Of a DNA stretch of 64,000 nucleotides, positions 1 to 64,000 are shown in pieces. Source of the DNA: a virus. Where the stretch lies: IMG/VR virus record IMGVR_UViG_3300033412_000010, positions 3,346 to 67,345 of that record; one strand, 5' to 3'. The notes beneath the pieces are model-generated. The model was not told the origin of the DNA and did no database searches. It saw only the letters and a list, made by a program, of their open reading frames with translations. The position numbers and the translations under genes were made by a program. Positions within the stretch are counted from its first letter, which is position 1. Every line of letters begins with the position of its first letter.

Positions 1-219
1 GAAATCTGAACGGGCCGCAGATGATTGCCCAGTGGATATTGGACTTAGCCGCCGGTGATGGCGATGTTGAACTTGAGAAAGCACTGGTCGAAGCTTTTGT
101 GAAACGCTGAGGTGAACGCAATCAGGCTGGAAATCAAAACGCCGCAAAGGTAGATTTCAAAGCCGTCAGTCAATAAACGGGAATTGATTGACATTGCGGG
201 AAAAACATCGGGGCGAGCA

Positions 220-930
220 ATGGGAAGCCGTTCGACTCGGCGCAAACGCGAACTGTTGGCAAAGGCGGCCTTGCAATCCGTTACGCCAGAGGCAGAAGCG
301 AATGAGCCGGAGCAAGAGGACTCCGAACCGGGCCGGACCGCAAATCCGGGGACCGGGGGTCGTGCGGATCGTCTCGAAAATGGGTTGACTCCAATCAAGG
401 ATGCCCGCCTGCTAATCCGGTCGTTCAGTTGGAAGCGCGAGCAGCGATACCCGACGCGAGTTCCCACAACTGACATCGTCCAAACCGCATTGGCGGAAGG
501 GAGGGAGCTAACGGCGATCGAAACGTCGATAGTCAATGCGGCTGAATTGGCAGTTTCAGGCAACACTCCACGAGCGCGAGAAGTCGGTATCAGGGCTCTT
601 CTGTTGGCGGAGCGGATGAATCAGGCGGACGATCACGCAAAGTTCAAGCGGCAATCCGGCGCTGATCCAGCGGCGGCGGCCGGGAATTCAGCCGTTCCGC
701 CAGTGGCGACAATGATTCACGCGCCGGGTTCAACGTTCCAGTCGATCGGGGGTCAAGGAAATGCTTCTACTGTCGACGGGGGAGCGCCTGACGGCCGAAG
801 AAATCGATTCCTTGAACTCCGCGACAGATTCCGAGATCGAGGAATTGTTTCTCTCCCTTCCGATTCAGGACAGGGAAGCGATCCTGGAAGCGTTGATCGC
901 GCTAAACAGTCCGCCGGAACCGACGACTGA
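220..930 (+). CDS. putative terminase small subunit
   Basis: Directly upstream of and overlapping terL; charged and helical; ATG 220 chosen within ORF 184..930. Positional call. Confidence 0.5.
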   Translation: MGSRSTRRKRELLAKAALQSVTPEAEANEPEQEDSEPGRTANPGTGGRADRLENGLTPIKDARLLIRSFSWKREQRYPTRVPTTDIVQTALAEGRELTAIETSIVNAAELAVSGNTPRAREVGIRALLLAERMNQADDHAKFKRQSGADPAAAAGNSAVPPVATMIHAPGSTFQSIGGQGNASTVDGGAPDGRRNRFLELRDRFRDRGIVSLPSDSGQGSDPGSVDRAKQSAGTDD

Positions 931-2470
931 GCAGACGCTTAGTCTGTACGAATTCGGGAAACTGGCTTGGGCAATTCTCCGGCCCGGCGAAGTGTTCATC
1001 GATGGCGAGCATATCCGGGTTTTGTGCGCGCATCTCGAGTACGCGACCGATACGCCGAACTACAAATTGGCGGTCATGCTGCCGCCGAACTGCGGAAAAT
1101 CGATCTGGTCAACGGTCATTTGGCCGGCTTGGGTTTGGGGCCCGCGGGGTTGGGCGGCGGCTCGGTTCCTGTTCACGACTTACTCGCAGGATCGAAGCCG
1201 GGACGACTCTGGAAAGTTCGAACGGCTTGTTCGGTCGGAATGGTATCAGTCTCAATGGGGGCCGCCAGACGATCCAAAGTCGGATTACGATGCAAGGCGA
1301 ATTGTCGCGTTGACGTCTGACGCACTGAGCTATTTCGAAAACACGGCCGGCGGGCAGCGGAAGGCGGCCGGGGTTGGCGGACTCGGAACTGGGGAACATC
1401 CGCATTTCGTCGTTGTCGACGATGCGAACAAGGCCGAAGATCCGCCGATCGCGTTTCGAAGCGCTATCGCATGGTGGAAAGGCCAAATGTCTTCGCGCGG
1501 GATCGTCGCATCGATCGGGTCCAGGCGAATCGCTTTGGGGCAGCGATTGCAAATGGATGACGTTCCAGGGGCTTGCATTGCCCTTGGCTATGATACGGTG
1601 TGTTTGCCGATGTGGGCTTGGTCCCTGCCGACGAAAGAGGACATCGAGCGAAAGACATGGTTTCCGCAGCCGACGGCAATCGGTTGGGTCGACTGGCGGA
1701 AGCCTGGCGAGTTGCTTTGGCCGGAAGGCATCATCGAGGCGGCGGCCCGCGAACTGGAAACGACGCTCGGTCCGATAAAGGCGGCTGCGCAATTGCATCA
1801 ACGGCCGATCCGTGCGTTGTTAAACGGGATGTTCCCGCGGTCGAACATTGCAGACAAAATGATCGATTGGGAAAATGTCCCCTGGGGCGAGATCGATCGA
1901 ATCATCAGATATTGGGACAAGGCCGGCGGCGAGTCGGTCCAGGCGGACTATACCGCGGGTGTCTGCATCGCCAGATGGCTCAAGAAATCGCCGGTAGTTG
2001 GCGTGAAGCCGGAAGTCAGATTGATCGTTCTGAACGTCGTCCGCGGCCGATGGAACGCCTTTGAGCGTAACAAGGTGATTCGGCAGACGACGGAATCAGA
2101 CATCAAAACGTTTGGCGGCAAGTTCGAATTGTGGATCGAAGCTGAATCGATGAGCGGGGCGGGGGTCGAGTCAAGGCAACTGTCACAACGGGAGTTGACC
2201 GATCTTGGAGTTCGGTTCGACAAGCCTGACAAGGCGAAAATCATCAGGGCGCGCGGGTTTTCTTCGGCATGGTACGGCGGGCTGGTCTACATCGTGACTG
2301 GATCCTGGAATTCGTATTACCTCGATGAACTCGAAGTCTTCGACGGTGAAGAGTCTACCGACGACAAAAAAGACGACTGCGTCGACGGCAGTTCTGGCGC
2401 CGCAAACAAATTGCTGATGGTCTCGACGACTAGGGCAGCGCCGCCGACAGGCGGACGGTCGAAGGTATAA
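761..2470 (+). CDS. terL: terminase large subunit
   Basis: Walker A MLPPNCGKS, Walker B VVVDD, QRLQMDD coupling motif, RYWDKAG and C-terminal KDDCVDG nuclease motifs; AAGGA RBS. Confidence 0.92.
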   Translation: MLLLSTGERLTAEEIDSLNSATDSEIEELFLSLPIQDREAILEALIALNSPPEPTTEQTLSLYEFGKLAWAILRPGEVFIDGEHIRVLCAHLEYATDTPNYKLAVMLPPNCGKSIWSTVIWPAWVWGPRGWAAARFLFTTYSQDRSRDDSGKFERLVRSEWYQSQWGPPDDPKSDYDARRIVALTSDALSYFENTAGGQRKAAGVGGLGTGEHPHFVVVDDANKAEDPPIAFRSAIAWWKGQMSSRGIVASIGSRRIALGQRLQMDDVPGACIALGYDTVCLPMWAWSLPTKEDIERKTWFPQPTAIGWVDWRKPGELLWPEGIIEAAARELETTLGPIKAAAQLHQRPIRALLNGMFPRSNIADKMIDWENVPWGEIDRIIRYWDKAGGESVQADYTAGVCIARWLKKSPVVGVKPEVRLIVLNVVRGRWNAFERNKVIRQTTESDIKTFGGKFELWIEAESMSGAGVESRQLSQRELTDLGVRFDKPDKAKIIRARGFSSAWYGGLVYIVTGSWNSYYLDELEVFDGEESTDDKKDDCVDGSSGAANKLLMVSTTRAAPPTGGRSKV

Positions 2471-2771
2471 ACCTTGTCGATCGACCGGGACCAGAAACGC
2501 AGAACGTGAGCAAAAAGACTCGGGGAGATCTCCGCTTTAAGTCGGGACCATTTATGGCCGGAAATGTCACGGCCTGCAAAGTCGCCACACTTGCCGGGCA
2601 GGCAAGAAGGTGAAGATTCCCCGAGTCTGGAAGTAAAACGAAACGCTGTGACAGAAAATAAATAGGCTGCTAACTGGCGAGTGCGCCTGACGAAATGCAG
2701 ATACGGCGGAAAAATAGCGTCCGGTCCGCAATTCTGGAAAACAGGCGCATTTTTATGCAAGAAATCATGCG

Positions 2772-2797
2772 TGATCCGAAAGTGCGTTTTGAGCGTT
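2772..2797 (+). promoter_or_regulatory. TGATCC-N16-CGTT motif (ECF-like promoter candidate)
   Basis: TGATCC 2772-2777, CGTT 2794-2797; 43 nt before ORF 2841. Confidence 0.65.
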
Positions 2798-2840
2798 ACG
2801 GATTCATTCGACGGTCGAAACTCCAATCGAAAGGGAAAAT

Positions 2841-3374
2841 GTGAAGATCACAATCACTCGGCGTTGGTCTGCGGAAGTTGTTTTTGAGGCGGAAGTCGAC
2901 ACTGAAGATCGACGAATCGGAATGGGTTTGGCGATCAAGTTGGCGCTGAGTCAGAAAATCAACCTGAGCGGCTCCAACCTGCGCGGCTCCAACCTGCGCG
3001 GCTCCGACCTGAGCGGCTCCGACCTGCGCGGCTCCAACCTGCAACCGATCAAGGATGATATATGGGCGATGTTGTGTTATGCGCCGCGGGAAGTCCCTGC
3101 GTTAATTGAAGCGTTGAAGGGCGGACGACTTATCAGAAAACCATTGAAAGGGTTCAATCGTGAAGAAATGGGAGACGATCGCGGACATTCCGTTGTCAGC
3201 TTGGTTCCGGTTCAAAACACGACCGAACAATCTGCATCCAATTCAGCAAATCAGTCTGCAATATGCGGGCACGCCGATGCCTGGACTTGCACTCAAAGCC
3301 GGGCCGGCGGTGAATATCGACGGTCAATGGTGGCGCCCGCAAGAAATGGAATCGGTGTTCGAAGTCTCGCTTGA
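2841..3374 (+). CDS. pentapeptide-repeat protein, probably 3'-truncated
   Basis: (N/D)L(S/R)GS repeats encoded by 15-nt units at 2961-3041; the C-terminal half reads out of frame through the next gene. Confidence 0.7.
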   Translation: MKITITRRWSAEVVFEAEVDTEDRRIGMGLAIKLALSQKINLSGSNLRGSNLRGSDLSGSDLRGSNLQPIKDDIWAMLCYAPREVPALIEALKGGRLIRKPLKGFNREEMGDDRGHSVVSLVPVQNTTEQSASNSANQSAICGHADAWTCTQSRAGGEYRRSMVAPARNGIGVRSLA

Positions 3375-3579
3375 TTGCGAGCACTGGACCGCATGTACTG
3401 GCGAGATCGGCGGCGGTGCCGACGTAGACCGTCTGGCCTCCTTCGTCGACAAGGGGCTGAATCAGGCACGACTGGCTTTTGATGAACAGCGGACCAGAAT
3501 CGACGGTTTGCAAAAGCAGATCGACGAGCTTTTGAAGTCTGCGAACGAGGCGAAGACGGCAGCCGGAAAGAAAACTTGA
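3160..3579 (+). CDS. hypothetical protein with C-terminal coiled coil
   Basis: 139-aa ORF, GTG start, protein-like composition. Confidence 0.65.
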   Translation: MKKWETIADIPLSAWFRFKTRPNNLHPIQQISLQYAGTPMPGLALKAGPAVNIDGQWWRPQEMESVFEVSLDCEHWTACTGEIGGGADVDRLASFVDKGLNQARLAFDEQRTRIDGLQKQIDELLKSANEAKTAAGKKT

Positions 3580-3603
3580 CGCCTGATTTTGAGGCGGTAT
3601 GAT
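3576..3603 (+). promoter_or_regulatory. sigma70/sigmaA-like promoter upstream of portal
   Basis: TTGACG-N16-TATGAT with GG before the -10 box. Confidence 0.55.
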
Positions 3604-3640
3604 CTGCCTCGGTGAGACGGTTGGAATCTGAGGACGCGCG

Positions 3641-3673
3641 GAAAGGCCGGGGGTGAAAATCTCCGGCCTTTTC
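3641..3673 (+). terminator. hairpin, intrinsic terminator-like
   Basis: AAAGGCCGG...CCGGCCTTT(TC) inverted repeat. Confidence 0.5.
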
Positions 3674-3729
3674 GTTTGACGCCATCGGACGTTATCCTGT
3701 TCGCAAATCCTTCAACGGAGTGCGAGCGA

Positions 3730-5436
3730 ATGGCAGAACAACGACCGGGCATCCTTGCGCGGATCCTGAATTGGGGCGTGGCTGGCTCAAATAAGCCGGC
3801 TCCGACAGCGATCGTCAAGGGGCCGACAGTCCAGAGCAGTCCGACTGGCGCGAAGTCGGTCGCCGATCTGATCGAGCCGAATCAGGAATCAAAAGCGTTC
3901 GGCGAACGTGTCGAAGAAATGAACACGGATTATCAGATCGCGTTTTCAAACTTCGTCATTGCGGCCAACGTCGCCGCAGTCCAGGTCTCGATCAGCGTTG
4001 AGAACGGCGACGGCCAGAAGTCGAACACGCTGCAACAGAAGCTTCAAAAACTGTGGGAGCGGTCTGTAACGTCGATGATGCCGTCGGTTGGTTTCGGACG
4101 GGTCGCCTTCGAGAAGGGGTATCAGTTCGACGCAGCGGGCCCGGTGACGTACATCGACAAGCTTGAACCGATGGAATATCAGGACTCAAAATTGAGGTTG
4201 ACTGAGGATCACAAATTCAACGGATTCATGGTCAAGGTTTCCGACGACAAATGGATGCCGGTCGAGCGACAGAACGCATGGTGGCTGACGATCAACGCGA
4301 CCGCGAAGAATCCTCACGGGATCTCGCATTACAAGGGGGCCGTCGAAAAGGCATGGGAAAACAAGTGCTACTCGATGCACAACCGCAAGACCTATGTCAG
4401 GCGTTTTGCGATCCGTGGCGGTGTGATGAGGGGTCCGGAAACTGTCGTCGATGAACGGACAGGCCAGCAGGTGAGCGGTGCTGAACGGGCACTGGCTGCG
4501 CTGGAAGCTCTCTATTCCGGTGGGACGTTTTACGCTTCAAACGAACCGCATCATGACCAGCGGTTTGCCGACAAGGGCGAATACGAATGGATGTTCGACG
4601 AAGCGAACACGACTGACCTTGACCCCACGCCAATTTTGAACGTCATTGAAAAAGACGACGTGGCAATTTTGCGGGCGTTCGGAATTCCAGAGAAGACCGT
4701 TATCGAGGGGGAAGCGGTCGGTTCGTTCGCGATGGTCTCTGAACAGATGATGACTCTGTTCGCGCTCGTGGATTCGTTCGTCAGTCAATGGGTCGAATCG
4801 TTTCAATCGTACGTTGTCGAACCGTCGCGCGAACTGAACTATGGGACCGGGCCGGGGCCGACGTTCACAATTCACGCGGTAAAGTTGTCGAATCGGCCGG
4901 ATTCGTTCGTCGTTCAGTTGGTAGAGGCCTTGGCAGCCAATCCTCAGTTCTCAACCGTGCTGCTGTCGGGCGGCGTGGACTTGCGCGACATGCTTTCGAA
5001 ATTGGGGATCCCGGTCAGCACTGACTTTGAAACGATCGCGAAACAAGTCGCCGCGAGGTTCCTTGCAACGCAGGGCGCGATGGCAGCCGCGCCGTCTGCA
5101 GGTGGTGCAGGCGCTGCTGGAGAGCCTGGAACAAGCCCGCCTGCGGTTCCGGCTGAGTTCGCGAACTTCTCGACGTTGCAGTTGAACCGGGCTTTCGCGG
5201 CGACGTCGAAGATTCAACAGGCGTTCATTGACGGGACTGATTCGGAAACCGTCGCACGTATCAAGCTGAAGTCGATCGGCTGGTCCCAAGATAACGTCGA
5301 CAAACTGATTGCCGACGCGTCAGACGGGAAAGTCGATGAACCGCCGATCGCGATGCGGAATCTGATCCAGGGGCAAAAGATCGAGTTCCAAAACTTCCTT
5401 GCAGAACTCGTAAAAAAAAAGTCCCAACAGAGTTGA
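3730..5436 (+). CDS. portal protein (DUF935/Mu gp29-like)
   Basis: Follows terL; GFGRVAFEK, KNPHGIS, PEKTVIEG..VGSFA motifs typical of Mu-like portals; upstream of gpF. Confidence 0.8.
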   Translation: MAEQRPGILARILNWGVAGSNKPAPTAIVKGPTVQSSPTGAKSVADLIEPNQESKAFGERVEEMNTDYQIAFSNFVIAANVAAVQVSISVENGDGQKSNTLQQKLQKLWERSVTSMMPSVGFGRVAFEKGYQFDAAGPVTYIDKLEPMEYQDSKLRLTEDHKFNGFMVKVSDDKWMPVERQNAWWLTINATAKNPHGISHYKGAVEKAWENKCYSMHNRKTYVRRFAIRGGVMRGPETVVDERTGQQVSGAERALAALEALYSGGTFYASNEPHHDQRFADKGEYEWMFDEANTTDLDPTPILNVIEKDDVAILRAFGIPEKTVIEGEAVGSFAMVSEQMMTLFALVDSFVSQWVESFQSYVVEPSRELNYGTGPGPTFTIHAVKLSNRPDSFVVQLVEALAANPQFSTVLLSGGVDLRDMLSKLGIPVSTDFETIAKQVAARFLATQGAMAAAPSAGGAGAAGEPGTSPPAVPAEFANFSTLQLNRAFAATSKIQQAFIDGTDSETVARIKLKSIGWSQDNVDKLIADASDGKVDEPPIAMRNLIQGQKIEFQNFLAELVKKKSQQS

Positions 5437-5470
5437 TTCGGAGAGCGATTGACGCGGTTGAACTCAACTC
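5415..5470 (+). other. candidate -1 programmed ribosomal frameshift signal (portal to gpF)
   Basis: A_AAA_AAG at 5415-5421 in the portal frame; stem GAGTTGA 5430-5436 / TCAACTC 5464-5470 begins 8 nt downstream; -1 frame is the gpF frame. Confidence 0.6.
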
Positions 5471-6407
5471 AGGCGGCCTTTGCTTCACGAACTCGTTGAA
5501 GATCCTGGCGAATGCGATCGAGCCAGCCAGCACGCAAAAAGAACTGGCCGGCGCTCCGAACGTGCCCAATTGGGAAGTCTTCGCCGATCGAGCGGTCGAG
5601 ATTGCGCACGAACTGTTTGACAAACTGGAAGCGGCGCTCGCGAAAGAAGCTCCGCTTGCCGAACTGGAAGAGATTCGCAAGCAGATCGAGCAACTTGGGA
5701 ACATCGTGCGAGTTGCCGGGCTGGTCATGGGGTACATGGCTCCGTTCAAGCCGAAGCGCCGCAAGACAGGGTTGATTGCATTCGGGCCGACGGTCCCGGC
5801 AGCCGAAGTCAAAAGCGTGTTCCCCTGGATTCAGACGGCGATTGATTTTCTATCGTCGAAAGAGGTCGTGAAGGCTTCGGAGTTCGCAGGTCTATCGATC
5901 GACCAGCAACAGGCGGCCTTCACGGCGCCCGGCATGGAAGATCGAGACGAGTTGAAGAATCTTCGGGACGAAATCGCCAAGGGGCAGAATCAGGAAGCCG
6001 GCGGGGAAAGCCTGGCAGACTTCCGAAAGCGGATTGGAAACGATCTCGCTTTGACAAGGGCCCAAACGGAAACGGTGTTTCGAACGAACGTAAAACAGGG
6101 CTACGTCACCGGCTTTGACAAGGGACTGAAGTCAGATTTCGTATCGGAACTTTTCCCGGCAGTCATGTTCAGCGCAACGCGCGACAATCGCGTCAGGGAC
6201 ACGCATTTCGAGCTTGATGGATTCATCACATTGAGAACCGACCCGGCCTACAAAGTTCTCCTGCGAGCGCTCAAGGATTTCGGATGTCGTTGTTCCCCAA
6301 TTCCAATGACATTGGACCAAGCGGAAGCGGCCGGCGGGTTGAAGACAATCTCGGATCTTCGAACCTACTATCCGGATGTCATGGCGAAATACGGACAGGG
6401 GCTTTAG
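5433..6407 (+). CDS. head morphogenesis protein (Mu gpF / SPP1 gp7 family)
   Basis: ETVFRTNVKQGY, FSATRDNRVRDTH, FGCRCS motifs; only a weak TTG start. Confidence 0.88.
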   Translation: MIRRAIDAVELNSGGLCFTNSLKILANAIEPASTQKELAGAPNVPNWEVFADRAVEIAHELFDKLEAALAKEAPLAELEEIRKQIEQLGNIVRVAGLVMGYMAPFKPKRRKTGLIAFGPTVPAAEVKSVFPWIQTAIDFLSSKEVVKASEFAGLSIDQQQAAFTAPGMEDRDELKNLRDEIAKGQNQEAGGESLADFRKRIGNDLALTRAQTETVFRTNVKQGYVTGFDKGLKSDFVSELFPAVMFSATRDNRVRDTHFELDGFITLRTDPAYKVLLRALKDFGCRCSPIPMTLDQAEAAGGLKTISDLRTYYPDVMAKYGQGL

Positions 6408-6483
6408 AATTGTCTCGGGGCGCACTGACTGCAGCCGCCTGATGGGAAACCATTGCCGACAATCTGTTGGCCGCGCAGAATGG

Positions 6484-6524
6484 CCCGCTCAAGTCGCCTT
6501 TAGGCTTGGCGGGTATTTTCTTTT
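6484..6524 (+). terminator. intrinsic terminator after gpF
   Basis: CCCGC..CAAG...CTTG.GCGGG stem followed by TATTTTCTTTT. Confidence 0.5.
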
Positions 6525-6548
6525 GATCCGAACGGCTGTTCATGCGTT
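6524..6548 (+). promoter_or_regulatory. TGATCC-N15-CGTT motif upstream of sigma factor gene
   Basis: TGATCC 6524-6529, CGTT 6545-6548. Confidence 0.55.
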
Positions 6549-6654
6549 AAATGAGCAGTGACCATTGGTCGCTCGGCAGGCTCACGTTACTCGTCTGGAC
6601 AACGATCCTTGAGCCTGCCGTATTCTGTCACATTCTCAATTCCCTACTTCAATC

Positions 6655-7989
6655 ATGACCGCCGAATACCTTTCCCGTGAAGACGAACTGGCATTGATTG
6701 TTCGAGCCAAGACTGGCGACAAGGCCGCCATTGAGGCACTGCTTGATAATTTTGCAGGGTGTCTCCACAAAATGGCTGGAATCTGGCATCGAAAATACGT
6801 TTTCGGGCAATGTGAATACGAGGATTGCTTTCAGGCCGCATGCATGGGAGTGATGAAGGCCATTGACAAGTTCGACGTTGCATCAGGAAATGCACTGATG
6901 ACTTTGTCATATATTCTGATCCGGCAATCACTGCAGGAAATGCAGAAGACAATGGATGTCATAAGGCGTCCCCGTCATTCACGGCGACGAACGACATCGT
7001 TAAACGTTTCCGTCGAAGATGGAGCATCTGAACTACAAGACATTTGTGCCGTCGCTCCGCACGTGGATGTATCCAGTCGACTCACGAGGGAAGACGAGCA
7101 CGCCAAGGCAGAATCTCTTTTGCGATATTTGACTACCCGTGAACGCGCCATAATGCTGCTGCATTACGGCGGCTCAACTTTTGAGGAGATTGCGTCGCAA
7201 TTCGGAGTGACCAAACAGCGAATCCATCAAGTCATCAGCAAGTCACTGCATAAACTGAAGAAGATCGCGTATTCGCTTGGCATCACGGATGACGACGGCA
7301 GGTTAAGGCGATCTTCTACTTCGTGCCCGCACTGCCACGGAGACGACATAGAACGCATCTCAAATGATCAGCGCGAATTCCGCTGCAATGAGTGCGATAA
7401 ACAGTTTCTCCCAGCTTCATGTAAGCGGCCTCGTCGCATCAGGCTCGAAGAGAGCGTTTCCTCGGAAGGGTGCCCGAAATGCGGAAGCCTGGATATTGTT
7501 AAAAGAGGATTCGACCCAAGAGGCAAACAACGTATTCGATGCAAGAAATGCTGGTCATCATCAATCCCGTCTCAACTGCTGACGTTTGGTAATCACCGCA
7601 CGTACGATGATGTTGAACCATTCTTTTCGCAGAAACTCCATGACTATGAGATTTGCGAAATACTGAAAATGAATGCTCGTGACGTAGCTGCATTTCGCAG
7701 GGAGTACGAATCGTCTCATGGCGCTACGCTTTGTCCATGCGGGCGGAGAATGACTCACCGAGGCTTCTGCGAATACCGCCTCAACCGCAGTCCAAAATGC
7801 GTCAAGAAACGATTGCTTGCGATGACGATTGGGGACGGCCGCAAGTATCTTGAAGTTGTCGCCATGAAGAAAAGGAAAACCAAGAAGACGACTTCAGCGG
7901 TTGCATCCACGTTGGCATCGAAATCCACCGTCCTTTCTGGGGAGGCTCTGCGAGTCATGGCTTCCGTTATCGCTGCGTTTGCGAGGTGA
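6655..7989 (+). CDS. sigma-70 family RNA polymerase sigma factor fused to C-terminal zinc ribbons
   Basis: Region 2 EDCFQAACMGVMKAIDKFD; region 4 TFEEIASQFGVTKQRIHQVISKSLHKL; then CPHC..CNEC, CPKC..CKKC and CPCG..C motifs. Confidence 0.85.
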   Translation: MTAEYLSREDELALIVRAKTGDKAAIEALLDNFAGCLHKMAGIWHRKYVFGQCEYEDCFQAACMGVMKAIDKFDVASGNALMTLSYILIRQSLQEMQKTMDVIRRPRHSRRRTTSLNVSVEDGASELQDICAVAPHVDVSSRLTREDEHAKAESLLRYLTTRERAIMLLHYGGSTFEEIASQFGVTKQRIHQVISKSLHKLKKIAYSLGITDDDGRLRRSSTSCPHCHGDDIERISNDQREFRCNECDKQFLPASCKRPRRIRLEESVSSEGCPKCGSLDIVKRGFDPRGKQRIRCKKCWSSSIPSQLLTFGNHRTYDDVEPFFSQKLHDYEICEILKMNARDVAAFRREYESSHGATLCPCGRRMTHRGFCEYRLNRSPKCVKKRLLAMTIGDGRKYLEVVAMKKRKTKKTTSAVASTLASKSTVLSGEALRVMASVIAAFAR

Positions 7990-7992
7990 GTG

Positions 7993-8676
7993 ATGGCCAA
8001 GAAACCACAAAATCCGTGGACTCCAGAGGAAGATGATTTCATCAAAGAAAACATCGACACCCCTTGGACCATTGTCGCCGGACAACTTGGGAGAACCGTT
8101 TTTTCGGTGAGGTCGCGGTGCGCCAGAATTCGAGCAGTCAAGGCCACCGCGTCAAGGCTCATGGGGCACTCCGATGTGGAATTAAAGAGGCTGCATTCAT
8201 TCGGGATGTCCAATAAAGAAATCGCCGCTAAGCTTGATGTCACTGGCGAATGCATACGAAAGGGCCTGAGGAGACTTGGACTGCAATCGAATGAACGTGA
8301 CTTCTCGTCAGCCAATGGTATTCGCGCGGTGACCATGAAATCCGTCTACGGCGTTGAAAACGTCACTCAACTCAATGCTAAGAAACAGGACGAACTTGCG
8401 AAATCTCTTGGATGGCCATCAATTGGTGTGGCCTGCATTGAGATTCTGGAAATTCTCTATACGAATCCGCTCATGACGGCACTTCAACTTAATGCAATCC
8501 GAGGTACCGGAACGGCAGCGTATAGTCACTTGAAGCGACTTCAACGGCATGGGCTTGTGATCCAAAGTCCACGACTTTCCGTTGATGGATACAAGGCGAC
8601 TTGTGTTTACTCGTTATCCACTTCCGCGATTGAAATGAAACAGAAGTTTTTGAGGAACAGAAATGCAACGCAATGA
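7993..8676 (+). CDS. multi-HTH DNA-binding protein (Myb-like N-terminus, winged HTH C-terminus)
   Basis: WTPEEDDFIKEN...IVAGQLGRTVFSVRSR; GMSNKEIAAKLDVT; AYSHLKRLQRHGLV. Confidence 0.7.
   Translation: MAKKPQNPWTPEEDDFIKENIDTPWTIVAGQLGRTVFSVRSRCARIRAVKATASRLMGHSDVELKRLHSFGMSNKEIAAKLDVTGECIRKGLRRLGLQSNERDFSSANGIRAVTMKSVYGVENVTQLNAKKQDELAKSLGWPSIGVACIEILEILYTNPLMTALQLNAIRGTGTAAYSHLKRLQRHGLVIQSPRLSVDGYKATCVYSLSTSAIEMKQKFLRNRNATQ
8558..8583 (+). promoter_or_regulatory. TGATCC-N16-CGTT motif (intragenic)
   Basis: TGATCC 8558-8563, CGTT 8580-8583; 79 nt before ORF 8663. Confidence 0.6.
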
Positions 8677-8935
8677 AGTCATCATTCAAGTCACGAACCC
8701 CAACGCAGAGCGACTGCGAAAACTCGTCCAAGAGAAACTAACCGACGACCGTATGGGAAAGATCGTCGAGCAGTTAGCGAAGAAGGCGGAAGAAGGAAAC
8801 GTCAAGGCCCTGGATTACCTGCTGAACATCGGCGGATTCATGCCATCAGCACCGAAGACAATCACCGTCAACCAATACTATGCCGATGGCCGTATGGTTC
8901 AGCAGTTGACGGAAGAGGATGGAACACCAATTTAG
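8663..8935 (+). CDS. hypothetical protein (helical)
   Basis: 90-aa ORF; AKKAEEGNVKALDYLL loosely resembles small-terminase-like helices. Confidence 0.6.
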   Translation: MQRNEVIIQVTNPNAERLRKLVQEKLTDDRMGKIVEQLAKKAEEGNVKALDYLLNIGGFMPSAPKTITVNQYYADGRMVQQLTEEDGTPI

Positions 8936-9195
8936 ATAGATTCCGAAACGTGAGCCTTTCGGGATTTGGTGAGGGCGTATTGGCGAGGTCAACTTGAAGT
9001 GTTTCCAGGGCGACAATCGGGACCTTCGAAGGAAGAGTCGGAACGAATCGCCGAATACCGATCGTGAAACGGGAATCCCCGTTTCGGCCGTGGACTGCGA
9101 ACGGCATAGCGTGAAATCCTGAGTTCATTTATGATTCCCGCATGCCGGGGCCGTTCGCGCCCCAAAATCAGAAATCCTTTTGGGGGAGAAATGTC

Positions 9196-10167
9196 ATGAA
9201 ATGGCGACAAGTGGCGACGGCGTTTTGCATCTTGGCTCTATGCGTATCAGATGTCTTCGCAGGCAAGCCGACGATTCGAACGGATGAGTCGATCACGGCG
9301 GTCCTGGCTGGTGCGATCACAACGACGAACCCGACGTTCACGATCGACTATTACGATCTGAACAGCAGCAGCGATAAGAGTGCGGCCGGCTCATTGACAG
9401 GCGTCACCGTTAAAACGCTCTTGTCGGCAGGCGCTGCGCCTCTGACGGTGCAATCGATCTCAATCTGCAACATCGATACGGCGCCGGTGACAGTCACTGT
9501 GAAGCGCGTTGCGTCCGATACGACGGCAACAACGATGGCGATAGTGATACTCCAGGTGAACGACCTGTTGACGCTCAGTGAATCAGGGGTCAAGGTCACA
9601 GACTCTGCCGGGCAGGTCAAAAACGGCGGCGGGACGGCGGTTACTCCAACGTCGATCCCGGTCCACGAATGGCGCAAAACCGATGGCGTTACGGTCAATC
9701 CTGTCACTGCGGCCACGACTAATTTCGGGGTCGTGTACGGAACCGATGGGACTGATTTTCCGCATTTGGAAACGATCGATTCCAAGGCGGCGACAACGGC
9801 GGTTGTCTCACGAGTCGTCGTCAAGCTTCCAGCAAATTACGTCGCGGGTTCCGCGGTCACAATTCGAGCACGCTGCGGGATGAAAACGACGGTGGCCAGC
9901 AACACGGCGGCGACAACGATCGACTTCAACGCCTATTCAAATTTGGGAATTGCGAACACTGGTTCGGCTGACTTGGTCACGACAAGCGCGCAATCGATCA
10001 ACAGTTTGACTGCGGCCGATTATGACTTCGTCGTCACTCCGACGAACTTAGTTGCCGGTCAGGATCTGCATTTGAAAATGACTCTGACGGTCACAGACGC
10101 TGCGACGGGAACAGCGGTGATTGGAACAGTGAATCACGTCGAGATTTTGACGACGACATATCGATAG
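9196..10167 (+). CDS. Thr/Ala-rich beta-type protein with N-terminal signal peptide
   Basis: MKWRQVATAFCILALCVSDVFA signal-like start; GGGGAG RBS; followed by a terminator. Confidence 0.75.
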   Translation: MKWRQVATAFCILALCVSDVFAGKPTIRTDESITAVLAGAITTTNPTFTIDYYDLNSSSDKSAAGSLTGVTVKTLLSAGAAPLTVQSISICNIDTAPVTVTVKRVASDTTATTMAIVILQVNDLLTLSESGVKVTDSAGQVKNGGGTAVTPTSIPVHEWRKTDGVTVNPVTAATTNFGVVYGTDGTDFPHLETIDSKAATTAVVSRVVVKLPANYVAGSAVTIRARCGMKTTVASNTAATTIDFNAYSNLGIANTGSADLVTTSAQSINSLTAADYDFVVTPTNLVAGQDLHLKMTLTVTDAATGTAVIGTVNHVEILTTTYR

Positions 10168-10231
10168 TTCGCGCAACCTGCTGGTTCGCTTTCTGCGCGA
10201 TGCGGAGGCCCTGACGGGCTAGCGCGACGGG

Positions 10232-10259
10232 AAGGCCGGGTTCGTTGCCCGGCCTTTTT
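10232..10259 (+). terminator. intrinsic terminator
   Basis: AAGGCCGGG-loop-CCCGGCCTT plus T-run. Confidence 0.7.
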
Positions 10260-10286
10260 CATTCACTCTTGCGGGAGACGAAAGTC

Positions 10287-10589
10287 ATGTCTTGGTCAGT
10301 GCGATTGATTGGAACGCCGGAAGCGGTCGCTAAGGCGTTGGAAGAGGAAGAGGCTAAACTGTCAGGGCAAAGCCTGATCGAGTTCAGGGACGCGAAGCCA
10401 TCGCTCCAGATGTTGATTATGCAGAACTTCGACAACGCGCCCGGCGCGAAACCGCAGTTGTTGAAGCTGACTGCAAGCGGAAGTGGATATACGAAACAGG
10501 TCAGCGGGCCAAGCGGAGGCACGCAGGTTGAGCAGGTCAATCGCAGTTGCAACGTGTCGTTGGAATCGTTGGGAGCGGTCCTGACATAG
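10287..10589 (+). CDS. hypothetical protein
   Basis: MSWSVRLIGTPEAV...; GGGAG RBS. Confidence 0.7.
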   Translation: MSWSVRLIGTPEAVAKALEEEEAKLSGQSLIEFRDAKPSLQMLIMQNFDNAPGAKPQLLKLTASGSGYTKQVSGPSGGTQVEQVNRSCNVSLESLGAVLT

Positions 10590-10616
10590 CGCTGGCGGGA
10601 ACTGGCGAGCAGATCG

Positions 10617-10650
10617 AAAAGACGTCGGGAAACTGGCGTCTTTTTTCTTT
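10617..10650 (+). terminator. intrinsic terminator
   Basis: AAAAGACG...CGTCTTTTTTCTTT. Confidence 0.6.
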
Positions 10651-10683
10651 TAAATAAAATGTACAAATCCGAACGGATTACTG

Positions 10684-10774
10684 TTGCACTGCCGAATGGT
10701 CGATGGTATCTTTGTCTTATCAATCGCGGACGTCGCGATTATCTGAAAACCCTGGACGACAGGAAGGCCGACAA
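10684..10774 (+). promoter_or_regulatory. sigmaA-like promoter plus conserved hairpin leader (copy A)
   Basis: TTGCAC-N17-TATCTT, then TCGCGGACGTCGCGA (10724-10738); paralogous to 37633-37719. Confidence 0.65.
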
Positions 10775-10993
10775 ATGGCAAGCAGTTTCATTCGGGTGAC
10801 GTATTGGCGTGGAACTCGGCAGTGTGAAGGCCGGGCGACGACTTATCGCGGTGCGATGCGAATTGCCGCCCGCAACCAGAACGCCTATGGCCCGCAGTTC
10901 TATGCCGCCGATGGCGAAAAACTATTGGACGACGGGAACGGTCTGATGCGCGAGAGCGTTGCCGACTCCGGCAAGCTGGTGTACGAGTTCTGA
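10775..10993 (+). CDS. small hypothetical protein
   Basis: MASSFIRVTYWRG...; own promoter and AGGAAG RBS. Confidence 0.7.
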   Translation: MASSFIRVTYWRGTRQCEGRATTYRGAMRIAARNQNAYGPQFYAADGEKLLDDGNGLMRESVADSGKLVYEF

Positions 10994-11026
10994 GTTCACT
11001 GCGTCGAAATAGAAGGAATCTGACCA

Positions 11027-11251
11027 ATGTCTCTCAAAGCAATCGTCGAAATCACCGGCAGCGATCCGAATGGACTCCGCATAGAGTGCGAGCAATACTG
11101 CCGCGAATTCCTCGTGGGAGAACCTGACACGGTCGAACAGATCGAACTCGATGACATCGCAGATTACCTGTTGGAACAATATCTCGACGAAATTGATCGA
11201 GAAACGACCGGGGCGGACAGACTGTCGGTTTCCGTCGTCCATGAAGATTGA
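11027..11251 (+). CDS. acidic small hypothetical protein
   Basis: 74-aa ORF with GAAGGA RBS. Confidence 0.65.
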   Translation: MSLKAIVEITGSDPNGLRIECEQYCREFLVGEPDTVEQIELDDIADYLLEQYLDEIDRETTGADRLSVSVVHED

Positions 11252-11467
11252 ACGCAGCATTACTCGTAATCCATCAGAAGGCCACAAATCATGGAAGCAA
11301 TCCGATACCGTCACAGAGTCAATCACGCCTGGTCCGTCGCCGTCACAGCGGGCCGCTTCGGTGCCGACTCTCAATTCACAGTCTCAGGTGAGGGGAATCC
11401 AATCTGCGAATCAGGCTTGCTGCTGATGTCGCTCTCGATCGCGCCGGACGGTTGGGAAGAAATAGTT

Positions 11468-11493
11468 TGATCCGCCGGCCAAAGTCTTTCGTT
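11468..11493 (+). promoter_or_regulatory. TGATCC-N16-CGTT motif
   Basis: TGATCC 11468-11473, CGTT 11490-11493; only 11 nt before ATG 11505. Confidence 0.6.
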
Positions 11494-11504
11494 AGGGAGA
11501 AATC

Positions 11505-11819
11505 ATGTTGACATCGACCGCACGATTGAAGCATCCCGTCGCAGTTCCAAGTTTGAACCTGCTTTTTGTGAGTCCATCAAGGGCCGGGGAGTTCGGCGTT
11601 GAATTGGCCTTCAACTCGCCGAAGCTCTGGCAGGTCAGGACAGGTTTCATGCAGGGGACGATCATCAAGGAAACGGATCTTGACTTCTCAGTTGAGGCGA
11701 TCGAGGACGGAATGCGGCCTTGTTCTCAATGCGGGCGACTGTTCAAATCGTCGCATGCGTTCTCGCACTGCGAGGATCATCAGATGCAGTTCAATCCGTT
11801 GCTCTCAGTTGTGGAATGA
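11505..11819 (+). CDS. hypothetical protein with C-terminal CxxC..CxxH zinc finger
   Basis: CSQCGRLF...FSHCEDH; GGGAG RBS. Confidence 0.65.
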   Translation: MLTSTARLKHPVAVPSLNLLFVSPSRAGEFGVELAFNSPKLWQVRTGFMQGTIIKETDLDFSVEAIEDGMRPCSQCGRLFKSSHAFSHCEDHQMQFNPLLSVVE

Positions 11820-11823
11820 TCCA

Positions 11824-12114
11824 ATGTCGAAGCCAAAGGTTTCAGAAGAACAACGAGTGCAGGCAGCCTTCGACATCCTTCAGGACTGCGGTTGGATGCC
11901 GGTCGGCGTTGTCGCGTCAACCTCGTTCCCATCAAGCAGCGGGCGCCATCGATTTCAGAAAATGGACTGGTTCGCAACGGTCGGGCCGCGGACGGTGAAC
12001 TTCTACCGGAACGGCCGGCATCTCGGACCGCTCGATATGGTGCAAGTGAAGACTGCGGACGTTGACGGAATCAGGCGATTGGCAACCGAGAAGGGCCGAA
12101 GCGATACCGTGTAA
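11824..12114 (+). CDS. hypothetical protein
   Basis: MSKPKVSEEQRV...; follows the previous ORF by 4 nt. Confidence 0.6.
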   Translation: MSKPKVSEEQRVQAAFDILQDCGWMPVGVVASTSFPSSSGRHRFQKMDWFATVGPRTVNFYRNGRHLGPLDMVQVKTADVDGIRRLATEKGRSDTV

Positions 12115-12207
12115 GTTCCAACGGTTGAAGTTCAGACTCAATTCTGTAAAGTGGTGAGCGACCCTGCTAGGTCCATAAGACAAAACGAAAATGCCTTTGG
12201 GCATGCG

Positions 12208-12257
12208 CAGGGCGCGGCGAATCTCCTAGCAGGGTCAGCCGCGCCCTGTCGTTTTTT
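12208..12257 (+). terminator. terminator-like hairpin
   Basis: CAGGGCGCGG / CCGCGCCCTG followed by T6. Confidence 0.45.
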
Positions 12258-12269
12258 ATGGAGTCGATC

Positions 12270-12992
12270 ATGTCTGAACTGTCGTTGACGCTTGAGCAAT
12301 GTGAAGCGGAAATTGAAAAGGCACATGCTGCGATGCTGCCGCATTTCGTCACGGTCGGGATTCATTTGATGACGATTCGTGACAACGATCTCTACAAAAA
12401 GACGCACGAAACGTTCGAGGAATACGTCAAGGAGCGATGGAACTTTTCGAGGTCTCATGCCTACAACTTCATCTCCGGCGCGAAAGTCGTCGCGAATTTG
12501 TCCACCACTGAAGACAAAAAGTCACTCAGTAAATTATCAAGGCGTCAAGCTCTGGAGATAGGAAAAACGTCTGACGATCCAAAAATACAAACTGAGGTTT
12601 TCGATACGGCCCTGACCGTCGCGCCGGTTGAAGAAATGAATCCGGGCGTGATCCGAAAGGCAGCGGACATCGTTAAGAGGCCGCGGACCGTGCAAGACAT
12701 GCTTGCCGAGAAGCGGGCCTTGAATCAGCCGACAGCGGAAACAGTGGCTCTGGATGAAGCGGTGGAAGCATGCGTGAAGACGCTGAACAAACTCCGTCGG
12801 CAATTGGGTGATGCTAAAATCGCTTTGGCAGAGAAGATCAAAGCGGCTGGCTCAAAGATGGCGACTATGCAAAAACGGCTTGAACAAAAGTTGAACGCAG
12901 TCAGTGAGGATTCGGTCGATCTAATCGCGGCTCTGGCAGAGTTTGAGAAGTCCTGGAAGTCGAACCGTAAACAGGTCGACGATCTTCAATAG
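12270..12992 (+). CDS. DUF3102-like phage protein with C-terminal coiled coil
   Basis: VGIHLMTIRDNDLY...TFEEYVKERWNFSRSHAYNFISGAKV motif. Confidence 0.65.
   Translation: MSELSLTLEQCEAEIEKAHAAMLPHFVTVGIHLMTIRDNDLYKKTHETFEEYVKERWNFSRSHAYNFISGAKVVANLSTTEDKKSLSKLSRRQALEIGKTSDDPKIQTEVFDTALTVAPVEEMNPGVIRKAADIVKRPRTVQDMLAEKRALNQPTAETVALDEAVEACVKTLNKLRRQLGDAKIALAEKIKAAGSKMATMQKRLEQKLNAVSEDSVDLIAALAEFEKSWKSNRKQVDDLQ
12649..12674 (+). promoter_or_regulatory. TGATCC-N16-CGTT motif (intragenic)
   Basis: TGATCC 12649-12654, CGTT 12671-12674. Confidence 0.55.
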
Positions 12993-13001
12993 GGGAGAAT
13001 C

Positions 13002-13280
13002 ATGCCGAGATTTCATTTTACAATTCAAAGCACGGACAAAGATCCAGTGTGCCCGGAGAAAGGTCGATTCGACGTGACGGGCCATATTTGGGGCACGAGC
13101 GCTGATGAAGTCTCAAGGAAGTTAGCCTCATGTTGTGTTGCCGACGGGAATCATAGGATTGAGATCGAAGGGGAACGGAAAGGACGGAAGCCACAAACAT
13201 ACGTCTTCTCATGTTTCAATCCGGCGCCGGTGCGATCCCTGTTTGATCTGAAAAAGAAACCGCGAACGAAGTCGATTTAA
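13002..13280 (+). CDS. hypothetical protein
   Basis: 92-aa ORF with GGGGAG RBS. Confidence 0.65.
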   Translation: MPRFHFTIQSTDKDPVCPEKGRFDVTGHIWGTSADEVSRKLASCCVADGNHRIEIEGERKGRKPQTYVFSCFNPAPVRSLFDLKKKPRTKSI

Positions 13281-13318
13281 TCGCAATCATGGGAAGGCAC
13301 TAGAAAGCAGGTCGACGA

Positions 13319-13588
13319 ATGACGCGAAGATGCCCAAGCTGCAATTCATCTCGAATCGAATCCGACGGGGAGTACGTTGAGCCAATGCTGAATTCGGAGC
13401 TTGCTCCAGGCTTCGGAACGTATGTTCAATGGTTCACATGCACGGACTGCGGCCGACAGTGGAGCGATTCGCACGCAGAAGAATCCGGAGATGATGACTG
13501 CATTAGTTTTACGGCATTCTTCGCTGGAGCAGTTGTTATCTTAGCGCTCGTGGCTATGTCTCTAATGGTGCTTGTATATTTCGCATGA
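13319..13588 (+). CDS. zinc-ribbon protein with C-terminal transmembrane helix
   Basis: CPSC...CTDC plus hydrophobic FFAGAVVILALVAMSLMVLVYFA. Confidence 0.65.
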   Translation: MTRRCPSCNSSRIESDGEYVEPMLNSELAPGFGTYVQWFTCTDCGRQWSDSHAEESGDDDCISFTAFFAGAVVILALVAMSLMVLVYFA

Positions 13589-13632
13589 AAACATCAATTT
13601 CAAATAATTCCTGAAAATTCAGGATAAGTGTC

Positions 13633-13660
13633 TTGCCCCATAATTCAAGTTCGCTATTAT
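13633..13660 (+). promoter_or_regulatory. sigmaA-like promoter
   Basis: TTGCCC-N16-TATTAT in an AT-rich gap. Confidence 0.5.
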
Positions 13661-13707
13661 ATCCCCTGTTGCGAGTTCACCAGACACGAAAAACGGGAGA
13701 CAGGGAA

Positions 13708-13863
13708 ATGACGATCAACCAGAACAAAATGATCGCGATCAAGACGGAAATGAGAAAAGCCGAACAGGCGACACTGGCCATCGGCGGCAGCGTGGAAGCC
13801 TTGCAGGCGACCGAATGGTATCGCGACCGGGTCGCTCAGATCGAAGCGATCTACGCGGAGTAA
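13708..13863 (+). CDS. small hypothetical protein (51 aa)
   Basis: MTINQNKMIAIKTEMRK...; own promoter, RBS and terminator. Confidence 0.65.
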   Translation: MTINQNKMIAIKTEMRKAEQATLAIGGSVEALQATEWYRDRVAQIEAIYAE

Positions 13864-13879
13864 TCCAAGACGATGATTC

Positions 13880-13915
13880 AAGGCCGGGGACGACAAACCC
13901 GGCCTTTGTTTATTT
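13880..13915 (+). terminator. intrinsic terminator
   Basis: AAGGCCGGG / CCCGGCCTT followed by TGTTTATTT. Confidence 0.65.
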
Positions 13916-13929
13916 AGGGAGCATGGCCG

Positions 13930-14145
13930 ATGTCGAAAAACAAAAAGACGCCGGGGAATTTGGTCACAAAGCAAATCCCATTTCCAGCGAGTTGGCTTGA
14001 GCGAATCGACAAGGCGCGTGCTGAAGGCGAGTCTTTTTCGGCATTCGTGCGAAGGTGCGTTGCGGCAAACATCGATACCGCAGGTCTTGAGGAAGTGCGA
14101 TGGGGCGGCCCAAGAGAATCAGCAGGCCGCCCGGCGAATAAGTGA
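13930..14145 (+). CDS. ribbon-helix-helix (CopG-like) DNA-binding protein
   Basis: TKQIPFPASWLERIDKARAEGESFSAFVRRCV beta-alpha-alpha pattern. Confidence 0.65.
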   Translation: MSKNKKTPGNLVTKQIPFPASWLERIDKARAEGESFSAFVRRCVAANIDTAGLEEVRWGGPRESAGRPANK

Positions 14146-14189
14146 CGTTTGATTGTGTTGATGGGTTTCACTTTTTTGAAAGCAGAACT

Positions 14190-15176
14190 ATGTCGAGAAA
14201 ACTTGGAAGGCGTGCTCCGAAGAAATCGCCAGCACTGCGGTTCAGCCAATTCTGGAGCGGAGCCGTGCCGGACCATCCGGACGCCGTTGACTATTTGGCG
14301 CGGTTGCAGAACTGGCAGATGCTCGGGAACAATGACTTTGGCGATTGCGTCGCCGTTGCCGCGGCGAATCTGCGGCGCCTGATCTCGTCTCAGTTGGGGC
14401 TCGAAGACTACCCAACGCAGGACGAAGTCTTCGCGCTCTATCGGACGCAGAACCCGAACTTTCAGCCGAACCCAAATCGGCCGGTCGAGGACAACGGCAT
14501 GGATATTCAAACCATGCTTGAATACTGGCACGGGAACGAATGGAGCGGCACAAAAGTCGTTGCGTTCGCCGCGGTCGATCCGACGAACCTTGCTGAACTG
14601 AAGGCGGCAATTGCGATCTTCGGCGGCGTTCTCCCTGGGGTGTTGGTGACGCAGGCGAACGATCAAGAGTTCAGCAACGGCCAGCCGTGGGACTTCGTGA
14701 AGCGGTCCAGGACGCTCGGCGGGCACTGCATTCTCGGCGGCGGGTATCAGTCGACGACATCGGGGGCGATGCGCTTCATCACGTGGGCGAAGGAAACGCA
14801 GTTCACGGAAGCGTTCATCGCGCATCAGTTTGAAGAATGCTGGATTCCGATTTTCCCCGAACATCTCGGGACGAAGTCGTTTCAGCAGGGCGTTGATTTG
14901 CTGGCGCTGGCGGCGGCGTATCGGGACTTGACAGGGAAGCCATTGCCTGTCCCAACGCCGGTTCCGGTGCCTGATCCTGTACCGGTTCCTTCGGGCGCAT
15001 GGGTGATCGAGTCACAGACTGATTCTCAAATCGTGCTCAACAGAATTCCGGCGCCGTCTGGAATGGGTGAGGAGTCCGTTCAGTGCGGGCTCTCGCCGAA
15101 CAGCGAATCGGCAGGCGTTCGGAATTATCCAGCGTTTCCGCGTGGCCGGGCCGGAGATGACTATCGGCGCTCGTGA
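14190..15176 (+). CDS. papain-like (C1-type) cysteine peptidase with Pro/Val linker
   Basis: MLGNNDFGDCVAVA (Cys), LGGHCILGGGY (His), FITWAKE; PVPTPVPVPDP linker. Confidence 0.7.
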   Translation: MSRKLGRRAPKKSPALRFSQFWSGAVPDHPDAVDYLARLQNWQMLGNNDFGDCVAVAAANLRRLISSQLGLEDYPTQDEVFALYRTQNPNFQPNPNRPVEDNGMDIQTMLEYWHGNEWSGTKVVAFAAVDPTNLAELKAAIAIFGGVLPGVLVTQANDQEFSNGQPWDFVKRSRTLGGHCILGGGYQSTTSGAMRFITWAKETQFTEAFIAHQFEECWIPIFPEHLGTKSFQQGVDLLALAAAYRDLTGKPLPVPTPVPVPDPVPVPSGAWVIESQTDSQIVLNRIPAPSGMGEESVQCGLSPNSESAGVRNYPAFPRGRAGDDYRRS

Positions 15177-15394
15177 TCCGAAAGGCGCTGACTACTTGGC
15201 TCATTATGACTCGACCGTCCCGCAAGGGCGAACACTCATGGATAAGACGGGGAGCGAGGCCAGCGCGCGGCGTGCAGGGGCTGGACACAGAAGATCGATC
15301 CTGTGAGCGACAAAATCAGCAAGACCAAAGCCGCCAGAAAGTCGAACGGTAATGAGCCAAGTAAGTCGGTGAACCGCAATAACCGTGGTTCGGC

Positions 15395-15432
15395 GTCCGG
15401 GTGGGAAACTGCCCGGACATGACTTTTCTTTT
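15395..15432 (+). terminator. terminator-like hairpin
   Basis: GTCCGGG / CCCGGAC followed by a T-rich tract. Confidence 0.4.
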
Positions 15433-15660
15433 CGGAGTGATGATGTCAACTAAATATCGCGGAACAGGAAGTAACGAAGATGTTCTTATCGACGGCAACC
15501 CGGTCACGATCATCAATTTAACCGTGCCGTGGGTGCAGTGCTGTTTGTGCGGGATCGACTGTCCATCAACGCACGGTGTTCCGGTTTCCGGCCTTTTTCA
15601 TTTCCAAGCGGCGAAATAGAATCCCTGTTGAAACAATTCGTCCCCCTGGAGATTCAGATC

Positions 15661-15783
15661 ATGGAAAAAGCAATTGCTGACGTTCTGTTCGGTTTCTTCT
15701 TCGGCCTCGGTTTCGCGCTGGCCGGCGCGGTGATTTCGTTTATCGGAGCGATCATCAGCCGCGGGTATCCGCCGAGAACATGA
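15661..15783 (+). CDS. small single-pass membrane protein (40 aa)
   Basis: MEKAIADVLFGFFFGLGFALAGAVISFIGAII; GGAG RBS. Confidence 0.55.
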   Translation: MEKAIADVLFGFFFGLGFALAGAVISFIGAIISRGYPPRT

Positions 15784-15867
15784 CGGCGCGTCCGGCGTTG
15801 TGTTTTCCAATACGCCAAAAGAGGTTAAGCTATTCGCGAAGGCACACAACCTTTGCGGGGCGCGACG

Positions 15868-16083
15868 ATGGTCGGAATTCAATGTCCAAAATGCGGGGGC
15901 CGGGCGAGAGACGTGCGAGACACGGATCCGCTTGAATCGTCCATTCGTCGCTATCGAATCTGCACCTGCGGGCGCTCGGTCTCGACAACTGAAGTCCCGA
16001 CATCCTATCTCAAGAATCTGATCCGCCTGGCAAATGGAATCGGCAACGGTTCTGGCGTGAGCGTTGGAAGCGGCCAGCGCTGA
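15868..16083 (+). CDS. NrdR-N/Ogr-like zinc-ribbon protein, possible late regulator
   Basis: CPKCGG..RDVRDT....IRRYRICTCGRSVSTTEV. Confidence 0.65.
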   Translation: MVGIQCPKCGGRARDVRDTDPLESSIRRYRICTCGRSVSTTEVPTSYLKNLIRLANGIGNGSGVSVGSGQR

Positions 16084-16197
16084 ACGTTCCAAGGCGTAGG
16101 ATTGGTTCTTTCAGAAAACGCATCTGTGCGCGTTCTGCGCTTGCTGGCCTTCGTTTGGCGCGTATCCTCTCCCGCAATGGCTCAGGGAGTGGATCGG

Positions 16198-17706
16198 ATG
16201 CCAACTGCGGAACGACGACGACTGAAGCGGCAAAACAAGCGCGACGAAAAGCGTGCGATCAAGCTGCATTCAACGGTCGCCGTCGGGCATCGCATGCCGA
16301 CTCCGGAACCGCCCGACTTCGGTCCGCCAAAATGGACGCCTGAAGAACAGGCCGCGAATCCGGATAAGCCGATGACGCGGGTCATCAAGGACGTCTTGCG
16401 AGAGGGGCGGTGGAAAGAGGGATTCGACGAACTCGGGCGGCCGATATTTGGCGATTACACGCCGGAAGAACTCGGCATCATTTTGAATAACGCCATCGCC
16501 ATGATGAATGACGGTGAGGCGATTAACTATGGAAAGTCGCACGGCGACGATCAACTCATCATCCCGACGGACGAATTGATTTCTCCAGTCGATGACATTC
16601 GTCTGGCCAATGGTGTGATTTGGACTTCAACCTATGTCACTCCGGCGCAGGCTGCATATCTGCTGAATCCGGCGATGAAAGTTTCTGCCGGTCTCCACCG
16701 GGATTATTTGGCCGGGAGCGGAAAAGTTTACAAGGGCCGCACGATGCTGCATGTTGCAGTAACGGATCGGCCATCGGTCGGGCGACAGGGCCCGTTCATG
16801 TTGTTGTCGAATTATGTCGCGCTCGGGACGTGGGAATCGACGAAGAAACCAGTTGAAGTTCCCAAGCCCGAAGTGAAACCGGATGCCGCAAGTTCAAAAG
16901 TCGCTCCGGTTGCGAAGCCAGCAAAGGTCATCGCGAGGCCAGTCCGGAAGTTCGCGAAACGGAAGTTCATTCGTCCGAAGTTTAAGTTCAAAAGTCGGAT
17001 GCGACCTATCGCATTGGCAAACAATCTCCAGGGGGGACTTTCGATGGATCCGACCATTCTCGAAGCGATCAATTTTTTCCTGCAGCAACTCGGCATTGAA
17101 CCGATCCCCGATGGGATGCCACCGGAACAGGTAGGCCCGCTTCTCAAAGGTATTGCGATGGCATTGGGCGCATCGTCTGCGGAAGAAACCGCTGAAGGTG
17201 AAGCGAACGGCGCCGGAACTGGAACCGCCGCCGACTTGGGGCTTCCCGGCGCTGGCGGCGCGGCTCCAGCACCGATGGCGATGGCGAATCTGCTGAAGCA
17301 GGTTGACAAGCGCATTGCCGACGGAATCACAGCGGGGCTGAAACCGATGCAGGATGGAATCAACGCTTTGACTGCAGCTGTCAGCGGCAAACAAGCCATC
17401 GAGGTCAACGACAAAAAGGCCAAGTACATTGCTTTCCGCAATGCGCTCGGCAAGGCTGGCGTGACCGAAGCGGTCCTGGCGACAAAGGATAAGTTCGCAG
17501 AAAAAACCGACTGGGACACGGACATCCTGGAAGGGTTGCATCCGACGATCAAGCTGTCGAACTTTGTCAGCGCGGCCGGCGCGACGGAAACGAAGCCCGA
17601 AGACAAGCCGGCGAACGCTCCATTGTCCGACGAAGAAGTTCAGGCGCGAATCATCGCCCGGGGCGGCAATCCAGCGAATATGCCCGGGTACAAGGCCAAG
17701 GTTTGA
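16198..17706 (+). CDS. Mu gpI-like prohead protease with C-terminal scaffold domain
   Basis: Upstream of decoration and capsid genes; KVSAGL...LHVAVTDRPSV motif; Ala/charged scaffold-like C-terminus. Confidence 0.75.
   Translation: MPTAERRRLKRQNKRDEKRAIKLHSTVAVGHRMPTPEPPDFGPPKWTPEEQAANPDKPMTRVIKDVLREGRWKEGFDELGRPIFGDYTPEELGIILNNAIAMMNDGEAINYGKSHGDDQLIIPTDELISPVDDIRLANGVIWTSTYVTPAQAAYLLNPAMKVSAGLHRDYLAGSGKVYKGRTMLHVAVTDRPSVGRQGPFMLLSNYVALGTWESTKKPVEVPKPEVKPDAASSKVAPVAKPAKVIARPVRKFAKRKFIRPKFKFKSRMRPIALANNLQGGLSMDPTILEAINFFLQQLGIEPIPDGMPPEQVGPLLKGIAMALGASSAEETAEGEANGAGTGTAADLGLPGAGGAAPAPMAMANLLKQVDKRIADGITAGLKPMQDGINALTAAVSGKQAIEVNDKKAKYIAFRNALGKAGVTEAVLATKDKFAEKTDWDTDILEGLHPTIKLSNFVSAAGATETKPEDKPANAPLSDEEVQARIIARGGNPANMPGYKAKV
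17044..17706 (+). CDS. putative scaffolding protein from internal in-frame start
   Basis: GGGGGGA RBS 17031-17037 before in-frame ATG (MDPTILEAINFF). Confidence 0.5.
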   Translation: MDPTILEAINFFLQQLGIEPIPDGMPPEQVGPLLKGIAMALGASSAEETAEGEANGAGTGTAADLGLPGAGGAAPAPMAMANLLKQVDKRIADGITAGLKPMQDGINALTAAVSGKQAIEVNDKKAKYIAFRNALGKAGVTEAVLATKDKFAEKTDWDTDILEGLHPTIKLSNFVSAAGATETKPEDKPANAPLSDEEVQARIIARGGNPANMPGYKAKV

Positions 17707-17845
17707 GGATGTCAGGCCGTGCGGTTTAGTCGCGGCCTTTGAATCGCGAAAACGCAGGCTAATTACCGGCGTGATTCCCGCATCATCGTGGCAAGGGCCG
17801 CGACTTAATCCGCACGAGAGTTTTCCTTGAGGAGGTCGATAGATC

Positions 17846-18490
17846 ATGGCGCAAAAGCCTGGACAACGAATCATCGACGCGGGAACGACTCCCCGTCAAA
17901 TTCTGATGTCAACGCACGATTGCGTTGAACTGCCCGGCCCGATTTGGATCGACGGTACGAACTCGGCGGACGGCTCGAATACCGGGCGGGTCGATGAGAT
18001 TCGCGCCGGCTGGCTGATGGCACAGATCACAGTCGGCCAAAAGTGGGTTCCGTGCAAGCGGACGATTGCTCACGGCGCCGGGTCGAGTGCAACAGCGCTG
18101 ATCGTCGACAATGCGGCGGCGTTCGTCGTCGGCGAGACGTTGCAGATCGGCTCAACGACAGGAATCATTTCCGCGATCAACTTCGCGACGAACACGATCA
18201 CGTTGACCGCAGCGAAGTCATGGTCCGACAACGACGTGGTCTACACAATCACGTTCAAGGACGGCTCGACGTCGGCGGCCGGTTGCGAAATCGCTCGTGC
18301 GGTGCTGCTGGAAAGCGTGCGCTTGCTCAGTGATATCCCCTACGAAACGACGCAGCAGGACAAGGAAGGCGTGCTGGTTTCGAGGGCCTACATCGACTCG
18401 ACGATGGTCCTTGGCGACAAGTCGGCGATTCTCGCGGCGACGAATTATTTGGCTCATATCATGTGGTCGGACCAGCAACAGGCGGTTTGA
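17846..18490 (+). CDS. head decoration protein
   Basis: Between scaffold and capsid genes; beta-rich; GAGGAGG RBS. Confidence 0.65.
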   Translation: MAQKPGQRIIDAGTTPRQILMSTHDCVELPGPIWIDGTNSADGSNTGRVDEIRAGWLMAQITVGQKWVPCKRTIAHGAGSSATALIVDNAAAFVVGETLQIGSTTGIISAINFATNTITLTAAKSWSDNDVVYTITFKDGSTSAAGCEIARAVLLESVRLLSDIPYETTQQDKEGVLVSRAYIDSTMVLGDKSAILAATNYLAHIMWSDQQQAV

Positions 18491-18604
18491 CGTGGCTCAA
18501 TAAGTCGGGACCTCATTACTCCCGGCTGGTTCTCTCAACGTGTCGGCCTTCGGGGGGCCGCAACAAATTTCGGAACTTGTTGCTTCCTTCAGGGGGTTCA
18601 GATC

Positions 18605-19726
18605 ATGGGCGAGAGTTTTCAAACGATGCTTGACTTCCGAGAGTTGAGCGAAACATACCGTTCGGCTCCGACTCTCCAGGGGACGCCGTTCACCGATAAC
18701 TTTTTCTCGAATCCGCAGCCGACGACGGCGGATGAGATCGAGGTCTATCGGATTCAGGTCATCAACAAGCCGGCTCCTGGAAACACGCGGGGTTCGAATC
18801 CGCGGCAGTTTCAAAGTCCGTCAATGGACAAGATCCTTTACGCGCTCTTTTATTCGTTCAACGAATTGGAGATCCGTGAAAAGTGTCTGAAGTTCCTGAT
18901 GGCCACGGATCCCGACATCCAGAGAATCGGGCGTGAGATCCTGGACGAACAACTTGCTTCGGCCGGGACGCAGCAGAAGCTTTTCCGTGAGGTCGTGCTG
19001 CAGCAAATCTTCACCAGCGGTCGCGTCAACTTGGCGGCCAACGGTGAAATCCTTGTTCCGTCGATTGATGCGGCGACCGGTGTCATTACCGACAATGCAG
19101 AAACGCAGCAGTCGATCGACTTCGGGATCCCCGATACTCGACGCGGCGATTGTGACGACAAGTTCGGCACGGCCGGCGGCGGGTTCTGGGACGCTGCCGA
19201 TACGTTGATTTTCCAGCAACTGGCCAATGCCAGAGATGCTGCGCTGAAGGCAGGGTCAATGCCGTTCACGACAGTTTGGCTGAACAAACTGCGTGCTCCG
19301 GCGCTCATCAACAACACGCAGTTCAAGCTCTATGCAGCGAACAACAACGTCCGCAATGAAGCGGTCCTGCAAGGTGGCGGGGTCGATAACCTGTGGGGCT
19401 TCAACTTCAAATTCCTGGAAGGCTATTGGACGGACAAGAACGGCGTTCAGCGGCCGATCATTCCGTTGCGCGGTGCGATCCTTTCACCGGACGGCGACAA
19501 CTGGTATCGCAAGAAAGAGGGAACCGAGATGATCCCGACGCAGGTTGGAATCATGTCGGACTTCGAAGCCGGCTTGCGAGCACGGAAGGCTGTCGTCGGG
19601 ATGTTCGCATTCGCTCAAGCGAGGGCAACGCCGCTTCTGAAACTGTCGCAGTACTACGGTGACAACTTTGGCGTCGGCTTCCCTGATCCAAAGGTTCTCT
19701 GGTTCCCGACTGTCTTCAGCGCCTGA
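18605..19726 (+). CDS. major capsid protein
   Basis: 373 aa at the canonical position; capsid-E-like layout (FTDNFF.NPQPTT..EI; C-terminal P....P.F motif). Confidence 0.78.
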   Translation: MGESFQTMLDFRELSETYRSAPTLQGTPFTDNFFSNPQPTTADEIEVYRIQVINKPAPGNTRGSNPRQFQSPSMDKILYALFYSFNELEIREKCLKFLMATDPDIQRIGREILDEQLASAGTQQKLFREVVLQQIFTSGRVNLAANGEILVPSIDAATGVITDNAETQQSIDFGIPDTRRGDCDDKFGTAGGGFWDAADTLIFQQLANARDAALKAGSMPFTTVWLNKLRAPALINNTQFKLYAANNNVRNEAVLQGGGVDNLWGFNFKFLEGYWTDKNGVQRPIIPLRGAILSPDGDNWYRKKEGTEMIPTQVGIMSDFEAGLRARKAVVGMFAFAQARATPLLKLSQYYGDNFGVGFPDPKVLWFPTVFSA

Positions 19727-19750
19727 TCGCACGAAACAACCTTTCGAGAA

Positions 19751-19788
19751 GAACCCGGCGATTCGGCTTTGCGCCGGTCGCCGGGTTC
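19751..19788 (+). terminator. hairpin after capsid gene
   Basis: 11-bp GAACCCGGCGA / TCGCCGGGTTC; weak U-tract. Confidence 0.5.
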
Positions 19789-19808
19789 ATAATTTTGCGT
19801 GGTGAATC

Positions 19809-20228
19809 ATGTCGAACGAATTCTGCAGTGCTGAAGACGTTCGCAGGCGTCTCACGGCGGCCGGATACAAGTTCTGTGCTGACCTGGACTCAAGCGGCGC
19901 GGTCAGCACGGCGGAAACTGCGGACACGATCACTCCGGCAATCCAGTACGCGGGGAACCTTTGCGATGCGTGCGTGCTACGCGCTGGTTGCTCGATTGCA
20001 CAAGCGAGAGGTTCCGGAAATCAATGGCTTCGTGATCGAGCGATTGACGTTGCGGCTTACAGAGTCTCGACGACAGGGGGCCGCGGTCAGATCGCATCGC
20101 TGAAGGACGACTACGATGCGGCAGTAAAAATGCTCGCACAGACGACGAAGATCCCCGGATTGCAGTTCAATTATCCGCTTCATCAATCGAGATCGGCACG
20201 GGGTCCAATTGCGCTGAACCCACGGTAA
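19809..20228 (+). CDS. head-tail adaptor (Mu gp36/DUF1320-like)
   Basis: FCSAEDV..., LRDRAIDVAAYRV, YDAAVKML pattern after the capsid gene. Confidence 0.7.
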   Translation: MSNEFCSAEDVRRRLTAAGYKFCADLDSSGAVSTAETADTITPAIQYAGNLCDACVLRAGCSIAQARGSGNQWLRDRAIDVAAYRVSTTGGRGQIASLKDDYDAAVKMLAQTTKIPGLQFNYPLHQSRSARGPIALNPR

Positions 20229-20234
20229 AACACA

Positions 20235-20735
20235 ATGGTTGAAAAGATCGTTTCGAGTACGCTGGACGCCTGTTGGCGGGCTGTGGAAGTCTGGCCGGCT
20301 CTCAAGAATTCATTCGAACGAAAGTTCAAAAGTAACGACGATCTTTCGCAACTGGCAATTGCCGGTATCGGTCCCGGGGACATCGGCGTGAAGTCCGCAG
20401 CAGTGATTCAGCAGCAGCCTTTCAACGTCGTTCCGTCGAAGACTCAATCGTTGTCATGGCCGATCGCGATGAAGGTAGAGATTTACAAGAGGGCGGATCA
20501 GTACCGCCAAACTATGGATCAGTTGGAAGAGATCATTCGCGCATGGTTTGGCGCGAGGGAAGGAACGAGCACGGCGACGGTGATGGAATTGGCGACATGC
20601 GGACCGCCGAAGCAGATCCTTTCGTTCGCAGTTGTCTTCGCCAACATCCCGCAGGGGACAGGCGAGGGGACAACTCTTTTGCAGGTGTGTTACGGTTCGG
20701 CGATTGCCGTTTTTCAGGGCGAATTCAAAGTCTGA
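20235..20735 (+). CDS. putative tail terminator/neck protein
   Basis: Positional: between adaptor and tail tube. Confidence 0.5.
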   Translation: MVEKIVSSTLDACWRAVEVWPALKNSFERKFKSNDDLSQLAIAGIGPGDIGVKSAAVIQQQPFNVVPSKTQSLSWPIAMKVEIYKRADQYRQTMDQLEEIIRAWFGAREGTSTATVMELATCGPPKQILSFAVVFANIPQGTGEGTTLLQVCYGSAIAVFQGEFKV

Positions 20736-20747
20736 TGGAGTCAAATC

Positions 20748-21713
20748 ATGTCCGTTGAATGTCCTATTTTCGGCGATAAGTCCTACCTGACGCTTGCGAA
20801 CGAAGCTGTCTTCGGCGTTCAGGACGGCAGTCCGGCCTATCGATACCTTCCGGTCCTGACATACGGTCTGGAGCTTCTGAGCGACCAACGGCAGCCGATG
20901 CCTTATACCGGCATGGCCGAAGAATTCGACAATATCATCGGTCAACAGCACGTTGCCGGAGCGATCTCAACGGCGCTATACGGTTGGCGGAACGGCGCCG
21001 ATTCGACGAGTCTGGCCGAATACATCATGGCATGGGCGTTCACGGATCTCGAAACGCTGTGCAACCTGCCGTCGAAAACGGCTCAATGGGCGGAAGGGCC
21101 CGATGTCGCGAATAAGACGCATCTTGGGGTCACGATCAACGGCGCGACCTTGGCCGGGTCGGATGACAACGGATCGGCAATCACGCTGAACCTGGATACG
21201 CTTGGTTCGGATGAAGATCCATTGACGACCGCTCAAACGATTCCGTCGGATCTCGAACGGCTCAACGAATTCCTGTTCAGGGACTCGACGTTTTCGATCG
21301 GTGCCGACTCCGGTTCGTTGACGGCGATTGAACTCAAGGGGTTCACTTGGCAGCAGCAGCGTAACTTGACGCCGGTCTACAACGGCAGTCTGACGCCGCG
21401 GCGGTTCCGGCCTGGCAAGCCGAATGCGACGTTTGAATTCAATATCGAAAAGGCGGATGGAACTTGGGATGCGATCCGGCGCAGTGCGGTCTCGAACAAC
21501 TATTACGGCCGGCTGATCCTGAAGGGGCTTCATAACGGGACCGGCGCGACGGGCGACTATGCGAAAGTGCAGATCGACTTTCCGAAGCTGTCGTTCAACG
21601 TTGCAAAGGATACTTGGGCTCGGTCTGGCCCGGCGCTCCAGGGGATCACGTTCCGGATTCAGAAGCCGACGACAACTGCGGCAAGTTTCGGTTTGACATG
21701 GTCTGAAGTCTGA
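20748..21713 (+). CDS. major tail tube protein
   Basis: 321 aa; YLTLANEAVFG start typical of tube proteins; no sheath gene present. Confidence 0.72.
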   Translation: MSVECPIFGDKSYLTLANEAVFGVQDGSPAYRYLPVLTYGLELLSDQRQPMPYTGMAEEFDNIIGQQHVAGAISTALYGWRNGADSTSLAEYIMAWAFTDLETLCNLPSKTAQWAEGPDVANKTHLGVTINGATLAGSDDNGSAITLNLDTLGSDEDPLTTAQTIPSDLERLNEFLFRDSTFSIGADSGSLTAIELKGFTWQQQRNLTPVYNGSLTPRRFRPGKPNATFEFNIEKADGTWDAIRRSAVSNNYYGRLILKGLHNGTGATGDYAKVQIDFPKLSFNVAKDTWARSGPALQGITFRIQKPTTTAASFGLTWSEV

Positions 21714-21754
21714 TTTGTCGAACAATTTCAGCATACTTTTCAAGGATTCTTCCA

Positions 21755-22126
21755 ATGCCGACTCTGACGACTTCGTTCAAAATCGCGGTTGGTTCCAACA
21801 TCGAAGAGGCGCGGACGGCGACGACAAACGAGCATGCGATCGAAACTGACATCGCGCTTGCCGGTGGAGACGCCGATATTGAGATTACCGAATCCTTTTC
21901 GCAGGCCGATCAGTCGACGGGCGAACTTTGGCTGATTTCGTCGGGTCAGGCGATTACGGTCAAAACGAATTCGTCGGGCGGAACCGATACGTTCGAAGTT
22001 CCTGCCGGCGGTGCAATCAAGGTTGCAGGATTGACGGATGACATCACTTCGCTGTTCGCCACGAACGGCAGCGAAACCGTTGATACGATTCTGAAACTGC
22101 GGGGCGTGCGCGACGCAACGCCTTGA
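21755..22126 (+). CDS. hypothetical structural protein
   Basis: 123 aa, beta-rich, in the tail operon. Confidence 0.6.
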   Translation: MPTLTTSFKIAVGSNIEEARTATTNEHAIETDIALAGGDADIEITESFSQADQSTGELWLISSGQAITVKTNSSGGTDTFEVPAGGAIKVAGLTDDITSLFATNGSETVDTILKLRGVRDATP

Positions 22127-22151
22127 TGGAGTCTGACGCAGCGGACTTGTG

Positions 22152-22189
22152 AGAAGCCGACAGATTCCTTCGTGGCTGTCGGCTTCTTT
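22152..22189 (+). terminator. intrinsic terminator
   Basis: 12-bp AGAAGCCGACAG / CTGTCGGCTTCT. Confidence 0.6.
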
Positions 22190-22206
22190 CATTGAAAGAG
22201 ATCGGC

Positions 22207-22755
22207 ATGGGCGCCTCATTTCAAATCTCGACGCCGTTTGCGGCTCTGCAGCAGAAGCTGGAAACCGCGAAGCAGCAAATCCAGGATGACAAACAACAGT
22301 TGCTCCAGGCAATCGGGGTGACGATCCTGTCGCTGAATCAACTGGACTACCGAACGCTGTCGCGCGGCGGGACGGCATCTGACGGGCGGCGATGGGCGGC
22401 GCTGGATCCGAAGACGGTGAAGCGCAAGGCGTCCCGTGGCCGCGGCGAGGGCAGCAAGGCACGAACGGGAAGCGGAAAGGTTCTTCCGGTCGGGAACGTC
22501 TCAGCGATCGGAATCGATACCGGCTTGCAGTTTGCCAGCGGTTCGCCTGGATTCGATTCACCGGGCGGCGGGAATGTGTTCGAAGTCAGTCAGACGAACG
22601 TCAAAGTGGGGTACGGTCGCTCGTATTCGAAGTACTTCGACATGAAACGAAAGTTGATCCCCGATACACTGCCTGCGTCATGGCGGCAACTGTTGGAGTC
22701 AATTGTTGACCGCTGGTTACAAAACATCGTCGCGGGAACGATTTTGAAGGAATGA
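22207..22755 (+). CDS. virion morphogenesis protein (Mu gpG-like)
   Basis: DGRRWAALDPKTVKRK...LIDTG-like IGIDTGLQ motif. Confidence 0.7.
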   Translation: MGASFQISTPFAALQQKLETAKQQIQDDKQQLLQAIGVTILSLNQLDYRTLSRGGTASDGRRWAALDPKTVKRKASRGRGEGSKARTGSGKVLPVGNVSAIGIDTGLQFASGSPGFDSPGGGNVFEVSQTNVKVGYGRSYSKYFDMKRKLIPDTLPASWRQLLESIVDRWLQNIVAGTILKE

Positions 22756-23237
22756 GCATGTTCACACTTGCGGGACCGGTTGTTGAAACGAATCGGGAGT
22801 TGGAATTCAAGATTGGAGAACAGGGTTTTACGTTGATTTTGCGACCTGTCACAGATGACGAGCGGACAAGGGATTCCGCTTTGGTGCAGCGGTTTTTCAA
22901 CGAGGACAATCCGAAGCTGGCCGGGGACTGGTTCATTGCGAGGAACGAACTTCGCGCGTCATGCGTGATCGATTGGAAGGGAGTCCAAGATCCAGACGGA
23001 AAGCCGGTCAAGTTCACGCAGGCAGCTTTCAAACTGTTGCTCGGTGTCGACGGGGTCCGGGATGAAGTTATCGGGCCGATCAACAGGCACTTTGAAAAGC
23101 GGATTGATGCGGTGAAGTTGGGGGAGTCTCCGGCGCCGCCTACCGACTCTACGCCGGGCGGCTCGGTTCCGAAGAACTCCCCGAAATTGTCCGATGGTTC
23201 GCCCGACGTGTTGCAACCGGGGAACTTGCAGAGTTAA
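22752..23237 (+). CDS. tail assembly chaperone (G)
   Basis: Upstream of tape measure; VIDWKGVQD.DG motif; LGES at the slippery site. Confidence 0.75.
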   Translation: MSMFTLAGPVVETNRELEFKIGEQGFTLILRPVTDDERTRDSALVQRFFNEDNPKLAGDWFIARNELRASCVIDWKGVQDPDGKPVKFTQAAFKLLLGVDGVRDEVIGPINRHFEKRIDAVKLGESPAPPTDSTPGGSVPKNSPKLSDGSPDVLQPGNLQS

Positions 23238-23359
23238 TCAAATGGCCTCATCCGGAAGTCGTTCATTGGGACGCTGATCGGATCGATGAACTGTTGGCTT
23301 GCATGGATGGCTATAACGCGGCGCGTCTCGAAAGAATAAAGGCGGCGACGAATGGCTAA
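23118..23359 (+). CDS. tail assembly chaperone -1 frameshift extension (GT)
   Basis: TTG GGG GAG at 23118-23126; the -1 frame has no suitable start and reads GVSGAAYRLYAGRLG...ERIKAATNG* to TAA 23357-23359. Not in the ORF track. Confidence 0.7.
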
Positions 23360-26033
23360 CACGATCACAATCGATCTCGACGACTCCGGAGCAATCGGCG
23401 CTTTGGACGACATGATTAGCGATCTCCGCAACGCACAAACGGAGACGGAAGCGCTCGCCGAACGTGGTCAGGAAGTCGTCGAATCTCAGACGAAACAGAT
23501 CGTCAACATTCAGAAGCAAGCGACCGAATTAAAAACATTCGCGAGCGAGGCGAACGCACAAACCAGCAAATCGGCAGAACACTTCGCCGTTGCTTCGGAG
23601 AACGCTGCAAAGGCTGGTTCGAAAGTTAATGACTTCGTCAACTCTGCTCATGAGGCGTCGGCGAGCCTCAATAGTCTCTCTCTCGGAATCGACGATTCAT
23701 CCGGAAAAATCGGCCGCTTCAAGGGCGCTCTTGCCGGGACGGCTGCCGGGCTTCTGGCTCCGCTTTCCGGCTTGTGGGATTTGAAAAAGGAACTGCTGGC
23801 GCTGCCAATCATTGCCGGGATTACTGTCGGAAGTCTGGTCAAGGTTAAGGACAAGTCCGTCGACGTGGCTGAGACATCTCGGGATGCCGCAGAGAAAGTC
23901 GATAGTTGGTCTCTGGCTTTCTCCAGATTGAGTTTGAAAACGGCGACCGTCGCAGGCGGCGTGACGGCATTCATTGCGGTCGGAGCAAAGCTTGCTACGC
24001 AGGCCAAGGAAATCCGTGACGAAAACGAAAAGGCATCAGGCGGGTTCGATCAACTGAAAGGAGCCGCGGCTGGCGCCTCATACGCTCTACTGAGACCGTT
24101 TCAGGAAGCCGGTCCGGCAGCGAGGGACTTTGCCGGATACCTGAAAGGCGAGGCAATCGGCGCTATGGACCGTTTCCGCATTGCCGCTCTTGAGAAACTC
24201 GGAATCACGGAAACAGTTCTGAAAAATTCAGCCAAGGGATTGAAGGACTGGGGAGCATTTCTTGAGAGTTGGATCGACGAAGCTCGGGGCAATTTCGTCC
24301 GTTTTGAAAATTCTGCGGTGAAGGCTCTTGGATTCAAGGGCGACGATAATGCTGACCGGTACGTTGAAGAAGCGAAGGCACTTCGCGATTTGGCGGCCTG
24401 GCATGAAAAAATGAACAAGCAACGAGAAAAAGAACGTGCTGGATTCGCCGCTCTTGGCGAGGCCAATCGTGCCAACGATCAAGCGATGGCGAACTCTGCC
24501 AGAGCGAAGGAAATCGCTGAACTGAAAACGATCGGCCAAATTGAACGCGAAATCTACAAAGTCCGTGAATTGGCCGGGGTCCGGGCTCAGTCTGGAAAGA
24601 TTTCTCCCGAAGAAGACGACGCTCACAAGAAACGGCTTCGGATGATCGAGGATCAGCAATCCACGGACCTGAAAAGCGCGAAGACGAAACAACAGCGGGC
24701 GAAGATTGAATCTGAGGCGGCCAAGGAAATCGCAAAAGAAGAGTCGGACTATATCTCCAAAATCGGGGAATTGAGAAATCGCGACTTGGCGGCGCTCGAA
24801 CAACGCCGAACCCAAATTACCGAAGAAGAATCCAATAAGAGACTCGCCAAAGAAAAGGAAACGGCGGAATCCCTGAAGCGAGTTTTTCAAAGTCTGAACG
24901 ACGAACGCAATGCTCAAGGCCATGCGACCGCGATCGACGAAGCGCGAGACAGCGGCGCATCGGAGCGCCGGCTTCACGAAATGCGATTGCAGTGGATTGA
25001 TGAGGAAGCAGAAGCCCGGTCAGAAACCGCGAAGTCGGCCGACGAATTGGTAATCATCGAAGCCGAAGCGGAAAAGAAAAGAATCTCTGAGACAGAACAG
25101 TTTCGGCGCGATGAGATCAAGCGGACTGCGGAAGCCAAGATACGGTTCCAGCAGACGATCAAAGCTTTCGAGGACGCATCAAACGAAGTCCAGCAGGCTC
25201 GAATTGAATTCGCCGATCAGATGGAATTGCAGTCGCTTCAATTGAAGCTTGATAGTCAAAGGAACTTCGCGGCGAAGACGAAGGAAGAAATCGAAGGCGA
25301 ACGGCAGTTGCGTTTGGAAGCTCAGAGGGCCATCCATGACAAACGCATTGAACTGATCGACCGCGAAGAAGAGCGCGCTATCAAGAGCGCCAAGACTCAG
25401 GAAGAGACTCTCAAGGCCGCAGCGGAAGCCGAGAAGCGGCGTCTTCGTGAAAACGCCGACTTTGATAAGGCGATGGCGCAGGAAGCTCACGATCACAAGA
25501 TCAAGCTTGCTGAAGACGAGCAACGCAAAAAAGACGAACTTCAGCGGGCCAAGGTCGATGCGCTGAAGCCGGTCGCCGAACAGATCATCGGAACGCAAAC
25601 GGGTCAACAACGGGTTCAGGAGCTTCAACGACTGCGAGGTCAGCAAGCCCGGGATAAGGCTGTTGCAGACGCAGGATTTCAGAAGTTTGAAGATGTCCCT
25701 TCTGAAGTCAAACGCGCTGCGGTAAAGGCAGAACAGGAAGCACGGCGCCAAGCCTTCCGAGACGCGATGCAGGGGAATGTCGGTTCGGACGAACAAGCGC
25801 AGGTCGCGCAGAATTTGGCAGGCAAGACGATCGGCCAAATGGCCAAGCAGGGCAAGGTTTCTGCCGAGTTGCTTGGGACGCAGCAGCAGGCAGTGCAGGT
25901 CATGGCGCAGCAGCAGGCCAATACGGATGCACTGTCGAACCAAGTCAAACAGGTCAGCAACGCTCTGGAAGCTCTCAAAAACGCATCTGATCCAGGAAGA
26001 TGGAGAGCAGGATTCGGCGGTCAGAAAGGCTAA
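23352..26033 (+). CDS. tape measure protein
   Basis: 893 aa, helical/coiled-coil, Ala-rich, with central hydrophobic segments; canonical position. Confidence 0.85.
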   Translation: MANTITIDLDDSGAIGALDDMISDLRNAQTETEALAERGQEVVESQTKQIVNIQKQATELKTFASEANAQTSKSAEHFAVASENAAKAGSKVNDFVNSAHEASASLNSLSLGIDDSSGKIGRFKGALAGTAAGLLAPLSGLWDLKKELLALPIIAGITVGSLVKVKDKSVDVAETSRDAAEKVDSWSLAFSRLSLKTATVAGGVTAFIAVGAKLATQAKEIRDENEKASGGFDQLKGAAAGASYALLRPFQEAGPAARDFAGYLKGEAIGAMDRFRIAALEKLGITETVLKNSAKGLKDWGAFLESWIDEARGNFVRFENSAVKALGFKGDDNADRYVEEAKALRDLAAWHEKMNKQREKERAGFAALGEANRANDQAMANSARAKEIAELKTIGQIEREIYKVRELAGVRAQSGKISPEEDDAHKKRLRMIEDQQSTDLKSAKTKQQRAKIESEAAKEIAKEESDYISKIGELRNRDLAALEQRRTQITEEESNKRLAKEKETAESLKRVFQSLNDERNAQGHATAIDEARDSGASERRLHEMRLQWIDEEAEARSETAKSADELVIIEAEAEKKRISETEQFRRDEIKRTAEAKIRFQQTIKAFEDASNEVQQARIEFADQMELQSLQLKLDSQRNFAAKTKEEIEGERQLRLEAQRAIHDKRIELIDREEERAIKSAKTQEETLKAAAEAEKRRLRENADFDKAMAQEAHDHKIKLAEDEQRKKDELQRAKVDALKPVAEQIIGTQTGQQRVQELQRLRGQQARDKAVADAGFQKFEDVPSEVKRAAVKAEQEARRQAFRDAMQGNVGSDEQAQVAQNLAGKTIGQMAKQGKVSAELLGTQQQAVQVMAQQQANTDALSNQVKQVSNALEALKNASDPGRWRAGFGGQKG

Positions 26034-26038
26034 GTCGA

Positions 26039-27955
26039 ATGGTCGATTTCCGCATGCAGATTCAGGATGAAATCTTCGGCAGTTTTTCCGATGTCGACAT
26101 GAGCGCACTCTGCCTGCAATTGCAAAACCTCTCAATCGGATATCCGCATCCGCACGTTCTGAACTTCAAAGTGACTGCGCCAAGTCATACGGCTCCGCTT
26201 GCCCGTAACGCCTTCATCAGATTTTGGGATGCGGACGGTGAATTGGCCGATAATCCGCAGGACGAAACGAACTGCTTATTCGAGGGCTGGCTTGAAGACG
26301 TCAAGCCCGGTGAAGACGCGAACACGGTCAATTACACGGCCTATGATCCGTCACATTTGGCGGCGAAAAAAGCAACGATCATGTCGGCCGCCTGGCTCGA
26401 GGGGGATAACACGGTCGATCCAAAGGTTCCGCCGGTGAAGGGTCTCGGAGTCGTCCAGCGGTTGGTCCTGAACTGTGCCAACGACGCCGACGACGATTAT
26501 GCGTTCGCACGGAACGGCCTGGGGACAGTGGCCAACCTGATTGCCGGGATTCTGGAAGATCAGTATCAACCGCTCTACTGGATCAACGCAGCGCCGGGCG
26601 ACGGTTCGAACTTCGGCGGCGGGTTGGCCTACGTCTGGTCCGGAGAGCTCGAGGCGTTGACGACGATTCCGCAGGAAAAGCTCGTTCACGAGTCGACGAC
26701 AGTCCGCGCGGCAATCACTCAAATCCTGACACGGTTCCATCCGGAATGGCGCATGTTCTGGCAACCGGGGGCCCGCCAATTCCGTTTCGTCAATCTGACT
26801 GTCGCGCCGCAGTTGACGCTGAAGTTCAACGATCCGACTTCGGCTTACAAAATCCTGTCGGTAGCGATCGAGCCGACGACGGAAGGACGTTACGGCGCTG
26901 TCGAGTACCGCGGGCCGGAGACTCTGACAACGGAGTTATTCTTTTGGGAGCACAACGGGGATGACAATACGCTGGCGCCATTGGGGGCGGGAACGGTCCT
27001 GGAAACGTACTCGGATTCAAGCGGCTCGCACAGCGCCGTTGCCTACACGATGTTTCAGATCATCGATCCAACGAAACGGCGCGGTGGAAAGCTTCTACCA
27101 TTGCCCTACGAACTGGCGATGAACAACAACATCGTCAGCTATCGCGCGCCGGTACTGCAGTTGAGTTTCGACAACGGCGTGACCTGGACGTCGACGAACA
27201 CATGGTTCGACCATTACAACGGGATTGCCTATTGGTATCAGCCGGTATTTTTCTTCTCAGATCATTCGCCTGCAGGTTCGACACAGCACTACTTTCCGCC
27301 GAACGCAGTCCGCCTGGTCTGGGCCTATTACGTCGAACCGCTCAAGGTACGAAGCCCGGGACCGGAATCGGCTTTCGGCGGTGCTGAGGGAAGCTTCATC
27401 GGGACGTACAAAACTGTCGGCAACGTCGAAGCGGAGTTTTCACAATATGACGATGCGCTGGCGGTCGGGTACGAGTACGGAACGCCGGTGACGACGTTGT
27501 ACCGTCGCGCGCAGTTTCAGAATCTTGTCGACAGCCTGCTTTACGAGCGCAAGGACATTGCATGGGTCGGCACGGTGACGCTGAACGGTCTCAATTACGA
27601 GTTCGCTCAACTCGGACTGAGGATCAATTTCACGTCGCAGGACTCAAACGGGAACCCGGTCACGACAGGTTGGGAAGCCATCAACGCATGGTTGACCGAC
27701 GTCGATTTCGATTTGGAGCGCGGGATTACAACGATCACTTTCAACTCGGATCAACTCGCCAATTTGGGTTGGGACGTCTCGCTTCTGAAAGAGCGGTTGA
27801 AGATCAAGGCGCTTCAGCAGATTCAATATTCGTCGTATCAGACTGTCATTCAGACGATGTCCGACGGGATGCCGTGGATTTCTGCAATTATCGAAACGAA
27901 TCATTTTCAATACGTCGATCCGACAACCGGTAAAATCGTGGACTCGACAGGATGA
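26039..27955 (+). CDS. tail tip/hub protein
   Basis: Directly after tape measure; ~640 aa, aromatic-rich. Confidence 0.65.
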   Translation: MVDFRMQIQDEIFGSFSDVDMSALCLQLQNLSIGYPHPHVLNFKVTAPSHTAPLARNAFIRFWDADGELADNPQDETNCLFEGWLEDVKPGEDANTVNYTAYDPSHLAAKKATIMSAAWLEGDNTVDPKVPPVKGLGVVQRLVLNCANDADDDYAFARNGLGTVANLIAGILEDQYQPLYWINAAPGDGSNFGGGLAYVWSGELEALTTIPQEKLVHESTTVRAAITQILTRFHPEWRMFWQPGARQFRFVNLTVAPQLTLKFNDPTSAYKILSVAIEPTTEGRYGAVEYRGPETLTTELFFWEHNGDDNTLAPLGAGTVLETYSDSSGSHSAVAYTMFQIIDPTKRRGGKLLPLPYELAMNNNIVSYRAPVLQLSFDNGVTWTSTNTWFDHYNGIAYWYQPVFFFSDHSPAGSTQHYFPPNAVRLVWAYYVEPLKVRSPGPESAFGGAEGSFIGTYKTVGNVEAEFSQYDDALAVGYEYGTPVTTLYRRAQFQNLVDSLLYERKDIAWVGTVTLNGLNYEFAQLGLRINFTSQDSNGNPVTTGWEAINAWLTDVDFDLERGITTITFNSDQLANLGWDVSLLKERLKIKALQQIQYSSYQTVIQTMSDGMPWISAIIETNHFQYVDPTTGKIVDSTG

Positions 27956-28203
27956 CTCCAAGATTCCCGCCGCGCGACACTCCCGAGTATTGGCAGGCCA
28001 TCGAGGAACGGCTGATACTTGAGAACGAAGACAACAACCGGCAGTGGATTTTGTTGCGTGAGATCGGCGCGAAGTTGACGGGACTCGGGCCGATTCAGGT
28101 CATTGCAACGGCCGGCTTCGCGGTGACGAACTTCGGGTCAGGTTCTGGAGGTGGCTCTGGAGTTGGAAGCGGTGATGGCTCTGGAAGCGGGACCGGCTCA
28201 TGA
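27952..28203 (+). CDS. GS-repeat tail-associated protein, paralog 1
   Basis: PRFPP..TPEY...EE...DN.RQW domain plus (GS)n. Confidence 0.7.
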   Translation: MTPRFPPRDTPEYWQAIEERLILENEDNNRQWILLREIGAKLTGLGPIQVIATAGFAVTNFGSGSGGGSGVGSGDGSGSGTGS

Positions 28204-28775
28204 ATCCAAGATTCCCGCCGAGAAACACGCCGGAATACTACCGGTACATTGAAGAACTCTGGCTGAAAATCAGGGTCGACAACGATCGGCAATGGGCGAA
28301 GATTCGCGAAGTCGAGAGCCTGCTCACTGGTCTTGATCCGATTCTTTCAATCGTCAACCTCGGTTTCGGTCAAGATCTCGGCAGCGGTTCAGGCAGGGGG
28401 AGCGGGTCCGGTTCAGGGTCTGGAAGCGGCACAGGTTCGGGGAGCGGTTCAGGCAGCGGAAGTTTCTCGGGTTCATTCTGCTGCTTCACGTTTTCGATCG
28501 ATGCCGGGGTAGCATGTCCGTTCCTGAGTGGGACGATCACGATCCGAACGAACAGCGGCACTCCGCCCGGATGGGTTCTCGCGCCGGCGACGGCATTTCC
28601 TCCAGATCCTACGCGATGGTGGCTCTATGCATCCGATCCATTTCACTTCGTCCGGTATGAACTATTTGACGCCAACATTTGCGATGGCAGCGCGAAGACT
28701 TTTAATCTGCAATTCACTTTTGGTTGTCCGGATGCGCCGCTGACTCTTGAACTGACTCCGGCGGCATGTCCATGA
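28200..28775 (+). CDS. GS-repeat tail-associated protein, paralog 2 (Cys-containing C-domain)
   Basis: Same N-domain, (GS)n, then CC..C..C domain. Confidence 0.72.
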   Translation: MNPRFPPRNTPEYYRYIEELWLKIRVDNDRQWAKIREVESLLTGLDPILSIVNLGFGQDLGSGSGRGSGSGSGSGSGTGSGSGSGSGSFSGSFCCFTFSIDAGVACPFLSGTITIRTNSGTPPGWVLAPATAFPPDPTRWWLYASDPFHFVRYELFDANICDGSAKTFNLQFTFGCPDAPLTLELTPAACP

Positions 28776-28788
28776 TTGCTGAAAACTC

Positions 28789-29547
28789 ATGACAAGTCAC
28801 AAATGGCCACCGATGGGAAGTCCTGAATGGAAGCAGATGCTCGAAGAGCGCTGCGTTCAGGAGCGAGTCGACAACGATCGGCAGTGGCGTTACATGCGTC
28901 AGGCCAACAACCTCGTTTCCGGCCTGAATCCGATCATTAACATCGCTTCGTTTCCGCTCAGCATCGGCAGCGGGGAAGGCTCTGGAAGTGGAAGCGGTTC
29001 GGGAAGCGGTTCAGGCTCTGGAAGCGGAACCGGCAGCGGTTCGCGTGTCACGGAATACGGTGCATGCTGTTACTTCGACGGAACCCAATGGCTGTGCATC
29101 GACGGAGTCTCTGAAGCAGTTTGCAATGCGCTGCACTTCGCGGATTTCGAGCATACTGAACCATACTGTTGGAACCATACGCTTGACGGTGACGTGACCT
29201 GCGCAACCTATTACGCCGGGACAGGTCCGACCTGCATGCACTGTCAAGGCAGCGGCTCTGGCTCCGGTTCAGGGTCTGGAAGCGGCTCCAGCGGCGGTTC
29301 CGGGGCTGGTTCAGGAAGCGGAACAGGCTCCGGCGGCGGTTCAGGTAGCGGCAGCGGAACGTGCGGCGGCGACTGTTTCTACTTCGCGCAAGTTGCTGGT
29401 TCCGGCGGCCTGACTTGGCAACTCGGTTCGAACAGTTGCCTTGGAGATTGTCCACCATGCTTGACCGGCGCGGAGATGAACGCGAAATATGGACCGCCCC
29501 CCGGGCCGACGGCAACAACAACAACGCCATGCGGCGACACTCCGTAG
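28789..29547 (+). CDS. GS-repeat tail-associated protein, paralog 3 (two GS tracts, Cys-rich)
   Basis: Same N-domain, two (GS)n tracts, GACC..C Cys-rich modules. Confidence 0.72.
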   Translation: MTSHKWPPMGSPEWKQMLEERCVQERVDNDRQWRYMRQANNLVSGLNPIINIASFPLSIGSGEGSGSGSGSGSGSGSGSGTGSGSRVTEYGACCYFDGTQWLCIDGVSEAVCNALHFADFEHTEPYCWNHTLDGDVTCATYYAGTGPTCMHCQGSGSGSGSGSGSGSSGGSGAGSGSGTGSGGGSGSGSGTCGGDCFYFAQVAGSGGLTWQLGSNSCLGDCPPCLTGAEMNAKYGPPPGPTATTTTPCGDTP

Positions 29548-29556
29548 AAAGAATCC

Positions 29557-30423
29557 ATGAAGACTTTGCATCTGTCGCATCCCGGTCGTTATTGCGCCGG
29601 ACTCGGGGACTGCATCACATGGGCTTGGCTGGCGAATGGTCCAGTTCCTTTGCAGTTTTGGGCTGAAGGGAAAAACCGTGAAATGCTGGACTTGCTCGGT
29701 TGCCGAATGACAGACAGTCCGCAGGACGCGCTCGATCCTCACGACGCCTACAATCGCGAACTGCACGAGCGATGCCAGCGCCCGCGCGCCGAGATTTGGG
29801 CGGAATACCTCGGGATTCCCTGCGAACCAAAACGCCCGACGCTACGTCTGCCGGACCATGAGTTCATGCGGCGCCGGGTTGCGTTGTGTCCTCACACTCA
29901 TTTTCACGTCAGGGAATATCCGCCGGCGTATTGGATGGATTTGAACTGGTCGCTGAGGGCAAGGAACGTCGATGTTGTGTGGATCATGGAACACGACGAC
30001 AAGCAGTACGTGAACCGGGGGCCGTCAATGGCCTATTTCGGATTTCCGTTGCGAGACGTGGCGGCAATGCTCGGTTCGTGTGCCGTTGTCGTCGCAAACG
30101 ATTCGATGCCGGCTCATCTGGCGGGAACGCTGGGAAGGCCGACGATTGCTCTGATGGGGCCGACGCATTGGAATGTCTTCGCACACATTTCAAACGTGCA
30201 TCCGATGCATAGCGAGATTTCAAAATGCGCCGGCTGCCACTTTGGAAAGCCGTTTCGCGCAGCCTGCGATATGATGTGTCAGGCGATGATGACGCTTTTG
30301 CCGCAAGACGTCGTAACAACTGTCAGTTTTATTTTGGAAACGCTCGATGATCCACGAAGAATTTCTCCAGGCGTATCTACCAACGAAACGGCAGGCGCTG
30401 GCAATCAACGTCGGCGCGCATGA
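29557..30423 (+). CDS. glycosyltransferase family 9 (heptosyltransferase-like)
   Basis: VVVANDSMPAHLAGTLGRPTIALMGPT GT9 signature; C-terminal CAGC...CDMMC. Confidence 0.82.
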   Translation: MKTLHLSHPGRYCAGLGDCITWAWLANGPVPLQFWAEGKNREMLDLLGCRMTDSPQDALDPHDAYNRELHERCQRPRAEIWAEYLGIPCEPKRPTLRLPDHEFMRRRVALCPHTHFHVREYPPAYWMDLNWSLRARNVDVVWIMEHDDKQYVNRGPSMAYFGFPLRDVAAMLGSCAVVVANDSMPAHLAGTLGRPTIALMGPTHWNVFAHISNVHPMHSEISKCAGCHFGKPFRAACDMMCQAMMTLLPQDVVTTVSFILETLDDPRRISPGVSTNETAGAGNQRRRA

Positions 30424-30976
30424 CGGCCTTTGGGTCGACAAGTTCAAGGATCTTTTCTCGTCGGTCATCGCCGTGGAGGCGAATCCGAAATACGCGGAAC
30501 GCCTGCGAAAGACGTTTCTGGAACCGCCGATCGGCAATGTCCAGGTCGTGAATGCGGCCGGCTGGATCTGCAGCGGGCAGGTCATGCGGTTCAACGTTCG
30601 CGATGGAGTCCCCATGCAGTCGGCGCTGGCCTGTCGGGATCTACTGCGGGAAGATGCCGTTTCACAGACGATCGACGTTCCGACAATCTGCATTGACGAC
30701 ATTCAAAAAGACGCCTGCGATCTGCTTTGGGTCGACGTCGAAGGGGCCGAAGTCCAGGTCATGATGGGGGCCACGCGAACGATCGAGGCGTACCATCCGC
30801 AGATTGTTGTCGAGTGTCACGAGGTCGAACATCGGGCTTGGATGATGACATGGCTGATGCGCGCGGGCTACAATATTGCGGTGATTCACAATCCGACGAT
30901 CGGCCAACAGGATTCCTTGTGGGACCGGAACACGCATCTGATCGGAACGTACTGGCAGTACCGCGGGACATGGTGA
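30347..30976 (+). CDS. FkbM family methyltransferase
   Basis: INVGAHDG, VIAVEANP, DLLWVDVEGAE motifs. Confidence 0.85.
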   Translation: MIHEEFLQAYLPTKRQALAINVGAHDGLWVDKFKDLFSSVIAVEANPKYAERLRKTFLEPPIGNVQVVNAAGWICSGQVMRFNVRDGVPMQSALACRDLLREDAVSQTIDVPTICIDDIQKDACDLLWVDVEGAEVQVMMGATRTIEAYHPQIVVECHEVEHRAWMMTWLMRAGYNIAVIHNPTIGQQDSLWDRNTHLIGTYWQYRGTW

Positions 30977-30977
30977 A

Positions 30978-31394
30978 ATGAAACGCTGCTTGGTTCTTCT
31001 GGTTGTGCTGTCTGGTTGTTCTCTGGCTTCGCCTCACGAGTACGCGGCGAGAGATTGGATTGAGAGACAGTATCAGGGCGACCAGATTTCGTTCCTCTCG
31101 TTCTCAGGCCCCGTCAAGCTCGGGCCGGACGTCAAGAGCGAAGCCGATTCGATGCTACTGGAAGAGCATCCCAACGAACGGGACAGGGCGGCGCGAATCG
31201 CCTACGTTTCTGTTTCCGTGGCAAACCAGTCGCATCTGATGCGGGTTAAATATCGGGTCCAGATCGAAGGCGGCGCGGCCGAACTGCATGATGAGATCAT
31301 GTTTTTCGATGAGTCCGTTCCGGTCAGCGTTCAGGATGCGACATCGGAAGCTTTCAAAATCTGGTTGAAGGATGAACAGATCGACGTTCATTGA
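30978..31394 (+). CDS. putative lipoprotein
   Basis: MKRCLVLLVVLSGC lipobox. Confidence 0.7.
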   Translation: MKRCLVLLVVLSGCSLASPHEYAARDWIERQYQGDQISFLSFSGPVKLGPDVKSEADSMLLEEHPNERDRAARIAYVSVSVANQSHLMRVKYRVQIEGGAAELHDEIMFFDESVPVSVQDATSEAFKIWLKDEQIDVH

Positions 31395-31406
31395 AAGGGC
31401 CGTTCA

Positions 31407-31811
31407 ATGCTTGTCTTCGCGCCTGGTTGTTGGGACATGCTGCATTGGGGTCACGTTCAATTGCTGGAGAGGGCCGCGCGGCAGGGTTCTAAGCTGATTG
31501 TCGGGTTGAATTCGGATGCGTCCGTAGCGAGGCTCAAGGGCCCAACAAGGCCGGTCATCAAATATGACCAGCGATACGGGATGCTGAAGGCTTTGCGATG
31601 CGTTGACGACGTGATTCCGATCGTCGAAGACACGCCTTGTTCGTTGATAAAAATGCTTCGACCGGCCATTCTTATCAAAGGGCCCGGTTATCTGGCAGAA
31701 GAAATGCCGGAATACGAAATCATGAAAGCGTTCGGCGGGCGAATCATCGTCATGGATGGGCCGGACATTTCGACAACAAAGCTTGTTCAACGTCTCCAGG
31801 GGGCGGCTTAA
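31407..31811 (+). CDS. hldC: D-glycero-beta-D-manno-heptose 1-phosphate adenylyltransferase-like (RfaE domain II / HldC)
   Basis: GCWDMLHWGH (HxGH), LIVGLNSDASVARLKGPTRP, EDTP, KG motifs. Confidence 0.82.
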   Translation: MLVFAPGCWDMLHWGHVQLLERAARQGSKLIVGLNSDASVARLKGPTRPVIKYDQRYGMLKALRCVDDVIPIVEDTPCSLIKMLRPAILIKGPGYLAEEMPEYEIMKAFGGRIIVMDGPDISTTKLVQRLQGAA

Positions 31812-31825
31812 ATATCCCCAACAAA

Positions 31826-31853
31826 TTGACGTTTCGCCGTAACGTGGTATCTT
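31826..31853 (+). promoter_or_regulatory. sigmaA-like promoter
   Basis: TTGACG-N16-TATCTT with GG before the -10 box. Confidence 0.5.
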
Positions 31854-31881
31854 GTTCGGAACTCTGGACAAGGACCGCTTT

Positions 31882-32388
31882 ATGCAAAACGCGACTGAAT
31901 CGGACATTGCCAAGATTCTTAATTCCGACAAGGAATTCTTCGGTCCGGCTGGTGACGCGACGTTGCAATCGGACGGACTTCTGCCAACAACAGTTCTTGA
32001 AAATCTGCTAACCGGGTCATATTCGATGATCCCGAATCCAGTCGCAGGTCCGCAGGTGCTTGCTCCAATCGACGAAGCGGCGCTTCTTTCGATCGCTCCG
32101 ACAGCAGTTGCCAAAATGTCGGACGCGATGCTGATCGAAGTCGGCAATCGAATCAGGGCGAACGATCGGACCGGTCTAATTGCATGGGGCAACGTGTCCG
32201 TGATCCGCGGTACAATGCTTAAAAGCGAGGCCGAAGCGGTCGGAAAGTTGCTTGCGGCAACGATTCCAGATCCTGATTGGCCAGCAACAGTTCCGGCGCC
32301 TTCAAAACTGGATGCGGCCGGATTGTCTTGGAATCATTCGACTCTTGCGGGCTTGATCGATTCCGCTCTCAAAAGGACCGCGAAATGA
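31882..32388 (+). CDS. hypothetical protein
   Basis: ATG with AAGGA RBS; translationally coupled to the next gene. Confidence 0.65.
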   Translation: MQNATESDIAKILNSDKEFFGPAGDATLQSDGLLPTTVLENLLTGSYSMIPNPVAGPQVLAPIDEAALLSIAPTAVAKMSDAMLIEVGNRIRANDRTGLIAWGNVSVIRGTMLKSEAEAVGKLLAATIPDPDWPATVPAPSKLDAAGLSWNHSTLAGLIDSALKRTAK

Positions 32389-32837
32389 CATGGACCAATG
32401 ACGATCTGCTGGCATTGAAATCAGAGTTGACGAACGACCCCGCTGACCTTGGGTTGACGGTCGATTCGGCGGACGATGAGGCGAACGCGAATAAACTGAA
32501 TGCAGCAAGCGAATCAATCCAAGTCCTGCGTTACTCGCTGTCGGCGAGCGACCTGTTCAATTGCGTCGATCCAAGTGAGTTTCAATCTCTCGGTGCCGGA
32601 CAGCAGGCATGGTTGAATGCGGTGTTGAATCTCAATCAGATCAATCCGTATTCGAACACGCAGATCATCACAGGGATTCGGAATCTGTTCAGCGCTCAGA
32701 CTGGAACACGTCCGGCATTTGAGGACGCGATTGTCGAAGTAGGAAGTCGAATCACGCAGTTGTTCCAGGATGGAACTTTGTCGAACGATGCCCAAGTCAC
32801 TCCGTCAGACGTTGCCAATGCACGGAACGCAACTTGA
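32385..32837 (+). CDS. hypothetical protein
   Basis: MTWTNDDLLALKSELTNDP...; ATGA coupling. Confidence 0.7.
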   Translation: MTWTNDDLLALKSELTNDPADLGLTVDSADDEANANKLNAASESIQVLRYSLSASDLFNCVDPSEFQSLGAGQQAWLNAVLNLNQINPYSNTQIITGIRNLFSAQTGTRPAFEDAIVEVGSRITQLFQDGTLSNDAQVTPSDVANARNAT

Positions 32838-32849
32838 GCGAGGCGAAGC

Positions 32850-33551
32850 ATGGTCGATTCTTCGCCGTCAGAATTGGAAGTGGCTCGCGATATCGCTTTG
32901 GCGATGCTTGCTCAAACTGGAATTGGGGCATGGAAAGACGCGAACGCGGCGACACTTAATCGGATCGGGATCTCCGCCGCTTATCTGACAGTTCTATTGA
33001 AAACGAACCTTGGATTACCGGGTACAAACGACATGGCAATAACAGCAGTTTTCAGAACTCAGTCAGGTACAGCCAAGACTCTTGCCTCATCGGGCGGGAC
33101 GGTCGCTATTACGCTGACGTCGCTCGGCAACGGAAGCATGCGTCAAGCGGCGACTCTTGACCTTGGGGAGACTCGTGCGGCACTGTATCGCTTGGACGTG
33201 GCCTACGAATTGGCGGCGACTCCTACGGCAGGGAATGCCATCAATCATTTTGTGGCGTGGAGCGATTCGAGCGGAGCAAGTCAGGCCAACACAAGTGGGA
33301 GTGATGCAGCATATTCCGGATATTCTTCGAACGCGGCGGCATCGGTGAAGGAACTCGATTTCCTCGGGGCACACATCTGCACGGCTCAAGCGACATCAAC
33401 TGTTCAGAAGAGTTTCGTTGGCGTGTTCTCTCCCAAAGGACGTTATCTGAATCTGGTCGTTGACAATGAATCTGGAGCGGCGTTCCATTCGTCCGCAACG
33501 AACTGCATCATTACGCTGACACCAATCGAAGACACGTCGGAGCCGTCCTGA
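32850..33551 (+). CDS. beta-rich tail accessory protein
   Basis: Thr/Ser/Ala-rich; lies in the tail-fibre cluster. Confidence 0.6.
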   Translation: MVDSSPSELEVARDIALAMLAQTGIGAWKDANAATLNRIGISAAYLTVLLKTNLGLPGTNDMAITAVFRTQSGTAKTLASSGGTVAITLTSLGNGSMRQAATLDLGETRAALYRLDVAYELAATPTAGNAINHFVAWSDSSGASQANTSGSDAAYSGYSSNAAASVKELDFLGAHICTAQATSTVQKSFVGVFSPKGRYLNLVVDNESGAAFHSSATNCIITLTPIEDTSEPS

Positions 33552-33552
33552 T

Positions 33553-35136
33553 ATGGCCAACACGCACGTCCTGCGAAGGGGGTCTTACGCGAATGGATTC
33601 GCCCCTCGCGATTTCCTGCCGTATTATCATCGACTGCAATCCGGCCAAGTGCTGGCGATGGCTCCGTGTCTTGGTCCGACAGGCGTCGTTCTGAAGGATT
33701 GGGGCGGATACAAAAACGACGGGACGCTGACGAACTTCACGCTTAGTACGGATTGGGTTCAGAAAGACCAAAAGACGGCATTGTCGTTCAACGGAACGAA
33801 TGCGTACGTCACGATGCCGCATCGCGCTGCTTATGCAACCGCGACAATCACTGTCGGCGGGTGGGTCAATATCACTGCCAAAGGCTCGACGAATTCCAAC
33901 GGGCCGATTCTGATCAAGGGGACGCTCTCAGGCGATTCAACGAGCGAATGGAGTCTTTATTATAACAAAGGGCTTGATCGATTCCGTTTTTTCATCATGA
34001 ATGCCAGTAATTCGATTTCGATCGTGTCGGCGAACACGCTCGGCGTTCCTGCGCTCAATACATGGTATTTCGTCGAAGGGAAATACGATGGGGCAACGCT
34101 GTCGATCTGGATCAATGGGGTTCTTGACACGAGCACGTCCGTATCAAGCGGATTGAGAACGAACGGAACTGCATCATTGTTCATTGGCGATGATCCCGGC
34201 AATGCGAACTGCTTTCTCGCTGGATACGGCGACGACTGGTTCATCAAAACCTACGCAACCACGGCATCAGAATCAATCACCAGATACGCAGGCGGATTCG
34301 GGAGAGGTATTGCCTATACGCCGAAGACACGAATGTTCTTCGGTTCAAGTTCCGATTTACCCGATCGATTAGCGAATCTCGCAGCGATGCTTGATGCAGT
34401 TGCAGCATCCGGGATGATGCTCGTTGCCGGGGACGCAAGCGCAACAAATAATGTCGGACCGGAAACCGCCTTGAGCACGTTGGCCGCCGCAGTTGCTGCG
34501 AGCGCTTCGGGATCGACCGTAGAATCTGTTTCCGGTTCCGGTTCAAACGCTGTCGCGGCAAGCACAAACCAAAGCGTTGACGAAACCATGTCCGGGACCG
34601 GAGCGACCGGTATTGTCGGGCATGCATCTGGAACCGTTCAGGAGTCGCTGGAGTCGATTCTGGCTGGCAGCATTCAGGCGGTGTTGAATACGTCGCTCCA
34701 GGACGTCTCAGAGAGCGCCACGGCTGCAAATGCGGTCGCGTCGACTCTTTCACAGGCTTTGCAGGATGGAACGCTCTCGGCGGTCTCTGTCGCATCCGTG
34801 GCATCGATTCTGTCTCAGACGCTCCAGGGCGAGAATCTCGAGGCGGTTCTGACGGTCGCCAGCGGCGCGTCATTGTCGCAGACGATCGGCAAGATCTGCT
34901 TGGCTGCAACGGGAACGTCGCCGTTGGACGGGCGCGTGGCGGTCCTGATTCAAACGCTTCAGGACGTTCATCTGGTCGCAGTTGGCGGCACAAAAGTCTT
35001 CGGGCCGTTCCGAATTGTCAGATCGATCGTTACACTGCCGGGGTCGATTGAGGTTCAAATCAATCTGCCTGGCTCTGAAGTCTCGCAGATCAATCTGCCG
35101 GGTTCGGTCCGAACAGTCATCAACGCGGAGCACTGA
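33553..35136 (+). CDS. LamG/concanavalin-like lectin domain tail fibre protein
   Basis: ALSFNGTNAYV, TITVGGWVN, NTWYFV..KYDG..LSIWING LamG motifs; low-complexity C-terminal repeats. Confidence 0.78.
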   Translation: MANTHVLRRGSYANGFAPRDFLPYYHRLQSGQVLAMAPCLGPTGVVLKDWGGYKNDGTLTNFTLSTDWVQKDQKTALSFNGTNAYVTMPHRAAYATATITVGGWVNITAKGSTNSNGPILIKGTLSGDSTSEWSLYYNKGLDRFRFFIMNASNSISIVSANTLGVPALNTWYFVEGKYDGATLSIWINGVLDTSTSVSSGLRTNGTASLFIGDDPGNANCFLAGYGDDWFIKTYATTASESITRYAGGFGRGIAYTPKTRMFFGSSSDLPDRLANLAAMLDAVAASGMMLVAGDASATNNVGPETALSTLAAAVAASASGSTVESVSGSGSNAVAASTNQSVDETMSGTGATGIVGHASGTVQESLESILAGSIQAVLNTSLQDVSESATAANAVASTLSQALQDGTLSAVSVASVASILSQTLQGENLEAVLTVASGASLSQTIGKICLAATGTSPLDGRVAVLIQTLQDVHLVAVGGTKVFGPFRIVRSIVTLPGSIEVQINLPGSEVSQINLPGSVRTVINAEH

Positions 35137-35138
35137 CA

Positions 35139-35750
35139 ATGCCGATCCAATTTTCCGTTGCCATTCGAAATGCGTTGTTGGACGCCATTGAGACGCAGGG
35201 CGGGACTCTGCCGTTCCTTGACCTGTTCAACGGGACTTTGCCGGCGACGTGCGCAACGGCGAACGCAGGCACTCAGATCGCATCAGGCCAATTGCCATCG
35301 GACTGGATGGCGGCGGCAGGCTCCGGTGCGAAAGCGAAAACTGGGACTTGGACAACGACAGGCGTTTCCGGCGCCGGGGCCGGGACCGCCGCGCAGTATT
35401 GGCGATTGTTTGCTTCAGATCATACGACCTGCATCGCGCAAGGTTCCGTAGGGCCCGCATCGAATCCGACGCAGGCCGGGACATGGTCCGCCAATTCAAC
35501 TGCGGTGACTCTCTCGGGAACAAACTCAGCGATCGTTGTTGGTATGACCGTTACAGGGACCGGGATTCAGGCCGGAACATACGTCTCGGCAATTTCAGGA
35601 ACTGCGTTGACGCTTTCGCAGAATGCTTTGGTTGCTGGTTCTGGAACAACTTTGACGTTTGCCGGGGACATGACTCTGGACAATACGTCGGTCGCCAATA
35701 ATCAGATCGTAACCGCGTCCAGCTTCACACTGACTGCCGGCAATTCGTGA
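35139..35750 (+). CDS. phage tail accessory protein
   Basis: MPIQFSVAIRNALLDAI..., widely seen phage structural pattern. Confidence 0.65.
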   Translation: MPIQFSVAIRNALLDAIETQGGTLPFLDLFNGTLPATCATANAGTQIASGQLPSDWMAAAGSGAKAKTGTWTTTGVSGAGAGTAAQYWRLFASDHTTCIAQGSVGPASNPTQAGTWSANSTAVTLSGTNSAIVVGMTVTGTGIQAGTYVSAISGTALTLSQNALVAGSGTTLTFAGDMTLDNTSVANNQIVTASSFTLTAGNS

Positions 35751-35760
35751 TTGGGGCGGC

Positions 35761-36132
35761 ATGTCACAGACAACGGCAAATCTTGGCACAACGGCTACGA
35801 TTCTTTCCAGGGTCGTCGGAGTCACGCAGGCTTTAGTGACTGTTGCTTCCGTTGGAACGCTGACTCGCCGCATCTTCAATGTCTCGACGGAACCGCCGAC
35901 GATCGTCGAAGCTGATACAGAATTGGTGATCGAGGACGTCATCTTCGACGTTCCGCAGACTGACGAAGGCTGGGGCAATTCTTCGGCAGGCTACAATTTC
36001 AAAGATCGCTTTCTCTGCTCAGAGGAAGGCGAACTGGAAGTAGTCTACACGTTCACGGACACGTCGGACGGTTCGAATCCAGTCGTCGACACCCATCTGA
36101 TTCTTGTCGCAAACGTCCCTGCCGATTCTTGA
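35761..36132 (+). CDS. hypothetical protein
   Basis: 123 aa; YNFKDRF motif; tail cluster. Confidence 0.6.
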   Translation: MSQTTANLGTTATILSRVVGVTQALVTVASVGTLTRRIFNVSTEPPTIVEADTELVIEDVIFDVPQTDEGWGNSSAGYNFKDRFLCSEEGELEVVYTFTDTSDGSNPVVDTHLILVANVPADS

Positions 36133-36135
36133 GCG

Positions 36136-36390
36136 ATGCGCCTACTCTATCATCCATTCCCCGACGACAAGTCAAGCCTTTTGCCGTGCCGATTCCGCGG
36201 GCAAGTCGTTGACGTACGCAAGTGTGAAATCTGCGGCAGCGCGGCTGGGAACAGGGGTTCCGGAATTCCGATCAGGCTCTGCACGTTTGAGGTCAACGGA
36301 CAGCAACCGCATCCGAAGTGCGCTCATTCGGCATTTGAAACGATGCGGACGGTTGCGTATTGTTCGGCCTGTCCTGATCGAAAGGAATAA
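36136..36390 (+). CDS. small Cys-rich protein
   Basis: Seven Cys in 84 aa (CEIC, CSAC). Confidence 0.65.
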   Translation: MRLLYHPFPDDKSSLLPCRFRGQVVDVRKCEICGSAAGNRGSGIPIRLCTFEVNGQQPHPKCAHSAFETMRTVAYCSACPDRKE

Positions 36391-36414
36391 ATCAAACAGT
36401 AGCGGGGAACTGTC

Positions 36415-37341
36415 ATGCGCAAGCGAATCACTGTAATCGGCGATTTGATGATCGACGTCGACCATTCCGTTATCGGAACGACGCACAGGGAAGGCCGGAC
36501 CTGCATTCACGTTCGCGAATCACGCAGACGACTCGGAACGGCCGGCGCCGTCGCTCAAATGGTCGCAGCGCTCAATGTCGACGTCATGCTGGTTGCGACG
36601 GCGTTTATCGACGATATGCAATGGGTACGTCGGCAAGTTCCTGGGAACAGTTTCATTCTCGGGACTTCAGGCATCACGACTCGCCGTGAACGGTTTTACG
36701 ATGACGAGAATTGGGAAGTTTCCGGTCCGCGGCTGGACTTCGACTCGGAAACGCAACTCGATCGCGACGATCACGCGAGACTGGCGTCCAGGGCCTGCGG
36801 AAGCGCCGCCGATGCCTTCATTGTCTGCGATCATGCACGCGGCGTCGTCACCGATGCGCTGATGGATCAATTGAGGGCGGCACGAAAGCCGGTGTTCGTC
36901 GATCCGCATCCTCATAGCGAATGGGCGGCGTTTCGTTCTGTCGAAGCACTGGTGATGAATCGTCAGGAAGCCTTGGCGGCGACACAAGCGGAACCGGCGC
37001 CGAAGCACATCATTTCGAAAATGGACCAAGACGGCCTTTGGTGGTATCAGAACGGATGGCAATTGGCTGAAACAGTTCCAGGGGAGTTCGATTCACACAG
37101 GCTTCATTTCCCAAGTATGGCGAGAGAGATCGTCGATACGATCGGGGCCGGGGACCAGTTCATTGCCGCGCTCGCATGCGCTCGAGTCAACGGAGACGAT
37201 ATGGCGACGGCGATTGTCAAAGCGAACGCGGCGGCCGGGCTGCAGTGCGAACGAAGGGGAATCACGCCTGTCAGATGGACTGAAATCAATGAACGCCTGA
37301 ATCAGAACCAGACTTCGGAACCGGCAGGGCAACCCGGATAG
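36415..37341 (+). CDS. hldA: PfkB-family kinase, heptose-7-phosphate kinase-like (RfaE domain I / HldA)
   Basis: ITVIGDLMID, RLGTAGAVA, CDHARGV, PVFVDP, DTIGAGD motifs. Confidence 0.78.
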   Translation: MRKRITVIGDLMIDVDHSVIGTTHREGRTCIHVRESRRRLGTAGAVAQMVAALNVDVMLVATAFIDDMQWVRRQVPGNSFILGTSGITTRRERFYDDENWEVSGPRLDFDSETQLDRDDHARLASRACGSAADAFIVCDHARGVVTDALMDQLRAARKPVFVDPHPHSEWAAFRSVEALVMNRQEALAATQAEPAPKHIISKMDQDGLWWYQNGWQLAETVPGEFDSHRLHFPSMAREIVDTIGAGDQFIAALACARVNGDDMATAIVKANAAAGLQCERRGITPVRWTEINERLNQNQTSEPAGQPG

Positions 37342-37632
37342 AGCGCCGGAAGCAGGATCACAACCTCAAACTGAGGCGTGAAGACTTCGCCGAGAATATT
37401 CAGGCATGTCGGCGAATGAACGTAGTGATCTTTCGGCCTGAACCCGCAATCGCGGCAACGTCCGTTCAGGTCGACTTTGTCTTTCCAGCCGGGGTAAAGC
37501 TCGATGATGCGCTCGTCGCAGGACGTCCACAACAGATGACACATGCGCGAATGGCAGTGTTTCCGAAACGGCCTTTGGCAGAATCGGCACGGTTGCGCCA
37601 AGTCCATGTTTACGATTCCGTTCGGATTTATG

Positions 37633-37719
37633 TTGACGCAATCGGCGATATATAGTATCGTTTGCCGCATCAGTCGCGGACGTCGCGACGATCTAAACAC
37701 CGGACGACGGGGAAAGCAA
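37633..37719 (+). promoter_or_regulatory. sigmaA-like promoter plus conserved hairpin leader (copy B)
   Basis: TTGACG-N17-TATCGT, then TCGCGGACGTCGCGA (37674-37688); paralogous to 10684-10774. Confidence 0.65.
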
Positions 37720-37965
37720 ATGGAAACGTTCAATCTCGACAATGACGTTCTATCCGAAATCAGGGAAGCTCATCCTGAATGGTTCGCCAAACATTGGAAC
37801 AAGTTGCCGAAAGTGCAGTTCGCGATCTGGACCGGCGTCAGCATTCCGTCGAGCCTGGCTGATGAATTTCGCGGGTTTATTCCGCAAGAGCCGGTCAAGG
37901 CTGTCGAGAGAGAACCGAATGGCGCGGAAGCATATTACGGCTGCGGACGTTACAGCGGGGATTGA
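37720..37965 (+). CDS. small hypothetical protein
   Basis: METFNLDNDVLSEIRE...; own promoter and RBS. Confidence 0.65.
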   Translation: METFNLDNDVLSEIREAHPEWFAKHWNKLPKVQFAIWTGVSIPSSLADEFRGFIPQEPVKAVEREPNGAEAYYGCGRYSGD

Positions 37966-37978
37966 AAGGGGGGCGACG

Positions 37979-38248
37979 ATGCGAGTTGATAAAGTGCTGA
38001 ACGAGTCCGGCGATTTGAAGTCGCTCAAGATCGCAGACGGGAACGATGCTTTGACGATGGAGATTCAGAGGCATCGATGGGGTCCGCACGGTTATCTGAA
38101 GACGGCAGATGGGAACCAAACTTGGTGGCATGCGAGCTTGGGGGAGATCAATCTTTTGATCCTTCATGCCGAAAGGGCCGTTACGGTCGCTGAACTGATC
38201 GAGGATCTTGGCGAATGCGATGAAGTGCGGCTCGCCAATATGGCGTGA
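37979..38248 (+). CDS. hypothetical protein
   Basis: MRVDKVLNE...; AAGGGGG RBS. Confidence 0.6.
   Translation: MRVDKVLNESGDLKSLKIADGNDALTMEIQRHRWGPHGYLKTADGNQTWWHASLGEINLLILHAERAVTVAELIEDLGECDEVRLANMA
38157..38182 (+). promoter_or_regulatory. TGATCC-N16-CGTT motif upstream of csrA
   Basis: TGATCC 38157-38162, CGTT 38179-38182. Confidence 0.6.
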
Positions 38249-38316
38249 AATGTTTCGAAACGTCGCGGGCTTTGGCCGTCAAGGCCCGCATTTCTTCTCA
38301 CGGACGGGAGGTTGTC

Positions 38317-38577
38317 ATGCTGGTAATAACAAGGAAAACAGACGAAGGCGTTGTCATCGACAGAAACGTCACGGTCACGATCCTGGAGATTCGCGAAGAC
38401 AAGGTGCGAATCGGCATCGAAGCGCCTCGGGAGATCGGCGTTCACCGGTCGGAAGTCTGGGCGCAAATTCAGATGAAACAACGAGCGGCCGACAAGGCCA
38501 AGGAAACGATAAATCATGGGACTGAGCCCGAAGGAACAGGAGCGGATTGCCCAACAGATAATCCAGGTCGCGACTGA
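38317..38577 (+). CDS. csrA: carbon storage regulator CsrA/RsmA
   Basis: MLVITRKTDEGVVIDRNVTVTILEIREDKVRIGIEAPREIGVHRSEV signature. Confidence 0.92.
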   Translation: MLVITRKTDEGVVIDRNVTVTILEIREDKVRIGIEAPREIGVHRSEVWAQIQMKQRAADKAKETINHGTEPEGTGADCPTDNPGRD

Positions 38578-38860
38578 ACGAGCGGCGGCAAACGGAATGA
38601 AATTGGAAACTCTTGATCTGGAAGACAGGTTTTTCCGTTTAAGCCGTTCAAGGGCTGGGAAGCTGATTTGGTCGGTCGATTTGTGGCCGACGATGTTTGA
38701 CTGGTCGCGAGTCCGCTGGGATCCGTTCCACAAGGGCCCGATTCTGGCATTGCCGCGAACCTGGACAGTCCTGGACGCCGTCGATGCGATGATCGAGGCT
38801 GAAGGCCGACAAGCGAGCGAAGGCTGTCGCAAGCCTGCGGCGCGCCGATCGAAACAATGA
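38516..38860 (+). CDS. hypothetical protein
   Basis: 114-aa ORF overlapping the csrA 3' end. Confidence 0.55.
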   Translation: MGLSPKEQERIAQQIIQVATERAAANGMKLETLDLEDRFFRLSRSRAGKLIWSVDLWPTMFDWSRVRWDPFHKGPILALPRTWTVLDAVDAMIEAEGRQASEGCRKPAARRSKQ

Positions 38861-38872
38861 AGAGAGCAACGA

Positions 38873-39715
38873 ATGACCGCCGACTACCATTCCGATACAG
38901 ACTATATCAGCCGGTCTGATTTAGCGGTCTTCGCAACGTCAAGGCGTCAGTTCAAGCGGCGCCGAGACGCGAACATCAAGGACGACGACAAAGACGTCCT
39001 ACGCATCGGCAAAGGAACGCATGCGGTCGCCCTGAAAGACGCGATCGAGTTGAACAAGATCGTCCTGATTCCAGATTCAGCATTGAGCAGGTCAGGCCGG
39101 CGGTCCGGAAACGATTGGACTCGATTCAGGCTGAAAACGGAGAACCGCGGGAAAACGCTGCTTTTGCCGAAGCAGTGGGAACTTTGCCAGCAGATTGCAG
39201 ACTCGCTTCAGAAGATCGACATTGCGGAAACTGCAGACGGTCGCAAATTGAATCTGGAGCATCTTCTGGCCGATCCTCGTGCGGAGCGAGAATGCGAACA
39301 TCGGTGGGCCGACATCCTGCCATGTCGACTGAAGGCCGATCTGGTTTTAGAACTGCCTGATTCCGTGCTCTGTATTGATCTAAAGACGGCGTTTTCAGTC
39401 GACGAGCGGAAGTTCTGGAAGGAAGTCAGGGACCGCAAACTATGGCTCCAGGTCGCTCATTATTCGGCTGGCCTGGAGAACAAGTTTGGCAAACCAGTGA
39501 GGTTCATTTTCGTCGCGATTGAAAAGACCGGTTATCACGACGCGGATATTTTCGAACTGGATTCGGAAGCGGTCCAGATAGCAAAGCGAGGGCGGCTGAT
39601 GCTATTGGAACAGTTGAAGGAATGCTTGGAAACAGGCGCTTTCATTGATCCGCCCAAGGCCGAAGGAATCAAGATGTTGAGTCTGACGGCGGCCGATATG
39701 GGGATTGACATTTGA
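38873..39715 (+). CDS. PD-(D/E)XK exonuclease (RecE/DUF3799-like)
   Basis: DYHSDTDYISRS, GKGTH, CRLKAD, IDLKT, LQVAHY motifs. Confidence 0.85.
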   Translation: MTADYHSDTDYISRSDLAVFATSRRQFKRRRDANIKDDDKDVLRIGKGTHAVALKDAIELNKIVLIPDSALSRSGRRSGNDWTRFRLKTENRGKTLLLPKQWELCQQIADSLQKIDIAETADGRKLNLEHLLADPRAERECEHRWADILPCRLKADLVLELPDSVLCIDLKTAFSVDERKFWKEVRDRKLWLQVAHYSAGLENKFGKPVRFIFVAIEKTGYHDADIFELDSEAVQIAKRGRLMLLEQLKECLETGAFIDPPKAEGIKMLSLTAADMGIDI

Positions 39716-39738
39716 TCCAAGGTCGCCTCATTTGCGTT
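39713..39738 (+). promoter_or_regulatory. TGATCC-N16-CGTT motif
   Basis: Begins at the TGA stop of the upstream gene; CGTT 39735-39738. Confidence 0.7.
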
Positions 39739-39788
39739 TGAAATGTATGGGTTTATGACAAAGTCCTATTTTTGCGGGAGTTGAGATC

Positions 39789-40931
39789 ATGGCGGAAGAG
39801 CAGTTGAAATATGAGTTCGTCCCGTTCGGGGAGCAACGTCAGATCGTTCTGACTCCATCCCTGGTCAGTGACATCTTGGCTGTCCGGACCAAAAAAGGCC
39901 GGGGTCCGTCGAAAGCTGATGTGCGGATCTTCCTTGAACGATGCGCGGCGCAAAGTCTCAATCCGTATACAGGCGATGCGTTTTTGATCGGCTATGATAA
40001 CGACGACGAAACAGCGACGTTCAGCCTGATTACATCGCATCAGGCGCTCCTGAAGCGGGCCGAAACGCATCCGCAGTATGACGGTCTCGAATCAGGAGTC
40101 ATCGTGATTCGCCGTTCGGCGGCGCCGGGGGCCGGTTTGCGTGACTCGAAGCCGACGCCGGAAGAGATCGAGGCAGCGAAACTCACTGCGAAGCCAATCG
40201 CGGAGGAAGCGTTTCAGCGACCGGGAGAACTGATCTATTCCGACGAATCTCTGCTGGGCGCATGGTGCCGCGTCTATCGAAAGGATCGAACGCGACCTTC
40301 GATCGCCATCCTGAATTTCTCGGTTTACAATACTGGATACAGCCGATGGAAAAAGGATCCAGGGGGGATGATCGTCAAATGTGCCGAAGCTTCCGGCCTG
40401 CGTGAAGCGTTCGCAACGACAATGGGCGGACTTTATATCGCGCAGGAAATGGACGCTTTGCAGCATCAGACTTTGGGCCTGCCTGACAATCGGGTTGAAC
40501 AGGAACTGAATCGGATTGTGATCCCCTCGGCTAACAAAATGTCTGACGATCGGCGCGAGTTCGTTCCGGCATCGAACGTCCATGAAATGCCGAAGACGAT
40601 GCAACCTGCCGGAAACGGCTCTCAGTCGACCGATACAGGGCCGGGAAGTTCCGATACAGATCGGAAGTCAGCCGAATCCGCGGGGGCCGCAAAAGGCTCT
40701 GAGGGCGATTCGCAGGCTCCAAGCTCAACAATCGAACCGACGTATCCGGAAGAAATTCGAAACTTGCTCGATGCGATCAGCCGGGCAAAGTCTGAAATGT
40801 CGCTGCTGTCGATCAAGCAGGCATGGTTGCAGGTCAAAGCGAAGTTTCCCGACATGACCGAAGTCGTCGAAGGCGCTTGGGATCGGCGGTTGGCCTTTGT
40901 TCCCGGCCTCGGCGAGAAACTGAAGCCGTGA
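39789..40931 (+). CDS. bet: single-strand annealing recombinase (Bet/RecT family)
   Basis: CAAQSLNPY, QYDGLESG, GAWCRVYRKDR, W..DPGGMIVKCAEASGLREAF. Confidence 0.85.
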   Translation: MAEEQLKYEFVPFGEQRQIVLTPSLVSDILAVRTKKGRGPSKADVRIFLERCAAQSLNPYTGDAFLIGYDNDDETATFSLITSHQALLKRAETHPQYDGLESGVIVIRRSAAPGAGLRDSKPTPEEIEAAKLTAKPIAEEAFQRPGELIYSDESLLGAWCRVYRKDRTRPSIAILNFSVYNTGYSRWKKDPGGMIVKCAEASGLREAFATTMGGLYIAQEMDALQHQTLGLPDNRVEQELNRIVIPSANKMSDDRREFVPASNVHEMPKTMQPAGNGSQSTDTGPGSSDTDRKSAESAGAAKGSEGDSQAPSSTIEPTYPEEIRNLLDAISRAKSEMSLLSIKQAWLQVKAKFPDMTEVVEGAWDRRLAFVPGLGEKLKP

Positions 40932-41112
40932 CCGATCCGTATCGGAAACCAGCGAAGACCAGGTAGCCACTATTCTGCGCGGCAACGCCATTAAACCGTT
41001 TATCACAGCAGACTTATCGGAGAAGACCACTCCGATTAGATTTCGTGCCGTAAACCATTTGACAATGCGACCGACGATCGTTCAAATCTTGATCCGTGGA
41101 ACTGAGAATCCC

Positions 41113-41235
41113 GCGAGACGACAGCAATCAATGAAAGAGCCCCTTCCGGGGGCAGCGAAGTGAATGGAAGGCGTTGCTGTCTCGCTGACCATTCGGCAGT
41201 CTCTCAACTGCCCGCTCTCCCCGGAAGGGGCTTTT
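41113..41235 (+). promoter_or_regulatory. structured leader with interleaved stems (pseudoknot candidate)
   Basis: GCGAGAC(GAC)AGCAA / TTGCTGTCTCGC and GCCCCTTCCGGGG / CCCCGGAAGGGGC interleave; two nested hairpins. Confidence 0.6.
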
Positions 41236-41248
41236 GCATTGGGGCCAC

Positions 41249-42166
41249 ATGGCGGGCGATTGGATCAAGATTGAAAAGTCGACCGCGTTCAAGCCGGAAG
41301 TTTGGCGGGCCGCCGAGATTTTGAATATTCCCCCCGATCAGGTTTTGGGACTCTGCTTTCGATTCTGGTCATGGTGCGACGATCATCTGCGCGGCGGCGT
41401 TCTACCTGGAAGCGTGGCGATTCTTGACGGTGTTTTGGGGCATCCTGGATTCGCTTCCGCGCTTGTTCAAATTGGTTGGCTGCGTGACGATGGCGGAAAA
41501 CTTCGCATCCCGAACCATGATCGGCACATGGCAAACAGCGCGAAGTCACGCGCTTCCGACGCGCAACGAGCGAAAAGATATCGTGAACGTAAACGCAGTC
41601 CTGATACTGGAAGTGCGTCGACCGTCACGGAAAACGTCACACAGCGTCACGTGACGGAGCGTGACGGCGTCACGGATGCGTCACGAGGAGAAGAGAAGAG
41701 AAGAGAAGAGAAGAGAAGACAGGAAGAGAAAACGCCGATAGCTTCGTCGTTGGAAACGACTCAGCCGACTTCGCCGACGTACCTTCAATTTCCTGTCTCG
41801 GGAGCGCCACGAATTTGGGTGCTGACGATTGCTCAGATTGAAGAATGGCAGACGGTCTATCCCGACATCGATGTGAAGGCCGAAGCGCGAAAGGCGCTGG
41901 CCTGGATCAAAGCGAACCGACAGAAGACTGCCCGCGGCATGCCGAAGTTTTTGGTGTCGTGGCTTGGCAAGGCCACAAATGATTTGCGAGGTAATGGAAA
42001 TGCAAAAACCAACGGGACCGGAGCCAATCGCCGATACGCTCGAGACTTTATCTGCGAAAATCCTCTCGAATCCTCAGAAACAGATGCCGAAATCTTCGCC
42101 GCCGCAGAACGTGCTGCGATTGAGCGGCACAATCAGGAATCCGCCAACGGAATTCCGGGATCTTGA
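41249..42166 (+). CDS. phage replication initiator protein
   Basis: MAGDWIKIEK...; SRGEEKRREEKRR linker; C-domain QTVYPDIDVKAEARKALAWIKAN. Confidence 0.78.
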   Translation: MAGDWIKIEKSTAFKPEVWRAAEILNIPPDQVLGLCFRFWSWCDDHLRGGVLPGSVAILDGVLGHPGFASALVQIGWLRDDGGKLRIPNHDRHMANSAKSRASDAQRAKRYRERKRSPDTGSASTVTENVTQRHVTERDGVTDASRGEEKRREEKRRQEEKTPIASSLETTQPTSPTYLQFPVSGAPRIWVLTIAQIEEWQTVYPDIDVKAEARKALAWIKANRQKTARGMPKFLVSWLGKATNDLRGNGNAKTNGTGANRRYARDFICENPLESSETDAEIFAAAERAAIERHNQESANGIPGS

Positions 42167-42683
42167 GGAACGAGCGGATTGGCCTGGACGACTGGCAGTT
42201 CTCAAGCAAGGCTGCTGGCCGGTCTACTTTTGGGGTTCGGTCGGTACCGGGAAGAGCTATTCGGCGTCGCTGGCCTATTGCAAATTCCCTGGAACCGCGA
42301 AGTTCATGACATGGTGCGATTTCGCGAATGACGCTGCGGAACTGATGCAAAAGAAAGAAATTACGCGGTGGATCGGAGAGCGACCGATCGAGATTTCTTT
42401 CGTCAGCTTTTGGCGAGTGATCGAGACGATCGGGCTTTTGGTGATTGACGAAATCGGGACAGGTTCCGGCGTTGGCTGGAAGGCCGAAGATCGGAACGAA
42501 CTGCTTTGGAAAGTGCTGGGATTGCGTGCAGGAAAACCGTTCATACTGACGGGGAATATTGCGCCGGGAAATCTGGAATCGTACTTCGATCCTCGGATCT
42601 ACAGCCGGATTTGCCGCGGTCAGATGGTTCAATTCCTTGGAACGGATCAGAGAAAAATCGGATTGAAGTCTCGGGTCAAATGA
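42000..42683 (+). CDS. DnaC/IstB-like AAA+ helicase loader
   Basis: Walker A GSVGTGKS, Walker B LLVIDEIG, ILTGN, RIYSRI. Confidence 0.85.
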   Translation: MQKPTGPEPIADTLETLSAKILSNPQKQMPKSSPPQNVLRLSGTIRNPPTEFRDLEERADWPGRLAVLKQGCWPVYFWGSVGTGKSYSASLAYCKFPGTAKFMTWCDFANDAAELMQKKEITRWIGERPIEISFVSFWRVIETIGLLVIDEIGTGSGVGWKAEDRNELLWKVLGLRAGKPFILTGNIAPGNLESYFDPRIYSRICRGQMVQFLGTDQRKIGLKSRVK

Positions 42684-42706
42684 TCCGACAGGCCGATTTT
42701 TCCGTT
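42681..42706 (+). promoter_or_regulatory. TGATCC-N16-CGTT motif
   Basis: Begins at the TGA stop of the upstream gene; CGTT 42703-42706. Confidence 0.7.
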
Positions 42707-42749
42707 GCTGGTTAAATTGTCGGGAAGTCATTCAGAAAAAAGGGAGCGC

Positions 42750-43808
42750 ATGGCGAAGAAAAAATCGGTGTCAGGCAGACAGTCGGCAGCAAAACCAGCA
42801 GCGACGAAAAAAAAGACCGCCAAGAAAAAGGCAGCGGAGAAACCCGCGGCAAATGTCCCTGAAACCGAGTCGCGCGAACCGGCGCATCAGCCGCGCGACT
42901 TCGCGCCAGACGGTCGAAAATTGAGAATTCCCGTCACGAAATTCTGCAAGCCTGGCTATGAGATCTCCGAAGAAGGCGCGGAATCAGTTCAGATCAAGAT
43001 CAAAGTTCCAGACGGCGGCAGCGGCGGTGCAGGTTGTTCTGGCGATTCCGCCTTGGAATTCTTCGGCAGGAAACGACTTCGGATCCGATTCAGCCGGCGA
43101 GGTGTCGGCGAGTGGGGACAAGGCCAGATCGTCGAAGACGGCCCGGGTCAGATCTTCGATTGTGAAACCGAAGTCACATCATTCGGCTGGACGAATGGGG
43201 ACTTCCATTTCTCATTCTGGACAGATCAGATTTCCTTCGAATCTGCGAAGTCGATGTATCGCAAGGCCGGCTCGCTGGAAGTCGAAGTCTTGGGGGAACC
43301 GGTTTCCGGAGACGAGACAGAGGATCACAGCGCGTCCAACGGAGCGCCGAAGCGATGTCGACCGAAGAAGGCGGCAGTGGCATCGAAGGGCCCGACGCTT
43401 CCAGGGATGACGCCTGACGAGTTGTCGGAATCTCATTCTGTCGCGTTGACCGACAAGTTCCGAGTCGACGTTAAAATCATCGGGCTGCCTGAAGGCAAGT
43501 TTTCTTGCCAGTGGACCGGCGATGGACCTGCGGGCGAATGCGGCGAGGCGGAACCGTCTGTTCGAAGTTCGAGCGTTCAAGCCGTGATCTCGAGTATTGG
43601 CCGGGCTGTCGATCACTGGTTGACGTATCCCGGTGCTGAAGAGAGAAAGATTGTCGAACAGTTGCGTCACTGGTTGCACGAACTGGAAGCCGGAAAGACG
43701 CCGAACGTCATCGAATCGGAACTGGCGGACGAAGAACCTGACGACGATGACGAATTCGACGATGACGAATTCGATGGTGACGAATCTGACGACGACGGCG
43801 ACGAGTAG
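42750..43808 (+). CDS. hypothetical protein with Lys/Ala-rich N-tail and acidic C-tail
   Basis: MAKKK...KKKTAKKKAAEK start; DDDDEFDDDEFDGDESDDDGDE end; GGGAG RBS. Confidence 0.7.
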   Translation: MAKKKSVSGRQSAAKPAATKKKTAKKKAAEKPAANVPETESREPAHQPRDFAPDGRKLRIPVTKFCKPGYEISEEGAESVQIKIKVPDGGSGGAGCSGDSALEFFGRKRLRIRFSRRGVGEWGQGQIVEDGPGQIFDCETEVTSFGWTNGDFHFSFWTDQISFESAKSMYRKAGSLEVEVLGEPVSGDETEDHSASNGAPKRCRPKKAAVASKGPTLPGMTPDELSESHSVALTDKFRVDVKIIGLPEGKFSCQWTGDGPAGECGEAEPSVRSSSVQAVISSIGRAVDHWLTYPGAEERKIVEQLRHWLHELEAGKTPNVIESELADEEPDDDDEFDDDEFDGDESDDDGDE

Positions 43809-43816
43809 GGATTGCC

Positions 43817-44392
43817 ATGCCGGAAGAACTATTCATCGCGTTCACTGTCCGCGGCGTCGCGCAGCCGGCTGGCTCGAAGAATTCGTTCGTCCCAATGCAT
43901 AGAAGTTTCAAAACGCCGTTTTGGCGCGGCGTGAAAAGTTGTCGAACGTGCTTTGGTCGGACCAGCACGGAGCGCTGCCGAAAGTGCAATGCGCAGATTT
44001 TGGTGAACACGGTCGACAGTTGCAAAAAGTCTGGTCCCTGGAAAAAGTTCGTCAACGACACAGCAAAACTTGCGATGATCGAAGCTGGCCGGCAGGTTAT
44101 TGACTCAGAGACGGAAGGGCGAACAGGACTGATTCCGCTTCGGCTCATCGCACATTTTTATCAGACTCGACCGAAGAGTCATTTTCGGACCGGGAAGTTT
44201 GCGGACATTCTGCGCGATGACGCTCCGCAGTTCCCCACGGATGTTCCCGATTCGACTAAGCTACTTCGGGCAGTTGAGGACGGTTTGATCGGCGCCGTGT
44301 TCAAGGACGATTGCGCGATCGTTCGACAAACGGTCACGAAGGAATTCGGGGTTGAAGATCAGGTGAAAATAGAAATTTGGGTAATCAAGTGA
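43817..44392 (+). CDS. rusA: RusA-family Holliday junction resolvase
   Basis: AQPAGSK, PDSTKLLRAVEDGLIGAVFKDDCAIV motifs. Confidence 0.85.
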   Translation: MPEELFIAFTVRGVAQPAGSKNSFVPMHRSFKTPFWRGVKSCRTCFGRTSTERCRKCNAQILVNTVDSCKKSGPWKKFVNDTAKLAMIEAGRQVIDSETEGRTGLIPLRLIAHFYQTRPKSHFRTGKFADILRDDAPQFPTDVPDSTKLLRAVEDGLIGAVFKDDCAIVRQTVTKEFGVEDQVKIEIWVIK

Positions 44393-44415
44393 TCCGATCA
44401 TGTCGGTCGGACGTT
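44390..44415 (+). promoter_or_regulatory. TGATCC-N16-CGTT motif
   Basis: Begins at the TGA stop of rusA; CGTT 44412-44415. Confidence 0.7.
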
Positions 44416-44476
44416 GAAGTCGATGTCTCAATCTAAGGACTTGCAAATGTGGCAAACGTTTTTGAGTTGGATCACG

Positions 44477-45073
44477 ATGCACAAAACGGATCTTCAGCGG
44501 ATCCAGGACCAGTTGGTTGAACTGTTAAAAGAGATCGGGGCGACTGTCACGGATGAGCAGCAGGCGTCAAGACTCTCGGGCAAGGTGAAGTCGGTCATGA
44601 ACGACGTGGCGCAGGCCGGCTCGAACGCGGACACGTTCCACGGCGAGGCGAGGCGTGCGGCCGGCGATGAAAAGATCGGACCTGGCGAATCAGTCCACGA
44701 CGGAGAAACTGGCGAGACTGTCGGACCGAAGACAGGCATTGCCGGAGAAACGCAGTTCTTTGGTTCTGGAACAGGCGACGGGAAAGGCAGTGACTCAGGC
44801 AGCGGTTTCGTCACTGTCGAAAGCATCGAAGTCCAGGGCGGCGCAATTCGCAGTGGCGATGTCGTTTTGTCATCGTCCGACACGAAAATGACGGTCGAAG
44901 AAATCCGCACCAATGAGGCCGGTACAACGCTGGTCTGTTGCCGATGGTTCCAGGGTTCGGCGGTTGAAAATGGCTCATTCTCGCCGTCGTCATTGCGGAA
45001 GTTCAGCGAGCTTCCCGGCAGTCCGCCTGATAACGAATCTGGCTCGGTGCCGGCAGCAACGCCGTCAACTTGA
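44477..45073 (+). CDS. protein with C-terminal DUF2158/YodC-like domain
   Basis: GDVV.SSS..KMTV....VCCRWF....GSF...L pattern. Confidence 0.6.
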   Translation: MHKTDLQRIQDQLVELLKEIGATVTDEQQASRLSGKVKSVMNDVAQAGSNADTFHGEARRAAGDEKIGPGESVHDGETGETVGPKTGIAGETQFFGSGTGDGKGSDSGSGFVTVESIEVQGGAIRSGDVVLSSSDTKMTVEEIRTNEAGTTLVCCRWFQGSAVENGSFSPSSLRKFSELPGSPPDNESGSVPAATPST

Positions 45074-45121
45074 GAACACGGACGGGATCACGGAAGGCCA
45101 TAGGCGGTAGAACCGCAACCA

Positions 45122-45580
45122 ATGGCGGTCTGGACGGAACCGGGCCGCTTATTTTATTCAAGGGCTGAATCGATGCTGAATCGCAGCAAGACAAATGCGA
45201 GGCCTGGAGAAAATCTGACGCTTCGTAATAGTTACGCTCGGGCTCACGTCGCCTGCGAACTCGGTTGGTTCCTGCCGAAACATTTTGAGAGACACGCTGC
45301 CGCCGAGACACATCACATTTTCGGCGGGACATCAGGCAGGACGGATCTTGTGTCAAACCTGATTCGCGTCTCTTGGGAAAACCATGCTTGGTGTCACAAG
45401 TTCCCGGCTGATGGAAGGATCTGCTGCCTGTTCGTCAAGCACGAAAAAGGCGAACTTGATCCAGCCGAGTTTCAAGCGGCCAGCGGAATGATGCTGCCGG
45501 GCTGGCTATTGAAGGTCGATCGCGTCAGGAATGAATTCGTTCGGCCAATGCTTGAACGATTGAGAAGGCTCTATCCGTAA
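45122..45580 (+). CDS. HNH-like protein
   Basis: ETHHIFGG....DLVSNLIRVSWENHAWCH. Confidence 0.55.
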   Translation: MAVWTEPGRLFYSRAESMLNRSKTNARPGENLTLRNSYARAHVACELGWFLPKHFERHAAAETHHIFGGTSGRTDLVSNLIRVSWENHAWCHKFPADGRICCLFVKHEKGELDPAEFQAASGMMLPGWLLKVDRVRNEFVRPMLERLRRLYP

Positions 45581-45590
45581 GGGGAACGTC

Positions 45591-46670
45591 ATGGGCGAGT
45601 CAACCGGAATCAGTTGGGCAGACAGAACGAAGTCCGCATGGCACGGCTGCACGCATGCGATCCTGGACGACGGCACACAACATCCCGGGTGTGCCGCATG
45701 TTATGCAGAACTCGGCGCCGGGCGCAATCCTGGAACGCTCGGAGTGTGGGGGCCGGAAGGCACTCGGGTTCCTTCGAAGTCGTTCGAAAAAGACTGCCGT
45801 CAATGGCAGAAACAGGCGGCGAGCGAAGGGACAATCTTCACGGTCTTTCCTTCGATTCACGATCCGTTCGAAGATCGACAGGGATTGGAAGGACAGCGGA
45901 AAGAAATGTTCGGAGTGATCGACGACTGTCCGGACCTGCTGTTCCTATTGCTGACGAAACGACCGGGGAACATTCGGAAGATGACTCCAGTAAAGGGGCC
46001 GCAATTGTTCTGCGGTGAAAACGCCAATTCAATCGTCGGGCTTGATCGGGCCTATCGGCATAACGTCGCGCTCGGAACGTCAATCAGCGATCAGAAGACG
46101 GCTAACGAACTGGTGATGAAGCTCGTGCAATGCGGGGAGTTGACGCCGTTGCTGTTCGTCTCGGCAGAACCGCTCTTGGGTCCGATCGATCTGACAAGGA
46201 TTCCGAATGGCGTCGGAGAAACGTACAACGCGCTAACGGCAGAAGTAACGATCCGCCGTCGGGGAGAAGAACCGCATTCGTTCAAAACATCCGACACGAA
46301 GCCGATCGGTTGGGTCATCGTCGGCGGCGAGAGCACGGCCAAGGCGAGGCCATGTCATCCAGATTGGGTGAGAAGCCTGCGGAATCAATCGCAACGATGC
46401 GGGGTCGCGTTCCATTTCAAACAGTTTGGTGAATGGTTGCCAATCTCTCAGATCGACGGAACTGAGTTCGATGACTTCAATGGCCAATCAATTTCCTTGC
46501 GTCACGATGGGGCGGTGTTTGATCGATACGAACCGCATACGTTCTGCTGCTCGAATTGCAAGATCGAGGAATGCCTGAAGGTCGGAAAAGCAAAGGCCGG
46601 GAACCTGCTGGACGGAATCCGGTATGAGGAATTCCCGCAGTTGATCCTGAACCGAAAATCCAATGTCTGA
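45591..46670 (+). CDS. DUF5131 (phage Gp37/Gp68) family protein
   Basis: TGISWAD, GCAACYA, FLLLTKRPGN, FVSAEPLLGP, WVIVGGES, FHFKQFGEW. Confidence 0.88.
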   Translation: MGESTGISWADRTKSAWHGCTHAILDDGTQHPGCAACYAELGAGRNPGTLGVWGPEGTRVPSKSFEKDCRQWQKQAASEGTIFTVFPSIHDPFEDRQGLEGQRKEMFGVIDDCPDLLFLLLTKRPGNIRKMTPVKGPQLFCGENANSIVGLDRAYRHNVALGTSISDQKTANELVMKLVQCGELTPLLFVSAEPLLGPIDLTRIPNGVGETYNALTAEVTIRRRGEEPHSFKTSDTKPIGWVIVGGESTAKARPCHPDWVRSLRNQSQRCGVAFHFKQFGEWLPISQIDGTEFDDFNGQSISLRHDGAVFDRYEPHTFCCSNCKIEECLKVGKAKAGNLLDGIRYEEFPQLILNRKSNV

Positions 46671-46962
46671 CGACTTCAAAAAATGCGTGATCTGTTCAGC
46701 CGATTCATGCGTTGAACTCTTGATCGGTCCAACGTGTTCAGGATGCGTTGAGAAGCTTTCAAATCGCGTTCTGCTGGAAGGCGTCATCACGCAGGACTCG
46801 ACCTGTTTGGAAGAGTTGAACGCAACTCAGGCCGAATTCAAACGGCGCACGGCTCGTCTTTTGCGAAAGGCTCGAAATGTCTGTCTCGGATTATCAGAAG
46901 TTCCTGGCGAGCAAATCGCAACTGGCGACGATGGACGGATTCGAACCGCTTTGGCTCCCTGA
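46663..46962 (+). CDS. zinc-finger hypothetical protein
   Basis: CVIC...CSGC; overlaps both neighbours. Confidence 0.5.
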   Translation: MSDDFKKCVICSADSCVELLIGPTCSGCVEKLSNRVLLEGVITQDSTCLEELNATQAEFKRRTARLLRKARNVCLGLSEVPGEQIATGDDGRIRTALAP

Positions 46963-48256
46963 TTGGATGTTCGATTTCCAGCAGATCATGACGACATGGG
47001 CGATTCAAAAAGGACGTGCGCTGTTGATCGAGGAATGCGGACTCGGGAAGGGGCCGCAACAATTAGTCTTCTGTGAGAACGTCATCCGAAAAACGAACGG
47101 CAAATCGTTAATCATGGCTCCGCTGGCCGTGGCTCATCAACTCGTAACAGAGGCGGAAAAGTTCGGGATTGATGCGAAGTTGTCGCGCGACGGGAAACCG
47201 CACAAGAACATCACGATCGGAAACTACGAATCGATCCATAAGTTCGACGAAGCCGATTTCAATTGCGTGAGCGGCGACGAGATTTCCGCGGCGAAAGCGT
47301 TCGATGGGAAGCGCCGGAAACAGATCACGCGATTCATGTCGAAGATGCCATATCGACTCGGAGCGACGGCGACAGCAGCACCGAACGATTACATCGAACT
47401 CGGGACGATTTCAGAACTCCTGGGACACATGACGCAATCGGACATGCTCGGGACTTTCTTCAAGTCCAGCGATAAGAAACGGCACTCACTGTTCAAGGAA
47501 GGCGACTTTTGGAACAGGGCCAAGTATTTCTTCCGTGCGCATTCGGAAGATCCGTTTTGGAAGTGGGTTTGCTCGTGGGCGCGCGCGATCCGTTCTCCGA
47601 AAGACATCGGCTGTGACGATTCGCGATTCATCCTGCCGGAACTAACGATCACGCAGCATGTCGTTCCGACGCGGTTCAGGTTTCCAGGAGAATTGTTCGT
47701 CCGCGTTGCAGTGACGCTGGCAGAACAACGAGAGGAGCGAAAGCGGTCGCTTGAGGAACGCTGTCAAATGGTCGCGAAGTTGGTCGACCATAAGGAACCG
47801 GCGCTGGTCTGGTGTCAGTACAACCAAGAGGGCGAGCTACTCACCAAATTGATTCCTGGAGCGGTTGAGGTGGCCGGGCGGCATTCGGACGAAGAGAAGG
47901 CCGAACGCCTCAATGGCTTCGCAAAAGGCGAGTTCCGAGTTCTGGTGACGAAGCCGAAGATTGCCTGCTTCGGTCTGAACTATCAGCATTGCGGGCATCA
48001 CACTTTCTTTCCAAGTCATTCACATGAGCAGTGGCATCAATGTATCCGCAGGTCCTTGAGGTTCGGGCGCGTCGGTCCCGTTCGCTGTGATGTCATCGCG
48101 ACAGAAGGCGAAGCCGGAGTAACCGACAATCTGAAGTCGAAGCAGGTCAAGGCGGAAAAGATGTTCGACAAGTTGATTCGCCTGATGAATCACGGAGAAC
48201 ATCTGACAATTCCAGAAAACCATATTCAACCAATGGAGATCCCGGCATGGCTGTGA
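46877..48256 (+). CDS. SNF2/DEAD-like helicase
   Basis: CGLGKG, degenerate GDEIS Walker B, TATAAPND, TKPKIACFGLN, RRSLRFG. Confidence 0.85.
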   Translation: MSVSDYQKFLASKSQLATMDGFEPLWLPDWMFDFQQIMTTWAIQKGRALLIEECGLGKGPQQLVFCENVIRKTNGKSLIMAPLAVAHQLVTEAEKFGIDAKLSRDGKPHKNITIGNYESIHKFDEADFNCVSGDEISAAKAFDGKRRKQITRFMSKMPYRLGATATAAPNDYIELGTISELLGHMTQSDMLGTFFKSSDKKRHSLFKEGDFWNRAKYFFRAHSEDPFWKWVCSWARAIRSPKDIGCDDSRFILPELTITQHVVPTRFRFPGELFVRVAVTLAEQREERKRSLEERCQMVAKLVDHKEPALVWCQYNQEGELLTKLIPGAVEVAGRHSDEEKAERLNGFAKGEFRVLVTKPKIACFGLNYQHCGHHTFFPSHSHEQWHQCIRRSLRFGRVGPVRCDVIATEGEAGVTDNLKSKQVKAEKMFDKLIRLMNHGEHLTIPENHIQPMEIPAWL

Positions 48257-49266
48257 TAGCCCAAAGCATCAACGATCAACGAGCGATCTACAACGCCGAC
48301 TGCATGGAAGTCCTGCCTTCATTGAGATCGGATTCGATCGGCGTTTCTATTTACAGTCCTCCTTTCCCGGAAACATACGCTTATTCGAACGATCCGCGGG
48401 ATATGTCGAACTGCGCGACGTATGAGGAAGGGATCGCACAGTATCAGTTCATCGTGAACGAAATCTTTCGACTGACCAGACGGGGCCGCTTGACCTGCGT
48501 GCATTGCATGGATCTGAAGCGAGGCTCGTTCTTTCAACGGGACTTTCCAGGGGACATCATTCGCGCTCACGAAAAGGCCGGTTTCAATTTCGTTTGCCGT
48601 GTGACGATTTGGAAGGATCCGTGGCTCGTCGCGCGGCGAACTCGGATGAAGTCGCTCCGTCACAAAAACATCTGCGAAGATTCGTCGACAGTGCGCATCG
48701 GGCCGGCGGATTACGTTCTTGTGTTCAAGAAAGGCTGGCAGACGGATGTGAAGATCAAGCATCCGCTTGGATTGAAAACCTATGCTGGAGCGAGAGAGAT
48801 ACCGCCAGAACTGGTTCAGCAGTTCAAGAACTACGAAGGGGACCAACGAAAGAACTTCTTGAGTCATTGGATATGGCGGGCCTATGCTTCACCGGTCTGG
48901 ATGGACATTCGGACAGGGCGCCTGATGCCGTTCAATGAGTCGAAGGAAAGTGATGAGGAGCAGCACGTTTGTCCGCTTCAGTTGGATGTCATCGAACGGC
49001 TGCTGACGCTTTACAGCAATGAGGGGGATACGCTGCTGACGCCATTCGCGGGAGTCGGGAGCGAACCGTATATGGCGCTTCGAATGGGGCGTCCTGCGGT
49101 CGGAATCGAGTTGAAGCCAAGCTATTATCGGCAGATGCTCAAGAACCTGAAAAAGGTAAACGAACCGGAAGTCATCGCCGAAGAACCAATGCTGCCGGGC
49201 TTCGATGAGTTCGACGCTTGGGACGTCAATTGGGAAGATGATGAATCGGAAGTTGAAGCTCCATGA
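48247..49266 (+). CDS. amino-DNA methyltransferase (N4/N6 family, beta class)
   Basis: SIYSPPF motif IV, HVCPLQL, TPFAGVGSE motif I, GIELKPSY. Confidence 0.88.
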   Translation: MAVIAQSINDQRAIYNADCMEVLPSLRSDSIGVSIYSPPFPETYAYSNDPRDMSNCATYEEGIAQYQFIVNEIFRLTRRGRLTCVHCMDLKRGSFFQRDFPGDIIRAHEKAGFNFVCRVTIWKDPWLVARRTRMKSLRHKNICEDSSTVRIGPADYVLVFKKGWQTDVKIKHPLGLKTYAGAREIPPELVQQFKNYEGDQRKNFLSHWIWRAYASPVWMDIRTGRLMPFNESKESDEEQHVCPLQLDVIERLLTLYSNEGDTLLTPFAGVGSEPYMALRMGRPAVGIELKPSYYRQMLKNLKKVNEPEVIAEEPMLPGFDEFDAWDVNWEDDESEVEAP

Positions 49267-49345
49267 TTCAGAAGCGGAATTGACAAACGCGCCGCCAAGT
49301 CTCACGATTTCCCCCGTTCGATTCACTCTTGCGGGGGATTTGTGC

Positions 49346-49741
49346 ATGTCTTCAAAACTTGAAACGGAATCGCGAGTCATCAGTTCAGGGCTTTCGGCCT
49401 CTCTCGGATTCGATCCGATTTCCATCGTGACGGCGCTTTTGCCGATCCTGTTGAACTGCTTCAACAGTCAGGAAACCGGGAACGCTGCGGAGTTCCTGAA
49501 AGATCGGTATGACGAGCCGACGGGCAAGTTTGATCAGCATCTTCTGGAGCGAGCGAGGCCGGCGGCGAGACGTGCGGCACGCAAGGCATTCCGGGCCGGT
49601 CAGTCCGACAAAAAGCATTTGTCGACCGAACAATTGGACGAGATCACGTCACAGGCGTTTAAGCACGCGATGGAAGCTGATGACGACATCCTTCAGGCCT
49701 GTGCGACGGAAGCATCCAGCATCAATACCGATGCTGAATAA
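49346..49741 (+). CDS. hypothetical protein with hydrophobic N-terminal segment
   Basis: FDPISIVTALLPILLNC; own promoter-like TTGACA upstream. Confidence 0.7.
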   Translation: MSSKLETESRVISSGLSASLGFDPISIVTALLPILLNCFNSQETGNAAEFLKDRYDEPTGKFDQHLLERARPAARRAARKAFRAGQSDKKHLSTEQLDEITSQAFKHAMEADDDILQACATEASSINTDAE

Positions 49742-49783
49742 CGGTCGGTTCGTTTCTCAACTCGTTTGCGGGGAGTAACAGTT

Positions 49784-51031
49784 ATGAGTCAGGGAGAAAA
49801 TCCCAATCCGGTTCCGAACCCAATTCAACCGGTTCCAGGTCCGGCGCCAGTCGTCGTTCAAAAGACGCTTGAAGATCGCATCTTCGCTTTCGTTCCGGTC
49901 GCCCTGATGGTCCTGGTGATGGTTGCGGTCAACCGCGGCTGGCTCACGAAGGACCAAGCCGACGCCGTCAATAAGGCGATTCCGATCGTCTTCAGTTCGT
50001 CGTCTCAAAATGAAGACGGGAAGCCATCCGTCGAAGTATCGACAGGCAAGAACGCTGCCGGGTCCGATACGGTGATCGTCAAACAGCAGGGGATGACGTC
50101 AGCGCCGCAGATGACGGCCGACGACTTCGAAAAATGGCTTCCGCTCATTCAGAAGGGCGCTGAGATCCTGAAGCCGATCTTTAATCCGCCAACTCCAACG
50201 CCGATTCCAGGGCCGACGCCCGCCGAACAAACGCTGCTGGATCAGGTAAAGCAACTCCAGGACATCGTCAACAATCTGTTGAAACCGCCAGCGCCAATCC
50301 ATGTCGAACCGAAACCGGTCCCGATCGAACCAAAGCCGACGCCGGTCGATCCAGGCGGTTCGAAGATCGTCGTCACAGACGAACAGGGCAAACCGATCAC
50401 GGCGGCCACGATCGAGGCGGGGATCCTGTTCCAGGTCGGTTCAACGGTCGCGGGCGCAAATGCTGGCTGGTCGGTCTCTCGGAATGGCGACGTCTCAATG
50501 GTGACGCTGGCCAATAACTCTGGTTACGTCTGCTATTTGAAGCCGGGGGCATGGGTCGAGTTTCATCTGACGGACTTTGGCAGCCGGCAGCAGTTGGTTC
50601 TGAGAATCACTTGCAATCAGGGCCCTCAACCTCCGCCGAAGCCGGTCGATCCGATTCCGGCAGTCGATGTGAAACCGAAACCCGCGACGGACCTGCGGGT
50701 TTTTGTCGTTTACGAATCGAGCCAGAACCATTCCAGGCAGCAGGATTTGATCCTGGCTTCGATCGTCTCCGGCAAGCTGAATGAAACGCTCAATTCGAAA
50801 TGCTCGAAGGGAGCCGACGGGCGGCCGAACTGGCGACGCTGGGACAAGGACATCATTTTTGATCCTGCGAGCCCGATGGGTAAACTATTTGCTGCAGTCA
50901 AGGAACCGGCGATGTCGAAGGGCTTACCGGCAATCGTGGTGACGTGCGGCGAAGACTCGACGATCTATCCTGTCGGGGCCGATGCGACCGAAGATTCGAT
51001 CATTTCAGTTCTCACTTGCGGAGCGAGTTGA
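49784..51031 (+). CDS. membrane-anchored Pro-rich protein
   Basis: N-terminal TM helix, PVP/PTP linkers, C-terminal domain with WRRWD motif. Confidence 0.7.
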   Translation: MSQGENPNPVPNPIQPVPGPAPVVVQKTLEDRIFAFVPVALMVLVMVAVNRGWLTKDQADAVNKAIPIVFSSSSQNEDGKPSVEVSTGKNAAGSDTVIVKQQGMTSAPQMTADDFEKWLPLIQKGAEILKPIFNPPTPTPIPGPTPAEQTLLDQVKQLQDIVNNLLKPPAPIHVEPKPVPIEPKPTPVDPGGSKIVVTDEQGKPITAATIEAGILFQVGSTVAGANAGWSVSRNGDVSMVTLANNSGYVCYLKPGAWVEFHLTDFGSRQQLVLRITCNQGPQPPPKPVDPIPAVDVKPKPATDLRVFVVYESSQNHSRQQDLILASIVSGKLNETLNSKCSKGADGRPNWRRWDKDIIFDPASPMGKLFAAVKEPAMSKGLPAIVVTCGEDSTIYPVGADATEDSIISVLTCGAS

Positions 51032-51033
51032 TT

Positions 51034-51819
51034 ATGGGTTCCAGCATTTCTCCGAACGAAATTCTGTTTGACGACGATACGCCGGACGATCATCCGGCTT
51101 TCGAACCTCCTGAAGGGTTTGCGAAGGGGATTCGAACGGACGAACCAAGGGGATTCGGCGCGGAGATGCCGACATTTCCCAAGGAACTTGTGATTCCGAG
51201 ATCGGAATGGATTCCGCGCATTCAGGAAATGGAAGAAACGCAAACTCGGATCAGTGATTTGATTCGAAAAGTGCGGATGCCCGTCAAAATGCAGACGATC
51301 AATTACTGCTGGGAATTCGCGCTCATGAATGCGCTCCAGGTGATTTGGTTGCAGCAAGGCCAAGGCTTGATTTCACTGTCGCCCGCGTTCGGCGGTTGCC
51401 AAATCACTGGTTTCAGAAACGTCGGCGGCTGGACCTTGGACGCGCTTCAATTCAACGTTGAGCATGGGGCCTGTCTGTCATCGACGTGGCCTGACAATGC
51501 GATCGATCACCGATATCTGACGGCCGAAGCCAAGGCTGAAGCGTTGAAATATCGCATCCTGGAATGGTGGAATCTTCAGCCGCGGAATCTTGATGAACTC
51601 ATGTCGTGTTTGCTGCGAAGAATTCCGGTTCCATGCGGCGACAGCGATTGGGGCCACGAGACGTTGGCGGTCGATCCGGTCTACGTCAACGGAACATTCG
51701 GCCGCCGAGGATGGAACACTTGGGGCGAAAATTGGGGCGATTATGGATTCTTCATTCGCGCCGGAAGCAAGGCGCCGGCGGACGATGCGCTTGCTCCACG
51801 AACCGCAATGGCTTCCTGA
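51034..51819 (+). CDS. papain-like C1 cysteine peptidase
   Basis: QTINYCWEFA (Gln/Cys), WGHETLAV (His), WNTWGENWGDYGF (Asn). Confidence 0.82.
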   Translation: MGSSISPNEILFDDDTPDDHPAFEPPEGFAKGIRTDEPRGFGAEMPTFPKELVIPRSEWIPRIQEMEETQTRISDLIRKVRMPVKMQTINYCWEFALMNALQVIWLQQGQGLISLSPAFGGCQITGFRNVGGWTLDALQFNVEHGACLSSTWPDNAIDHRYLTAEAKAEALKYRILEWWNLQPRNLDELMSCLLRRIPVPCGDSDWGHETLAVDPVYVNGTFGRRGWNTWGENWGDYGFFIRAGSKAPADDALAPRTAMAS

Positions 51820-51829
51820 AAGGTCGATC

Positions 51830-52579
51830 ATGATTCGATTCTGTTTGATCGCATCGTTGCTGGTTCCGTCCGTCTGCATGGCTGAGATCAAATTCGGGGA
51901 ACTGCCGAAACCGTCAGCGCCAAAGGCCAGCGAACCGGAGAAACCGGAAGCGGCGCCAACTCCTCATGCGGAAGTCTCCCGGGTACTCGGGCTGCTGCCG
52001 AAGCCTGAAGTCGCGTTCGTCGATTTCGGTTGCGGGGCCGATGCGCGATGGTGCATTGCTGCGGCAGAGAAGTGGGGTTGCAAGGCCATCGGAATCGAGA
52101 TCGATCCGACTCGGGCCGCGTTGGCGAAACGTCGCGTGAAGGAAGCCGGCCTGGAGCGTGCTGTAACGATCGTCGAAGGGGACGCAATCACGACAGATGT
52201 TCAGGCTGACGTGGGGGTCGCGTACCTGTACCCTGCGGTCATGGATCGACTGAAGCCACGGATTGAAAAGCTTCGGGCGTTCGCTTCGTACATTCATCAG
52301 CCGGCGGGAATCGCTGCCGTCAAGAATGGTGACTCGTGGATTTATACAGGGCCGATAGCTGTCGCGTCGCAACCTCGCGCGGCGGTCTGGAATGGGCAGT
52401 TATATTCAGGTCCGCTCTGTTCAAACCCAGCTTGCGGGATGTGTAATTCAATCCGTTCGCAACTCTCACAACGGACGGCTGCGGAAACCGTATCGCCTGC
52501 GAAAGGTCATTACGAGACTCGCAAATTCTGTAACGGTCGATCATGCTGGTTCGCCAACGTTTGGGTTCCTGACAATTGA
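51830..52579 (+). CDS. class I SAM-dependent methyltransferase with signal peptide
   Basis: MIRFCLIASLLVPSVCMA leader; FVDFGCGADAR, GIEIDP, VAYLY motifs; Cys-containing tail. Confidence 0.75.
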   Translation: MIRFCLIASLLVPSVCMAEIKFGELPKPSAPKASEPEKPEAAPTPHAEVSRVLGLLPKPEVAFVDFGCGADARWCIAAAEKWGCKAIGIEIDPTRAALAKRRVKEAGLERAVTIVEGDAITTDVQADVGVAYLYPAVMDRLKPRIEKLRAFASYIHQPAGIAAVKNGDSWIYTGPIAVASQPRAAVWNGQLYSGPLCSNPACGMCNSIRSQLSQRTAAETVSPAKGHYETRKFCNGRSCWFANVWVPDN

Positions 52580-52648
52580 ATCGTCGTTCAATTGGTCGAC
52601 TGACATTCTGGTCATGGTCTGTTGATTCATTCCAGCATAGGGCTATTG

Positions 52649-52987
52649 ATGTGGTGGATGCTGGCCGAAGACATTTCTGCCGTGCCGACTGGCGGTCAAT
52701 TCGTGACGGCCGGGACGGTGGCGCTCGCCGCCCTGACGGCATTCTTTTCTTGGCTGACGAACAGAGATCGGCTGAAGTTCGATTTCGAAAAGAACAATCT
52801 GAGAAAAGACAATGAGCGATTGACGGCAGACGTTGCGGAACTGCAAGCGGATGCGCGGCAATGCCACGAGGACAAGGAAGAACTCGTCCAGGCTCTCAGT
52901 GAAGAACGTCGCGATCGAGAGGCGCAATTCAAGAGCCTGAACGAACGATTGATCGAACTTCGTGAAATGGCGGAGCGCAAAACATGA
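52649..52987 (+). CDS. TM plus coiled-coil protein (lysis-associated candidate)
   Basis: AGTVALAALTAFFSWL TM followed by coiled coil. Confidence 0.65.
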   Translation: MWWMLAEDISAVPTGGQFVTAGTVALAALTAFFSWLTNRDRLKFDFEKNNLRKDNERLTADVAELQADARQCHEDKEELVQALSEERRDREAQFKSLNERLIELREMAERKT

Positions 52988-53388
52988 GCGATGAATCGTT
53001 CGTCATTACCGATTTCGACGCGAGGGGCGTTGTCGGAGAGGCCGTGCCGATGATCGGCGTGCGGCAAAAAGACGAGAAAATCTATTGGTCGAACTCCAGC
53101 GTCGAATCCCTGTTTGGCTGTGAGATCATTCGCGGGCTGCGCGGTGAGCGGTTTGATTCGCTGATGCCGGAACGTTTCAGGACGGTCCACGAATCGCATT
53201 GGAAGCGTTACTGGAAGCGGCCTGTCCTGCGTATGATGGCAACGCGCCCCCTGGAATGTCGCCGAACGGACGGAAGCGAATTCAAATCAGAAATTCTGTT
53301 GATCCCCTGCAAATTCAGCGGTGAAAAGGGCTGTATGGTCGTTTTCGTGCCAGAATCAGCCAAACTGGACGACAGCGCAATCCATTGA
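52984..53388 (+). CDS. stand-alone PAS domain protein
   Basis: SNSSVESLFG..L.G..FDSLMPERFRTVH..., ECRRTDGSEF.SEI motifs. Confidence 0.8.
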   Translation: MSDESFVITDFDARGVVGEAVPMIGVRQKDEKIYWSNSSVESLFGCEIIRGLRGERFDSLMPERFRTVHESHWKRYWKRPVLRMMATRPLECRRTDGSEFKSEILLIPCKFSGEKGCMVVFVPESAKLDDSAIH

Positions 53389-53468
53389 TGGTCTTATAAA
53401 AACACAAGACATTGCGACGGATGAATCGCAACGGTACAGTCGCCCCATTCAATTTGAGGGGGCCGACG

Positions 53469-53864
53469 ATGGACGAACTCAGGGATCATTGTTTGGCTGG
53501 CGCCGCCGTCGGGTCTCTCGCTTCAATTCTGCGATTCAAGCCGAATAAGAGCGGCCTGTTGATTGCGGTGTTTCTCGGTTCGTACGTTGAGGTTCTGGCA
53601 ACATTTCTGTTCAATGGGGCGGTCGCGTATCTTTTCGGCCCTGCGGCGTGTGAAATGCTGCTACCCTTGTGCGGGGTCGAAAAAACGCAGAACGCTTGCA
53701 TTGCTCTCGGCGGGGCGATTGCTCTGGCATGTCCCTGGATCTTCAAAAACCTCTTGCCGCTCTTGTCGTTAAAGCTGGAGACGTTCGTTAGAGCCTTGAA
53801 TCCCAAGTTGATTCTTGAGAGATTGCTGCGGTTATGGGGCGACGATAAAAGGGGCTCAAAATGA
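53469..53864 (+). CDS. multi-pass membrane protein (holin candidate)
   Basis: Three hydrophobic segments; basic C-terminus. Confidence 0.6.
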   Translation: MDELRDHCLAGAAVGSLASILRFKPNKSGLLIAVFLGSYVEVLATFLFNGAVAYLFGPAACEMLLPLCGVEKTQNACIALGGAIALACPWIFKNLLPLLSLKLETFVRALNPKLILERLLRLWGDDKRGSK

Positions 53865-54355
53865 CCGAACAGGAACGCGAACGCGCAGAAGTGGAAGGTC
53901 AGGCGCTGGCTGACGTCGTCACGGAGAAGATTCGCGGCGAGATTTGGAAGGCGTCGGCGACCTGGTCAGCGATTGCCGCCTTCATCCTGTTATGCTGTTA
54001 CAGGTCCGATTTCGCGGTCCTGCGGGCCGAGATCCGAAGCATTAAGGCCGGTCCGGCTGCCATGCAGCAGCAACAGGTAACGTTTAAGGGCGCCGACTCC
54101 GAAGCGGAGTTACGGCATCAAAGGATCTTGCACATTCTCGCACAGGGAAAATCGAATGCCGCGAACTTGCACGGACATCCAGACCGATTACACACAGGTC
54201 AAAGCCGAGATCACGAACAAGGAAGCGGAGATCACGGATCAGCAGGCGACGGTGACGGAGGCCGGGGCGGCATTAGACGCAGCGAATGCAACGCTGACGA
54301 CCTTGCAGAACGATCTGATGGAGCTTCAGACGACGAAGGATTGTCTGGAAAGTGA
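53861..54355 (+). CDS. single-TM protein
   Basis: ATWSAIAAFILLCCY TM; ATGA-coupled; 3' part overlaps the next ORF. Confidence 0.6.
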   Translation: MTEQERERAEVEGQALADVVTEKIRGEIWKASATWSAIAAFILLCCYRSDFAVLRAEIRSIKAGPAAMQQQQVTFKGADSEAELRHQRILHILAQGKSNAANLHGHPDRLHTGQSRDHEQGSGDHGSAGDGDGGRGGIRRSECNADDLAERSDGASDDEGLSGK

Positions 54356-54392
54356 GGCTTCGATGCACGATCCCGTCTGTTCGCTGAGTTAA
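54156..54392 (+). CDS. short coiled-coil protein with terminal cysteines
   Basis: Clear heptad pattern; GGGA RBS. Confidence 0.6.
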   Translation: MPRTCTDIQTDYTQVKAEITNKEAEITDQQATVTEAGAALDAANATLTTLQNDLMELQTTKDCLESEASMHDPVCSLS

Positions 54393-54405
54393 TCGCGAAA
54401 GATTG

Positions 54406-54431
54406 TGATCCGACGGCGGATGTCTTGCGTT
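54406..54431 (+). promoter_or_regulatory. TGATCC-N16-CGTT motif
   Basis: TGATCC 54406-54411, CGTT 54428-54431. Confidence 0.7.
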
Positions 54432-54512
54432 GACGCTTTTGCGTCCGTAAACTCAATCCGCCGAACTGGAAATCCGGTACTGTCCGCCAACTTTGGACAT
54501 GGGGGGTGACCG

Positions 54513-54782
54513 ATGAATGACAGGCATTCTCTCACCGACCACAGTTGGGTGATGATTTGGCTTGGAGTGACAGCCGTTGTTGCATTTGTGATTGGTCGCC
54601 TGACACACCATTCGCAGATCGCAGATGCCATACGGATTGTCGGATACTTGGTGTTCTGCTCTTGTCTACTTCCGCTGATTGCTGGCCTGAGTCGGCTGCA
54701 AAAGAGAATGGATGACAGGATAAGTCTGAACAAGAGCCGTCAGCAATTGCAAAACGCCAAGAACGAGAAGCACGATCGTTAG
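54513..54782 (+). CDS. two-TM small membrane protein
   Basis: Two hydrophobic helices; GGGGGTG RBS. Confidence 0.6.
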   Translation: MNDRHSLTDHSWVMIWLGVTAVVAFVIGRLTHHSQIADAIRIVGYLVFCSCLLPLIAGLSRLQKRMDDRISLNKSRQQLQNAKNEKHDR

Positions 54783-54971
54783 TGTCTTGATGTGTACTGT
54801 CAGGTCTCGGACTTCAGCTTGGAGCTTGAGATTCTCTTCGGTAGCCAGTGAGCTTTCCGCTGCGGCGGCATCCATCGCCATTGCCGACTTGCGGAACTGA
54901 ACGCGATAATCAGTTAAACCAATGCGCCGAAGGCAGAAACACCAATCTGCCCAAAGAGCGGTGATGCGCAA
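54666..54971 (-). CDS. putative membrane protein (minus strand)
   Basis: Coiled segment plus TM TLTIVLLVLGVLQLLTALV. Confidence 0.45.
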   Translation of the reverse strand: MRITALWADWCFCLRRIGLTDYRVQFRKSAMAMDAAAAESSLATEENLKLQAEVRDLTVHIKTLTIVLLVLGVLQLLTALVQTYPVIHSLLQPTQASNQRK

Positions 54972-54983
54972 GAGATAGGGTCT

Positions 54984-55184
54984 TTACTCGGCAATTGAGA
55001 ACGTTTCCGAACGCCGGGACGCTTCTGCCGCAGCCAAGAGCAGTTTCTGACCGTCCGGGGTCTTGACGACGATGGCGAGCGCATCGAGGATCACAGGTTC
55101 GCCGAAAGTGACGATGACTGCTTCCATGATCGAAACCGCCTGTTTCAGTCGAAGTTCGTCCTTGGCCTGTTTGTTCTCTGGCAT
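54984..55184 (-). CDS. small hypothetical protein (minus strand)
   Basis: 66-aa helical ORF with AGGAG RBS on the minus strand. Confidence 0.55.
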   Translation of the reverse strand: MPENKQAKDELRLKQAVSIMEAVIVTFGEPVILDALAIVVKTPDGQKLLLAAAEASRRSETFSIAE

Positions 55185-55251
55185 CGCTCAAAATCTCCTG
55201 TTGCCCGTCTGAACGCACGAAACCGGGTTTTGGATCATTCCATCATTCTTT

Positions 55252-55277
55252 TGATCCGAACGGACTGACGAAGCGTT
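55252..55277 (+). promoter_or_regulatory. TGATCC-N16-CGTT motif
   Basis: TGATCC 55252-55257, CGTT 55274-55277; precedes the structured region. Confidence 0.7.
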
Positions 55278-55282
55278 GACAG

Positions 55283-55645
55283 TCTCAGCGGTTGTGATAC
55301 GATCAGAACGTCGATTTGGCAATCGGCACAGATCACTACAACCGCAAAGTCCAATGGACTCGAAGTGGATTGAGCATGTTCGTAGTGGTCCGTGCTTGAT
55401 CCCGCCCGCCAAGGCCGAGTCCATTGGACTTTTCGCTTTGACGGCTCGCCAATTGACCGCATGAAACTGGGCATGGTCAATGAGCGGTGCAAGTCCGACG
55501 CCCGACGCCTATGCGTGACTGAGGCTGAGAGACCATCTGCGGAAGCCGGGATGAAGCCGTCATCTGCTTTCTTGCAGCACAGATCCCATACTATCTTCCG
55601 GCTCATGAAGTCGTGGGATAGTAGGGAAACTGTCGCTGCAAAAAC
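55283..55645 (+). ncRNA. candidate large structured non-coding RNA
   Basis: Four consecutive multi-stem domains including a perfect 17-bp stem (55346-55362 / 55416-55432); no convincing ORF; family unknown; strand inferred from the upstream motif. Confidence 0.5.
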
Positions 55646-55689
55646 CGAACAAAGCCATCATTCACAAGAAACAATTCAGGGGTTTAATC

Positions 55690-56202
55690 GTGGCATGGAA
55701 CGAAGAACAAAAGGCTCGCAGTGGAGAATTTGTAGGCTCCAAAAAACTTGCGTGGCGGCTCTCGAATCAGAAAAGGCTCAAGTCCGCATTTCCAAAAGCA
55801 GAACAACGATTCTGCAAGGTGATCGACAAGTTGTGCTCTCATTTGAACGGCTCTTGCAAGTCGTTGCTGCGGTATCAACGACAGAAGTTATTCTCAATCG
55901 ATTCAGAAATATGCTTCTACGTCGATTTCTACTTCAAGGCGTGGAAGTTGGCTGTAGAAATCGATGGTGACTCACATTCCAGCGCCGATGCGAAAGAAAA
56001 GGATCGATGGAGAGAGGCGATGATTTCTTCGAATGGAATTCTCTTTCTTCGATTCCACAACAATCGCATTGAAACCGATGATTGGTGGAACATCGAGGAT
56101 GATTTCTTGAGGGCCGTGTTCTCGACGCCGGAGCGTGCCAGCATGAAGACAACGCTGAGAAATGGGTTGTCATCTCTGAGTTCCCGTGGCCGTCCGTCGT
56201 GA
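55690..56202 (+). CDS. DUF559/Vsr-like (very-short-patch-type) endonuclease
   Basis: KAEQRF, FYVDFY...LAVEIDGDSH, EKDRWRE, GILFLRFHN. Confidence 0.85.
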   Translation: MAWNEEQKARSGEFVGSKKLAWRLSNQKRLKSAFPKAEQRFCKVIDKLCSHLNGSCKSLLRYQRQKLFSIDSEICFYVDFYFKAWKLAVEIDGDSHSSADAKEKDRWREAMISSNGILFLRFHNNRIETDDWWNIEDDFLRAVFSTPERASMKTTLRNGLSSLSSRGRPS

Positions 56203-56226
56203 TGCTTCTGTAGGCTGAGAAATGTT

Positions 56227-56252
56227 TGATCCAATACGGCTGATCGTGCGTT
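56227..56252 (+). promoter_or_regulatory. TGATCC-N16-CGTT motif
   Basis: TGATCC 56227-56232, CGTT 56249-56252. Confidence 0.7.
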
Positions 56253-56297
56253 ATTCGGCCGTGTCTCGTGTTCTCAATGCTTCAGGGGGATTTGCAA

Positions 56298-56573
56298 ATG
56301 GAAAAAGAAGTTGCGGTCATTTCGTCATCGTCGGAAGGCTATCGGATTCGGATCAGCGCGGAACAGCATTGGTTTCCAAACGGAATCGCATTGGCTGAAG
56401 CGCATGCGGTGCTGCTGATTGAGTTCGCCGCTCTTAAGGCAAGGATCAACGATTTTGACGAACTCGTGGATTCCTACGCAGATAGCAGTCCGATCAGCGA
56501 TTGGCAAAAGGCATATACCAACCTGATCGGTGAGGTCAACGCCATTGTCGGCAAAAGCGAACGAATGTTTTGA
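56298..56573 (+). CDS. hypothetical protein
   Basis: MEKEVAVISS...; GGGGGA RBS. Confidence 0.65.
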   Translation: MEKEVAVISSSSEGYRIRISAEQHWFPNGIALAEAHAVLLIEFAALKARINDFDELVDSYADSSPISDWQKAYTNLIGEVNAIVGKSERMF

Positions 56574-56589
56574 ATCAGGGAGTGCTTCG

Positions 56590-57252
56590 ATGCTACGCGG
56601 AAACGTCATGGGCTCATGGGATCTTCCAAAGATCAGTTATGAGCTCTCAGCCATCAAAGGCAAGGGGCCGCTTGGCCGGATTCGAACGCTTGGAACAGTC
56701 TTGCGATACGGTTTCTTGTGCGGTCGCATGACCGGTGGAAAGGTGACAAAAGTGGACGTCGACGGCATGGTTGAGAAATGGATGAAGGCAATCATTGGAA
56801 TGTCTCTGGCACACTCGAAAGACGAGTTCGACGCTGAAGACGCGAAGTCAGACGAACTGATGACTCCGCTTTTGACGGCTCCGATCAAGCAGGTCAGGGA
56901 GTTCTACCAGAAACTTCGGGACGGTCTGAAAGCGAATCCCCAAGTCCCGATGCTGGTATGGATGGGATTCGAAGCGTGGGGCGAAATCGAGATTGACAAG
57001 TCCGTCGATGACATTGGGATCAAGCGGCTGAAAACGAAACTGGCCGGCGAGATTGCCGATATCGTGGAATTGCCGATTCGCGACCAGATCCCCGAAGCGA
57101 TCAAGAGGGCATTGCGCTGGCGCGATCCTCAGACGCTGGAAGCTGTCAAGGAAACTCTTCAGGCCGGGGCAAAGCCGAAACTTGTCGGGCGTCAAAGCTG
57201 TCTGTTCCTGGAAGGGGGCAAAGGCCGGAAGAAATTCAGCGTGATGCTATGA
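56590..57252 (+). CDS. hypothetical protein
   Basis: Long open + strand frame; GGGAG RBS. Confidence 0.7.
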   Translation: MLRGNVMGSWDLPKISYELSAIKGKGPLGRIRTLGTVLRYGFLCGRMTGGKVTKVDVDGMVEKWMKAIIGMSLAHSKDEFDAEDAKSDELMTPLLTAPIKQVREFYQKLRDGLKANPQVPMLVWMGFEAWGEIEIDKSVDDIGIKRLKTKLAGEIADIVELPIRDQIPEAIKRALRWRDPQTLEAVKETLQAGAKPKLVGRQSCLFLEGGKGRKKFSVML

Positions 57253-57929
57253 TCCTGATCGACGGTAAAGAGTGGCGCCCGATCGCGTTTGTCGACGAAT
57301 TGGTTCAAAGGATTCTGGTTGACGAAAAAACGGAAACGCGGCGGATTGCTCGAGTCTTGCCAAACCGACCGTTTCCAAAGTCGCCATACGGAAAGCCTGG
57401 CGATCGGCTTTGGGTCCGGGAATCGTTCGCGACGTTCCAACTGGTCGAACAGTCGGCGGCCGGGGTTCCGTGGGGCTTGGCTTCGTCGAAGATCGAAGAC
57501 GCGGACTTGGTTGTCTTCCGGGATGGGTCGATCAAATGGCGTCCGGGAAAGACGGTCGAAACGCGCGTCCATGTCCAAGTCGCGCGGTTGGCTTCTGCGA
57601 TGGTATCGGGTTACACATTCCGGCCACCGATGCACCTGCCATTTTGGGCGCATCGAATTGACCTGGAAGTCAAAACGGTTCTGGTCGAACAGTTGCAGCA
57701 GATCACGGAAGAGGCGGCGATTGCGGAAGGCTTCCAGCTTCGGGGGGACAAATATGATCGACCGATTTATGCGCGGGAGCAATTTCGGAACAAATGGAAC
57801 GACATCAACGGAGGCCGGAAAGACGCGCAGGGGCGGCCGGTGAAATGGGACGACAATCCGACGGTTTGGGTTGTGACTTTCGAACGGATCAAATCGCGAG
57901 ACGCTAAAGATTCCGCGGAGAAGAAGTGA
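57249..57929 (+). CDS. conserved phage protein (ASCH/PUA-like)
   Basis: KTETRR, PYGKPGDRLWVRES, QITEEAAIAEG, WDDNPTVWVVTFERI. Confidence 0.78.
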   Translation: MILIDGKEWRPIAFVDELVQRILVDEKTETRRIARVLPNRPFPKSPYGKPGDRLWVRESFATFQLVEQSAAGVPWGLASSKIEDADLVVFRDGSIKWRPGKTVETRVHVQVARLASAMVSGYTFRPPMHLPFWAHRIDLEVKTVLVEQLQQITEEAAIAEGFQLRGDKYDRPIYAREQFRNKWNDINGGRKDAQGRPVKWDDNPTVWVVTFERIKSRDAKDSAEKK

Positions 57930-57952
57930 TCCGATCGAAGATCCATTCCGTT
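57927..57952 (+). promoter_or_regulatory. TGATCC-N16-CGTT motif
   Basis: Begins at the TGA stop of the upstream gene; CGTT 57949-57952. Confidence 0.7.
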
Positions 57953-58039
57953 ACTTGACAAATCAGGGTCAAAAGTCGGCATCGCTTAACACGCACAACG
58001 GGGCAAGAAGCAGACTCACTCAACTTGCGGGAAGCAATC

Positions 58040-59710
58040 ATGGCGAAGAAAGCATCACGTCGAGAAATGGCTGAAGCAGAAACCGAAGGCGAAGACGGGC
58101 AGTACAATCTGCTGATTCAAAACATTGGGCCGATTGAACTGGCTCGATTCCCATTTCAGCCGGGCCGAATCACTGTTGCCTATGGTTCGAACGGCGCCGG
58201 TAAGTCGGAATCTCAGGCGGCATTTAACGCTGTAGCCGGTCTTGGAACGGACGGCGTCACCGTGCGCGACGGTTGCGAAGCAGGCCGAATCTCCGGCTTC
58301 GGCCGTGAGGTCAAGTTCACGCTGAAGCGATGCACGCCGACCGGGGAAATCGGTGTCTATGTCATCGAGGAAGGATTCTCGCTGGCTCGATTCGTGCGGC
58401 CTGGCTTCAAGGATCCTGCGGCGAACGACCGGCAGCGGCTGAAAGACTTAGCGTCAGTGCTTGGAATCGAGATCCCGCAGGAAAAGGTCTGGCAACTCGT
58501 CGGGGGCTTCGAGGAAGAGCGACGGAAGATCGAAGAATCAGACGAGCCGATCGACAAAAAGGCCGAAGCGCTTACAGTAATCAAGGCCAAGGAGCGCAAG
58601 GTCTATAATGCGATCGTCTCCGAAAAGACGACCAAGGCAAAGGATCCTGCCGAATATGTCGCTGCTCTGAAAGCTGACTGCGACCGCGTTGCGCTCGAAA
58701 ACGAAAAGACGGTCCTGATCCTCAAATCAGAAGCGAACGGACTTGAAGACACTCTGCCGAAGTTTCCCGAAGGAACCGTCACGGATGCCGAAGTCCTATC
58801 GGCCAAACTCGCTGACGCAGTCCAGGCGAAGCGCGAACTGGAGCGAAGGAAAGAGACTGCCGACGATGCCGAACGGCTCGCAAAAGAAGCGGAACGCATC
58901 ATGGCAGCCGGTCAGGGACAAACGCCGGAAGCGGCAGAACAATTGATCGTCGCTGCCAAGGCGGAGATCGACGAATCTGAAAAGCTGATCCTTGAAGCGG
59001 AAGCGATACTCAATCGGGAAAGAACTCGGTTGGAAGGGCTGAAGCGACGGCTTGCTGATGCCGAGAAAGCGAAGCAGGAAGCGATCGGCAGACAACAGGA
59101 GATCCAGGGAGCCCGTGCCGCGTTGCAGCAGAAAATCAATCGACCGTCCGATACAGAATGGTCGACCGCGGAATCAGCAATCAAGGCGGCTGAGGAAGCT
59201 TTGGCGCTCGGCTCGAAGATCCGTGAAGCCGACAGAACTCGGCAGATAATCGCAGACAAGCGTGCGGAAGCGGACGAGATCGCAGCCGAAGCTGAAGCGT
59301 TGAGAGCCGCAGCGAAAGGCGTCGTCGGTTTGCTGGTCGAGCCAATCAATGAGCTTCACTGCGGGATTGAGATCGATGAAGCGAATCGTTTGGTATTCAC
59401 GGAGCATCCGGTTCGCGGCCGATGCTATGTTGAAGAGCTAAGTTCCGGGGAGGCGTGGACATTGGTTTTGAGACTGCTCGTAAAAGTCGTCGGAAATGAC
59501 ATCCCGGCAATCGTGTCGATCGAGCAAAGCGCGCTCGAAGGTCTTGACGGTATTGCTCTCAAAATGTTCGTCGATGAAGTTGCGAAAACGAAGTTGATGC
59601 CGTTTGTGGCAAAGGCAACGGCGAAAGAACTTGAGAACGGCGAACTGGTCAGAGAACCTGTTTTCGGAAAGCTCGTCGATCATTGGCGGGATTTGGCGCG
59701 GTCCGTGTGA
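58040..59710 (+). CDS. SMC/RecF-like AAA ATPase with long coiled coil
   Basis: IQNIGPI, GSNGAGKS Walker A, coiled coil, LSSGEA signature, IEQ Walker-B-like. Confidence 0.78.
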   Translation: MAKKASRREMAEAETEGEDGQYNLLIQNIGPIELARFPFQPGRITVAYGSNGAGKSESQAAFNAVAGLGTDGVTVRDGCEAGRISGFGREVKFTLKRCTPTGEIGVYVIEEGFSLARFVRPGFKDPAANDRQRLKDLASVLGIEIPQEKVWQLVGGFEEERRKIEESDEPIDKKAEALTVIKAKERKVYNAIVSEKTTKAKDPAEYVAALKADCDRVALENEKTVLILKSEANGLEDTLPKFPEGTVTDAEVLSAKLADAVQAKRELERRKETADDAERLAKEAERIMAAGQGQTPEAAEQLIVAAKAEIDESEKLILEAEAILNRERTRLEGLKRRLADAEKAKQEAIGRQQEIQGARAALQQKINRPSDTEWSTAESAIKAAEEALALGSKIREADRTRQIIADKRAEADEIAAEAEALRAAAKGVVGLLVEPINELHCGIEIDEANRLVFTEHPVRGRCYVEELSSGEAWTLVLRLLVKVVGNDIPAIVSIEQSALEGLDGIALKMFVDEVAKTKLMPFVAKATAKELENGELVREPVFGKLVDHWRDLARSV

Positions 59711-59776
59711 ACTGCTCCGCAATTGGGTGATCGTCTGTCTGAGAAATCTTGAACCCGGTTCAGTGAAGGTGTTCCA

Positions 59777-60091
59777 ATGAAAAAGCAAAGCGTATCGAAG
59801 ATCCTGGAACTGATCCTGGAAGAAGTCGAAGCCGGCCGGCTGCCGGGTCCAGAATTGATTCGGCAAGGCCGGTCATCGTTGCGAGCGGTAACGAGGTCGT
59901 TGAAGGCGGCGACGGACGCGGCGGCGGCAAGTGGCAAGTCAGGCAGGAAGCCGACGTTCGACCGGGAAGCAATCAAGGTCTATCTGCGGAAGCATCAGGA
60001 CGCGCCAGTCCAGGAATCGGCCGACAAGTTCGGTTGTTCGACGACGTTGATTTCAATTCTGCGGCAGGAAATCAAAAAGGAAGCGAACTGA
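59777..60091 (+). CDS. HTH DNA-binding protein
   Basis: PVQESADKFGCSTTLISILR. Confidence 0.6.
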   Translation: MKKQSVSKILELILEEVEAGRLPGPELIRQGRSSLRAVTRSLKAATDAAAASGKSGRKPTFDREAIKVYLRKHQDAPVQESADKFGCSTTLISILRQEIKKEAN

Positions 60092-60092
60092 A

Positions 60093-60326
60093 ATGGCGCA
60101 TCGTGTGAAAGTCGAATGCCGGTTCGTCATCGAAGTTGAAATCGACATGCCGATCGAGGAACTTGAGTTCTATGTTGAAGAGAACAGTTGCCCTGGAACT
60201 GGCAGAGTTGGTTCTGCATTGGAAGAGCACATGGCGGCGCACGAAGCGGCATCAACCTGTTGGGCCTGCGCTCTCCAGGGTGAAAACAAGATACTTGAAA
60301 TCGATGGCAAGCCGGTGAGCGAATGA
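60093..60326 (+). CDS. small hypothetical protein
   Basis: 77 aa with CPG...CWAC. Confidence 0.6.
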   Translation: MAHRVKVECRFVIEVEIDMPIEELEFYVEENSCPGTGRVGSALEEHMAAHEAASTCWACALQGENKILEIDGKPVSE

Positions 60327-61201
60327 GATTCGGTTCTGTCTGTTCTGGAATAGAAGCAGCCTCTCAGGCGTTCTGTCCGCTCGGTTGGAAGGCGGCATGG
60401 TTCTCAGAGATCGAACCGTTCGCGTGCGCCGTGCTGAAGTATCGGCATCCGACCGTGAAGAATCTCGGCGACATGACTAAGCTTCCGAAACGGATCCTAT
60501 CAGGTGAAGTCGAAGCTCCAGACGTTCTGTGCGGGGGTTGTCCCTGTCAAAGCTTCTCTTTTGCTGGCCTTGGCGAATCTCTCGATAATGCGCGCGGTCA
60601 ACTCACTCTGATCTTTTGCGAGATAGCCGATGCAATTGACGCTGTTCGACAACGAGCCGGATTGCCTGCCTGCATCGTCTTCTGGGAAAACGTCGAAGGG
60701 GTCTTGTCCACAAGAGACAACGCATTCGGATGCTTCCTTGGAAAGCTCGGTGGAGACAATCAGCCGATCGAACCGGGGCCGAAGCCGGAAGCAGGGAAAT
60801 CAAGTCAGTTCTGGCGATGGGCAAAGCCTGACGAATCTTGCCCGGTCTGGCGTCATGTTCCGAAGTGGCCAGTCGCAGGTCACGTTATGGGGCCGACAAG
60901 ATCAATCGCGTGGCGAGTTCTCAATGCTGAATTTTTCGGTCTGGCACAACGGCGCAACCGTGTGTTCGTTGTTGGAAGTGCTCGAAAGTGGTTCGATCCC
61001 GTCAAGATACTTCTTGAGTCCGAAGGCGTGCGCCGGGATTCTCCGCCGTGCAGAGAAAAGGGGGAAGTCGTTGCCGGAACCCTTGAGAGTCGCGCTCGAG
61101 GCGGTGGCTTTCCGGGGACAGACGCGGCATGCAGCGGAGCATTACAGCCAGTTAGAGTTCATCCCCGAAGTCTCTTCGCCCCTGATGGCGCAAGCGAATG
61201 A
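60323..61201 (+). CDS. C5-cytosine DNA methyltransferase, alpha polypeptide (motifs I-VIII)
   Basis: FGSVCSGIEA (I), GCPCQSFS (IV), ENVEG (VI), QRRNRVFVV (VIII); lacks IX/X. Confidence 0.88.
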   Translation: MRFGSVCSGIEAASQAFCPLGWKAAWFSEIEPFACAVLKYRHPTVKNLGDMTKLPKRILSGEVEAPDVLCGGCPCQSFSFAGLGESLDNARGQLTLIFCEIADAIDAVRQRAGLPACIVFWENVEGVLSTRDNAFGCFLGKLGGDNQPIEPGPKPEAGKSSQFWRWAKPDESCPVWRHVPKWPVAGHVMGPTRSIAWRVLNAEFFGLAQRRNRVFVVGSARKWFDPVKILLESEGVRRDSPPCREKGEVVAGTLESRARGGGFPGTDAACSGALQPVRVHPRSLFAPDGASE

Positions 61202-62177
61202 AACGGGCGGCGATCGTCCGCCTGGCTCAACAGTCGATACAGTTGGGCAACCAGTTGCCCAAGCGTTGCGCGGTGAAGGGTTTGACGCCAGTGAAGATGG
61301 AACCGGGCGTGGCACGCCCATCGTCCCCGTTGGATTCAGAGTTCACGGCGAAAACAGCGTTGCAATGAACAATCTGGCAGGAACAGCAAACGTTGCCGAT
61401 CAGGTCGAATCAGTCAGAGCTTTGGATTCAAAAGGCGGTTACTCGGCGAGTCAGTGCGGAAACATCGTCATGCAGCCGATCGCAGTGAATGCACGACAAG
61501 ACCCCGATTCATGGTCGGGCCGAATCGGCCCGCTGGACTCGCTTGGTTCGACGCATGCGATATGTCAGGCGATACCGTTCGATACAACTCAGATTATGAG
61601 TCCTGGAAATTGGAGCGTTCCCAAGGCCGGGGACGCATGCCATCCGTTGGCGGCGACTGCTCATATTCCAGCAATCGCCTTCAGGGCATGCGGACAAGAT
61701 GGCTTTAAAGCAGGTGAACAATCTCCGCCGTTATGCGCGAGTGATGGCGGCGGAACCGTGCCAACTGTTGCGTATCAGTGTCAAGGTTCAAACGTCGGCG
61801 AGATGGGAGCATTGAGGGCCGGGAACGGAAATGAGAGCGGCGGTGTTCCATTCGTGTTTCAAACACGTTGCAGCAGAAACGACAGAGGATTGCCAAGCGA
61901 AGTCGTTCCGGCGCTCACTTCCTGCGAAGGCGGGAGTCATGCAGACACGAAGCCTCATGTTGCAGGCGGCGGTTATGTGGTCCGAAGATTACTTCCAATT
62001 GAGTGCGAAAGATTGATGGGATTTCCAGACGGGTGGACGCTCGTGAAATATCGCGGCAAGCCGGCAACCGACGGACCTCGCTACAAAGCAATCGGGAATA
62101 GCTGGGCGATTCCATGCGTGCGTTGGATCGGCGAACGAATCGACGCCTTCGTGAAAGGCATGGAAGATTCCGTTTGA
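60630..62177 (+). CDS. C5-cytosine DNA methyltransferase, overlapping beta polypeptide (TRD, motifs IX and X)
   Basis: YFLSPKACAGILRRAEKRGK segment, repeated TRD-like units, VRRLLPIECERLMGFPDGWT (IX), YKAIGNS (X). Confidence 0.82.
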   Translation: MQLTLFDNEPDCLPASSSGKTSKGSCPQETTHSDASLESSVETISRSNRGRSRKQGNQVSSGDGQSLTNLARSGVMFRSGQSQVTLWGRQDQSRGEFSMLNFSVWHNGATVCSLLEVLESGSIPSRYFLSPKACAGILRRAEKRGKSLPEPLRVALEAVAFRGQTRHAAEHYSQLEFIPEVSSPLMAQANETGGDRPPGSTVDTVGQPVAQALRGEGFDASEDGTGRGTPIVPVGFRVHGENSVAMNNLAGTANVADQVESVRALDSKGGYSASQCGNIVMQPIAVNARQDPDSWSGRIGPLDSLGSTHAICQAIPFDTTQIMSPGNWSVPKAGDACHPLAATAHIPAIAFRACGQDGFKAGEQSPPLCASDGGGTVPTVAYQCQGSNVGEMGALRAGNGNESGGVPFVFQTRCSRNDRGLPSEVVPALTSCEGGSHADTKPHVAGGGYVVRRLLPIECERLMGFPDGWTLVKYRGKPATDGPRYKAIGNSWAIPCVRWIGERIDAFVKGMEDSV

Positions 62178-62205
62178 AATCTTCGGAATTATCCGAACGA
62201 ATTTG

Positions 62206-62230
62206 TGATCCGTCTGCGAAAACGTGCGTT
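62206..62230 (+). promoter_or_regulatory. TGATCC-N15-CGTT motif
   Basis: TGATCC 62206-62211, CGTT 62227-62230; 50 nt before ATG 62281. Confidence 0.6.
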
Positions 62231-62280
62231 GAATAAGGCCAAGTTCGATCCTCAAACACTCATTGTTTCGGCGGAAGCAG

Positions 62281-62739
62281 ATGTCAATCAACAGTCAGTA
62301 TTCAAATGCTGAATCGGCATTACATCATGCCTTCGTCGGACCGTCTTCTCTTTGTTCCGTCGTCTGTGAGTGCGGTCGTTGTTATTTCGTCACGGCGCGC
62401 GGGCACGGTGATTATGACGATGGCGAACTGGACGGATACAAGTCGAAAGCCGAAAAGGATCCAGACAAGTACGTTGAATGTTGGGCTTTCGATTGCGTAG
62501 ATCTGGTTCGGATCGGCAATCGAGAACTGGTCATTCAATGCGCCTGCGGTGAAGCCCGGAGGTATCTGGAATTCTTCGAACAGAACCGTGACCAGTTGGC
62601 TGATTTCATAGCCGAACGACTGAAAGAAGAAATTGGCGAACTGGAGCGGCAAATAGAACATGCGCGGCGGCGTTCTCGCGCGATGGACGATTGGAATCGG
62701 GCCCGAAGCCCGGATTATTTCAGGGGATCGGGAATATGA
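62281..62739 (+). CDS. hypothetical Cys-containing protein
   Basis: CECGR, CACG motifs; C-terminal coiled coil. Confidence 0.65.
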   Translation: MSINSQYSNAESALHHAFVGPSSLCSVVCECGRCYFVTARGHGDYDDGELDGYKSKAEKDPDKYVECWAFDCVDLVRIGNRELVIQCACGEARRYLEFFEQNRDQLADFIAERLKEEIGELERQIEHARRRSRAMDDWNRARSPDYFRGSGI

Positions 62740-63845
62740 AATTGACCGTCAATCGGCTTTCGTTTTTGAAGGCGCTGCAAACTGCGGACAGAGCGGTTCC
62801 AGTCCGAACAATGAAGGATATTTTGAAAAACGTCAAATTGGTGTCGACGACGAATCAGATCGTCTTGACGTCAACGGACGGTGAGATCAGTCTTCGAATC
62901 GAAGTCGCAGACGTCACGCTGGCGGATGGCGGCGAATGCCTGTTGCCGACTTCACGACTGATTCAGATCCTGAGTGAATTGACGAACGATGCCGAAGTTC
63001 GGTTCGACATCGACAATCGGGAAATCTGGATTCGCGGCGGCCTCTCGGAGTTCAAGATACTGACGGAAGATCCGCGAGAATTTCCACCGGTCGCGACGTT
63101 CACTGACGAAGCCTATTTCAGAATGAATAGTTCCGACTTGAGGAGACTTATCAAACGAACGATCTTTGCATCCGACAGCGAATCGACGCGCTATGCTCTC
63201 GGCGGGATTCAGGTCGAGTTCGCGAATAGTCTGGCCATCTTTGCGGCGACTGATTCAAGACGTTTGGCAGTCGATCAGGCGCCATGCGAGAAAGTCGGGT
63301 CACCGTTGCCGCCAAGCATTCCGCCAGTCGTCCCGCAGAAGGCGATGAAGCTTTTACTGTCACTCGCCGAAGATGAAGGATTTGCCATGATTGCCTTCAA
63401 TGCGAATGGCTTGTCCGTCAAAGTCGGCTTGGCGGTCCTGACAACTCAGTTCGTCCAGGGGCGATTCCCTGACTGGCGGAAGGTCATGCCGACGTCGGCC
63501 GAAGTGACGATCGATCTGGTCTGCGCGCCATTCTTCGGTGCGATCAGGCAAGCGATGATTATGAGAAACGAAGAGTCCCGTGCGATTGACTTCTCATTTT
63601 CAAAGGGCAAGCTTCGGCTGAAGGCTGAAGTCGCGGACATGGGGGCCTCGAAGATCGACATGCCGATTGCCTATGACGGTGCTGGCATGGAGATTTCATT
63701 TGAACCGCAATACTTCGCCGACTTCCTGAAAGTGTTGGACAGCAGCCAGCAGGTTCAGTTGAAGTTGATTTCGAAGGATGATCCCGCGCTTCTGCAGATT
63801 GATGACTATCGGTGCATTATCATGCCGTTGTCGAGAGATAAATGA
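62736..63845 (+). CDS. dnaN: DNA polymerase III beta sliding clamp
   Basis: LTSTDGEISL, RYALGG, ATDSRRLA, QGRFPDWRKVMP, CIIMPL motifs; ~369 aa. Confidence 0.92.
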   Translation: MKLTVNRLSFLKALQTADRAVPVRTMKDILKNVKLVSTTNQIVLTSTDGEISLRIEVADVTLADGGECLLPTSRLIQILSELTNDAEVRFDIDNREIWIRGGLSEFKILTEDPREFPPVATFTDEAYFRMNSSDLRRLIKRTIFASDSESTRYALGGIQVEFANSLAIFAATDSRRLAVDQAPCEKVGSPLPPSIPPVVPQKAMKLLLSLAEDEGFAMIAFNANGLSVKVGLAVLTTQFVQGRFPDWRKVMPTSAEVTIDLVCAPFFGAIRQAMIMRNEESRAIDFSFSKGKLRLKAEVADMGASKIDMPIAYDGAGMEISFEPQYFADFLKVLDSSQQVQLKLISKDDPALLQIDDYRCIIMPLSRDK

Positions 63846-64000
63846 TGAACGCGAATCAGGAAGTAACGAAGGCGACGATTGAGTTCGAAGGCGTTCCTTG
63901 CACTGTCTCGCGAACTTCAGGGAAACGTGGCCGGGCCGGAGCGAAAGCAACGCTGCATGCTGTGCGAGGACTTCATTCGCCGCGGCAGGTTTTGGATGCC

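Follow-up and report, generated by a model that had tools for sequence, protein, structure and literature searches.

We find 15 copies of one bipartite motif, TGATCC-N16-CGTT, in a phage genome and predict that they are ECF-type promoters with a -35 box of TGATCC, a spacer of 16 (sometimes 15) bp and a -10 box of CGTT. At a rough probability of 0.64, we read them as copies of an envelope-stress ECF promoter of the Planctomycetales. Host RNA polymerase carrying a SigW-like ECF sigma, assigned by its adjacency to host copies of the motif, would most likely be the reader. The promoter function of the sites, the sigma that recognizes them and the time at which their genes are expressed are all inferred from sequence. 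The window, which is the whole 64,000-nucleotide stretch of DNA that was analysed, covers the greater part of a phage genome that is complete at 68.7 kb, and the sole sequence runs containing the phage are soil metagenome DNA runs. Identity between the DnaN of the phage and that of Planctomycetaceae MAGs and Schlesneria is 53-55%, so the host order is probably Planctomycetales.

The motif was proposed in an earlier note on this DNA, which listed 14 copies on the + strand. All are present where it placed them, twelve with N16 and two (6524 and 62206) with N15. Its count by eye of about 45 + strand TGATCC sites compares with a computed 46, and its expectation of less than one chance match agrees with shuffled sequence, where 0.78 matches were expected for N15-17 on both strands (shuffle maximum 4) versus 16 observed. 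The spacing histogram of TGATCC-Nx-CGTT has a lone peak of 12 sites at x=16, with 0-2 sites at all other x from 5 to 30. The note had named equal frequency on the minus strand as evidence against the motif; there are 2 matches on that strand (55237, N16; 24655, N15) versus 14 on the + strand. Its statement that the copies lie on the coding strand is right for all 14, but it missed a further copy on the - strand at 55237-55212 (N16). The motif set is therefore 15 copies, 14 on + and one on -; the match at 24655-24631 is probably due to chance. A search of the 4.7 kb of phage genome beyond the window gave no additional copy. The copies and neighbouring features are as follows.

2772..2797, + strand: promoter-like copy, N16, between the large terminase gene and a pentapeptide-repeat gene (2841-3374) that starts 43 nt downstream
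6489-6509: terminator-like hairpin preceding the 6524 copy
6524..6548, + strand: promoter-like copy, N15; the phage sigma gene starts 106 nt downstream
6575-6619: conserved hairpin downstream of the 6524 copy
6655..7989, + strand: phage sigma gene (P0001, 444 aa)
8558..8583, + strand: promoter-like copy, N16, within gene 7993-8676 at its 3' end; gene 8663-8935 starts 79 nt downstream
11468..11493, + strand: promoter-like copy, N16, beginning on the TGA that ends gene 11291-11470
12649..12674, + strand: promoter-like copy, N16, within gene 12258-12992, the final copy ahead of the structural block
24631..24655, - strand: N15 match outside the set, antisense within a long structural gene
38157..38182, + strand: promoter-like copy, N16, the first past the structural block, within gene 37742-38248 at its 3' end; gene 38245-38577 starts 62 nt downstream
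39713..39738, + strand: promoter-like copy, N16, beginning on the TGA that ends a PD-(D/E)XK exonuclease gene, 50 nt before RecT (39789-40931)
42681..42706, + strand: promoter-like copy, N16, beginning on a TGA stop; gene 42750-43808 starts 43 nt downstream
44390..44415, + strand: promoter-like copy, N16, beginning on the TGA that ends a RusA-like gene; gene 44447-45073 starts 31 nt downstream
54406..54431, + strand: promoter-like copy, N16; gene 54513-54782 starts 81 nt downstream
55212..55237, - strand: promoter-like copy, N16, 27 nt before a 66-aa gene (55184-54984), the sole leftward gene; half of a back-to-back pair
55252..55277, + strand: promoter-like copy, N16, rightward half of the divergent pair
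56227..56252, + strand: promoter-like copy, N16; gene 56277-56573 starts 24 nt downstream
57927..57952, + strand: promoter-like copy, N16, on a TGA stop, 87 nt before a 556-aa gene (58040-59710)
62206..62230, + strand: promoter-like copy, N15; gene 62263-62739, the one ahead of dnaN, starts 32 nt downstream

Both boxes are invariant in all 15 copies, including a T at base 4 of the -10 box, and the spacer of 16 +/- 1 bp is unconserved; the extended consensus is (T/G)TGATCC(G/A)A-N14-CGTT. Intergenic sequence makes up 9.5% of the total and holds 11 of the 14 + strand copies (binomial p 1.6e-9), the other 3 lying within coding sequence, and the motif is the commonest intergenic dyad in the window. 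The next gene is co-oriented for 15/15 copies. Proximity to start codons, as proposed, is seen for 14/15 copies, at 11-114 nt upstream, and the remaining copy (12649) is intragenic. The four copies reported to begin on a TGA stop (39713, 42681, 44390, 57927) do so, and 11468 makes a fifth. Replication and recombination genes are among those with the motif upstream. In the capsid-tail block, where the note found none, there is no copy on the + strand from 12.7 to 38.1 kb.

Related phages retain this arrangement. L144, with a DnaN 78% identical to that of the present phage, has 7+1 copies in 20 kb; the L181/L182 phage (DnaN 56%) has 8+1 copies in 31 kb; and L005, with a sigma 35% identical, has 3 copies in 10 kb, one of them 13 nt ahead of its own sigma gene. 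The boxes lie at corresponding positions in three related phages, and the -35 box was identical in 78/78 pairwise comparisons versus 44% identity in spacers and flanks. Copies orthologous to 2772 follow TerL in both L144 (18792) and L182 (8002), those orthologous to 57927 are at L144 4830 and L181 6823, and the counterpart of 62206 at L144 9827 also has an N15 spacer. The back-to-back pair (55237/55252) is retained in L144 and L181.

TGATCC-N16-CGTT is native to Planctomycetales genomes. We compared N16 with N19, a control spacing in the same codon phase, in 61 evenly drawn Planctomycetales genomes and found 1912 N16 sites versus 1235 N19 sites, with N16 exceeding N19 in 53/61 genomes (Wilcoxon p 9e-9). 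Five Planctomycetales genomes have N16 over-represented at 53-75 versus 18-39. Schlesneria, one of the DnaN relatives named above, has no genome-wide N16 excess (47 versus a mean of 42); the motif is present at its short pspA and Zn-peptidase genes. In genome G462, intergenic sites account for 13 of the first 30, and the genes downstream of them encode PspA, Band_7, TPM, Zn_peptidase_2, DUF1294, DUF6263 and membrane proteins. The exact motif precedes 10 of 17 short pspA genes, with a one-mismatch version at 5 more, versus 0/13 long pspA genes, and the corresponding figures for 23 Zn-peptidase genes are 7 exact and 4 one-mismatch. The extension TGATCC(G/A)A is common to the host intergenic sites and the phage copies.

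In 12/17 Planctomycetales loci, and also in Schlesneria, the promoter and pspA are immediately preceded by a gene for an ECF sigma. This sigma is 45-80% identical between genomes; among solved structures it matches B. subtilis SigW best (5wuq, 73.6 bits), versus 31.9 bits to R. sphaeroides RpoE (2q1z). The earlier note had left the choice between a host ECF sigma and a phage-encoded factor; the N16 excess in Planctomycetales, the pspA and other membrane-stress targets and the adjoining SigW-like sigma favour the host branch of its proposed ECF regulon. One check that it proposed was to look for the motif upstream of host ECF genes. The motif adjoins the sigma gene in 12/17 loci. At G462, the single locus read in detail, 63 nt separate the sigma stop from the pspA promoter, and the 680 nt upstream of the sigma gene contain no copy.

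B. subtilis sigma-W promoters read TGAAAC-N16-CGTA. The sigma-W regulon includes PspA-type and SPFH/flotillin-type membrane-protection genes (PMC12563154). The present system resembles it in its bipartite layout, N16 spacing, CGT in the -10 box and a host regulon that also has PspA/SPFH-type targets. It differs in that the phage -35 box is TGATCC rather than TGAAAC, the -10 box ends in T, and the promoters studied here are carried by a phage genome. Differences extend to the host side: the SigW model PRK09641 is the second-best NCBIfam match of the host sigma, at 102.9 bits versus an equivalog cut-off of 209, and in G462 the sigma gene lacks an upstream motif, as noted, and no anti-sigma gene lies between sigma and pspA.

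The phage sigma P0001 is the obvious competitor as the reader. It is the sole sigma gene of the phage genome, and the motif copy that the earlier note placed upstream of it is indeed there (6524). P0001 has sigma regions 2 and 4 in its first ~205 aa, followed by zinc ribbons (223-301), and matches phrog_351 (E 7e-31). Its region 4 is RpoD-like, as first suspected; its best PDB matches are SigA, RpoS, RpoD and SigF, and it is unlike ECF sigmas. If it alone read the motif, in a classic phage middle/late scheme, the identity with a host regulon would be mimicry or coincidence. One orphan sigma would then be matched to one orphan motif, the perfect box invariance in 15 copies is typical of phage-specific promoters, and the motif is found with a P0001-family sigma in L005 and more weakly in L011. 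We regard this as distinctly improbable. The sigma gene would need its own product, and no other promoter was found for it; the motif is seen ahead of replication and recombination genes but is missing from the structural block; and the same motif with its extension is native to genomes of the host order, while a P0001 homologue was found in 0/401 Planctomycetota genomes. Nor do the residues predicted to read DNA track the motif, because P0001 and its L005 counterpart P0002 differ in regions 4.2 and 2.3 yet share it, and P0004-P0006 have similar helices without it. Four contigs with P0001-family sigmas have no copy at all. A combined scheme, in which the host ECF sigma fires first and a phage sigma evolved to the same specificity takes over and amplifies, giving independence from host ECF control, is unlikely in our view, if less so. 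Two phages have a motif copy ahead of their sigma gene, the genome has a single sigma and a single strongly conserved dyad, and TTGATC-N17-CGTTnn is compatible with sigma-70 geometry. P0001 also appears altered in specificity, because the canonical -10 reading residues TYATWW are replaced by TLSYIL and the -35 reading helix has K-Q..H in place of R-E..R. Against it stand the differing residues of P0002 under an identical motif, the kinship of P0001 to the host ECF sigma at family level only (23-28% identity, region 4 only), and L182, where the syntenic slot after the Mu-F-like gene holds no sigma despite 9 motif copies in the 31 of 71.6 kb seen for L181/L182.

A different host sigma, of the ECF11 (RpoE/ChrR, singlet-oxygen) group, comes to mind because its published consensus, TGATCC-N16-CGTA in R. 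sphaeroides, P. syringae PSPTO_1043 and Shewanella RpoE2 (PMC5507510, PMC4336711), is the same in the -35 hexamer, spacing and CGT. In two Planctomycetota genomes, moreover, a small gene for a ChrR-like cupin has TGATCC-N16-CGTC ~45 nt upstream. We nevertheless consider an ECF11 reader very unlikely, as base 4 of the -10 box is T where the consensus has A, the ChrR model TIGR02451 reaches its cut-off in 0/301 Planctomycetota genomes (with no match of any kind in Schlesneria), the sigma adjoining the host motif is far from RpoE by the scores above, and the regulon consists of membrane-stress genes, without photolyase or oxidative-stress genes. That the sites are operators of a DNA-binding regulator or GATC-methylation signals, rather than promoters, is hardly credible: GATC does lie within TGATCC, the phage encodes two DNA methyltransferases and 3 copies are in coding sequence, but two short invariant boxes 16 bp apart with a free spacer form no palindrome, their orientation is strictly that of the next gene, and the same layout precedes host genes adjoining an ECF sigma.

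Under the preferred reading, the promoter would have been taken from a host regulon of short PspA, SPFH/Band-7, TPM and Zn-peptidase genes, and the SigW-like ECF sigma encoded just upstream of the promoter-pspA unit would read the phage copies. This would place phage recombination, replication and accessory genes, the divergent regulatory pair and the phage sigma gene under a host membrane-stress sigma. P0001, a two-domain protein derived from groups 1/3, may then serve a later promoter class, probably sigma-70-like promoters before the portal and structural genes. Against this reading, the one sigma that the phage encodes has a motif copy ahead of its gene, as in L005, an arrangement like classic autoregulation; no second conserved motif was found for P0001 to use as its own promoter; and the frequency of sigma-70-like sites is not above that in shuffles. 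Phage sigma cascades such as those of SPO1 (gp28 and gp33/34) and phiEco32 (gp36) use conserved promoters that are phage-specific and unlike those of the host. The present phage has the same ingredients, a small sigma-70-family protein (PHROG 351) and a set of near-identical promoter-like sites, but here the conserved sites match the promoter of a host regulon and the P0001 residues do not track them.

More tentatively, infection itself might be the trigger, with membrane perturbation at DNA entry freeing the PspA-linked SigW-like sigma; we hold this to be possible though doubtful. The E. coli Psp response depends on sigma-54 and PspF and has no ECF sigma, and we know of no phage that drives its own genes through that circuit. 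PspA is the flagship target of E. coli Psp, and membrane damage related to phages can set this stress circuit off (PMC3128695). The Planctomycetales system is alike in having PspA as the flagship target and unlike in its candidate ECF sigma. If infection were the trigger, this phage family would have its early genes, those for replication and accessory functions and the phage sigma gene wired to the alarm, the phage sigma would then run the late genes, and the host 'phage-shock' response would be the ignition switch for a family of Planctomycete phages.

Three copies have individual features. At 11468, the gap from CGTT to the ATG (11505) is only 11 nt, and the mRNA is therefore predicted to be nearly leaderless. 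The intragenic copy at 12649 has an in-frame ATG (12699) 24 nt downstream, which would yield a 97-aa C-terminal product. The copy at 55252 is followed in tandem by a sigma-70-like TTGACA-N16-TACGAT.

The window covers positions 3346-67345 of a contig that is 68,716 bp long and has a terminal repeat of 127 bp; this contig, assembled from soil metagenomes, represents a complete phage genome. The phage was found in DNA sequencing runs and in no RNA run. Its gene order starts with the large terminase, the portal, a Mu-F-like head protein and a sigma factor (P0001, gene 6655-7989), the only sigma gene in the genome. These genes are followed by a 25-kb structural block, by exonuclease, RecT, replication initiator, RusA, helicase and methyltransferase genes, and finally by a divergent control region, located at 55.2 kb, and by DnaN. 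Compared with its counterparts in Planctomycetaceae MAGs and Schlesneria paludicola, the phage DnaN shows 53-55% identity, which points to a host that is probably a member of the Planctomycetales. A search for prophage relatives found no P0001 homologue at E <= 1e-15 among 401 Planctomycetota genomes, and no Rfam family matched within the window.

A pattern search for TGATCC-N15-17-CGTT returned 16 matches in the window against 0.78 in shuffles, in agreement with the earlier note, which had expected less than one match by chance. All 14 coordinates listed there were correct, and its rough figure of 45 TGATCC sites on the plus strand compares with 46 counted. The plus-strand list thus stood, but an N16 copy on the minus strand had been overlooked. 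On the plus strand, the distance between the two boxes is 16 nt at 12 sites, which form the only sharp peak, and 15 nt at 2 more; other spacings from 5 to 30 are represented by one or two sites at most. Both boxes are invariant across the copies and the spacer sequence is free. At position 7, 12 of 13 copies have G or A, and at position 8, 11 of 13 have A; the extended form is therefore TGATCC(G/A)A. Three sites are described separately:

12649, plus strand: copy inside gene 12258-12992, 24 nt ahead of an in-frame ATG; the final copy ahead of the structural block
55237-55212, minus strand: N16 copy forming a back-to-back pair with that at 55252 and lying 27 nt ahead of the sole leftward small gene
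24655, minus strand: N15 match, antisense within a structural gene; looks like chance

The motif is the commonest intergenic dyad in the window; 11 of the 14 plus-strand copies are intergenic, against an intergenic share of 9.5% of the sequence (binomial p 1.6e-9). Every one of the 15 copies faces the next gene, and in 14 the start codon lies 11 to 114 nt past the end of CGTT, as had been claimed for most of them. The overlap of the motif's first bases with the TGA stop of the upstream gene is also real, although it occurs in five copies rather than the four reported. Copies precede recombination, replication and small accessory genes, the divergent pair and the sigma gene, and the structural block is copy-free; both the association with accessory and replication genes and the gap over the capsid-tail block had been described correctly. 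The remainder of the phage genome outside the window holds no additional copy. Initiation at the in-frame ATG after the 12649 copy (12699-12992) would yield a nested 97-aa protein corresponding to the C-terminal end of the product of gene 12258-12992. The -35 box contains GATC in 15/15 copies, and the phage encodes N6/N4 and C5 DNA methyltransferases (genes 48247-49266 and 60630-62177); methylation of the box could modulate promoter use.

The motif is maintained in related phages. Near-identical strains retain the copies. A strain variant (contig L001, 13618-14510 compared with window 10260-10782) is 99.4% identical elsewhere and lacks gene 10287-10589; the swapped slot holds different small genes that bring their own new N15 copy. 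Accessory cassettes appear to travel together with the promoter. Three more distant contigs were compared:

L144, DnaN 78% identical to that of the window: 7 plus-strand and 1 minus-strand copies in 20 kb
L181/L182, DnaN 56% identical: 8 plus-strand and 1 minus-strand copies in 31 kb
L005, sharing only a 35%-identical sigma with the window: 3 copies in 10 kb, all intergenic and correctly oriented

In L144, the back-to-back pair is preserved and the copy that corresponds to 62206 again has an N15 spacer; one L005 copy lies 13 nt ahead of that contig's sigma gene. Over five sets of matching positions in the related phages, the -35 box was identical in 78/78 pairwise comparisons, whereas spacers and upstream flanks were 44% identical. 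This indicates selection on both boxes and on their distance. Searches of IMG/VR for close relatives with the sigma, TerL or two alignments gave nothing useful. A scan of viral contigs with TGATCCGA-N14-CGTTGA found, among the matches listed, second copies at chance level and no motif-rich contig. A palindrome, GGTGGCCTCATGAGGCCACC, is repeated at L005 gene boundaries at no fewer than, that is at least, four sites (e.g. near 470, 3385, 5450 and 7335), and may be a terminator or operator.

The motif is native to Planctomycetales genomes. Across 61 evenly drawn genomes, the N16 form occurs at 1912 sites, and the count for N19, which serves as a control of equal codon phase, is 1235. N16 sites outnumber N19 sites in 53 of the 61, with a median surplus of 11 (Wilcoxon p 9e-9), and five genomes have 53-75 against 18-39. 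The Schlesneria genome as a whole is not enriched in the motif (47 sites, the mean for comparison being 42), yet its pspA and Zn-peptidase genes bear the motif. In G462, a Planctomycetales genome, 13 of the first 30 sites are intergenic, preceding genes for short PspA, SPFH/Band-7, TPM-domain, Zn_peptidase_2, DUF1294, DUF6263 and several membrane proteins, and the (G/A)A extension of the phage motif is also present at these sites. Across the order, the exact motif lies within 400 nt upstream of 10 of 17 short pspA genes, and a further 5 show a -35 box with one mismatch, such as TGAACC; long pspA genes have it in 0/13 cases. Zn-peptidase genes carry the exact motif in 7/23 cases and a one-mismatch version in 4 more.

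At 12 of the 17 short-pspA loci, and also in Schlesneria, the promoter and pspA are immediately preceded by an ECF sigma gene. The conserved module, found at loci in G462 (L186), Schlesneria (L176) and L227-L243, consists of a SigW-like ECF sigma gene, TGATCC-N16-CGTT and a short pspA (about 190-200 aa). The sigma is 45-80% identical between genomes; its best solved relative is B. subtilis SigW (73.6 bits, against 31.9 for R. sphaeroides RpoE), and the SigW model PRK09641 is its second-ranked NCBIfam match, with a score (102.9 bits) under the cut-off of that model. This sigma is assigned as the reader of the motif by gene adjacency only. No anti-sigma gene lies between the sigma gene and pspA in G462, and no autoregulation is visible at the one locus read in detail. 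In E. coli, PspF is regulated by PspA, and by analogy PspA itself might regulate the host ECF sigma. B. subtilis sigma-W, which is linked to phage defence, governs PspA-type and flotillin-type genes (PMC12563154), kinds of target that also occur in the proposed Planctomycetales regulon. TIGR02984, a Planctomycete-specific sigma subfamily, was rejected as the reader, as its Schlesneria genes have no consistent upstream motif.

By sequence, P0001 is not an ECF sigma, and the remark in the earlier note that its region 4 looks RpoD-like is borne out. Its best solved relatives are SigA, RpoS, RpoD, SigF and FliA, and it belongs to the phage sigmas of phrog_351, with sigma regions 2 and 4 within about 205 residues and then zinc ribbons. 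Similarly built relatives numbered a handful in a library-wide search; an NCBIfam scan of ten short sigma homologues gave group-1/3-like assignments and nothing more, and a sigma scan of species genomes returned generic Firmicute/Mollicute sigmas only. In the family alignment, most members keep the sigma-70-like region 4.2 helix (T/S)RERxRQ, and the members P0003 and P0007 keep the canonical melting residues TYATWW. At the same positions, P0001 has TKQRIHQ and TLSYIL, and P0002, the L005 sigma, has SRERARQ and TYAIFW. The two differ at DNA-reading positions, while both phages carry the identical motif. Contigs bearing the relatives P0004-P0006 have no motif copy. In L182, the Mu-F-like gene is followed by other genes at the place that the sigma occupies in the window, and no sigma homologue was found in the 31 of 71.6 kb of this phage that the comparison covered. 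Judged from these comparisons, the sigma family does not track the motif. The phage sigmas are only 23-28% identical to the host ECF sigma, in region 4 alone. The sigma gene and the following multi-HTH gene (6655-8676) score far below their neighbours in the phage's own codon usage, which suggests recent acquisition.

We consider it probable, at roughly 0.64, that the phage promoters copy the promoter type that serves a conserved membrane-stress regulon of the Planctomycetales. The host polymerase with the pspA-linked SigW-like ECF sigma would read these putative promoters. A host stress sigma, which may be activated by membrane disturbance at infection, would thereby control the phage sigma gene together with the recombination, replication and accessory genes. 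The phage sigma would act on a later class. The earlier note had proposed a host ECF sigma or a phage-encoded factor; its host branch is supported by the native motif, its place ahead of pspA and the adjacent SigW-like gene, all at the level of sequence.

A rather unlikely variant is that the phage sigma has come to share the specificity of the host sigma and boosts the transcription begun by it, which would explain the motif copy ahead of the sigma gene and the missing second conserved motif. That the phage sigma reads the motif by itself is improbable, as both the first expression of its gene and the identity of the motif with that of the host regulon would need explaining. The ECF11 (RpoE/ChrR) promoter consensus in P. 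syringae and Shewanella is TGATCC-N16-CGTA (PMC5507510; PMC4336711). It is unlikely that a phage-specific sigma would independently have arrived at an identical hexamer, spacing and CGT, and this directed attention to a cellular ECF sigma. An ECF11 sigma as the reader is itself very improbable, since it fails both the ChrR and the sigma-similarity tests; ChrR has no match in Schlesneria and 0 of 301 Planctomycetota genomes reach the family cut-off. A non-promoter role fits poorly with the strict orientation and fixed bipartite layout and is hardly credible.

Phages are known to be transcribed with the host housekeeping sigma, their own sigma or their own polymerase, and ECF promoters are well known. 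A shallow literature search found no phage family with a main promoter class copied from a host ECF stress-regulon promoter, and a family built around such a promoter appears not to have been described previously. If the proposed reading is true, phage gene expression is coupled to the membrane-stress state of the host, which offers a mechanism, open to testing, by which phage development in a little-studied phylum could depend on stress or be triggered by infection. It would also define a conserved sigma-promoter-pspA module and regulon in Planctomycetales, and provide portable, well-defined promoters for Planctomycete genetics.

Sigma-70-like sites occur at 3576-3603, 13633-13660, about 10700, about 31826, about 41060 and 55275-55302, in gaps without the main motif and ahead of portal, structural, tail-accessory and replication-initiator genes. 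Their forms include TTGACG-N16-TATGAT, TTGCCC-N16-TATTAT and two with TGGTATCTT; taken together, such sites are no commoner than in shuffles. They could belong to the class read by the phage sigma itself or to the host housekeeping class, and the later class may include those at the portal (3576), structural (13633) and tail-accessory (about 31826) genes. The sigma-gene leader contains a hairpin (window 6575-6619; L005 about 3300-3345, minus strand) that matches no Rfam family. The 21 nt of its loop core (GTTACTCGTCTGGACAACGAT) are unchanged in L005, a distant relative, and its stem of 10-11 bp is entirely different there, with pairing preserved by compensatory change. An 18-nt loop core probe hit 11 metagenome contigs in unrelated contexts and gave no viral match. 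Two further leaders, 27 kb apart at about 10700-10760 and about 37670-37730, resemble each other and contain one hairpin each (ATCGCGGACGTCGCGAT and GTCGCGGACGTCGCGAC), in both cases ahead of a small gene.

What the first reader, a model, noticed from the sequence alone, without database searches (positions are those of the whole stretch)
5410..5470. Candidate -1 programmed frameshift fusing portal to gpF
Seen: the portal ends ...GTA AAA AAA AAG TCC CAA CAG AGT TGA, with A_AAA_AAG at 5415-5421. A -1 slip enters the gpF frame seamlessly (ELVKKK-VPTELIRRAIDAVEL). Eight nt downstream a compound stem begins (GAGTTGA/TCAACTC, TTC/GAA, inner GCG/CGC). gpF has only a TTG start without a clear RBS. 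Known: A_AAA_AAG plus a 3' stem-loop is the classic bacterial -1 signal (dnaX, IS3 family). Inference: a fraction of portal subunits carry gpF as a C-terminal fusion, fixing gpF stoichiometry at the vertex. I know of no portal-gpF recoding site. Alternatives: a phase-variable A9/A10 tract or an assembly error, since A10 gives a constitutive fusion.
Basis: partly seen in the sequence, partly recalled or inferred. Interest (0 to 1): 0.8.

Follow-up and report, generated by a model that had tools for sequence, protein, structure and literature searches.

The report
Conserved A9 slip site joins portal to MuF
A run of nine A's at the end of this soil phage's portal gene is the most conserved DNA string of the whole gene in twelve related phages. 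It very probably makes the polymerase or the ribosome slip, so that some portal subunits are made fused to the next head protein (MuF), a gene pair for which I found no published recoding.

Summary
The sequence is as described. The portal gene ends GTA AAA AAA AAG TCC CAA CAG AGT TGA. The A9 run lies at 5412-5420 and A_AAA_AAG at 5415-5421, in phase. The MuF gene lies in the -1 frame.

- **Conservation.** Eleven other lineages (portal DNA 54-78% identical) all keep the exact 12-mer GTAAAAAAAAAG at this junction. It is the longest invariant string in the portal alignment; the next is 6 nt.
- **Frame switch.** Protein conservation changes frame exactly at the run.
- **No conserved MuF start.** The first ATG/GTG/TTG lies 1 to 74 codons after the run.
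- **Natural fusions.** More distant relatives are single-ORF portal-MuF proteins. The conceptual shifted product aligns with them end to end.
- **Mirror case.** One relative keeps the A9 in frame, so a slip there would give the short portal.

I conclude that this is real programmed recoding (about 0.85). It gives portal plus a minor portal-MuF fusion.

RNA-polymerase slippage on A9, as in Thermus dnaX, is at least as likely as ribosomal -1 frameshifting.

Assembly error and a phase-variable A10 are unlikely. I found no publication of this recoding. This scan has already noted similar portal/MuF poly-A sites on unrelated phage DNA.

The parts
3730..5436 (+). Portal gene (Mu-type). The ORF is open from TTG 3676 and the likely start is ATG 3730. 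The standard product ends ...LVKKKSQQS.
   Evidence: PF06074 Portal_Mu, 24.0 bits against a cut-off of 23.9. It follows the large terminase gene at 761-2470. Met19 is invariant in the portal alignment A1.
5410..5421 (+). Invariant 12-mer GTAAAAAAAAAG, the slip site. The A9 run is 5412-5420. Two in-phase heptamers lie in it: A_AAA_AAA at 5412-5418 and A_AAA_AAG at 5415-5421.
   Evidence: Identical in 12 lineages whose portal genes are 54-78% identical in DNA. It is the longest invariant run in the codon alignment; the next is 6 nt. GTA makes up only 5.3% of Val codons and AAA 40% of Lys codons in this phage.
5434..5436 (+). Portal stop codon TGA, four codons after the slip site.
   Evidence: In the relatives the stop lies 0 or 4 codons after AAG.
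5421..6407 (+). MuF (SPP1 gp7-like) reading frame, -1 relative to the portal. Conserved coding starts with GTC at 5421, directly after the A9. The frame is open from 5340.
   Evidence: PF04233, 38 bits against a cut-off of 29.6; phrog_220. The codon-phase entropy pattern fits the -1 frame from the first codon after the run. The peptide V-[PS]-x-x-x-I-x-x-A-I-D-A-V-E-I is conserved upstream of any shared start.
5433..5435 (+). TTG, the first canonical start in the MuF frame. It overlaps the portal stop (TTGA) and is not conserved.
   Evidence: The equivalent codon is CTG, GTA or other in the relatives. The first canonical start lies 1 to 74 codons after the run in the other lineages. No SD-like motif lies upstream.
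5430..5470 (+). Its core overlaps a weakly conserved 6-bp helix (5433-5438 with 5462-5467).
   Evidence: It is not in the MFE, and z = -0.59. The consensus fold is -4.75 kcal/mol. There is modest covariation: 6 of 500 shuffles reach the observed score. Function is doubtful.

Best explanation
The invariant tract GTA AAA AAA AAG at the 3' end of the portal gene is a programmed slippage site.

Most decoding gives the plain portal protein, about 568 aa, which stops four codons later. A minority of events move reading into the -1 frame at the tract. The result is a portal-MuF fusion of about 892 aa with the junction ...LVKKK-VPTELIRRAID... MuF has no dependable start of its own and is made mainly or only in this way.

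The shift can arise in two ways that give the same protein. RNA polymerase may add one A (A9 to A10 in the mRNA), or the ribosome may slip back one base on A_AAA_AAA / A_AAA_AAG. Sequence alone cannot separate them. I lean to polymerase slippage, about 55:45.

Inferred consequence: a few of the twelve portal subunits carry MuF on their C-terminus. In solved portals (my recollection, not checked here) the C-terminus faces the capsid interior. This would place a small, set number of MuF copies at the portal vertex. In relatives the MuF carries effector domains, so those would be placed there too. In SPP1 the same placement is achieved by non-covalent gp7-gp6 binding.
For: **Shown**
1. The exact 12-mer is present at the junction in the window and in 11 further lineages from different samples. 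These include portals only 45-47% identical in protein whose C-terminal tails are otherwise unrelated.
2. In a codon alignment of the portal genes only 12.6% of columns are invariant. The 12-mer is the longest invariant run; the next is TGGTGG, 6 nt. No run longer than 6 nt occurs in MuF.
3. It uses the rare GTA codon, 5.3% of Val codons.
4. MuF is always in the -1 frame and open through the run. In L002 and L010 that frame opens only 2-3 codons before KKK, which confines the shift to the tract.
5. Conservation switches frame at the run. After KKK the 0 frame holds 0-4 unconserved codons and a stop. The -1 frame before KKK is unconserved. After KKK it shows a coding phase pattern, with summed entropy 23.3/13.5/30.0 by codon position.
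6. The first canonical start in the MuF frame lies at residue 5, 26, 6, 15, 74, 61, 20, 29, 29, 1 and 1 after the run in the 11 lineages where MuF lies in the -1 frame (the in-frame L014 has none), and conserved peptide lies upstream of it.
7. The conceptual fusion aligns in one HSP with natural single-ORF portal-MuF proteins: P0034, query 39-907 against subject 12-802, 42% identity; also P0035 and P0037. Of 170 portal homologs, 41 carry MuF in the same ORF.
8. L014 is an in-frame fusion that still has the A9. A -1 or +1 shift there stops within 4-7 codons of the tract, the mirror arrangement.
9. L015, a relative whose MuF is a separate gene two genes downstream, has no A-run at its portal end.
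10. In every lineage the non-productive frames close within 10 codons of the tract.

**For the lean to the polymerase**
- All nine A's are invariant, and a run of 9 is the length reported to slip efficiently in bacterial RNAP (PMC5009743).
- No conserved strong 3' structure and no 5' SD-like element was found.
- A Planctomycetaceae genome carrying a distant portal relative has both tRNA-Lys(UUU) and tRNA-Lys(CUU). The review links that condition to Thermus using polymerase slippage.
Against: - There are no RNA or protein data. No RNA run holds this DNA, and only assembled contigs could be laid on it. Neither the fusion protein nor A10 transcripts have been observed.
- In the window, L002, L012 and L013 a TTG, ATG or GTG lies at or near the portal stop (TTGA / GTGA overlaps). 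Some free MuF could therefore also be made by coupled reinitiation.
- The residue-6 codon is ATG, ATT or ATC in all nine close lineages. This is most simply a conserved Ile/Met, but a near-cognate start cannot be excluded.
- The host assignment is weak (portal relatives at 30-34% identity in Planctomycetota MAGs), so the tRNA argument is soft.
- A weak 6-bp helix with some covariation lies 11 nt downstream in the close clade. It could be a modest ribosomal stimulator.
Confidence: 0.85

Rival explanations
1. Strict version of the first reader's model. It is an E. coli dnaX / IS3-type ribosomal -1 frameshift on A_AAA_AAG, driven by the downstream stem-loop at 5430-5470. This mechanism is already counted inside the best explanation's 0.85, at about 45% of it. 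The figure given here is for the stem-loop-dependent form only.
For: - The heptamer is in the right phase in all 12 lineages, and the G after the run is invariant.
- In half the lineages the 0-frame stop directly follows AAG, the kind of 'shifty stop' context I recall as stimulating frameshifting (recollection, not checked here).
- A 7-bp complementary pair exists 8 nt downstream in the window. Its core is a weakly covarying helix in the 9 close lineages (88.9% of cells paired against 28-48% when slid; covariation score reached by 6 of 500 shuffles).
Against: - The stem is not in the MFE, and the window's fold has z = -0.59.
- Among the 12 lineages only L012 (z = -3.4) and L014 (z = -2.1) fold notably better than shuffles.
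- The consensus fold is only -4.75 kcal/mol and starts 11 nt after AAG.
- No SD-like element lies upstream.
- The model does not explain why the GTA third base and the first Lys codon are also invariant, unless both tandem heptamers are used.
- The candidate host phylum has tRNA-Lys(CUU), which should hold AAG firmly.
Confidence: 0.12
2. There is no recoding. MuF is made separately by termination-reinitiation or coupled initiation at whatever codon lies near the portal stop (TTG, GTG, ATG, CTG, ATT or ATC). The A-tract serves as an unstructured A-rich initiation enhancer.
For: - TTGA and GTGA start-stop overlaps occur in the window, L012 and L013, and an ATG lies 6 codons after the run in L002.
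- Residue 6 is ATG/ATT/ATC in the nine close lineages.
- Gene callers annotate MuF as a separate gene everywhere.
Against: - An enhancer would not need an exact, invariant A9G at a fixed phase.
- L001, L006, L007, L010 and L011 have no canonical start for 26-74 codons although the peptide upstream is conserved.
- L014 reads straight through the same tract as one ORF, and 41 of 170 relatives are natural fusions.
- The relative with a truly separate MuF gene lacks the tract (L015).
Confidence: 0.08
3. It is a DNA-level effect. The true sequence is A10 (an assembly or sequencing error hiding a plain fusion gene), or the tract is phase-variable by replication slippage between A9 and A10.
For: Homopolymers are error-prone and mutable, and an A10 would give a constitutive fusion.
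Against: - Twelve divergent lineages from different samples and assemblers all show A9. Duplicate contigs of the same lineage agree (L002/L003, L004/L005, L008/L009).
- An independent Logan contig of run X1 matches the window without any difference.
- None of the lineages is fixed as A10.
- The one in-frame relative became so by a change after the run and kept A9.
Confidence: 0.03
4. It is only a coding constraint or chance. VKKK is a functional C-terminal peptide of the portal and the A-run is incidental.
For: VKKK is conserved at the protein level in 14 portal homologs. AAA AAA AAG also encodes KKK in another gene, at 42807.
Against: - Every synonymous position is frozen in 12 lineages although GTA is rare and AAG is the preferred Lys codon.
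- This does not explain the abutting start-less -1 MuF frame or the collinearity with natural fusions.
Confidence: 0.02

Closest known systems
Thermus thermophilus dnaX (tau/gamma) programmed transcriptional slippage on a run of nine A/T (as described in Atkins et al. 2016, PMC5009743)
   Same: - A homopolymer of exactly 9 lies inside a coding region.
- One DNA stretch yields a short and a long protein that share an N-terminus.
- Stops follow closely in the frames that give the short form.
- The organism is likely to have both tRNA-Lys species.
- L014 has the same polarity as Thermus dnaX: the long form is in the DNA frame and slips give the short form.
   Different: - The genes differ: phage portal and MuF rather than a clamp-loader subunit.
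- In the window and 10 other lineages the polarity is reversed, so the slip gives the long form.
- mRNA heterogeneity has not been shown here.
E. coli dnaX and IS3-family -1 ribosomal frameshifting on A_AAA_AAG
   Same: The heptamer is identical and in the correct phase. In IS3 elements the shift likewise produces a fusion (OrfAB).
   Different: No convincing 3' stem-loop or pseudoknot and no upstream SD-like stimulator is conserved. The conserved unit is the full A9, not just the heptamer.
Lambda gpG/gpGT-type tail assembly chaperone -1 frameshift (Xu, Hendrix and Duda 2004, cited in PMC7302621 and PMC7911831)
   Same: It is a conserved recoding event in a phage structural-gene cluster. It sets a fixed low ratio of an extended to a short protein that share an N-terminal part.
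   Different: The gene pair and the stage of assembly differ (head vertex, not tail). The slippery sequence is a homopolymer. The mechanism may be transcriptional.
Single-gene portal-MuF fusions (Microbacterium phage clusters EA3/EA5/EA8 and EB, PMC7302621; portal-MuF-effector 'polyvalent' architectures, PMC5512222)
   Same: The domain order is the same, portal then MuF. The shifted product here is collinear with natural fusions of its own family.
   Different: Those are constitutive, so every subunit is fused. Here the two parts lie in different frames and a conserved slip site sits between them, so both the plain and the fused portal should be made.
SPP1 gp6-gp7 (portal binds the MuF homolog and brings a few copies into the procapsid; PMC6316719)
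   Same: The same two protein families are involved, and the presumed outcome is the same: a few MuF copies at the portal inside the head.
   Different: In SPP1 the link is non-covalent and gp7 has its own gene start. Here the link would be covalent and set by slippage frequency.

Membership tests
Programmed -1 ribosomal frameshift cassette (dnaX / IS3 type) | X_XXY_YYZ slippery heptamer in the 0 frame | tested here: met
   A_AAA_AAG lies at 5415-5421 and A_AAA_AAA at 5412-5418, both in the portal frame. The phase is the same in all 12 lineages.
Programmed -1 ribosomal frameshift cassette (dnaX / IS3 type) | Stimulatory RNA structure 5-9 nt downstream (stem-loop or pseudoknot) | tested here: inconclusive
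Ten of 12 lineages have z > -1.7. The consensus is only a 6-bp helix 11 nt downstream at -4.75 kcal/mol with modest covariation.
Programmed -1 ribosomal frameshift cassette (dnaX / IS3 type) | Upstream Shine-Dalgarno-like stimulator (dnaX type) | tested here: not met
   No shared GGAG-like element occurs in the 45 nt upstream in the 12 lineages. The upstream folds are also unremarkable.
Programmed -1 ribosomal frameshift cassette (dnaX / IS3 type) | Host decodes AAG with the sole tRNA-Lys(UUU), the basis of the high shiftiness in E. coli | tested here: not met
   The Planctomycetaceae MAG that carries a distant portal relative has tRNA-Lys(UUU) and tRNA-Lys(CUU). The host link is weak. The phage itself encodes no tRNA.
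Programmed transcriptional slippage (Thermus dnaX type) | Homopolymeric A/T run of about the RNA-DNA hybrid length (9 or more) | tested here: met
   A9 lies at 5412-5420 and is the longest homopolymer in the window. The threshold is taken from PMC5009743.
Programmed transcriptional slippage (Thermus dnaX type) | Run length conserved under selection, including synonymous positions | tested here: met
   Exactly nine A's occur in 12 lineages. The 12-mer is the longest invariant string in the portal codon alignment.
Programmed transcriptional slippage (Thermus dnaX type) | Heterogeneous transcripts (A10, A11 and so on) from a uniform DNA template | not testable with these tools
   No RNA run holds the stretch. 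The DNA runs are kept only as contigs.
Recoding in general | Downstream ORF lacks its own conserved initiation site, and conservation switches frame at the site | tested here: met
Mu-type portal (PF06074) | Match to the family profile and position after the large terminase | tested here: met
   24.0 bits against a cut-off of 23.9, so just over it. The terminase gene lies at 761-2470. Homologs carry PF06074.
MuF / SPP1 gp7 head protein (PF04233) | Match to the family profile | tested here: met
   38 bits against a cut-off of 29.6, residues 190-288; phrog_220 with E = 1.8e-16.
Single-ORF portal-MuF fusion proteins | Portal and MuF domains in one uninterrupted reading frame | tested here: not met
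   In the window and 10 relatives the two parts lie in different frames. Only the conceptual shifted product is collinear with natural fusions.

The most novel reading that the evidence does not exclude
Portal-MuF recoding is a general solution that arose more than once and has not been described. Tailed phages of unrelated host phyla (here, probably Planctomycetota soil phages) would use RNA-polymerase slippage on a 9-10 A tract to set how many of the twelve portal subunits carry a covalently attached MuF or MuF-effector cargo. The polarity would be switchable in evolution, so that a slip gives either the fusion or the plain portal. That would make it a second widespread recoding event of phage structural genes beside the tail-chaperone G/GT frameshift, and a rare case of programmed transcriptional slippage in phage morphogenesis.
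Probability: 0.4. Interest if true: 0.85.

Novelty: new variant of a known kind. Interest (0 to 1): 0.72.

Why it matters
If this is true, several things follow.

- **Annotation.** The portal of these phages exists in two forms, and MuF is not a free protein but a C-terminal extension of a few portal subunits. The MuF genes of these phages would be mis-annotated, with arbitrary and often truncated starts (up to 74 codons lost).
- **Assembly.** It offers a simple stoichiometric mechanism for loading a small number of MuF molecules, and the toxin or effector domains that relatives attach to them, at the vertex through which DNA leaves.
- **Recoding.** It adds a new gene pair to the short list of conserved recoding events in phage structural modules.
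- **Mechanism.** The family holds both polarities of the switch, which makes it a good natural system for asking whether the polymerase or the ribosome slips.

Tried and rejected
**Searches that gave little**
- Single-protein and alignment scans of IMG/VR found no relatives.
- The metagenome and genome scans gave only distant portals without an adjacent MuF (L016-L019). I used these only as a weak host hint (Planctomycetota).

**Reads**
- The three runs that hold the DNA are kept only as contigs, and only X1 could be laid. It matched with A9 and no variants. No RNA run was found. So read-level A9/A10 counts and transcript heterogeneity could not be examined.

**RNA structure**
- The 69 nt downstream were folded in 12 lineages. 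A consensus fold and pair counts were made for the 9 close lineages, and the upstream 60 nt were folded in 11 lineages. No convincing conserved stimulator appeared, only a weak 6-bp helix.

**Explanations rejected**
- The A-run as a by-product of a conserved VKKK peptide: rejected because the synonymous sites are frozen.
- Assembly error or A10: rejected because 12 lineages and the duplicate contigs agree.
- Pure coupled reinitiation: judged unlikely because several lineages lack any start for 26-74 conserved codons.

**Literature**
- Seven full-text searches and in-text look-ups in six papers, among them the 2016 recoding review, which has zero mentions of 'portal', and the PRFect paper.
- I found portal-MuF single-gene fusions but no portal-MuF recoding. 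The library is not exhaustive.

**This scan's own index**
- It holds no sequence relatives of this locus.
Full report
**1. The observation**

The window is part of a 68.7-kb virus record.

The ORF 3676-5436 (+) is a Mu-type portal. It matches PF06074 at 24.0 bits, against a cut-off of 23.9, and it follows a large-terminase gene at 761-2470. Its likely start is ATG 3730, because Met19 is invariant among homologs.

The portal ends gta aaa aaa aag tcc caa cag agt tga. The A run is nine bases long, 5412-5420. A_AAA_AAG lies at 5415-5421 in the portal frame. A second in-phase heptamer, A_AAA_AAA, lies at 5412-5418.

The -1 frame is open from 5340. After the run it reads KKK-VPTELIRRAIDAVEL... into a 324-aa Mu F / SPP1 gp7-like protein (PF04233, 38 bits; phrog_220) that ends at 6407. 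The first canonical start in that frame is TTG 5433, which overlaps the portal stop. It has no Shine-Dalgarno-like motif. Many genes of this phage carry GGAG/GGGA-like motifs 9-13 nt upstream.

The A9 is the longest homopolymer in the 64 kb. Only one other run reaches 7 or more, an A8 at 42807. In-frame A_AAA_AAR heptamers occur only here (two, in tandem) and once at 42809.

**2. Conservation in relatives**

A protein search with MuF and then with the portal found relatives only in metagenome assemblies. I fetched the DNA for eleven further distinct lineages: L001, L002/3, L004/5, L006, L007, L008/9, L010, L011, L012, L013 and L014.

All of them carry exactly GTAAAAAAAAAG at the portal/MuF junction. 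This includes L012 and L013. Their portals are only 45-47% identical to the window's, and their C-terminal tails are unrelated except for the final VKKK.

In a protein-guided codon alignment of the twelve portal genes (54-78% DNA identity to the window), only 12.6% of columns are invariant. The 12-mer is the longest invariant run. The runner-up is TGGTGG, two Trp codons with no synonymous choice. In MuF no invariant run is longer than 6 nt.

The tract uses GTA, which is 5.3% of Val codons in this phage, and AAA, which is 40% of Lys codons. The constraint is therefore on the nucleotides, not on the peptide.

**3. Frame logic**

In the eleven lineages other than L014, MuF is in the -1 frame, and in all twelve that frame is open through the run. 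In L002 and L010 it opens only 2-3 codons before KKK, so the shift has to occur within the tract.

Conservation changes frame at the run.
- After KKK the portal frame holds 0 or 4 unconserved codons and then a stop.
- Before KKK the -1 frame is unconserved.
- Directly after KKK the -1 frame encodes a conserved peptide, V-[PS]-x-x-x-I-x-x-A-I-D-A-V-E-I-x-P-x-G-L-C-F-A-N-S.
- That stretch shows a coding phase signature, with summed entropy by codon position of 23.3 / 13.5 / 30.0.

The first ATG/GTG/TTG in that frame lies at these residues after the run:

| Lineage | Residue of first canonical start |
|---|---|
| window | 5 |
| L001 | 26 |
| L002 | 6 |
| L004 | 15 |
| L006 | 74 |
| L007 | 61 |
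| L008 | 20 |
| L010 | 29 |
| L011 | 29 |
| L012 | 1 |
| L013 | 1 |

Gene callers accordingly place MuF starts anywhere up to 204 nt downstream of the portal stop. MuF therefore has no conserved initiation site.

**4. The fusion is a natural architecture of this family**

More distant portal homologs (34-47% identity) are single ORFs that carry PF06074 plus PF04233. Of 170 homologs collected, 41 contain MuF in the same ORF, and 14 plain portals end in VKKK with 0-4 further residues.

The conceptual -1 product of the window aligns in a single HSP with P0034 (query 39-907 against subject 12-802, 42% identity), and with P0037 and P0035.

L014, which encodes P0034, is especially telling. It keeps the same GTAAAAAAAAAG but continues in frame (AAG ACC CTG ...). 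Its -1 and +1 frames stop within 4-7 codons after the tract. It is the mirror arrangement, in which slipping gives the plain portal.

L015 is a relative whose MuF is a separate gene two genes downstream. Its portal ends ...FLAELGG with no A-run.

The tract thus occurs together with a directly abutting MuF frame.

**5. What slips**

With A8, A9 or A11 in the message, every out-of-frame lineage gives a short portal whose tail has at most 10 extra residues. Only A10 gives the fusion, and a -1 ribosomal shift gives the identical protein.

*Ribosomal model.* I looked for stimulators.
It is not in the minimum-free-energy fold, and the region is no more stable than shuffles (z = -0.59).
- Across the twelve lineages, only L012 (z = -3.4) and L014 (z = -2.1) stand out.
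- The consensus fold of the nine close lineages is a 6-bp helix (window 5433-5438 with 5462-5467) that starts 11 nt after AAG, at -4.75 kcal/mol.
- That helix has modest covariation. In total 88.9% of cells pair, against 28-48% when the partners are slid, and 6 of 500 shuffles reach the covariation score.
- That is suggestive at best, and the tool's own caveats apply.
- The 60 nt upstream show no structure and no shared SD-like element.

*Polymerase model.*
- All nine A's are frozen, including the third base of the rare GTA codon.
- According to the 2016 recoding review, a run of nine A/T slips with high efficiency in bacterial RNA polymerase. Thermus thermophilus dnaX exploits such a run, with nearby stops in both other frames.
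- The review links this to Thermus having separate tRNAs for AAA and AAG, unlike E. coli (PMC5009743).
- The only cellular genomes with distant relatives of this portal are Planctomycetota MAGs. One of them has both tRNA-Lys(UUU) and tRNA-Lys(CUU). The phage itself carries no tRNA.
- The host link is weak, and the tandem heptamers could also explain the invariance of the GTA third base.

My estimate is recoding real at about 0.85. Within that I put about 55% on polymerase slippage and about 45% on ribosomal shifting. Both could contribute.

**6. DNA-level alternatives**

An assembly error, or a phase-variable A9/A10 tract, is unlikely.
- Twelve divergent lineages from different samples and assemblers all show A9.
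- Duplicate contigs of three lineages agree.
- An independent Logan contig of run X1 matches the window without any difference, although that run may be the source sample.
- No lineage is fixed as A10.

Raw reads were not available, so low-level DNA heterogeneity remains untested.

**7. Likely function (inference)**

In SPP1 the portal gp6 binds the MuF homolog gp7 strongly and so brings a few copies into the procapsid interior. MuF-like proteins often carry toxins at their C-termini that are thought to be delivered to the host (PMC6316719; PMC5512222).

In solved portal structures the C-terminus lies on the capsid-interior side. This is my recollection and was not tested here.

A slippage-set fraction of portal-MuF subunits would therefore place a small, fixed number of MuF copies at the vertex without any need for a binding interface.

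In this family, effector domains sit on both sides of the slip site.
- There is an ART-PolyVal-like domain before the VKKK end of portal P0028.
- There is an ADP-ribosyltransferase domain inside MuF P0013.
- There is a PFIN-like end on P0009.
- The MuF proteins of L008 and L015 are much longer than the window's.

Whether the fusion is later cleaved is unknown.

**8. Comparison with what is known, and novelty**

Single-gene portal-MuF fusions are published, in Microbacterium phage clusters EA3/5/8 and EB (PMC7302621) and as portal/MuF/effector architectures (PMC5512222).

Programmed slippage that gives two products is well known: dnaX, IS3 elements, and the tail chaperone G/GT.

I found no paper that describes recoding between portal and MuF.
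- Seven full-text searches found none.
- The large 2016 review never mentions 'portal'.
- PRFect lists MuF only in the context of MuF-VIP2 fusions.

The library is not exhaustive.

This scan's own notes report similar poly-A or heptamer sites at portal/MuF junctions in Bacteroidota, spirochaete and marine phages. Those notes are unchecked AI notes on other DNA, and none shares sequence with this locus. They do not count as evidence here. If they are right, the phenomenon is widespread and this would be a further lineage showing it.

**Verdict**

This is a real, strongly conserved recoding site. It is a new variant of a known kind.

Noticed in passing
window 42750-42830 (A8 at 42807-42814): This is the only other long A-run and the only other in-frame A_AAA_AAG heptamer (42809-42815) in the window. 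It lies in the Lys/Ala-rich N-terminus (MAKKKS...TKKKTAKKK) of ORF 42705-43808. A -1 shift there would stop after 15 codons. It is probably incidental.
   Followed up: partly
window 3676-3732: The longest-ORF start of the portal is TTG 3676. Homologs begin at the equivalent of ATG 3730, where Met19 is invariant, so the portal is probably 568 aa rather than 586.
   Followed up: partly
window 6655-7989: A sigma-70-type factor (regions 2 and 4) with C-terminal zinc-ribbon modules lies directly after MuF, inside the head-gene region. The scan's index holds another first-reader note on it.
   Followed up: no
P0028 (portal homolog, 769 aa); L007 3001-4395 (P0013); L010 3001-4215 (P0009); L008 3001-4692 (P0015): Effector-like domains flank the slip site in relatives. 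P0028 has an ART-PolyVal-like match (27.3 bits, below the Pfam cut-off) between its portal core and the VKKK end. MuF P0013 contains an ADP-ribosyltransferase exoenzyme domain. P0009 has a PFIN-like C-terminus. P0015 has a faint intein-like match. This fits the published 'polyvalent'/MuF-toxin theme.
   Followed up: partly
L002 3966-4481, L004 3952-4467, L006 3778-4293: In several relatives a SLATT-domain gene (PF18186/PF18160) directly follows MuF, and in L006 a BubE-domain gene comes next. The window has the sigma factor at that position instead.
   Followed up: no
L002 275-2989 (P0029, 904 aa) and L015 2501-5239 (P0032, 912 aa): These two portals are about 330 aa longer than the others. In P0029 the extra part lies between the portal core (matched to residue 537) and the conserved ...FLNDLSVKKK end. 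Pfam gives no match for it.
   Followed up: no
L048 (G001:C156:2326-5396) and G001:C153: The Planctomycetaceae MAG used as a host proxy has dense tRNA arrays. Seven tRNAs lie within 800 bp on C156, including both tRNA-Lys species, and there are many tRNA hits on C153. This may be a tRNA island or a phage-borne array.
   Followed up: no
P0183 (703 aa, residue 444): A very distant fused portal-MuF homolog has ...FALKKKRLAS... just before its MuF part. This may be another A-run at the junction. Its DNA could not be fetched because the look-ups were exhausted.
   Followed up: no

Follow-up and report, generated by a model that had tools for sequence, protein, structure and literature searches.

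The replication initiator gene of the phage held as IMG/VR virus record IMGVR_UViG_3300033412_000010 is directly preceded by an RNA leader of about 150 nt that folds as a three-way junction (P1/P2/P3). The helices of this junction are conserved, with compensatory changes, in a homologous leader from a metagenome contig (L004), and the sense strand is the one that carries the structure. Located between its own putative promoter and the initiator gene, the leader may be an attenuator of the intrinsic-terminator type that gates the replication operon and is tuned by a contact between its 5' tail and a hairpin loop, a reading whose chances we judge to be even. Its promoter, its start site, termination and any switching are proposed from sequence features and predicted folds, and at present the leader is best described as a well-supported structure whose function we infer.

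Genomic context of the leader

The window analysed comprises 64,000 nt of the record (positions 3,346-67,345) and covers most of a complete phage genome of 68.7 kb with terminal repeats. Nearly all genes in the window are on the plus strand, and the host is possibly a planctomycete. The genes around the leader are ordered as RecE-like exonuclease, RecT, a gap of 317 nt that holds the leader, initiator, DnaC-like loader and RusA, with the positions and assignments listed in Table 1. Being single-copy in the 68.7-kb genome, the leader was rejected as a repeat (REP/MITE) element.

Table 1. Features of the leader and of neighbouring genes, in window positions (position 1 is the first nucleotide of the window)
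Feature	Position	Strand	Remarks
-35-like hexamer TTGACA, leader's own putative promoter	41059-41064	+	TTGAC kept in L004
-10-like hexamer TCAAAT, 17-nt spacer	41082-41087	+	AACAAT at the same offset in L004
5' box GAACTGAGAATCC	41099-41111	+	identical in L004; putative RNA 5' end
A, 5'-tail strand of the crossed pairing, GCGAGACGACAGCAA	41113-41127	+	partner A'; 12 bp, GAC bulge
P1 5' strand	41128-41157	+	P1c 41128-33; P1a 41135-52 (holds B, A-rich start AAGAG); P1b 41154-57
B, GCCCCTTCCGGGG	41139-41151	+	exact reverse complement of B' (41219-41231), 13 bp
P2 hairpin GAAUGG/CCAUUC	41162-67/41189-94	+	6 bp; inner P2b 41170-73/41183-86, 4 bp
A', TTGCTGTCTCGC	41174-41185	+	within the P2 terminal loop
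P3 hairpin GGCAGU/ACUGCC, loop CUCUCA	41195-41200/41207-12	+	6 bp; abuts P2
P1 3' strand	41213-41243	+	B' 41219-31; U-run 41232-35; P1c 3' arm 41237-42
SD-like GGGG (41241-44) and ATG (41249-51) of the initiator	41241-41251	+	GGAGGG and GTG start at the homologous place in L004
Replication initiator gene, 305 aa	41249-42166	+	phrog_2509 (PHROG 2509), E 1.4e-41; first gene of the operon
DnaC-like loader gene	after the initiator		phrog_50
CsrA homologue	38317-38577		Pfam PF02599, E 1.2e-20; three genes upstream of the leader

Within the initiator gene (window 41618-41720), six to seven CGTCACG/CGTGACG iterons stand immediately ahead of a purine repeat of the GAAGA type, about 45 nt long, and the iterons and the GAAGA tract together are likely, from their sequence, to be the replication origin. 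Since this candidate origin lies inside the gene, the leader need not be the origin. No iterons were found in the leader, and an origin there was rejected because the iterons are inside the gene instead.

Two further observations concern the regions upstream of initiator genes. The RecT stop codon is directly followed by a small hairpin, CCGAT-CCGT-ATCGG (40933-40946), the counterpart of which in L005 is CCGATACGTATCGG (2516-2535), so that it is kept across two otherwise divergent phages. In L152, the gap of 270 nt (about 1230-1500) before a distant initiator homologue holds a T-arm-like string, GGTTCGACTCC, and a tRNA gene is possibly located upstream of that initiator.

Fold of the leader

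The minimum free energy of the leader is -85.2 kcal/mol (z = -5.0), none of 200 dinucleotide shuffles being as stable, and in a sliding fold scan of the 64-kb window, with 160-nt segments, it is among the two strongest outliers. B:B' is the core of a longer helix, P1, of 28 bp (6+18+4), which was also found as an inverted repeat (I1) with arms of 29 nt. Each of the two P1 arms (B and B') is self-complementary, a near-palindrome. P2 and P3 stand side by side within the junction closed by P1.

The end of P1 lies 5-13 nt upstream of the ribosome-binding site, and in the minimum free energy fold P1c pairs over the first two G of the SD-like sequence. The stretch from this sequence to the AUG is predicted to be about 40% unpaired, whichever 5' end is used, and sequestration of the ribosome-binding site is not clear from the models.

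A preliminary description of this DNA had reported a structured, pseudoknot-like leader upstream of the replication initiator, and on re-reading the sequence all of its coordinates and pairings are correct. Thus, the crossed order A-B-A'-B' is present; A' is read directly in the loop of GAATGG/CCATTC, with GGCAGT/ACTGCC adjoining; and B' ends 17 nt ahead of the ATG at 41249. The position of a structured leader directly upstream of a replication initiator is likewise borne out by the z-score of the fold, by its preservation in L004 and by the phrog_2509 match of the gene.

A perfect 11-bp inverted repeat (41085-41095/41262-41272), joining the -10/start region to codons 5-8 of the initiator and having a 10-bp counterpart at codons 1-4 in L004, was considered as an outer stem that would clamp the ribosome-binding site. 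It was dropped because its 5' arm overlaps the -10 hexamer and precedes the putative start and its duplex energy is not significant (p 0.16-0.3). This outer stem could be relevant only for read-through transcripts coming from the recT operon.

No Rfam covariance model matches at its gathering score in the whole window, and in 40000-42500 the sole match with E<1 is a chance miRNA. A hammerhead, twister or pistol ribozyme, a riboswitch and a tRNA-like element were rejected, given that no core motifs were seen by eye, that there is no Rfam match and that no tRNA was found. The leader represents a new RNA motif, of which two members are known and for which Rfam has no match.

Conservation and coding strand

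The second member, L004, is the one homologous leader found, on a contig of 4.5 kb (Logan assembly) whose initiator is 67% identical to that of this phage over the N-terminal half. A covariance model built from the leader of the window (R1) recovers it at 52.8 bits (E 1e-12), and gives no match in about 180 other loci. Genome, viral and metagenome contigs were searched with the initiator protein and a 32-sequence profile; neither these searches, nor a RecT search, nor the contigs of nine of the closer initiator homologues gave any leader homologue beyond L004, and the matches of four DNA pattern scans of viral and genome collections were all chance or coding sequence. The initiator family comprises 316 matches, most of which start no more than 35 nt after the preceding gene and have no leader; control by a leader would therefore be clade-specific.

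When the two leaders are folded independently, the P1/P2/P2b/P3 architecture is the minimum free energy structure in both. In the alignment of the two sequences 96.5% of the pairs are standard and 13 pairs are changed on both sides, a count that comes from n=2 sequences and from an alignment fitted to the structure. None of 500 shuffles reaches the observed value, and 0-1 such pairs are left when the partners are shifted by 1-3 columns. Nine of the pairs changed on both sides are in P1; P3 has them in three of its six pairs, with none broken, and P2 has one double change among six pairs, together with two single compatible changes and, again, no broken pair. Covariation in homologous leaders, which the preliminary description had named as a check, is thus seen across this single comparison, with all helices kept.

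The changes in P1 are also informative with regard to the range of the pairing. With respect to the lengths of the C- and G-runs, the 5' arm in L004 has gained a C and lost a G, and the 3' arm has gained a G and lost a C. Each length change in one arm is thus matched in the opposite arm rather than within the same one, which favours the long-range helix B:B' over local hairpins. That helix is preserved in L004, whereas the local hairpins lose stability there (for B', from -7.1 to -4.9 kcal/mol).

The two folds contain 4 and 6 G-U pairs, respectively, and the plus strand folds better than the minus strand both here (-71.0 vs -66.1 kcal/mol) and in L004 (-62.9 vs -50.4 kcal/mol), where P2 collapses on the minus strand. 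Taken together, the covariation, the G-U pairs and the better fold of the plus strand make a sense-strand RNA, or at the least a single-strand structure, far likelier than either an antisense RNA or a site in duplex DNA. As judged from the two sequences, the leader structure is real and conserved.

A second intergenic structured element, equally strong (fold z -5.7), was found at 55270-55440 of the window. It contains a promoter-like site, TTGACA-16-TACGAT, downstream of which a perfect stem of 17 bp, AAAGTCCAATGGACTCG / CGAGTCCATTGGACTTT, encloses a branched structure; each arm of the stem is near-palindromic, and TTTTCGCTTTG follows the stem. Its design is that of the leader, but the two are non-homologous, and R1 gives no match to it.

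Putative promoter and 5' box

In the 317-nt gap, TTGACA-17-TCAAAT is the sole promoter-like site pointing into the leader, according to a scan whose consensus is sigma70-like and may not be that of the host. The spacing from TTGAC to the 5' box in L004 matches that of this phage (39-40 nt). The composite formed by TTGAC-N18-TCAA and then GAACTGRRAATCC, which is also present in L004, occurs exactly twice in the 64 kb, in both cases in an intergenic region and on the plus strand. Its second copy (54430-54475) stands ahead of a small gene, and the GAACTGRRAATCC within it, at 54463, is the only other exact occurrence of this string in the window. It is likely, from this recurrence, that the shared composite is a phage promoter together with a common operator or initial-transcript box. 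Taking into account the copy at 54430 and the 5' box, the RNA start was taken near 41095, and the 5' end of the leader RNA would thus lie at 41094-41096. A related string, TTGATCCG(N3)G(N)ACTG, is found at 6523, 41089 and 55251.

Within the 5' box, UGAGA (41103-07) is complementary to the UCUCA of the P3 loop in both leaders; this pair is invariant and, for that reason, does not covary.

The crossed pairing

In L004, UGUUAUGG, the terminal loop of P2, has its complement in CCAUAACA of the 5' tail; this pairing is located where A:A' is here and is formed by a different sequence. When partners are sought from the putative start to position +80 of the gene, the best one for the P2 loop is, in both leaders, the homologous 5' tail. 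The pairing energy is lower than expected from loop shuffles (p 0.013 here and 0.024 in L004, jointly about 0.003), and less distinct when compared with random genomic partners (p 0.06 and 0.37, jointly about 0.1), so the statistical support is moderate and depends on the null model. The pseudoknotted state and the fully nested one are about isoenergetic in both leaders, and in the nested minimum free energy structure part of A is instead engaged in a weak pairing with codons 2-3 and the flank of the SD-like sequence.

The pseudoknot put forward in the preliminary description has therefore gained from its recurrence in L004 with a different sequence, and is held back by statistics that are moderate for this phage (p 0.013 or 0.06, according to the null model). 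The odds that the loop-to-tail contact is real are, in our judgement, slightly better than even.

Proposed attenuation of the replication operon

[quoted passage not shown] P1 would then act as an intrinsic terminator, most transcripts stopping at the U-run and giving rise to a stable RNA of about 140 nt, and the synthesis of the initiator and of the loader would depend on read-through of P1, as would transcription across the intragenic iteron origin. In the leader RNA, A in the 5' tail would pair with A' in the P2 loop to form the pseudoknot, and this contact would most likely tune the speed or completeness of P1 closure, or else the openness of the start region.

The anatomy of P1 is that of a terminator: an A-rich 5' flank, a GC-rich base and then, at once, a U-rich tract. 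Here GGGGC is followed by UUUUGCAUU, and in L004 GGGGG is followed by UAUUUGUUUU, with AAGAG and GCAAAUG ahead of the stem. A scan with a terminator consensus flags 41214-41231. The terminators at the gene ends of this phage share the same anatomy (A-tract, GC stem, U-run), and one of them, at 12185-12258, is also branched. Furthermore, a hairpin with a U-run no more than 50 nt from the start was found in 6 of 16 leaders that belong to the same initiator family but are not homologous to this one, as compared with 18 of 400 control windows, and several further cases were seen by eye among such leaders. Because a terminator between promoter and replication genes recurs in this way across leaders, the leader is read as an attenuator, and the anatomy of P1 argues for transcription attenuation rather than for translation activated by a pseudoknot.

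It has to be noted that P1 is not the simple hairpin with a short loop that is looked for in an intrinsic terminator, its interior being a branched junction of 55 nt. Such an interior is atypical and could fold too slowly for efficient termination, and the U-run of this phage is short (UUUU and then GCAUU). Among the proteins of the window no antiterminator was recognised, whether of the N or Q type or other, and no nut/put-like site was recognised either. With respect to the earlier suggestion of an RNA switch that gates phage replication, a conserved sense-strand leader does stand before the initiator; switching itself is possible.

The control of the timing and amount of initiator is understood in only a few model phages and plasmids. 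The phage described here, whose hosts are a little-studied group, seems to use a terminator-like, branched RNA as the gate of its replication operon. If both termination and switching were true, this RNA would extend the few known RNA-based controls of replication by a new architecture and would constitute a compact, testable regulatory part.

Alternative explanations

The same structure could work after transcription, the junction and the pseudoknot serving, with no termination involved, as a stabiliser of the mRNA 5' end or as a protein operator. The candidate regulators are the initiator itself, through autogenous repression, and the CsrA homologue of the phage. This would suit a conserved fold that adjoins the ribosome-binding site and in which P1c takes up the two leading G of the SD-like sequence, as well as a CsrA gene situated three genes upstream and GGA motifs whose positions, in the P2 5' arm and in the centre of B', correspond between the two leaders. 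However, the leader was rejected as a CsrA target because GGA is not enriched in it (4 observed vs 4.2 expected); moreover, the SD-like sequence of this phage contains no GGA, and CsrA was not recognised on the 4.5-kb contig of L004. Control after transcription also leaves unexplained, in both leaders, the conserved U-rich tract that follows the GC base of P1, and we consider it doubtful.

A stand-alone small RNA gene has been considered as well. Its product, of about 140 nt, would act in trans, the exposed P2 and P3 loops binding the 5' tail of leader transcripts that are still nascent or have read through, in the manner of P4 CI RNA, P1 C4 or Gifsy-1 IsrK. A promoter-like site followed by a terminator-like stem is what such a gene would show, the loop complements lie within the leader itself and on its own strand (A:A' in both homologues), and the order of UGAGA and A with respect to the P2 and P3 loops suits the docking of one antiparallel tail on both. 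Sequence alone cannot separate action in cis from action in trans; there is no homology to C4/CI or any other Rfam family, and no strong second copy of the target near the ribosome-binding site. A free-standing gene of this kind is unlikely.

Attenuation and action in trans could also be combined in a dual-function, self-targeting RNA, although this is quite unlikely. In such a case, the RNA of about 140 nt terminated at P1 would dock its P2 and P3 loops on nascent 5' tails (UGAGA and A) and so decide whether the terminator closes, and the docking could topologically hinder the formation of a 28-bp helix inside a closed loop. If true, this would amount to dosage-dependent feedback on initiator synthesis, that is, the logic of P4 CI carried out by an unrelated RNA in a probable planctomycete phage.

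The preliminary description had likened the leader to those of IncI/IncB plasmids, in which a pseudoknot is needed for translation of the initiator and is blocked by a countertranscribed antisense RNA. This antisense RNA is about 70 nt long and is encoded in the leader. The mechanism requires the countertranscript, a coupled leader peptide and a pseudoknot adjacent to the ribosome-binding site that activates translation, this site being otherwise shut in a stem, as exemplified by repZ/repY/Inc RNA of ColIb-P9 and repA/repB/RNAI of pMU720 (PMC8053102). The complementarity between a loop and a distant strand, crossed in both homologues, is in line with it, and competition is conceivable, given that the alternative partner of the 5' tail in the minimum free energy fold is the flank of the start codon and SD-like sequence. 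However, the partner A belongs to the 5' tail and precedes the SD-like sequence by about 120 nt instead of lying beside the ribosome-binding site, and the region from there to the AUG has about 40% unpaired positions in all constructs. On the minus strand no sigma70-like -35/-10 pair was found in either leader (with a consensus that may not be that of the host), the fold is weaker, and P2 is lost in L004. Nor is there a conserved leader peptide coupled to the initiator: the open reading frame of the leader here has 10 codons (ATG 41131 to TGA 41163), no SD-like sequence and an end 85 nt before the initiator ATG, and that of L004, which is in another frame, has 53 codons, with no conservation of either length or sequence. 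No Rfam match points to this family either. The analogy fails, therefore, in its coupled peptide, in the location of the pseudoknot and in the unclear sequestration of the ribosome-binding site, and no minus-strand promoter-like site was recognised for a countertranscript, which leaves control of the IncI/IncB type very unlikely; what is left is a loose resemblance, namely a structured leader of an initiator gene with crossed pairing.

Least probable of all is an element acting at the DNA level (an origin, a single-strand initiation site, or B and B' as a palindromic operator pair), which would account for nested and crossed inverted repeats beside an initiator gene and for the self-complementarity of both P1 arms, seen likewise in the second intergenic element (55345-55432), and which is contradicted by ten G-U pairs over the two folds that would be A-C mismatches on the other strand, by the better folding of the plus strand in both leaders, by compensation across the P1 arms and not within them, by P2 and P3 covarying like RNA helices, and by a classical iteron array that lies inside the initiator gene, with none in the leader.

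Comparison with known systems

The IncI-alpha/IncB rep leaders resemble the one described here in being initiator leaders in which a hairpin loop takes part in a crossed, long-range pairing. They differ in having a countertranscript, for which no sigma70-like promoter was recognised in the leader of this phage, and a coupled peptide, and the initiator family of this phage is unrelated to theirs.

In phages, gene 32 of T4 is a known case of a replication gene whose mRNA folds into a pseudoknot in its 5' leader: a small H-type pseudoknot serves there as nucleation site, is followed by an unstructured AU-rich tract and takes part in autogenous translational control. The leader described here, on the other hand, has a large three-way junction and a terminator-like stem, with no known protein partner.

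Same-strand complementarity within an operon leader is shared with the CI RNA of P4 (seqA/seqB), the C4 RNA of P1/P7 and IsrK of Gifsy-1 (PMC4825925). CI RNA, itself a product of the leader, blocks the replication genes of P4 through premature termination, and IsrK targets its own read-through mRNA (PMC4825925). RNAs of the CI/C4 type are processed to a stable form, with a second target that overlaps a terminator or the ribosome-binding site of the regulated gene. A terminator in the leader makes it possible, here as well, that a short stable RNA acts on its own longer transcript. Differences with respect to these RNAs are the lack of sequence or Rfam homology and of a strong second target near the ribosome-binding site.

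Two likenesses to lambda complete the comparison. The origin of lambda is inside gene O, and the candidate origin of this phage, formed by the iterons and the purine tract, is similarly intragenic. In lambda, the terminator tR1 precedes the cII-O-P replication genes. Attenuators of the tR1 type have in common with the leader an A-tract, a GC-rich stem and a U-run placed between the promoter and the replication genes, whereas the leader of this phage is distinguished by a stem of 28 bp, by a branched interior of 55 nt with two conserved hairpins, and by the complementarity between a loop of that interior and the 5' tail.
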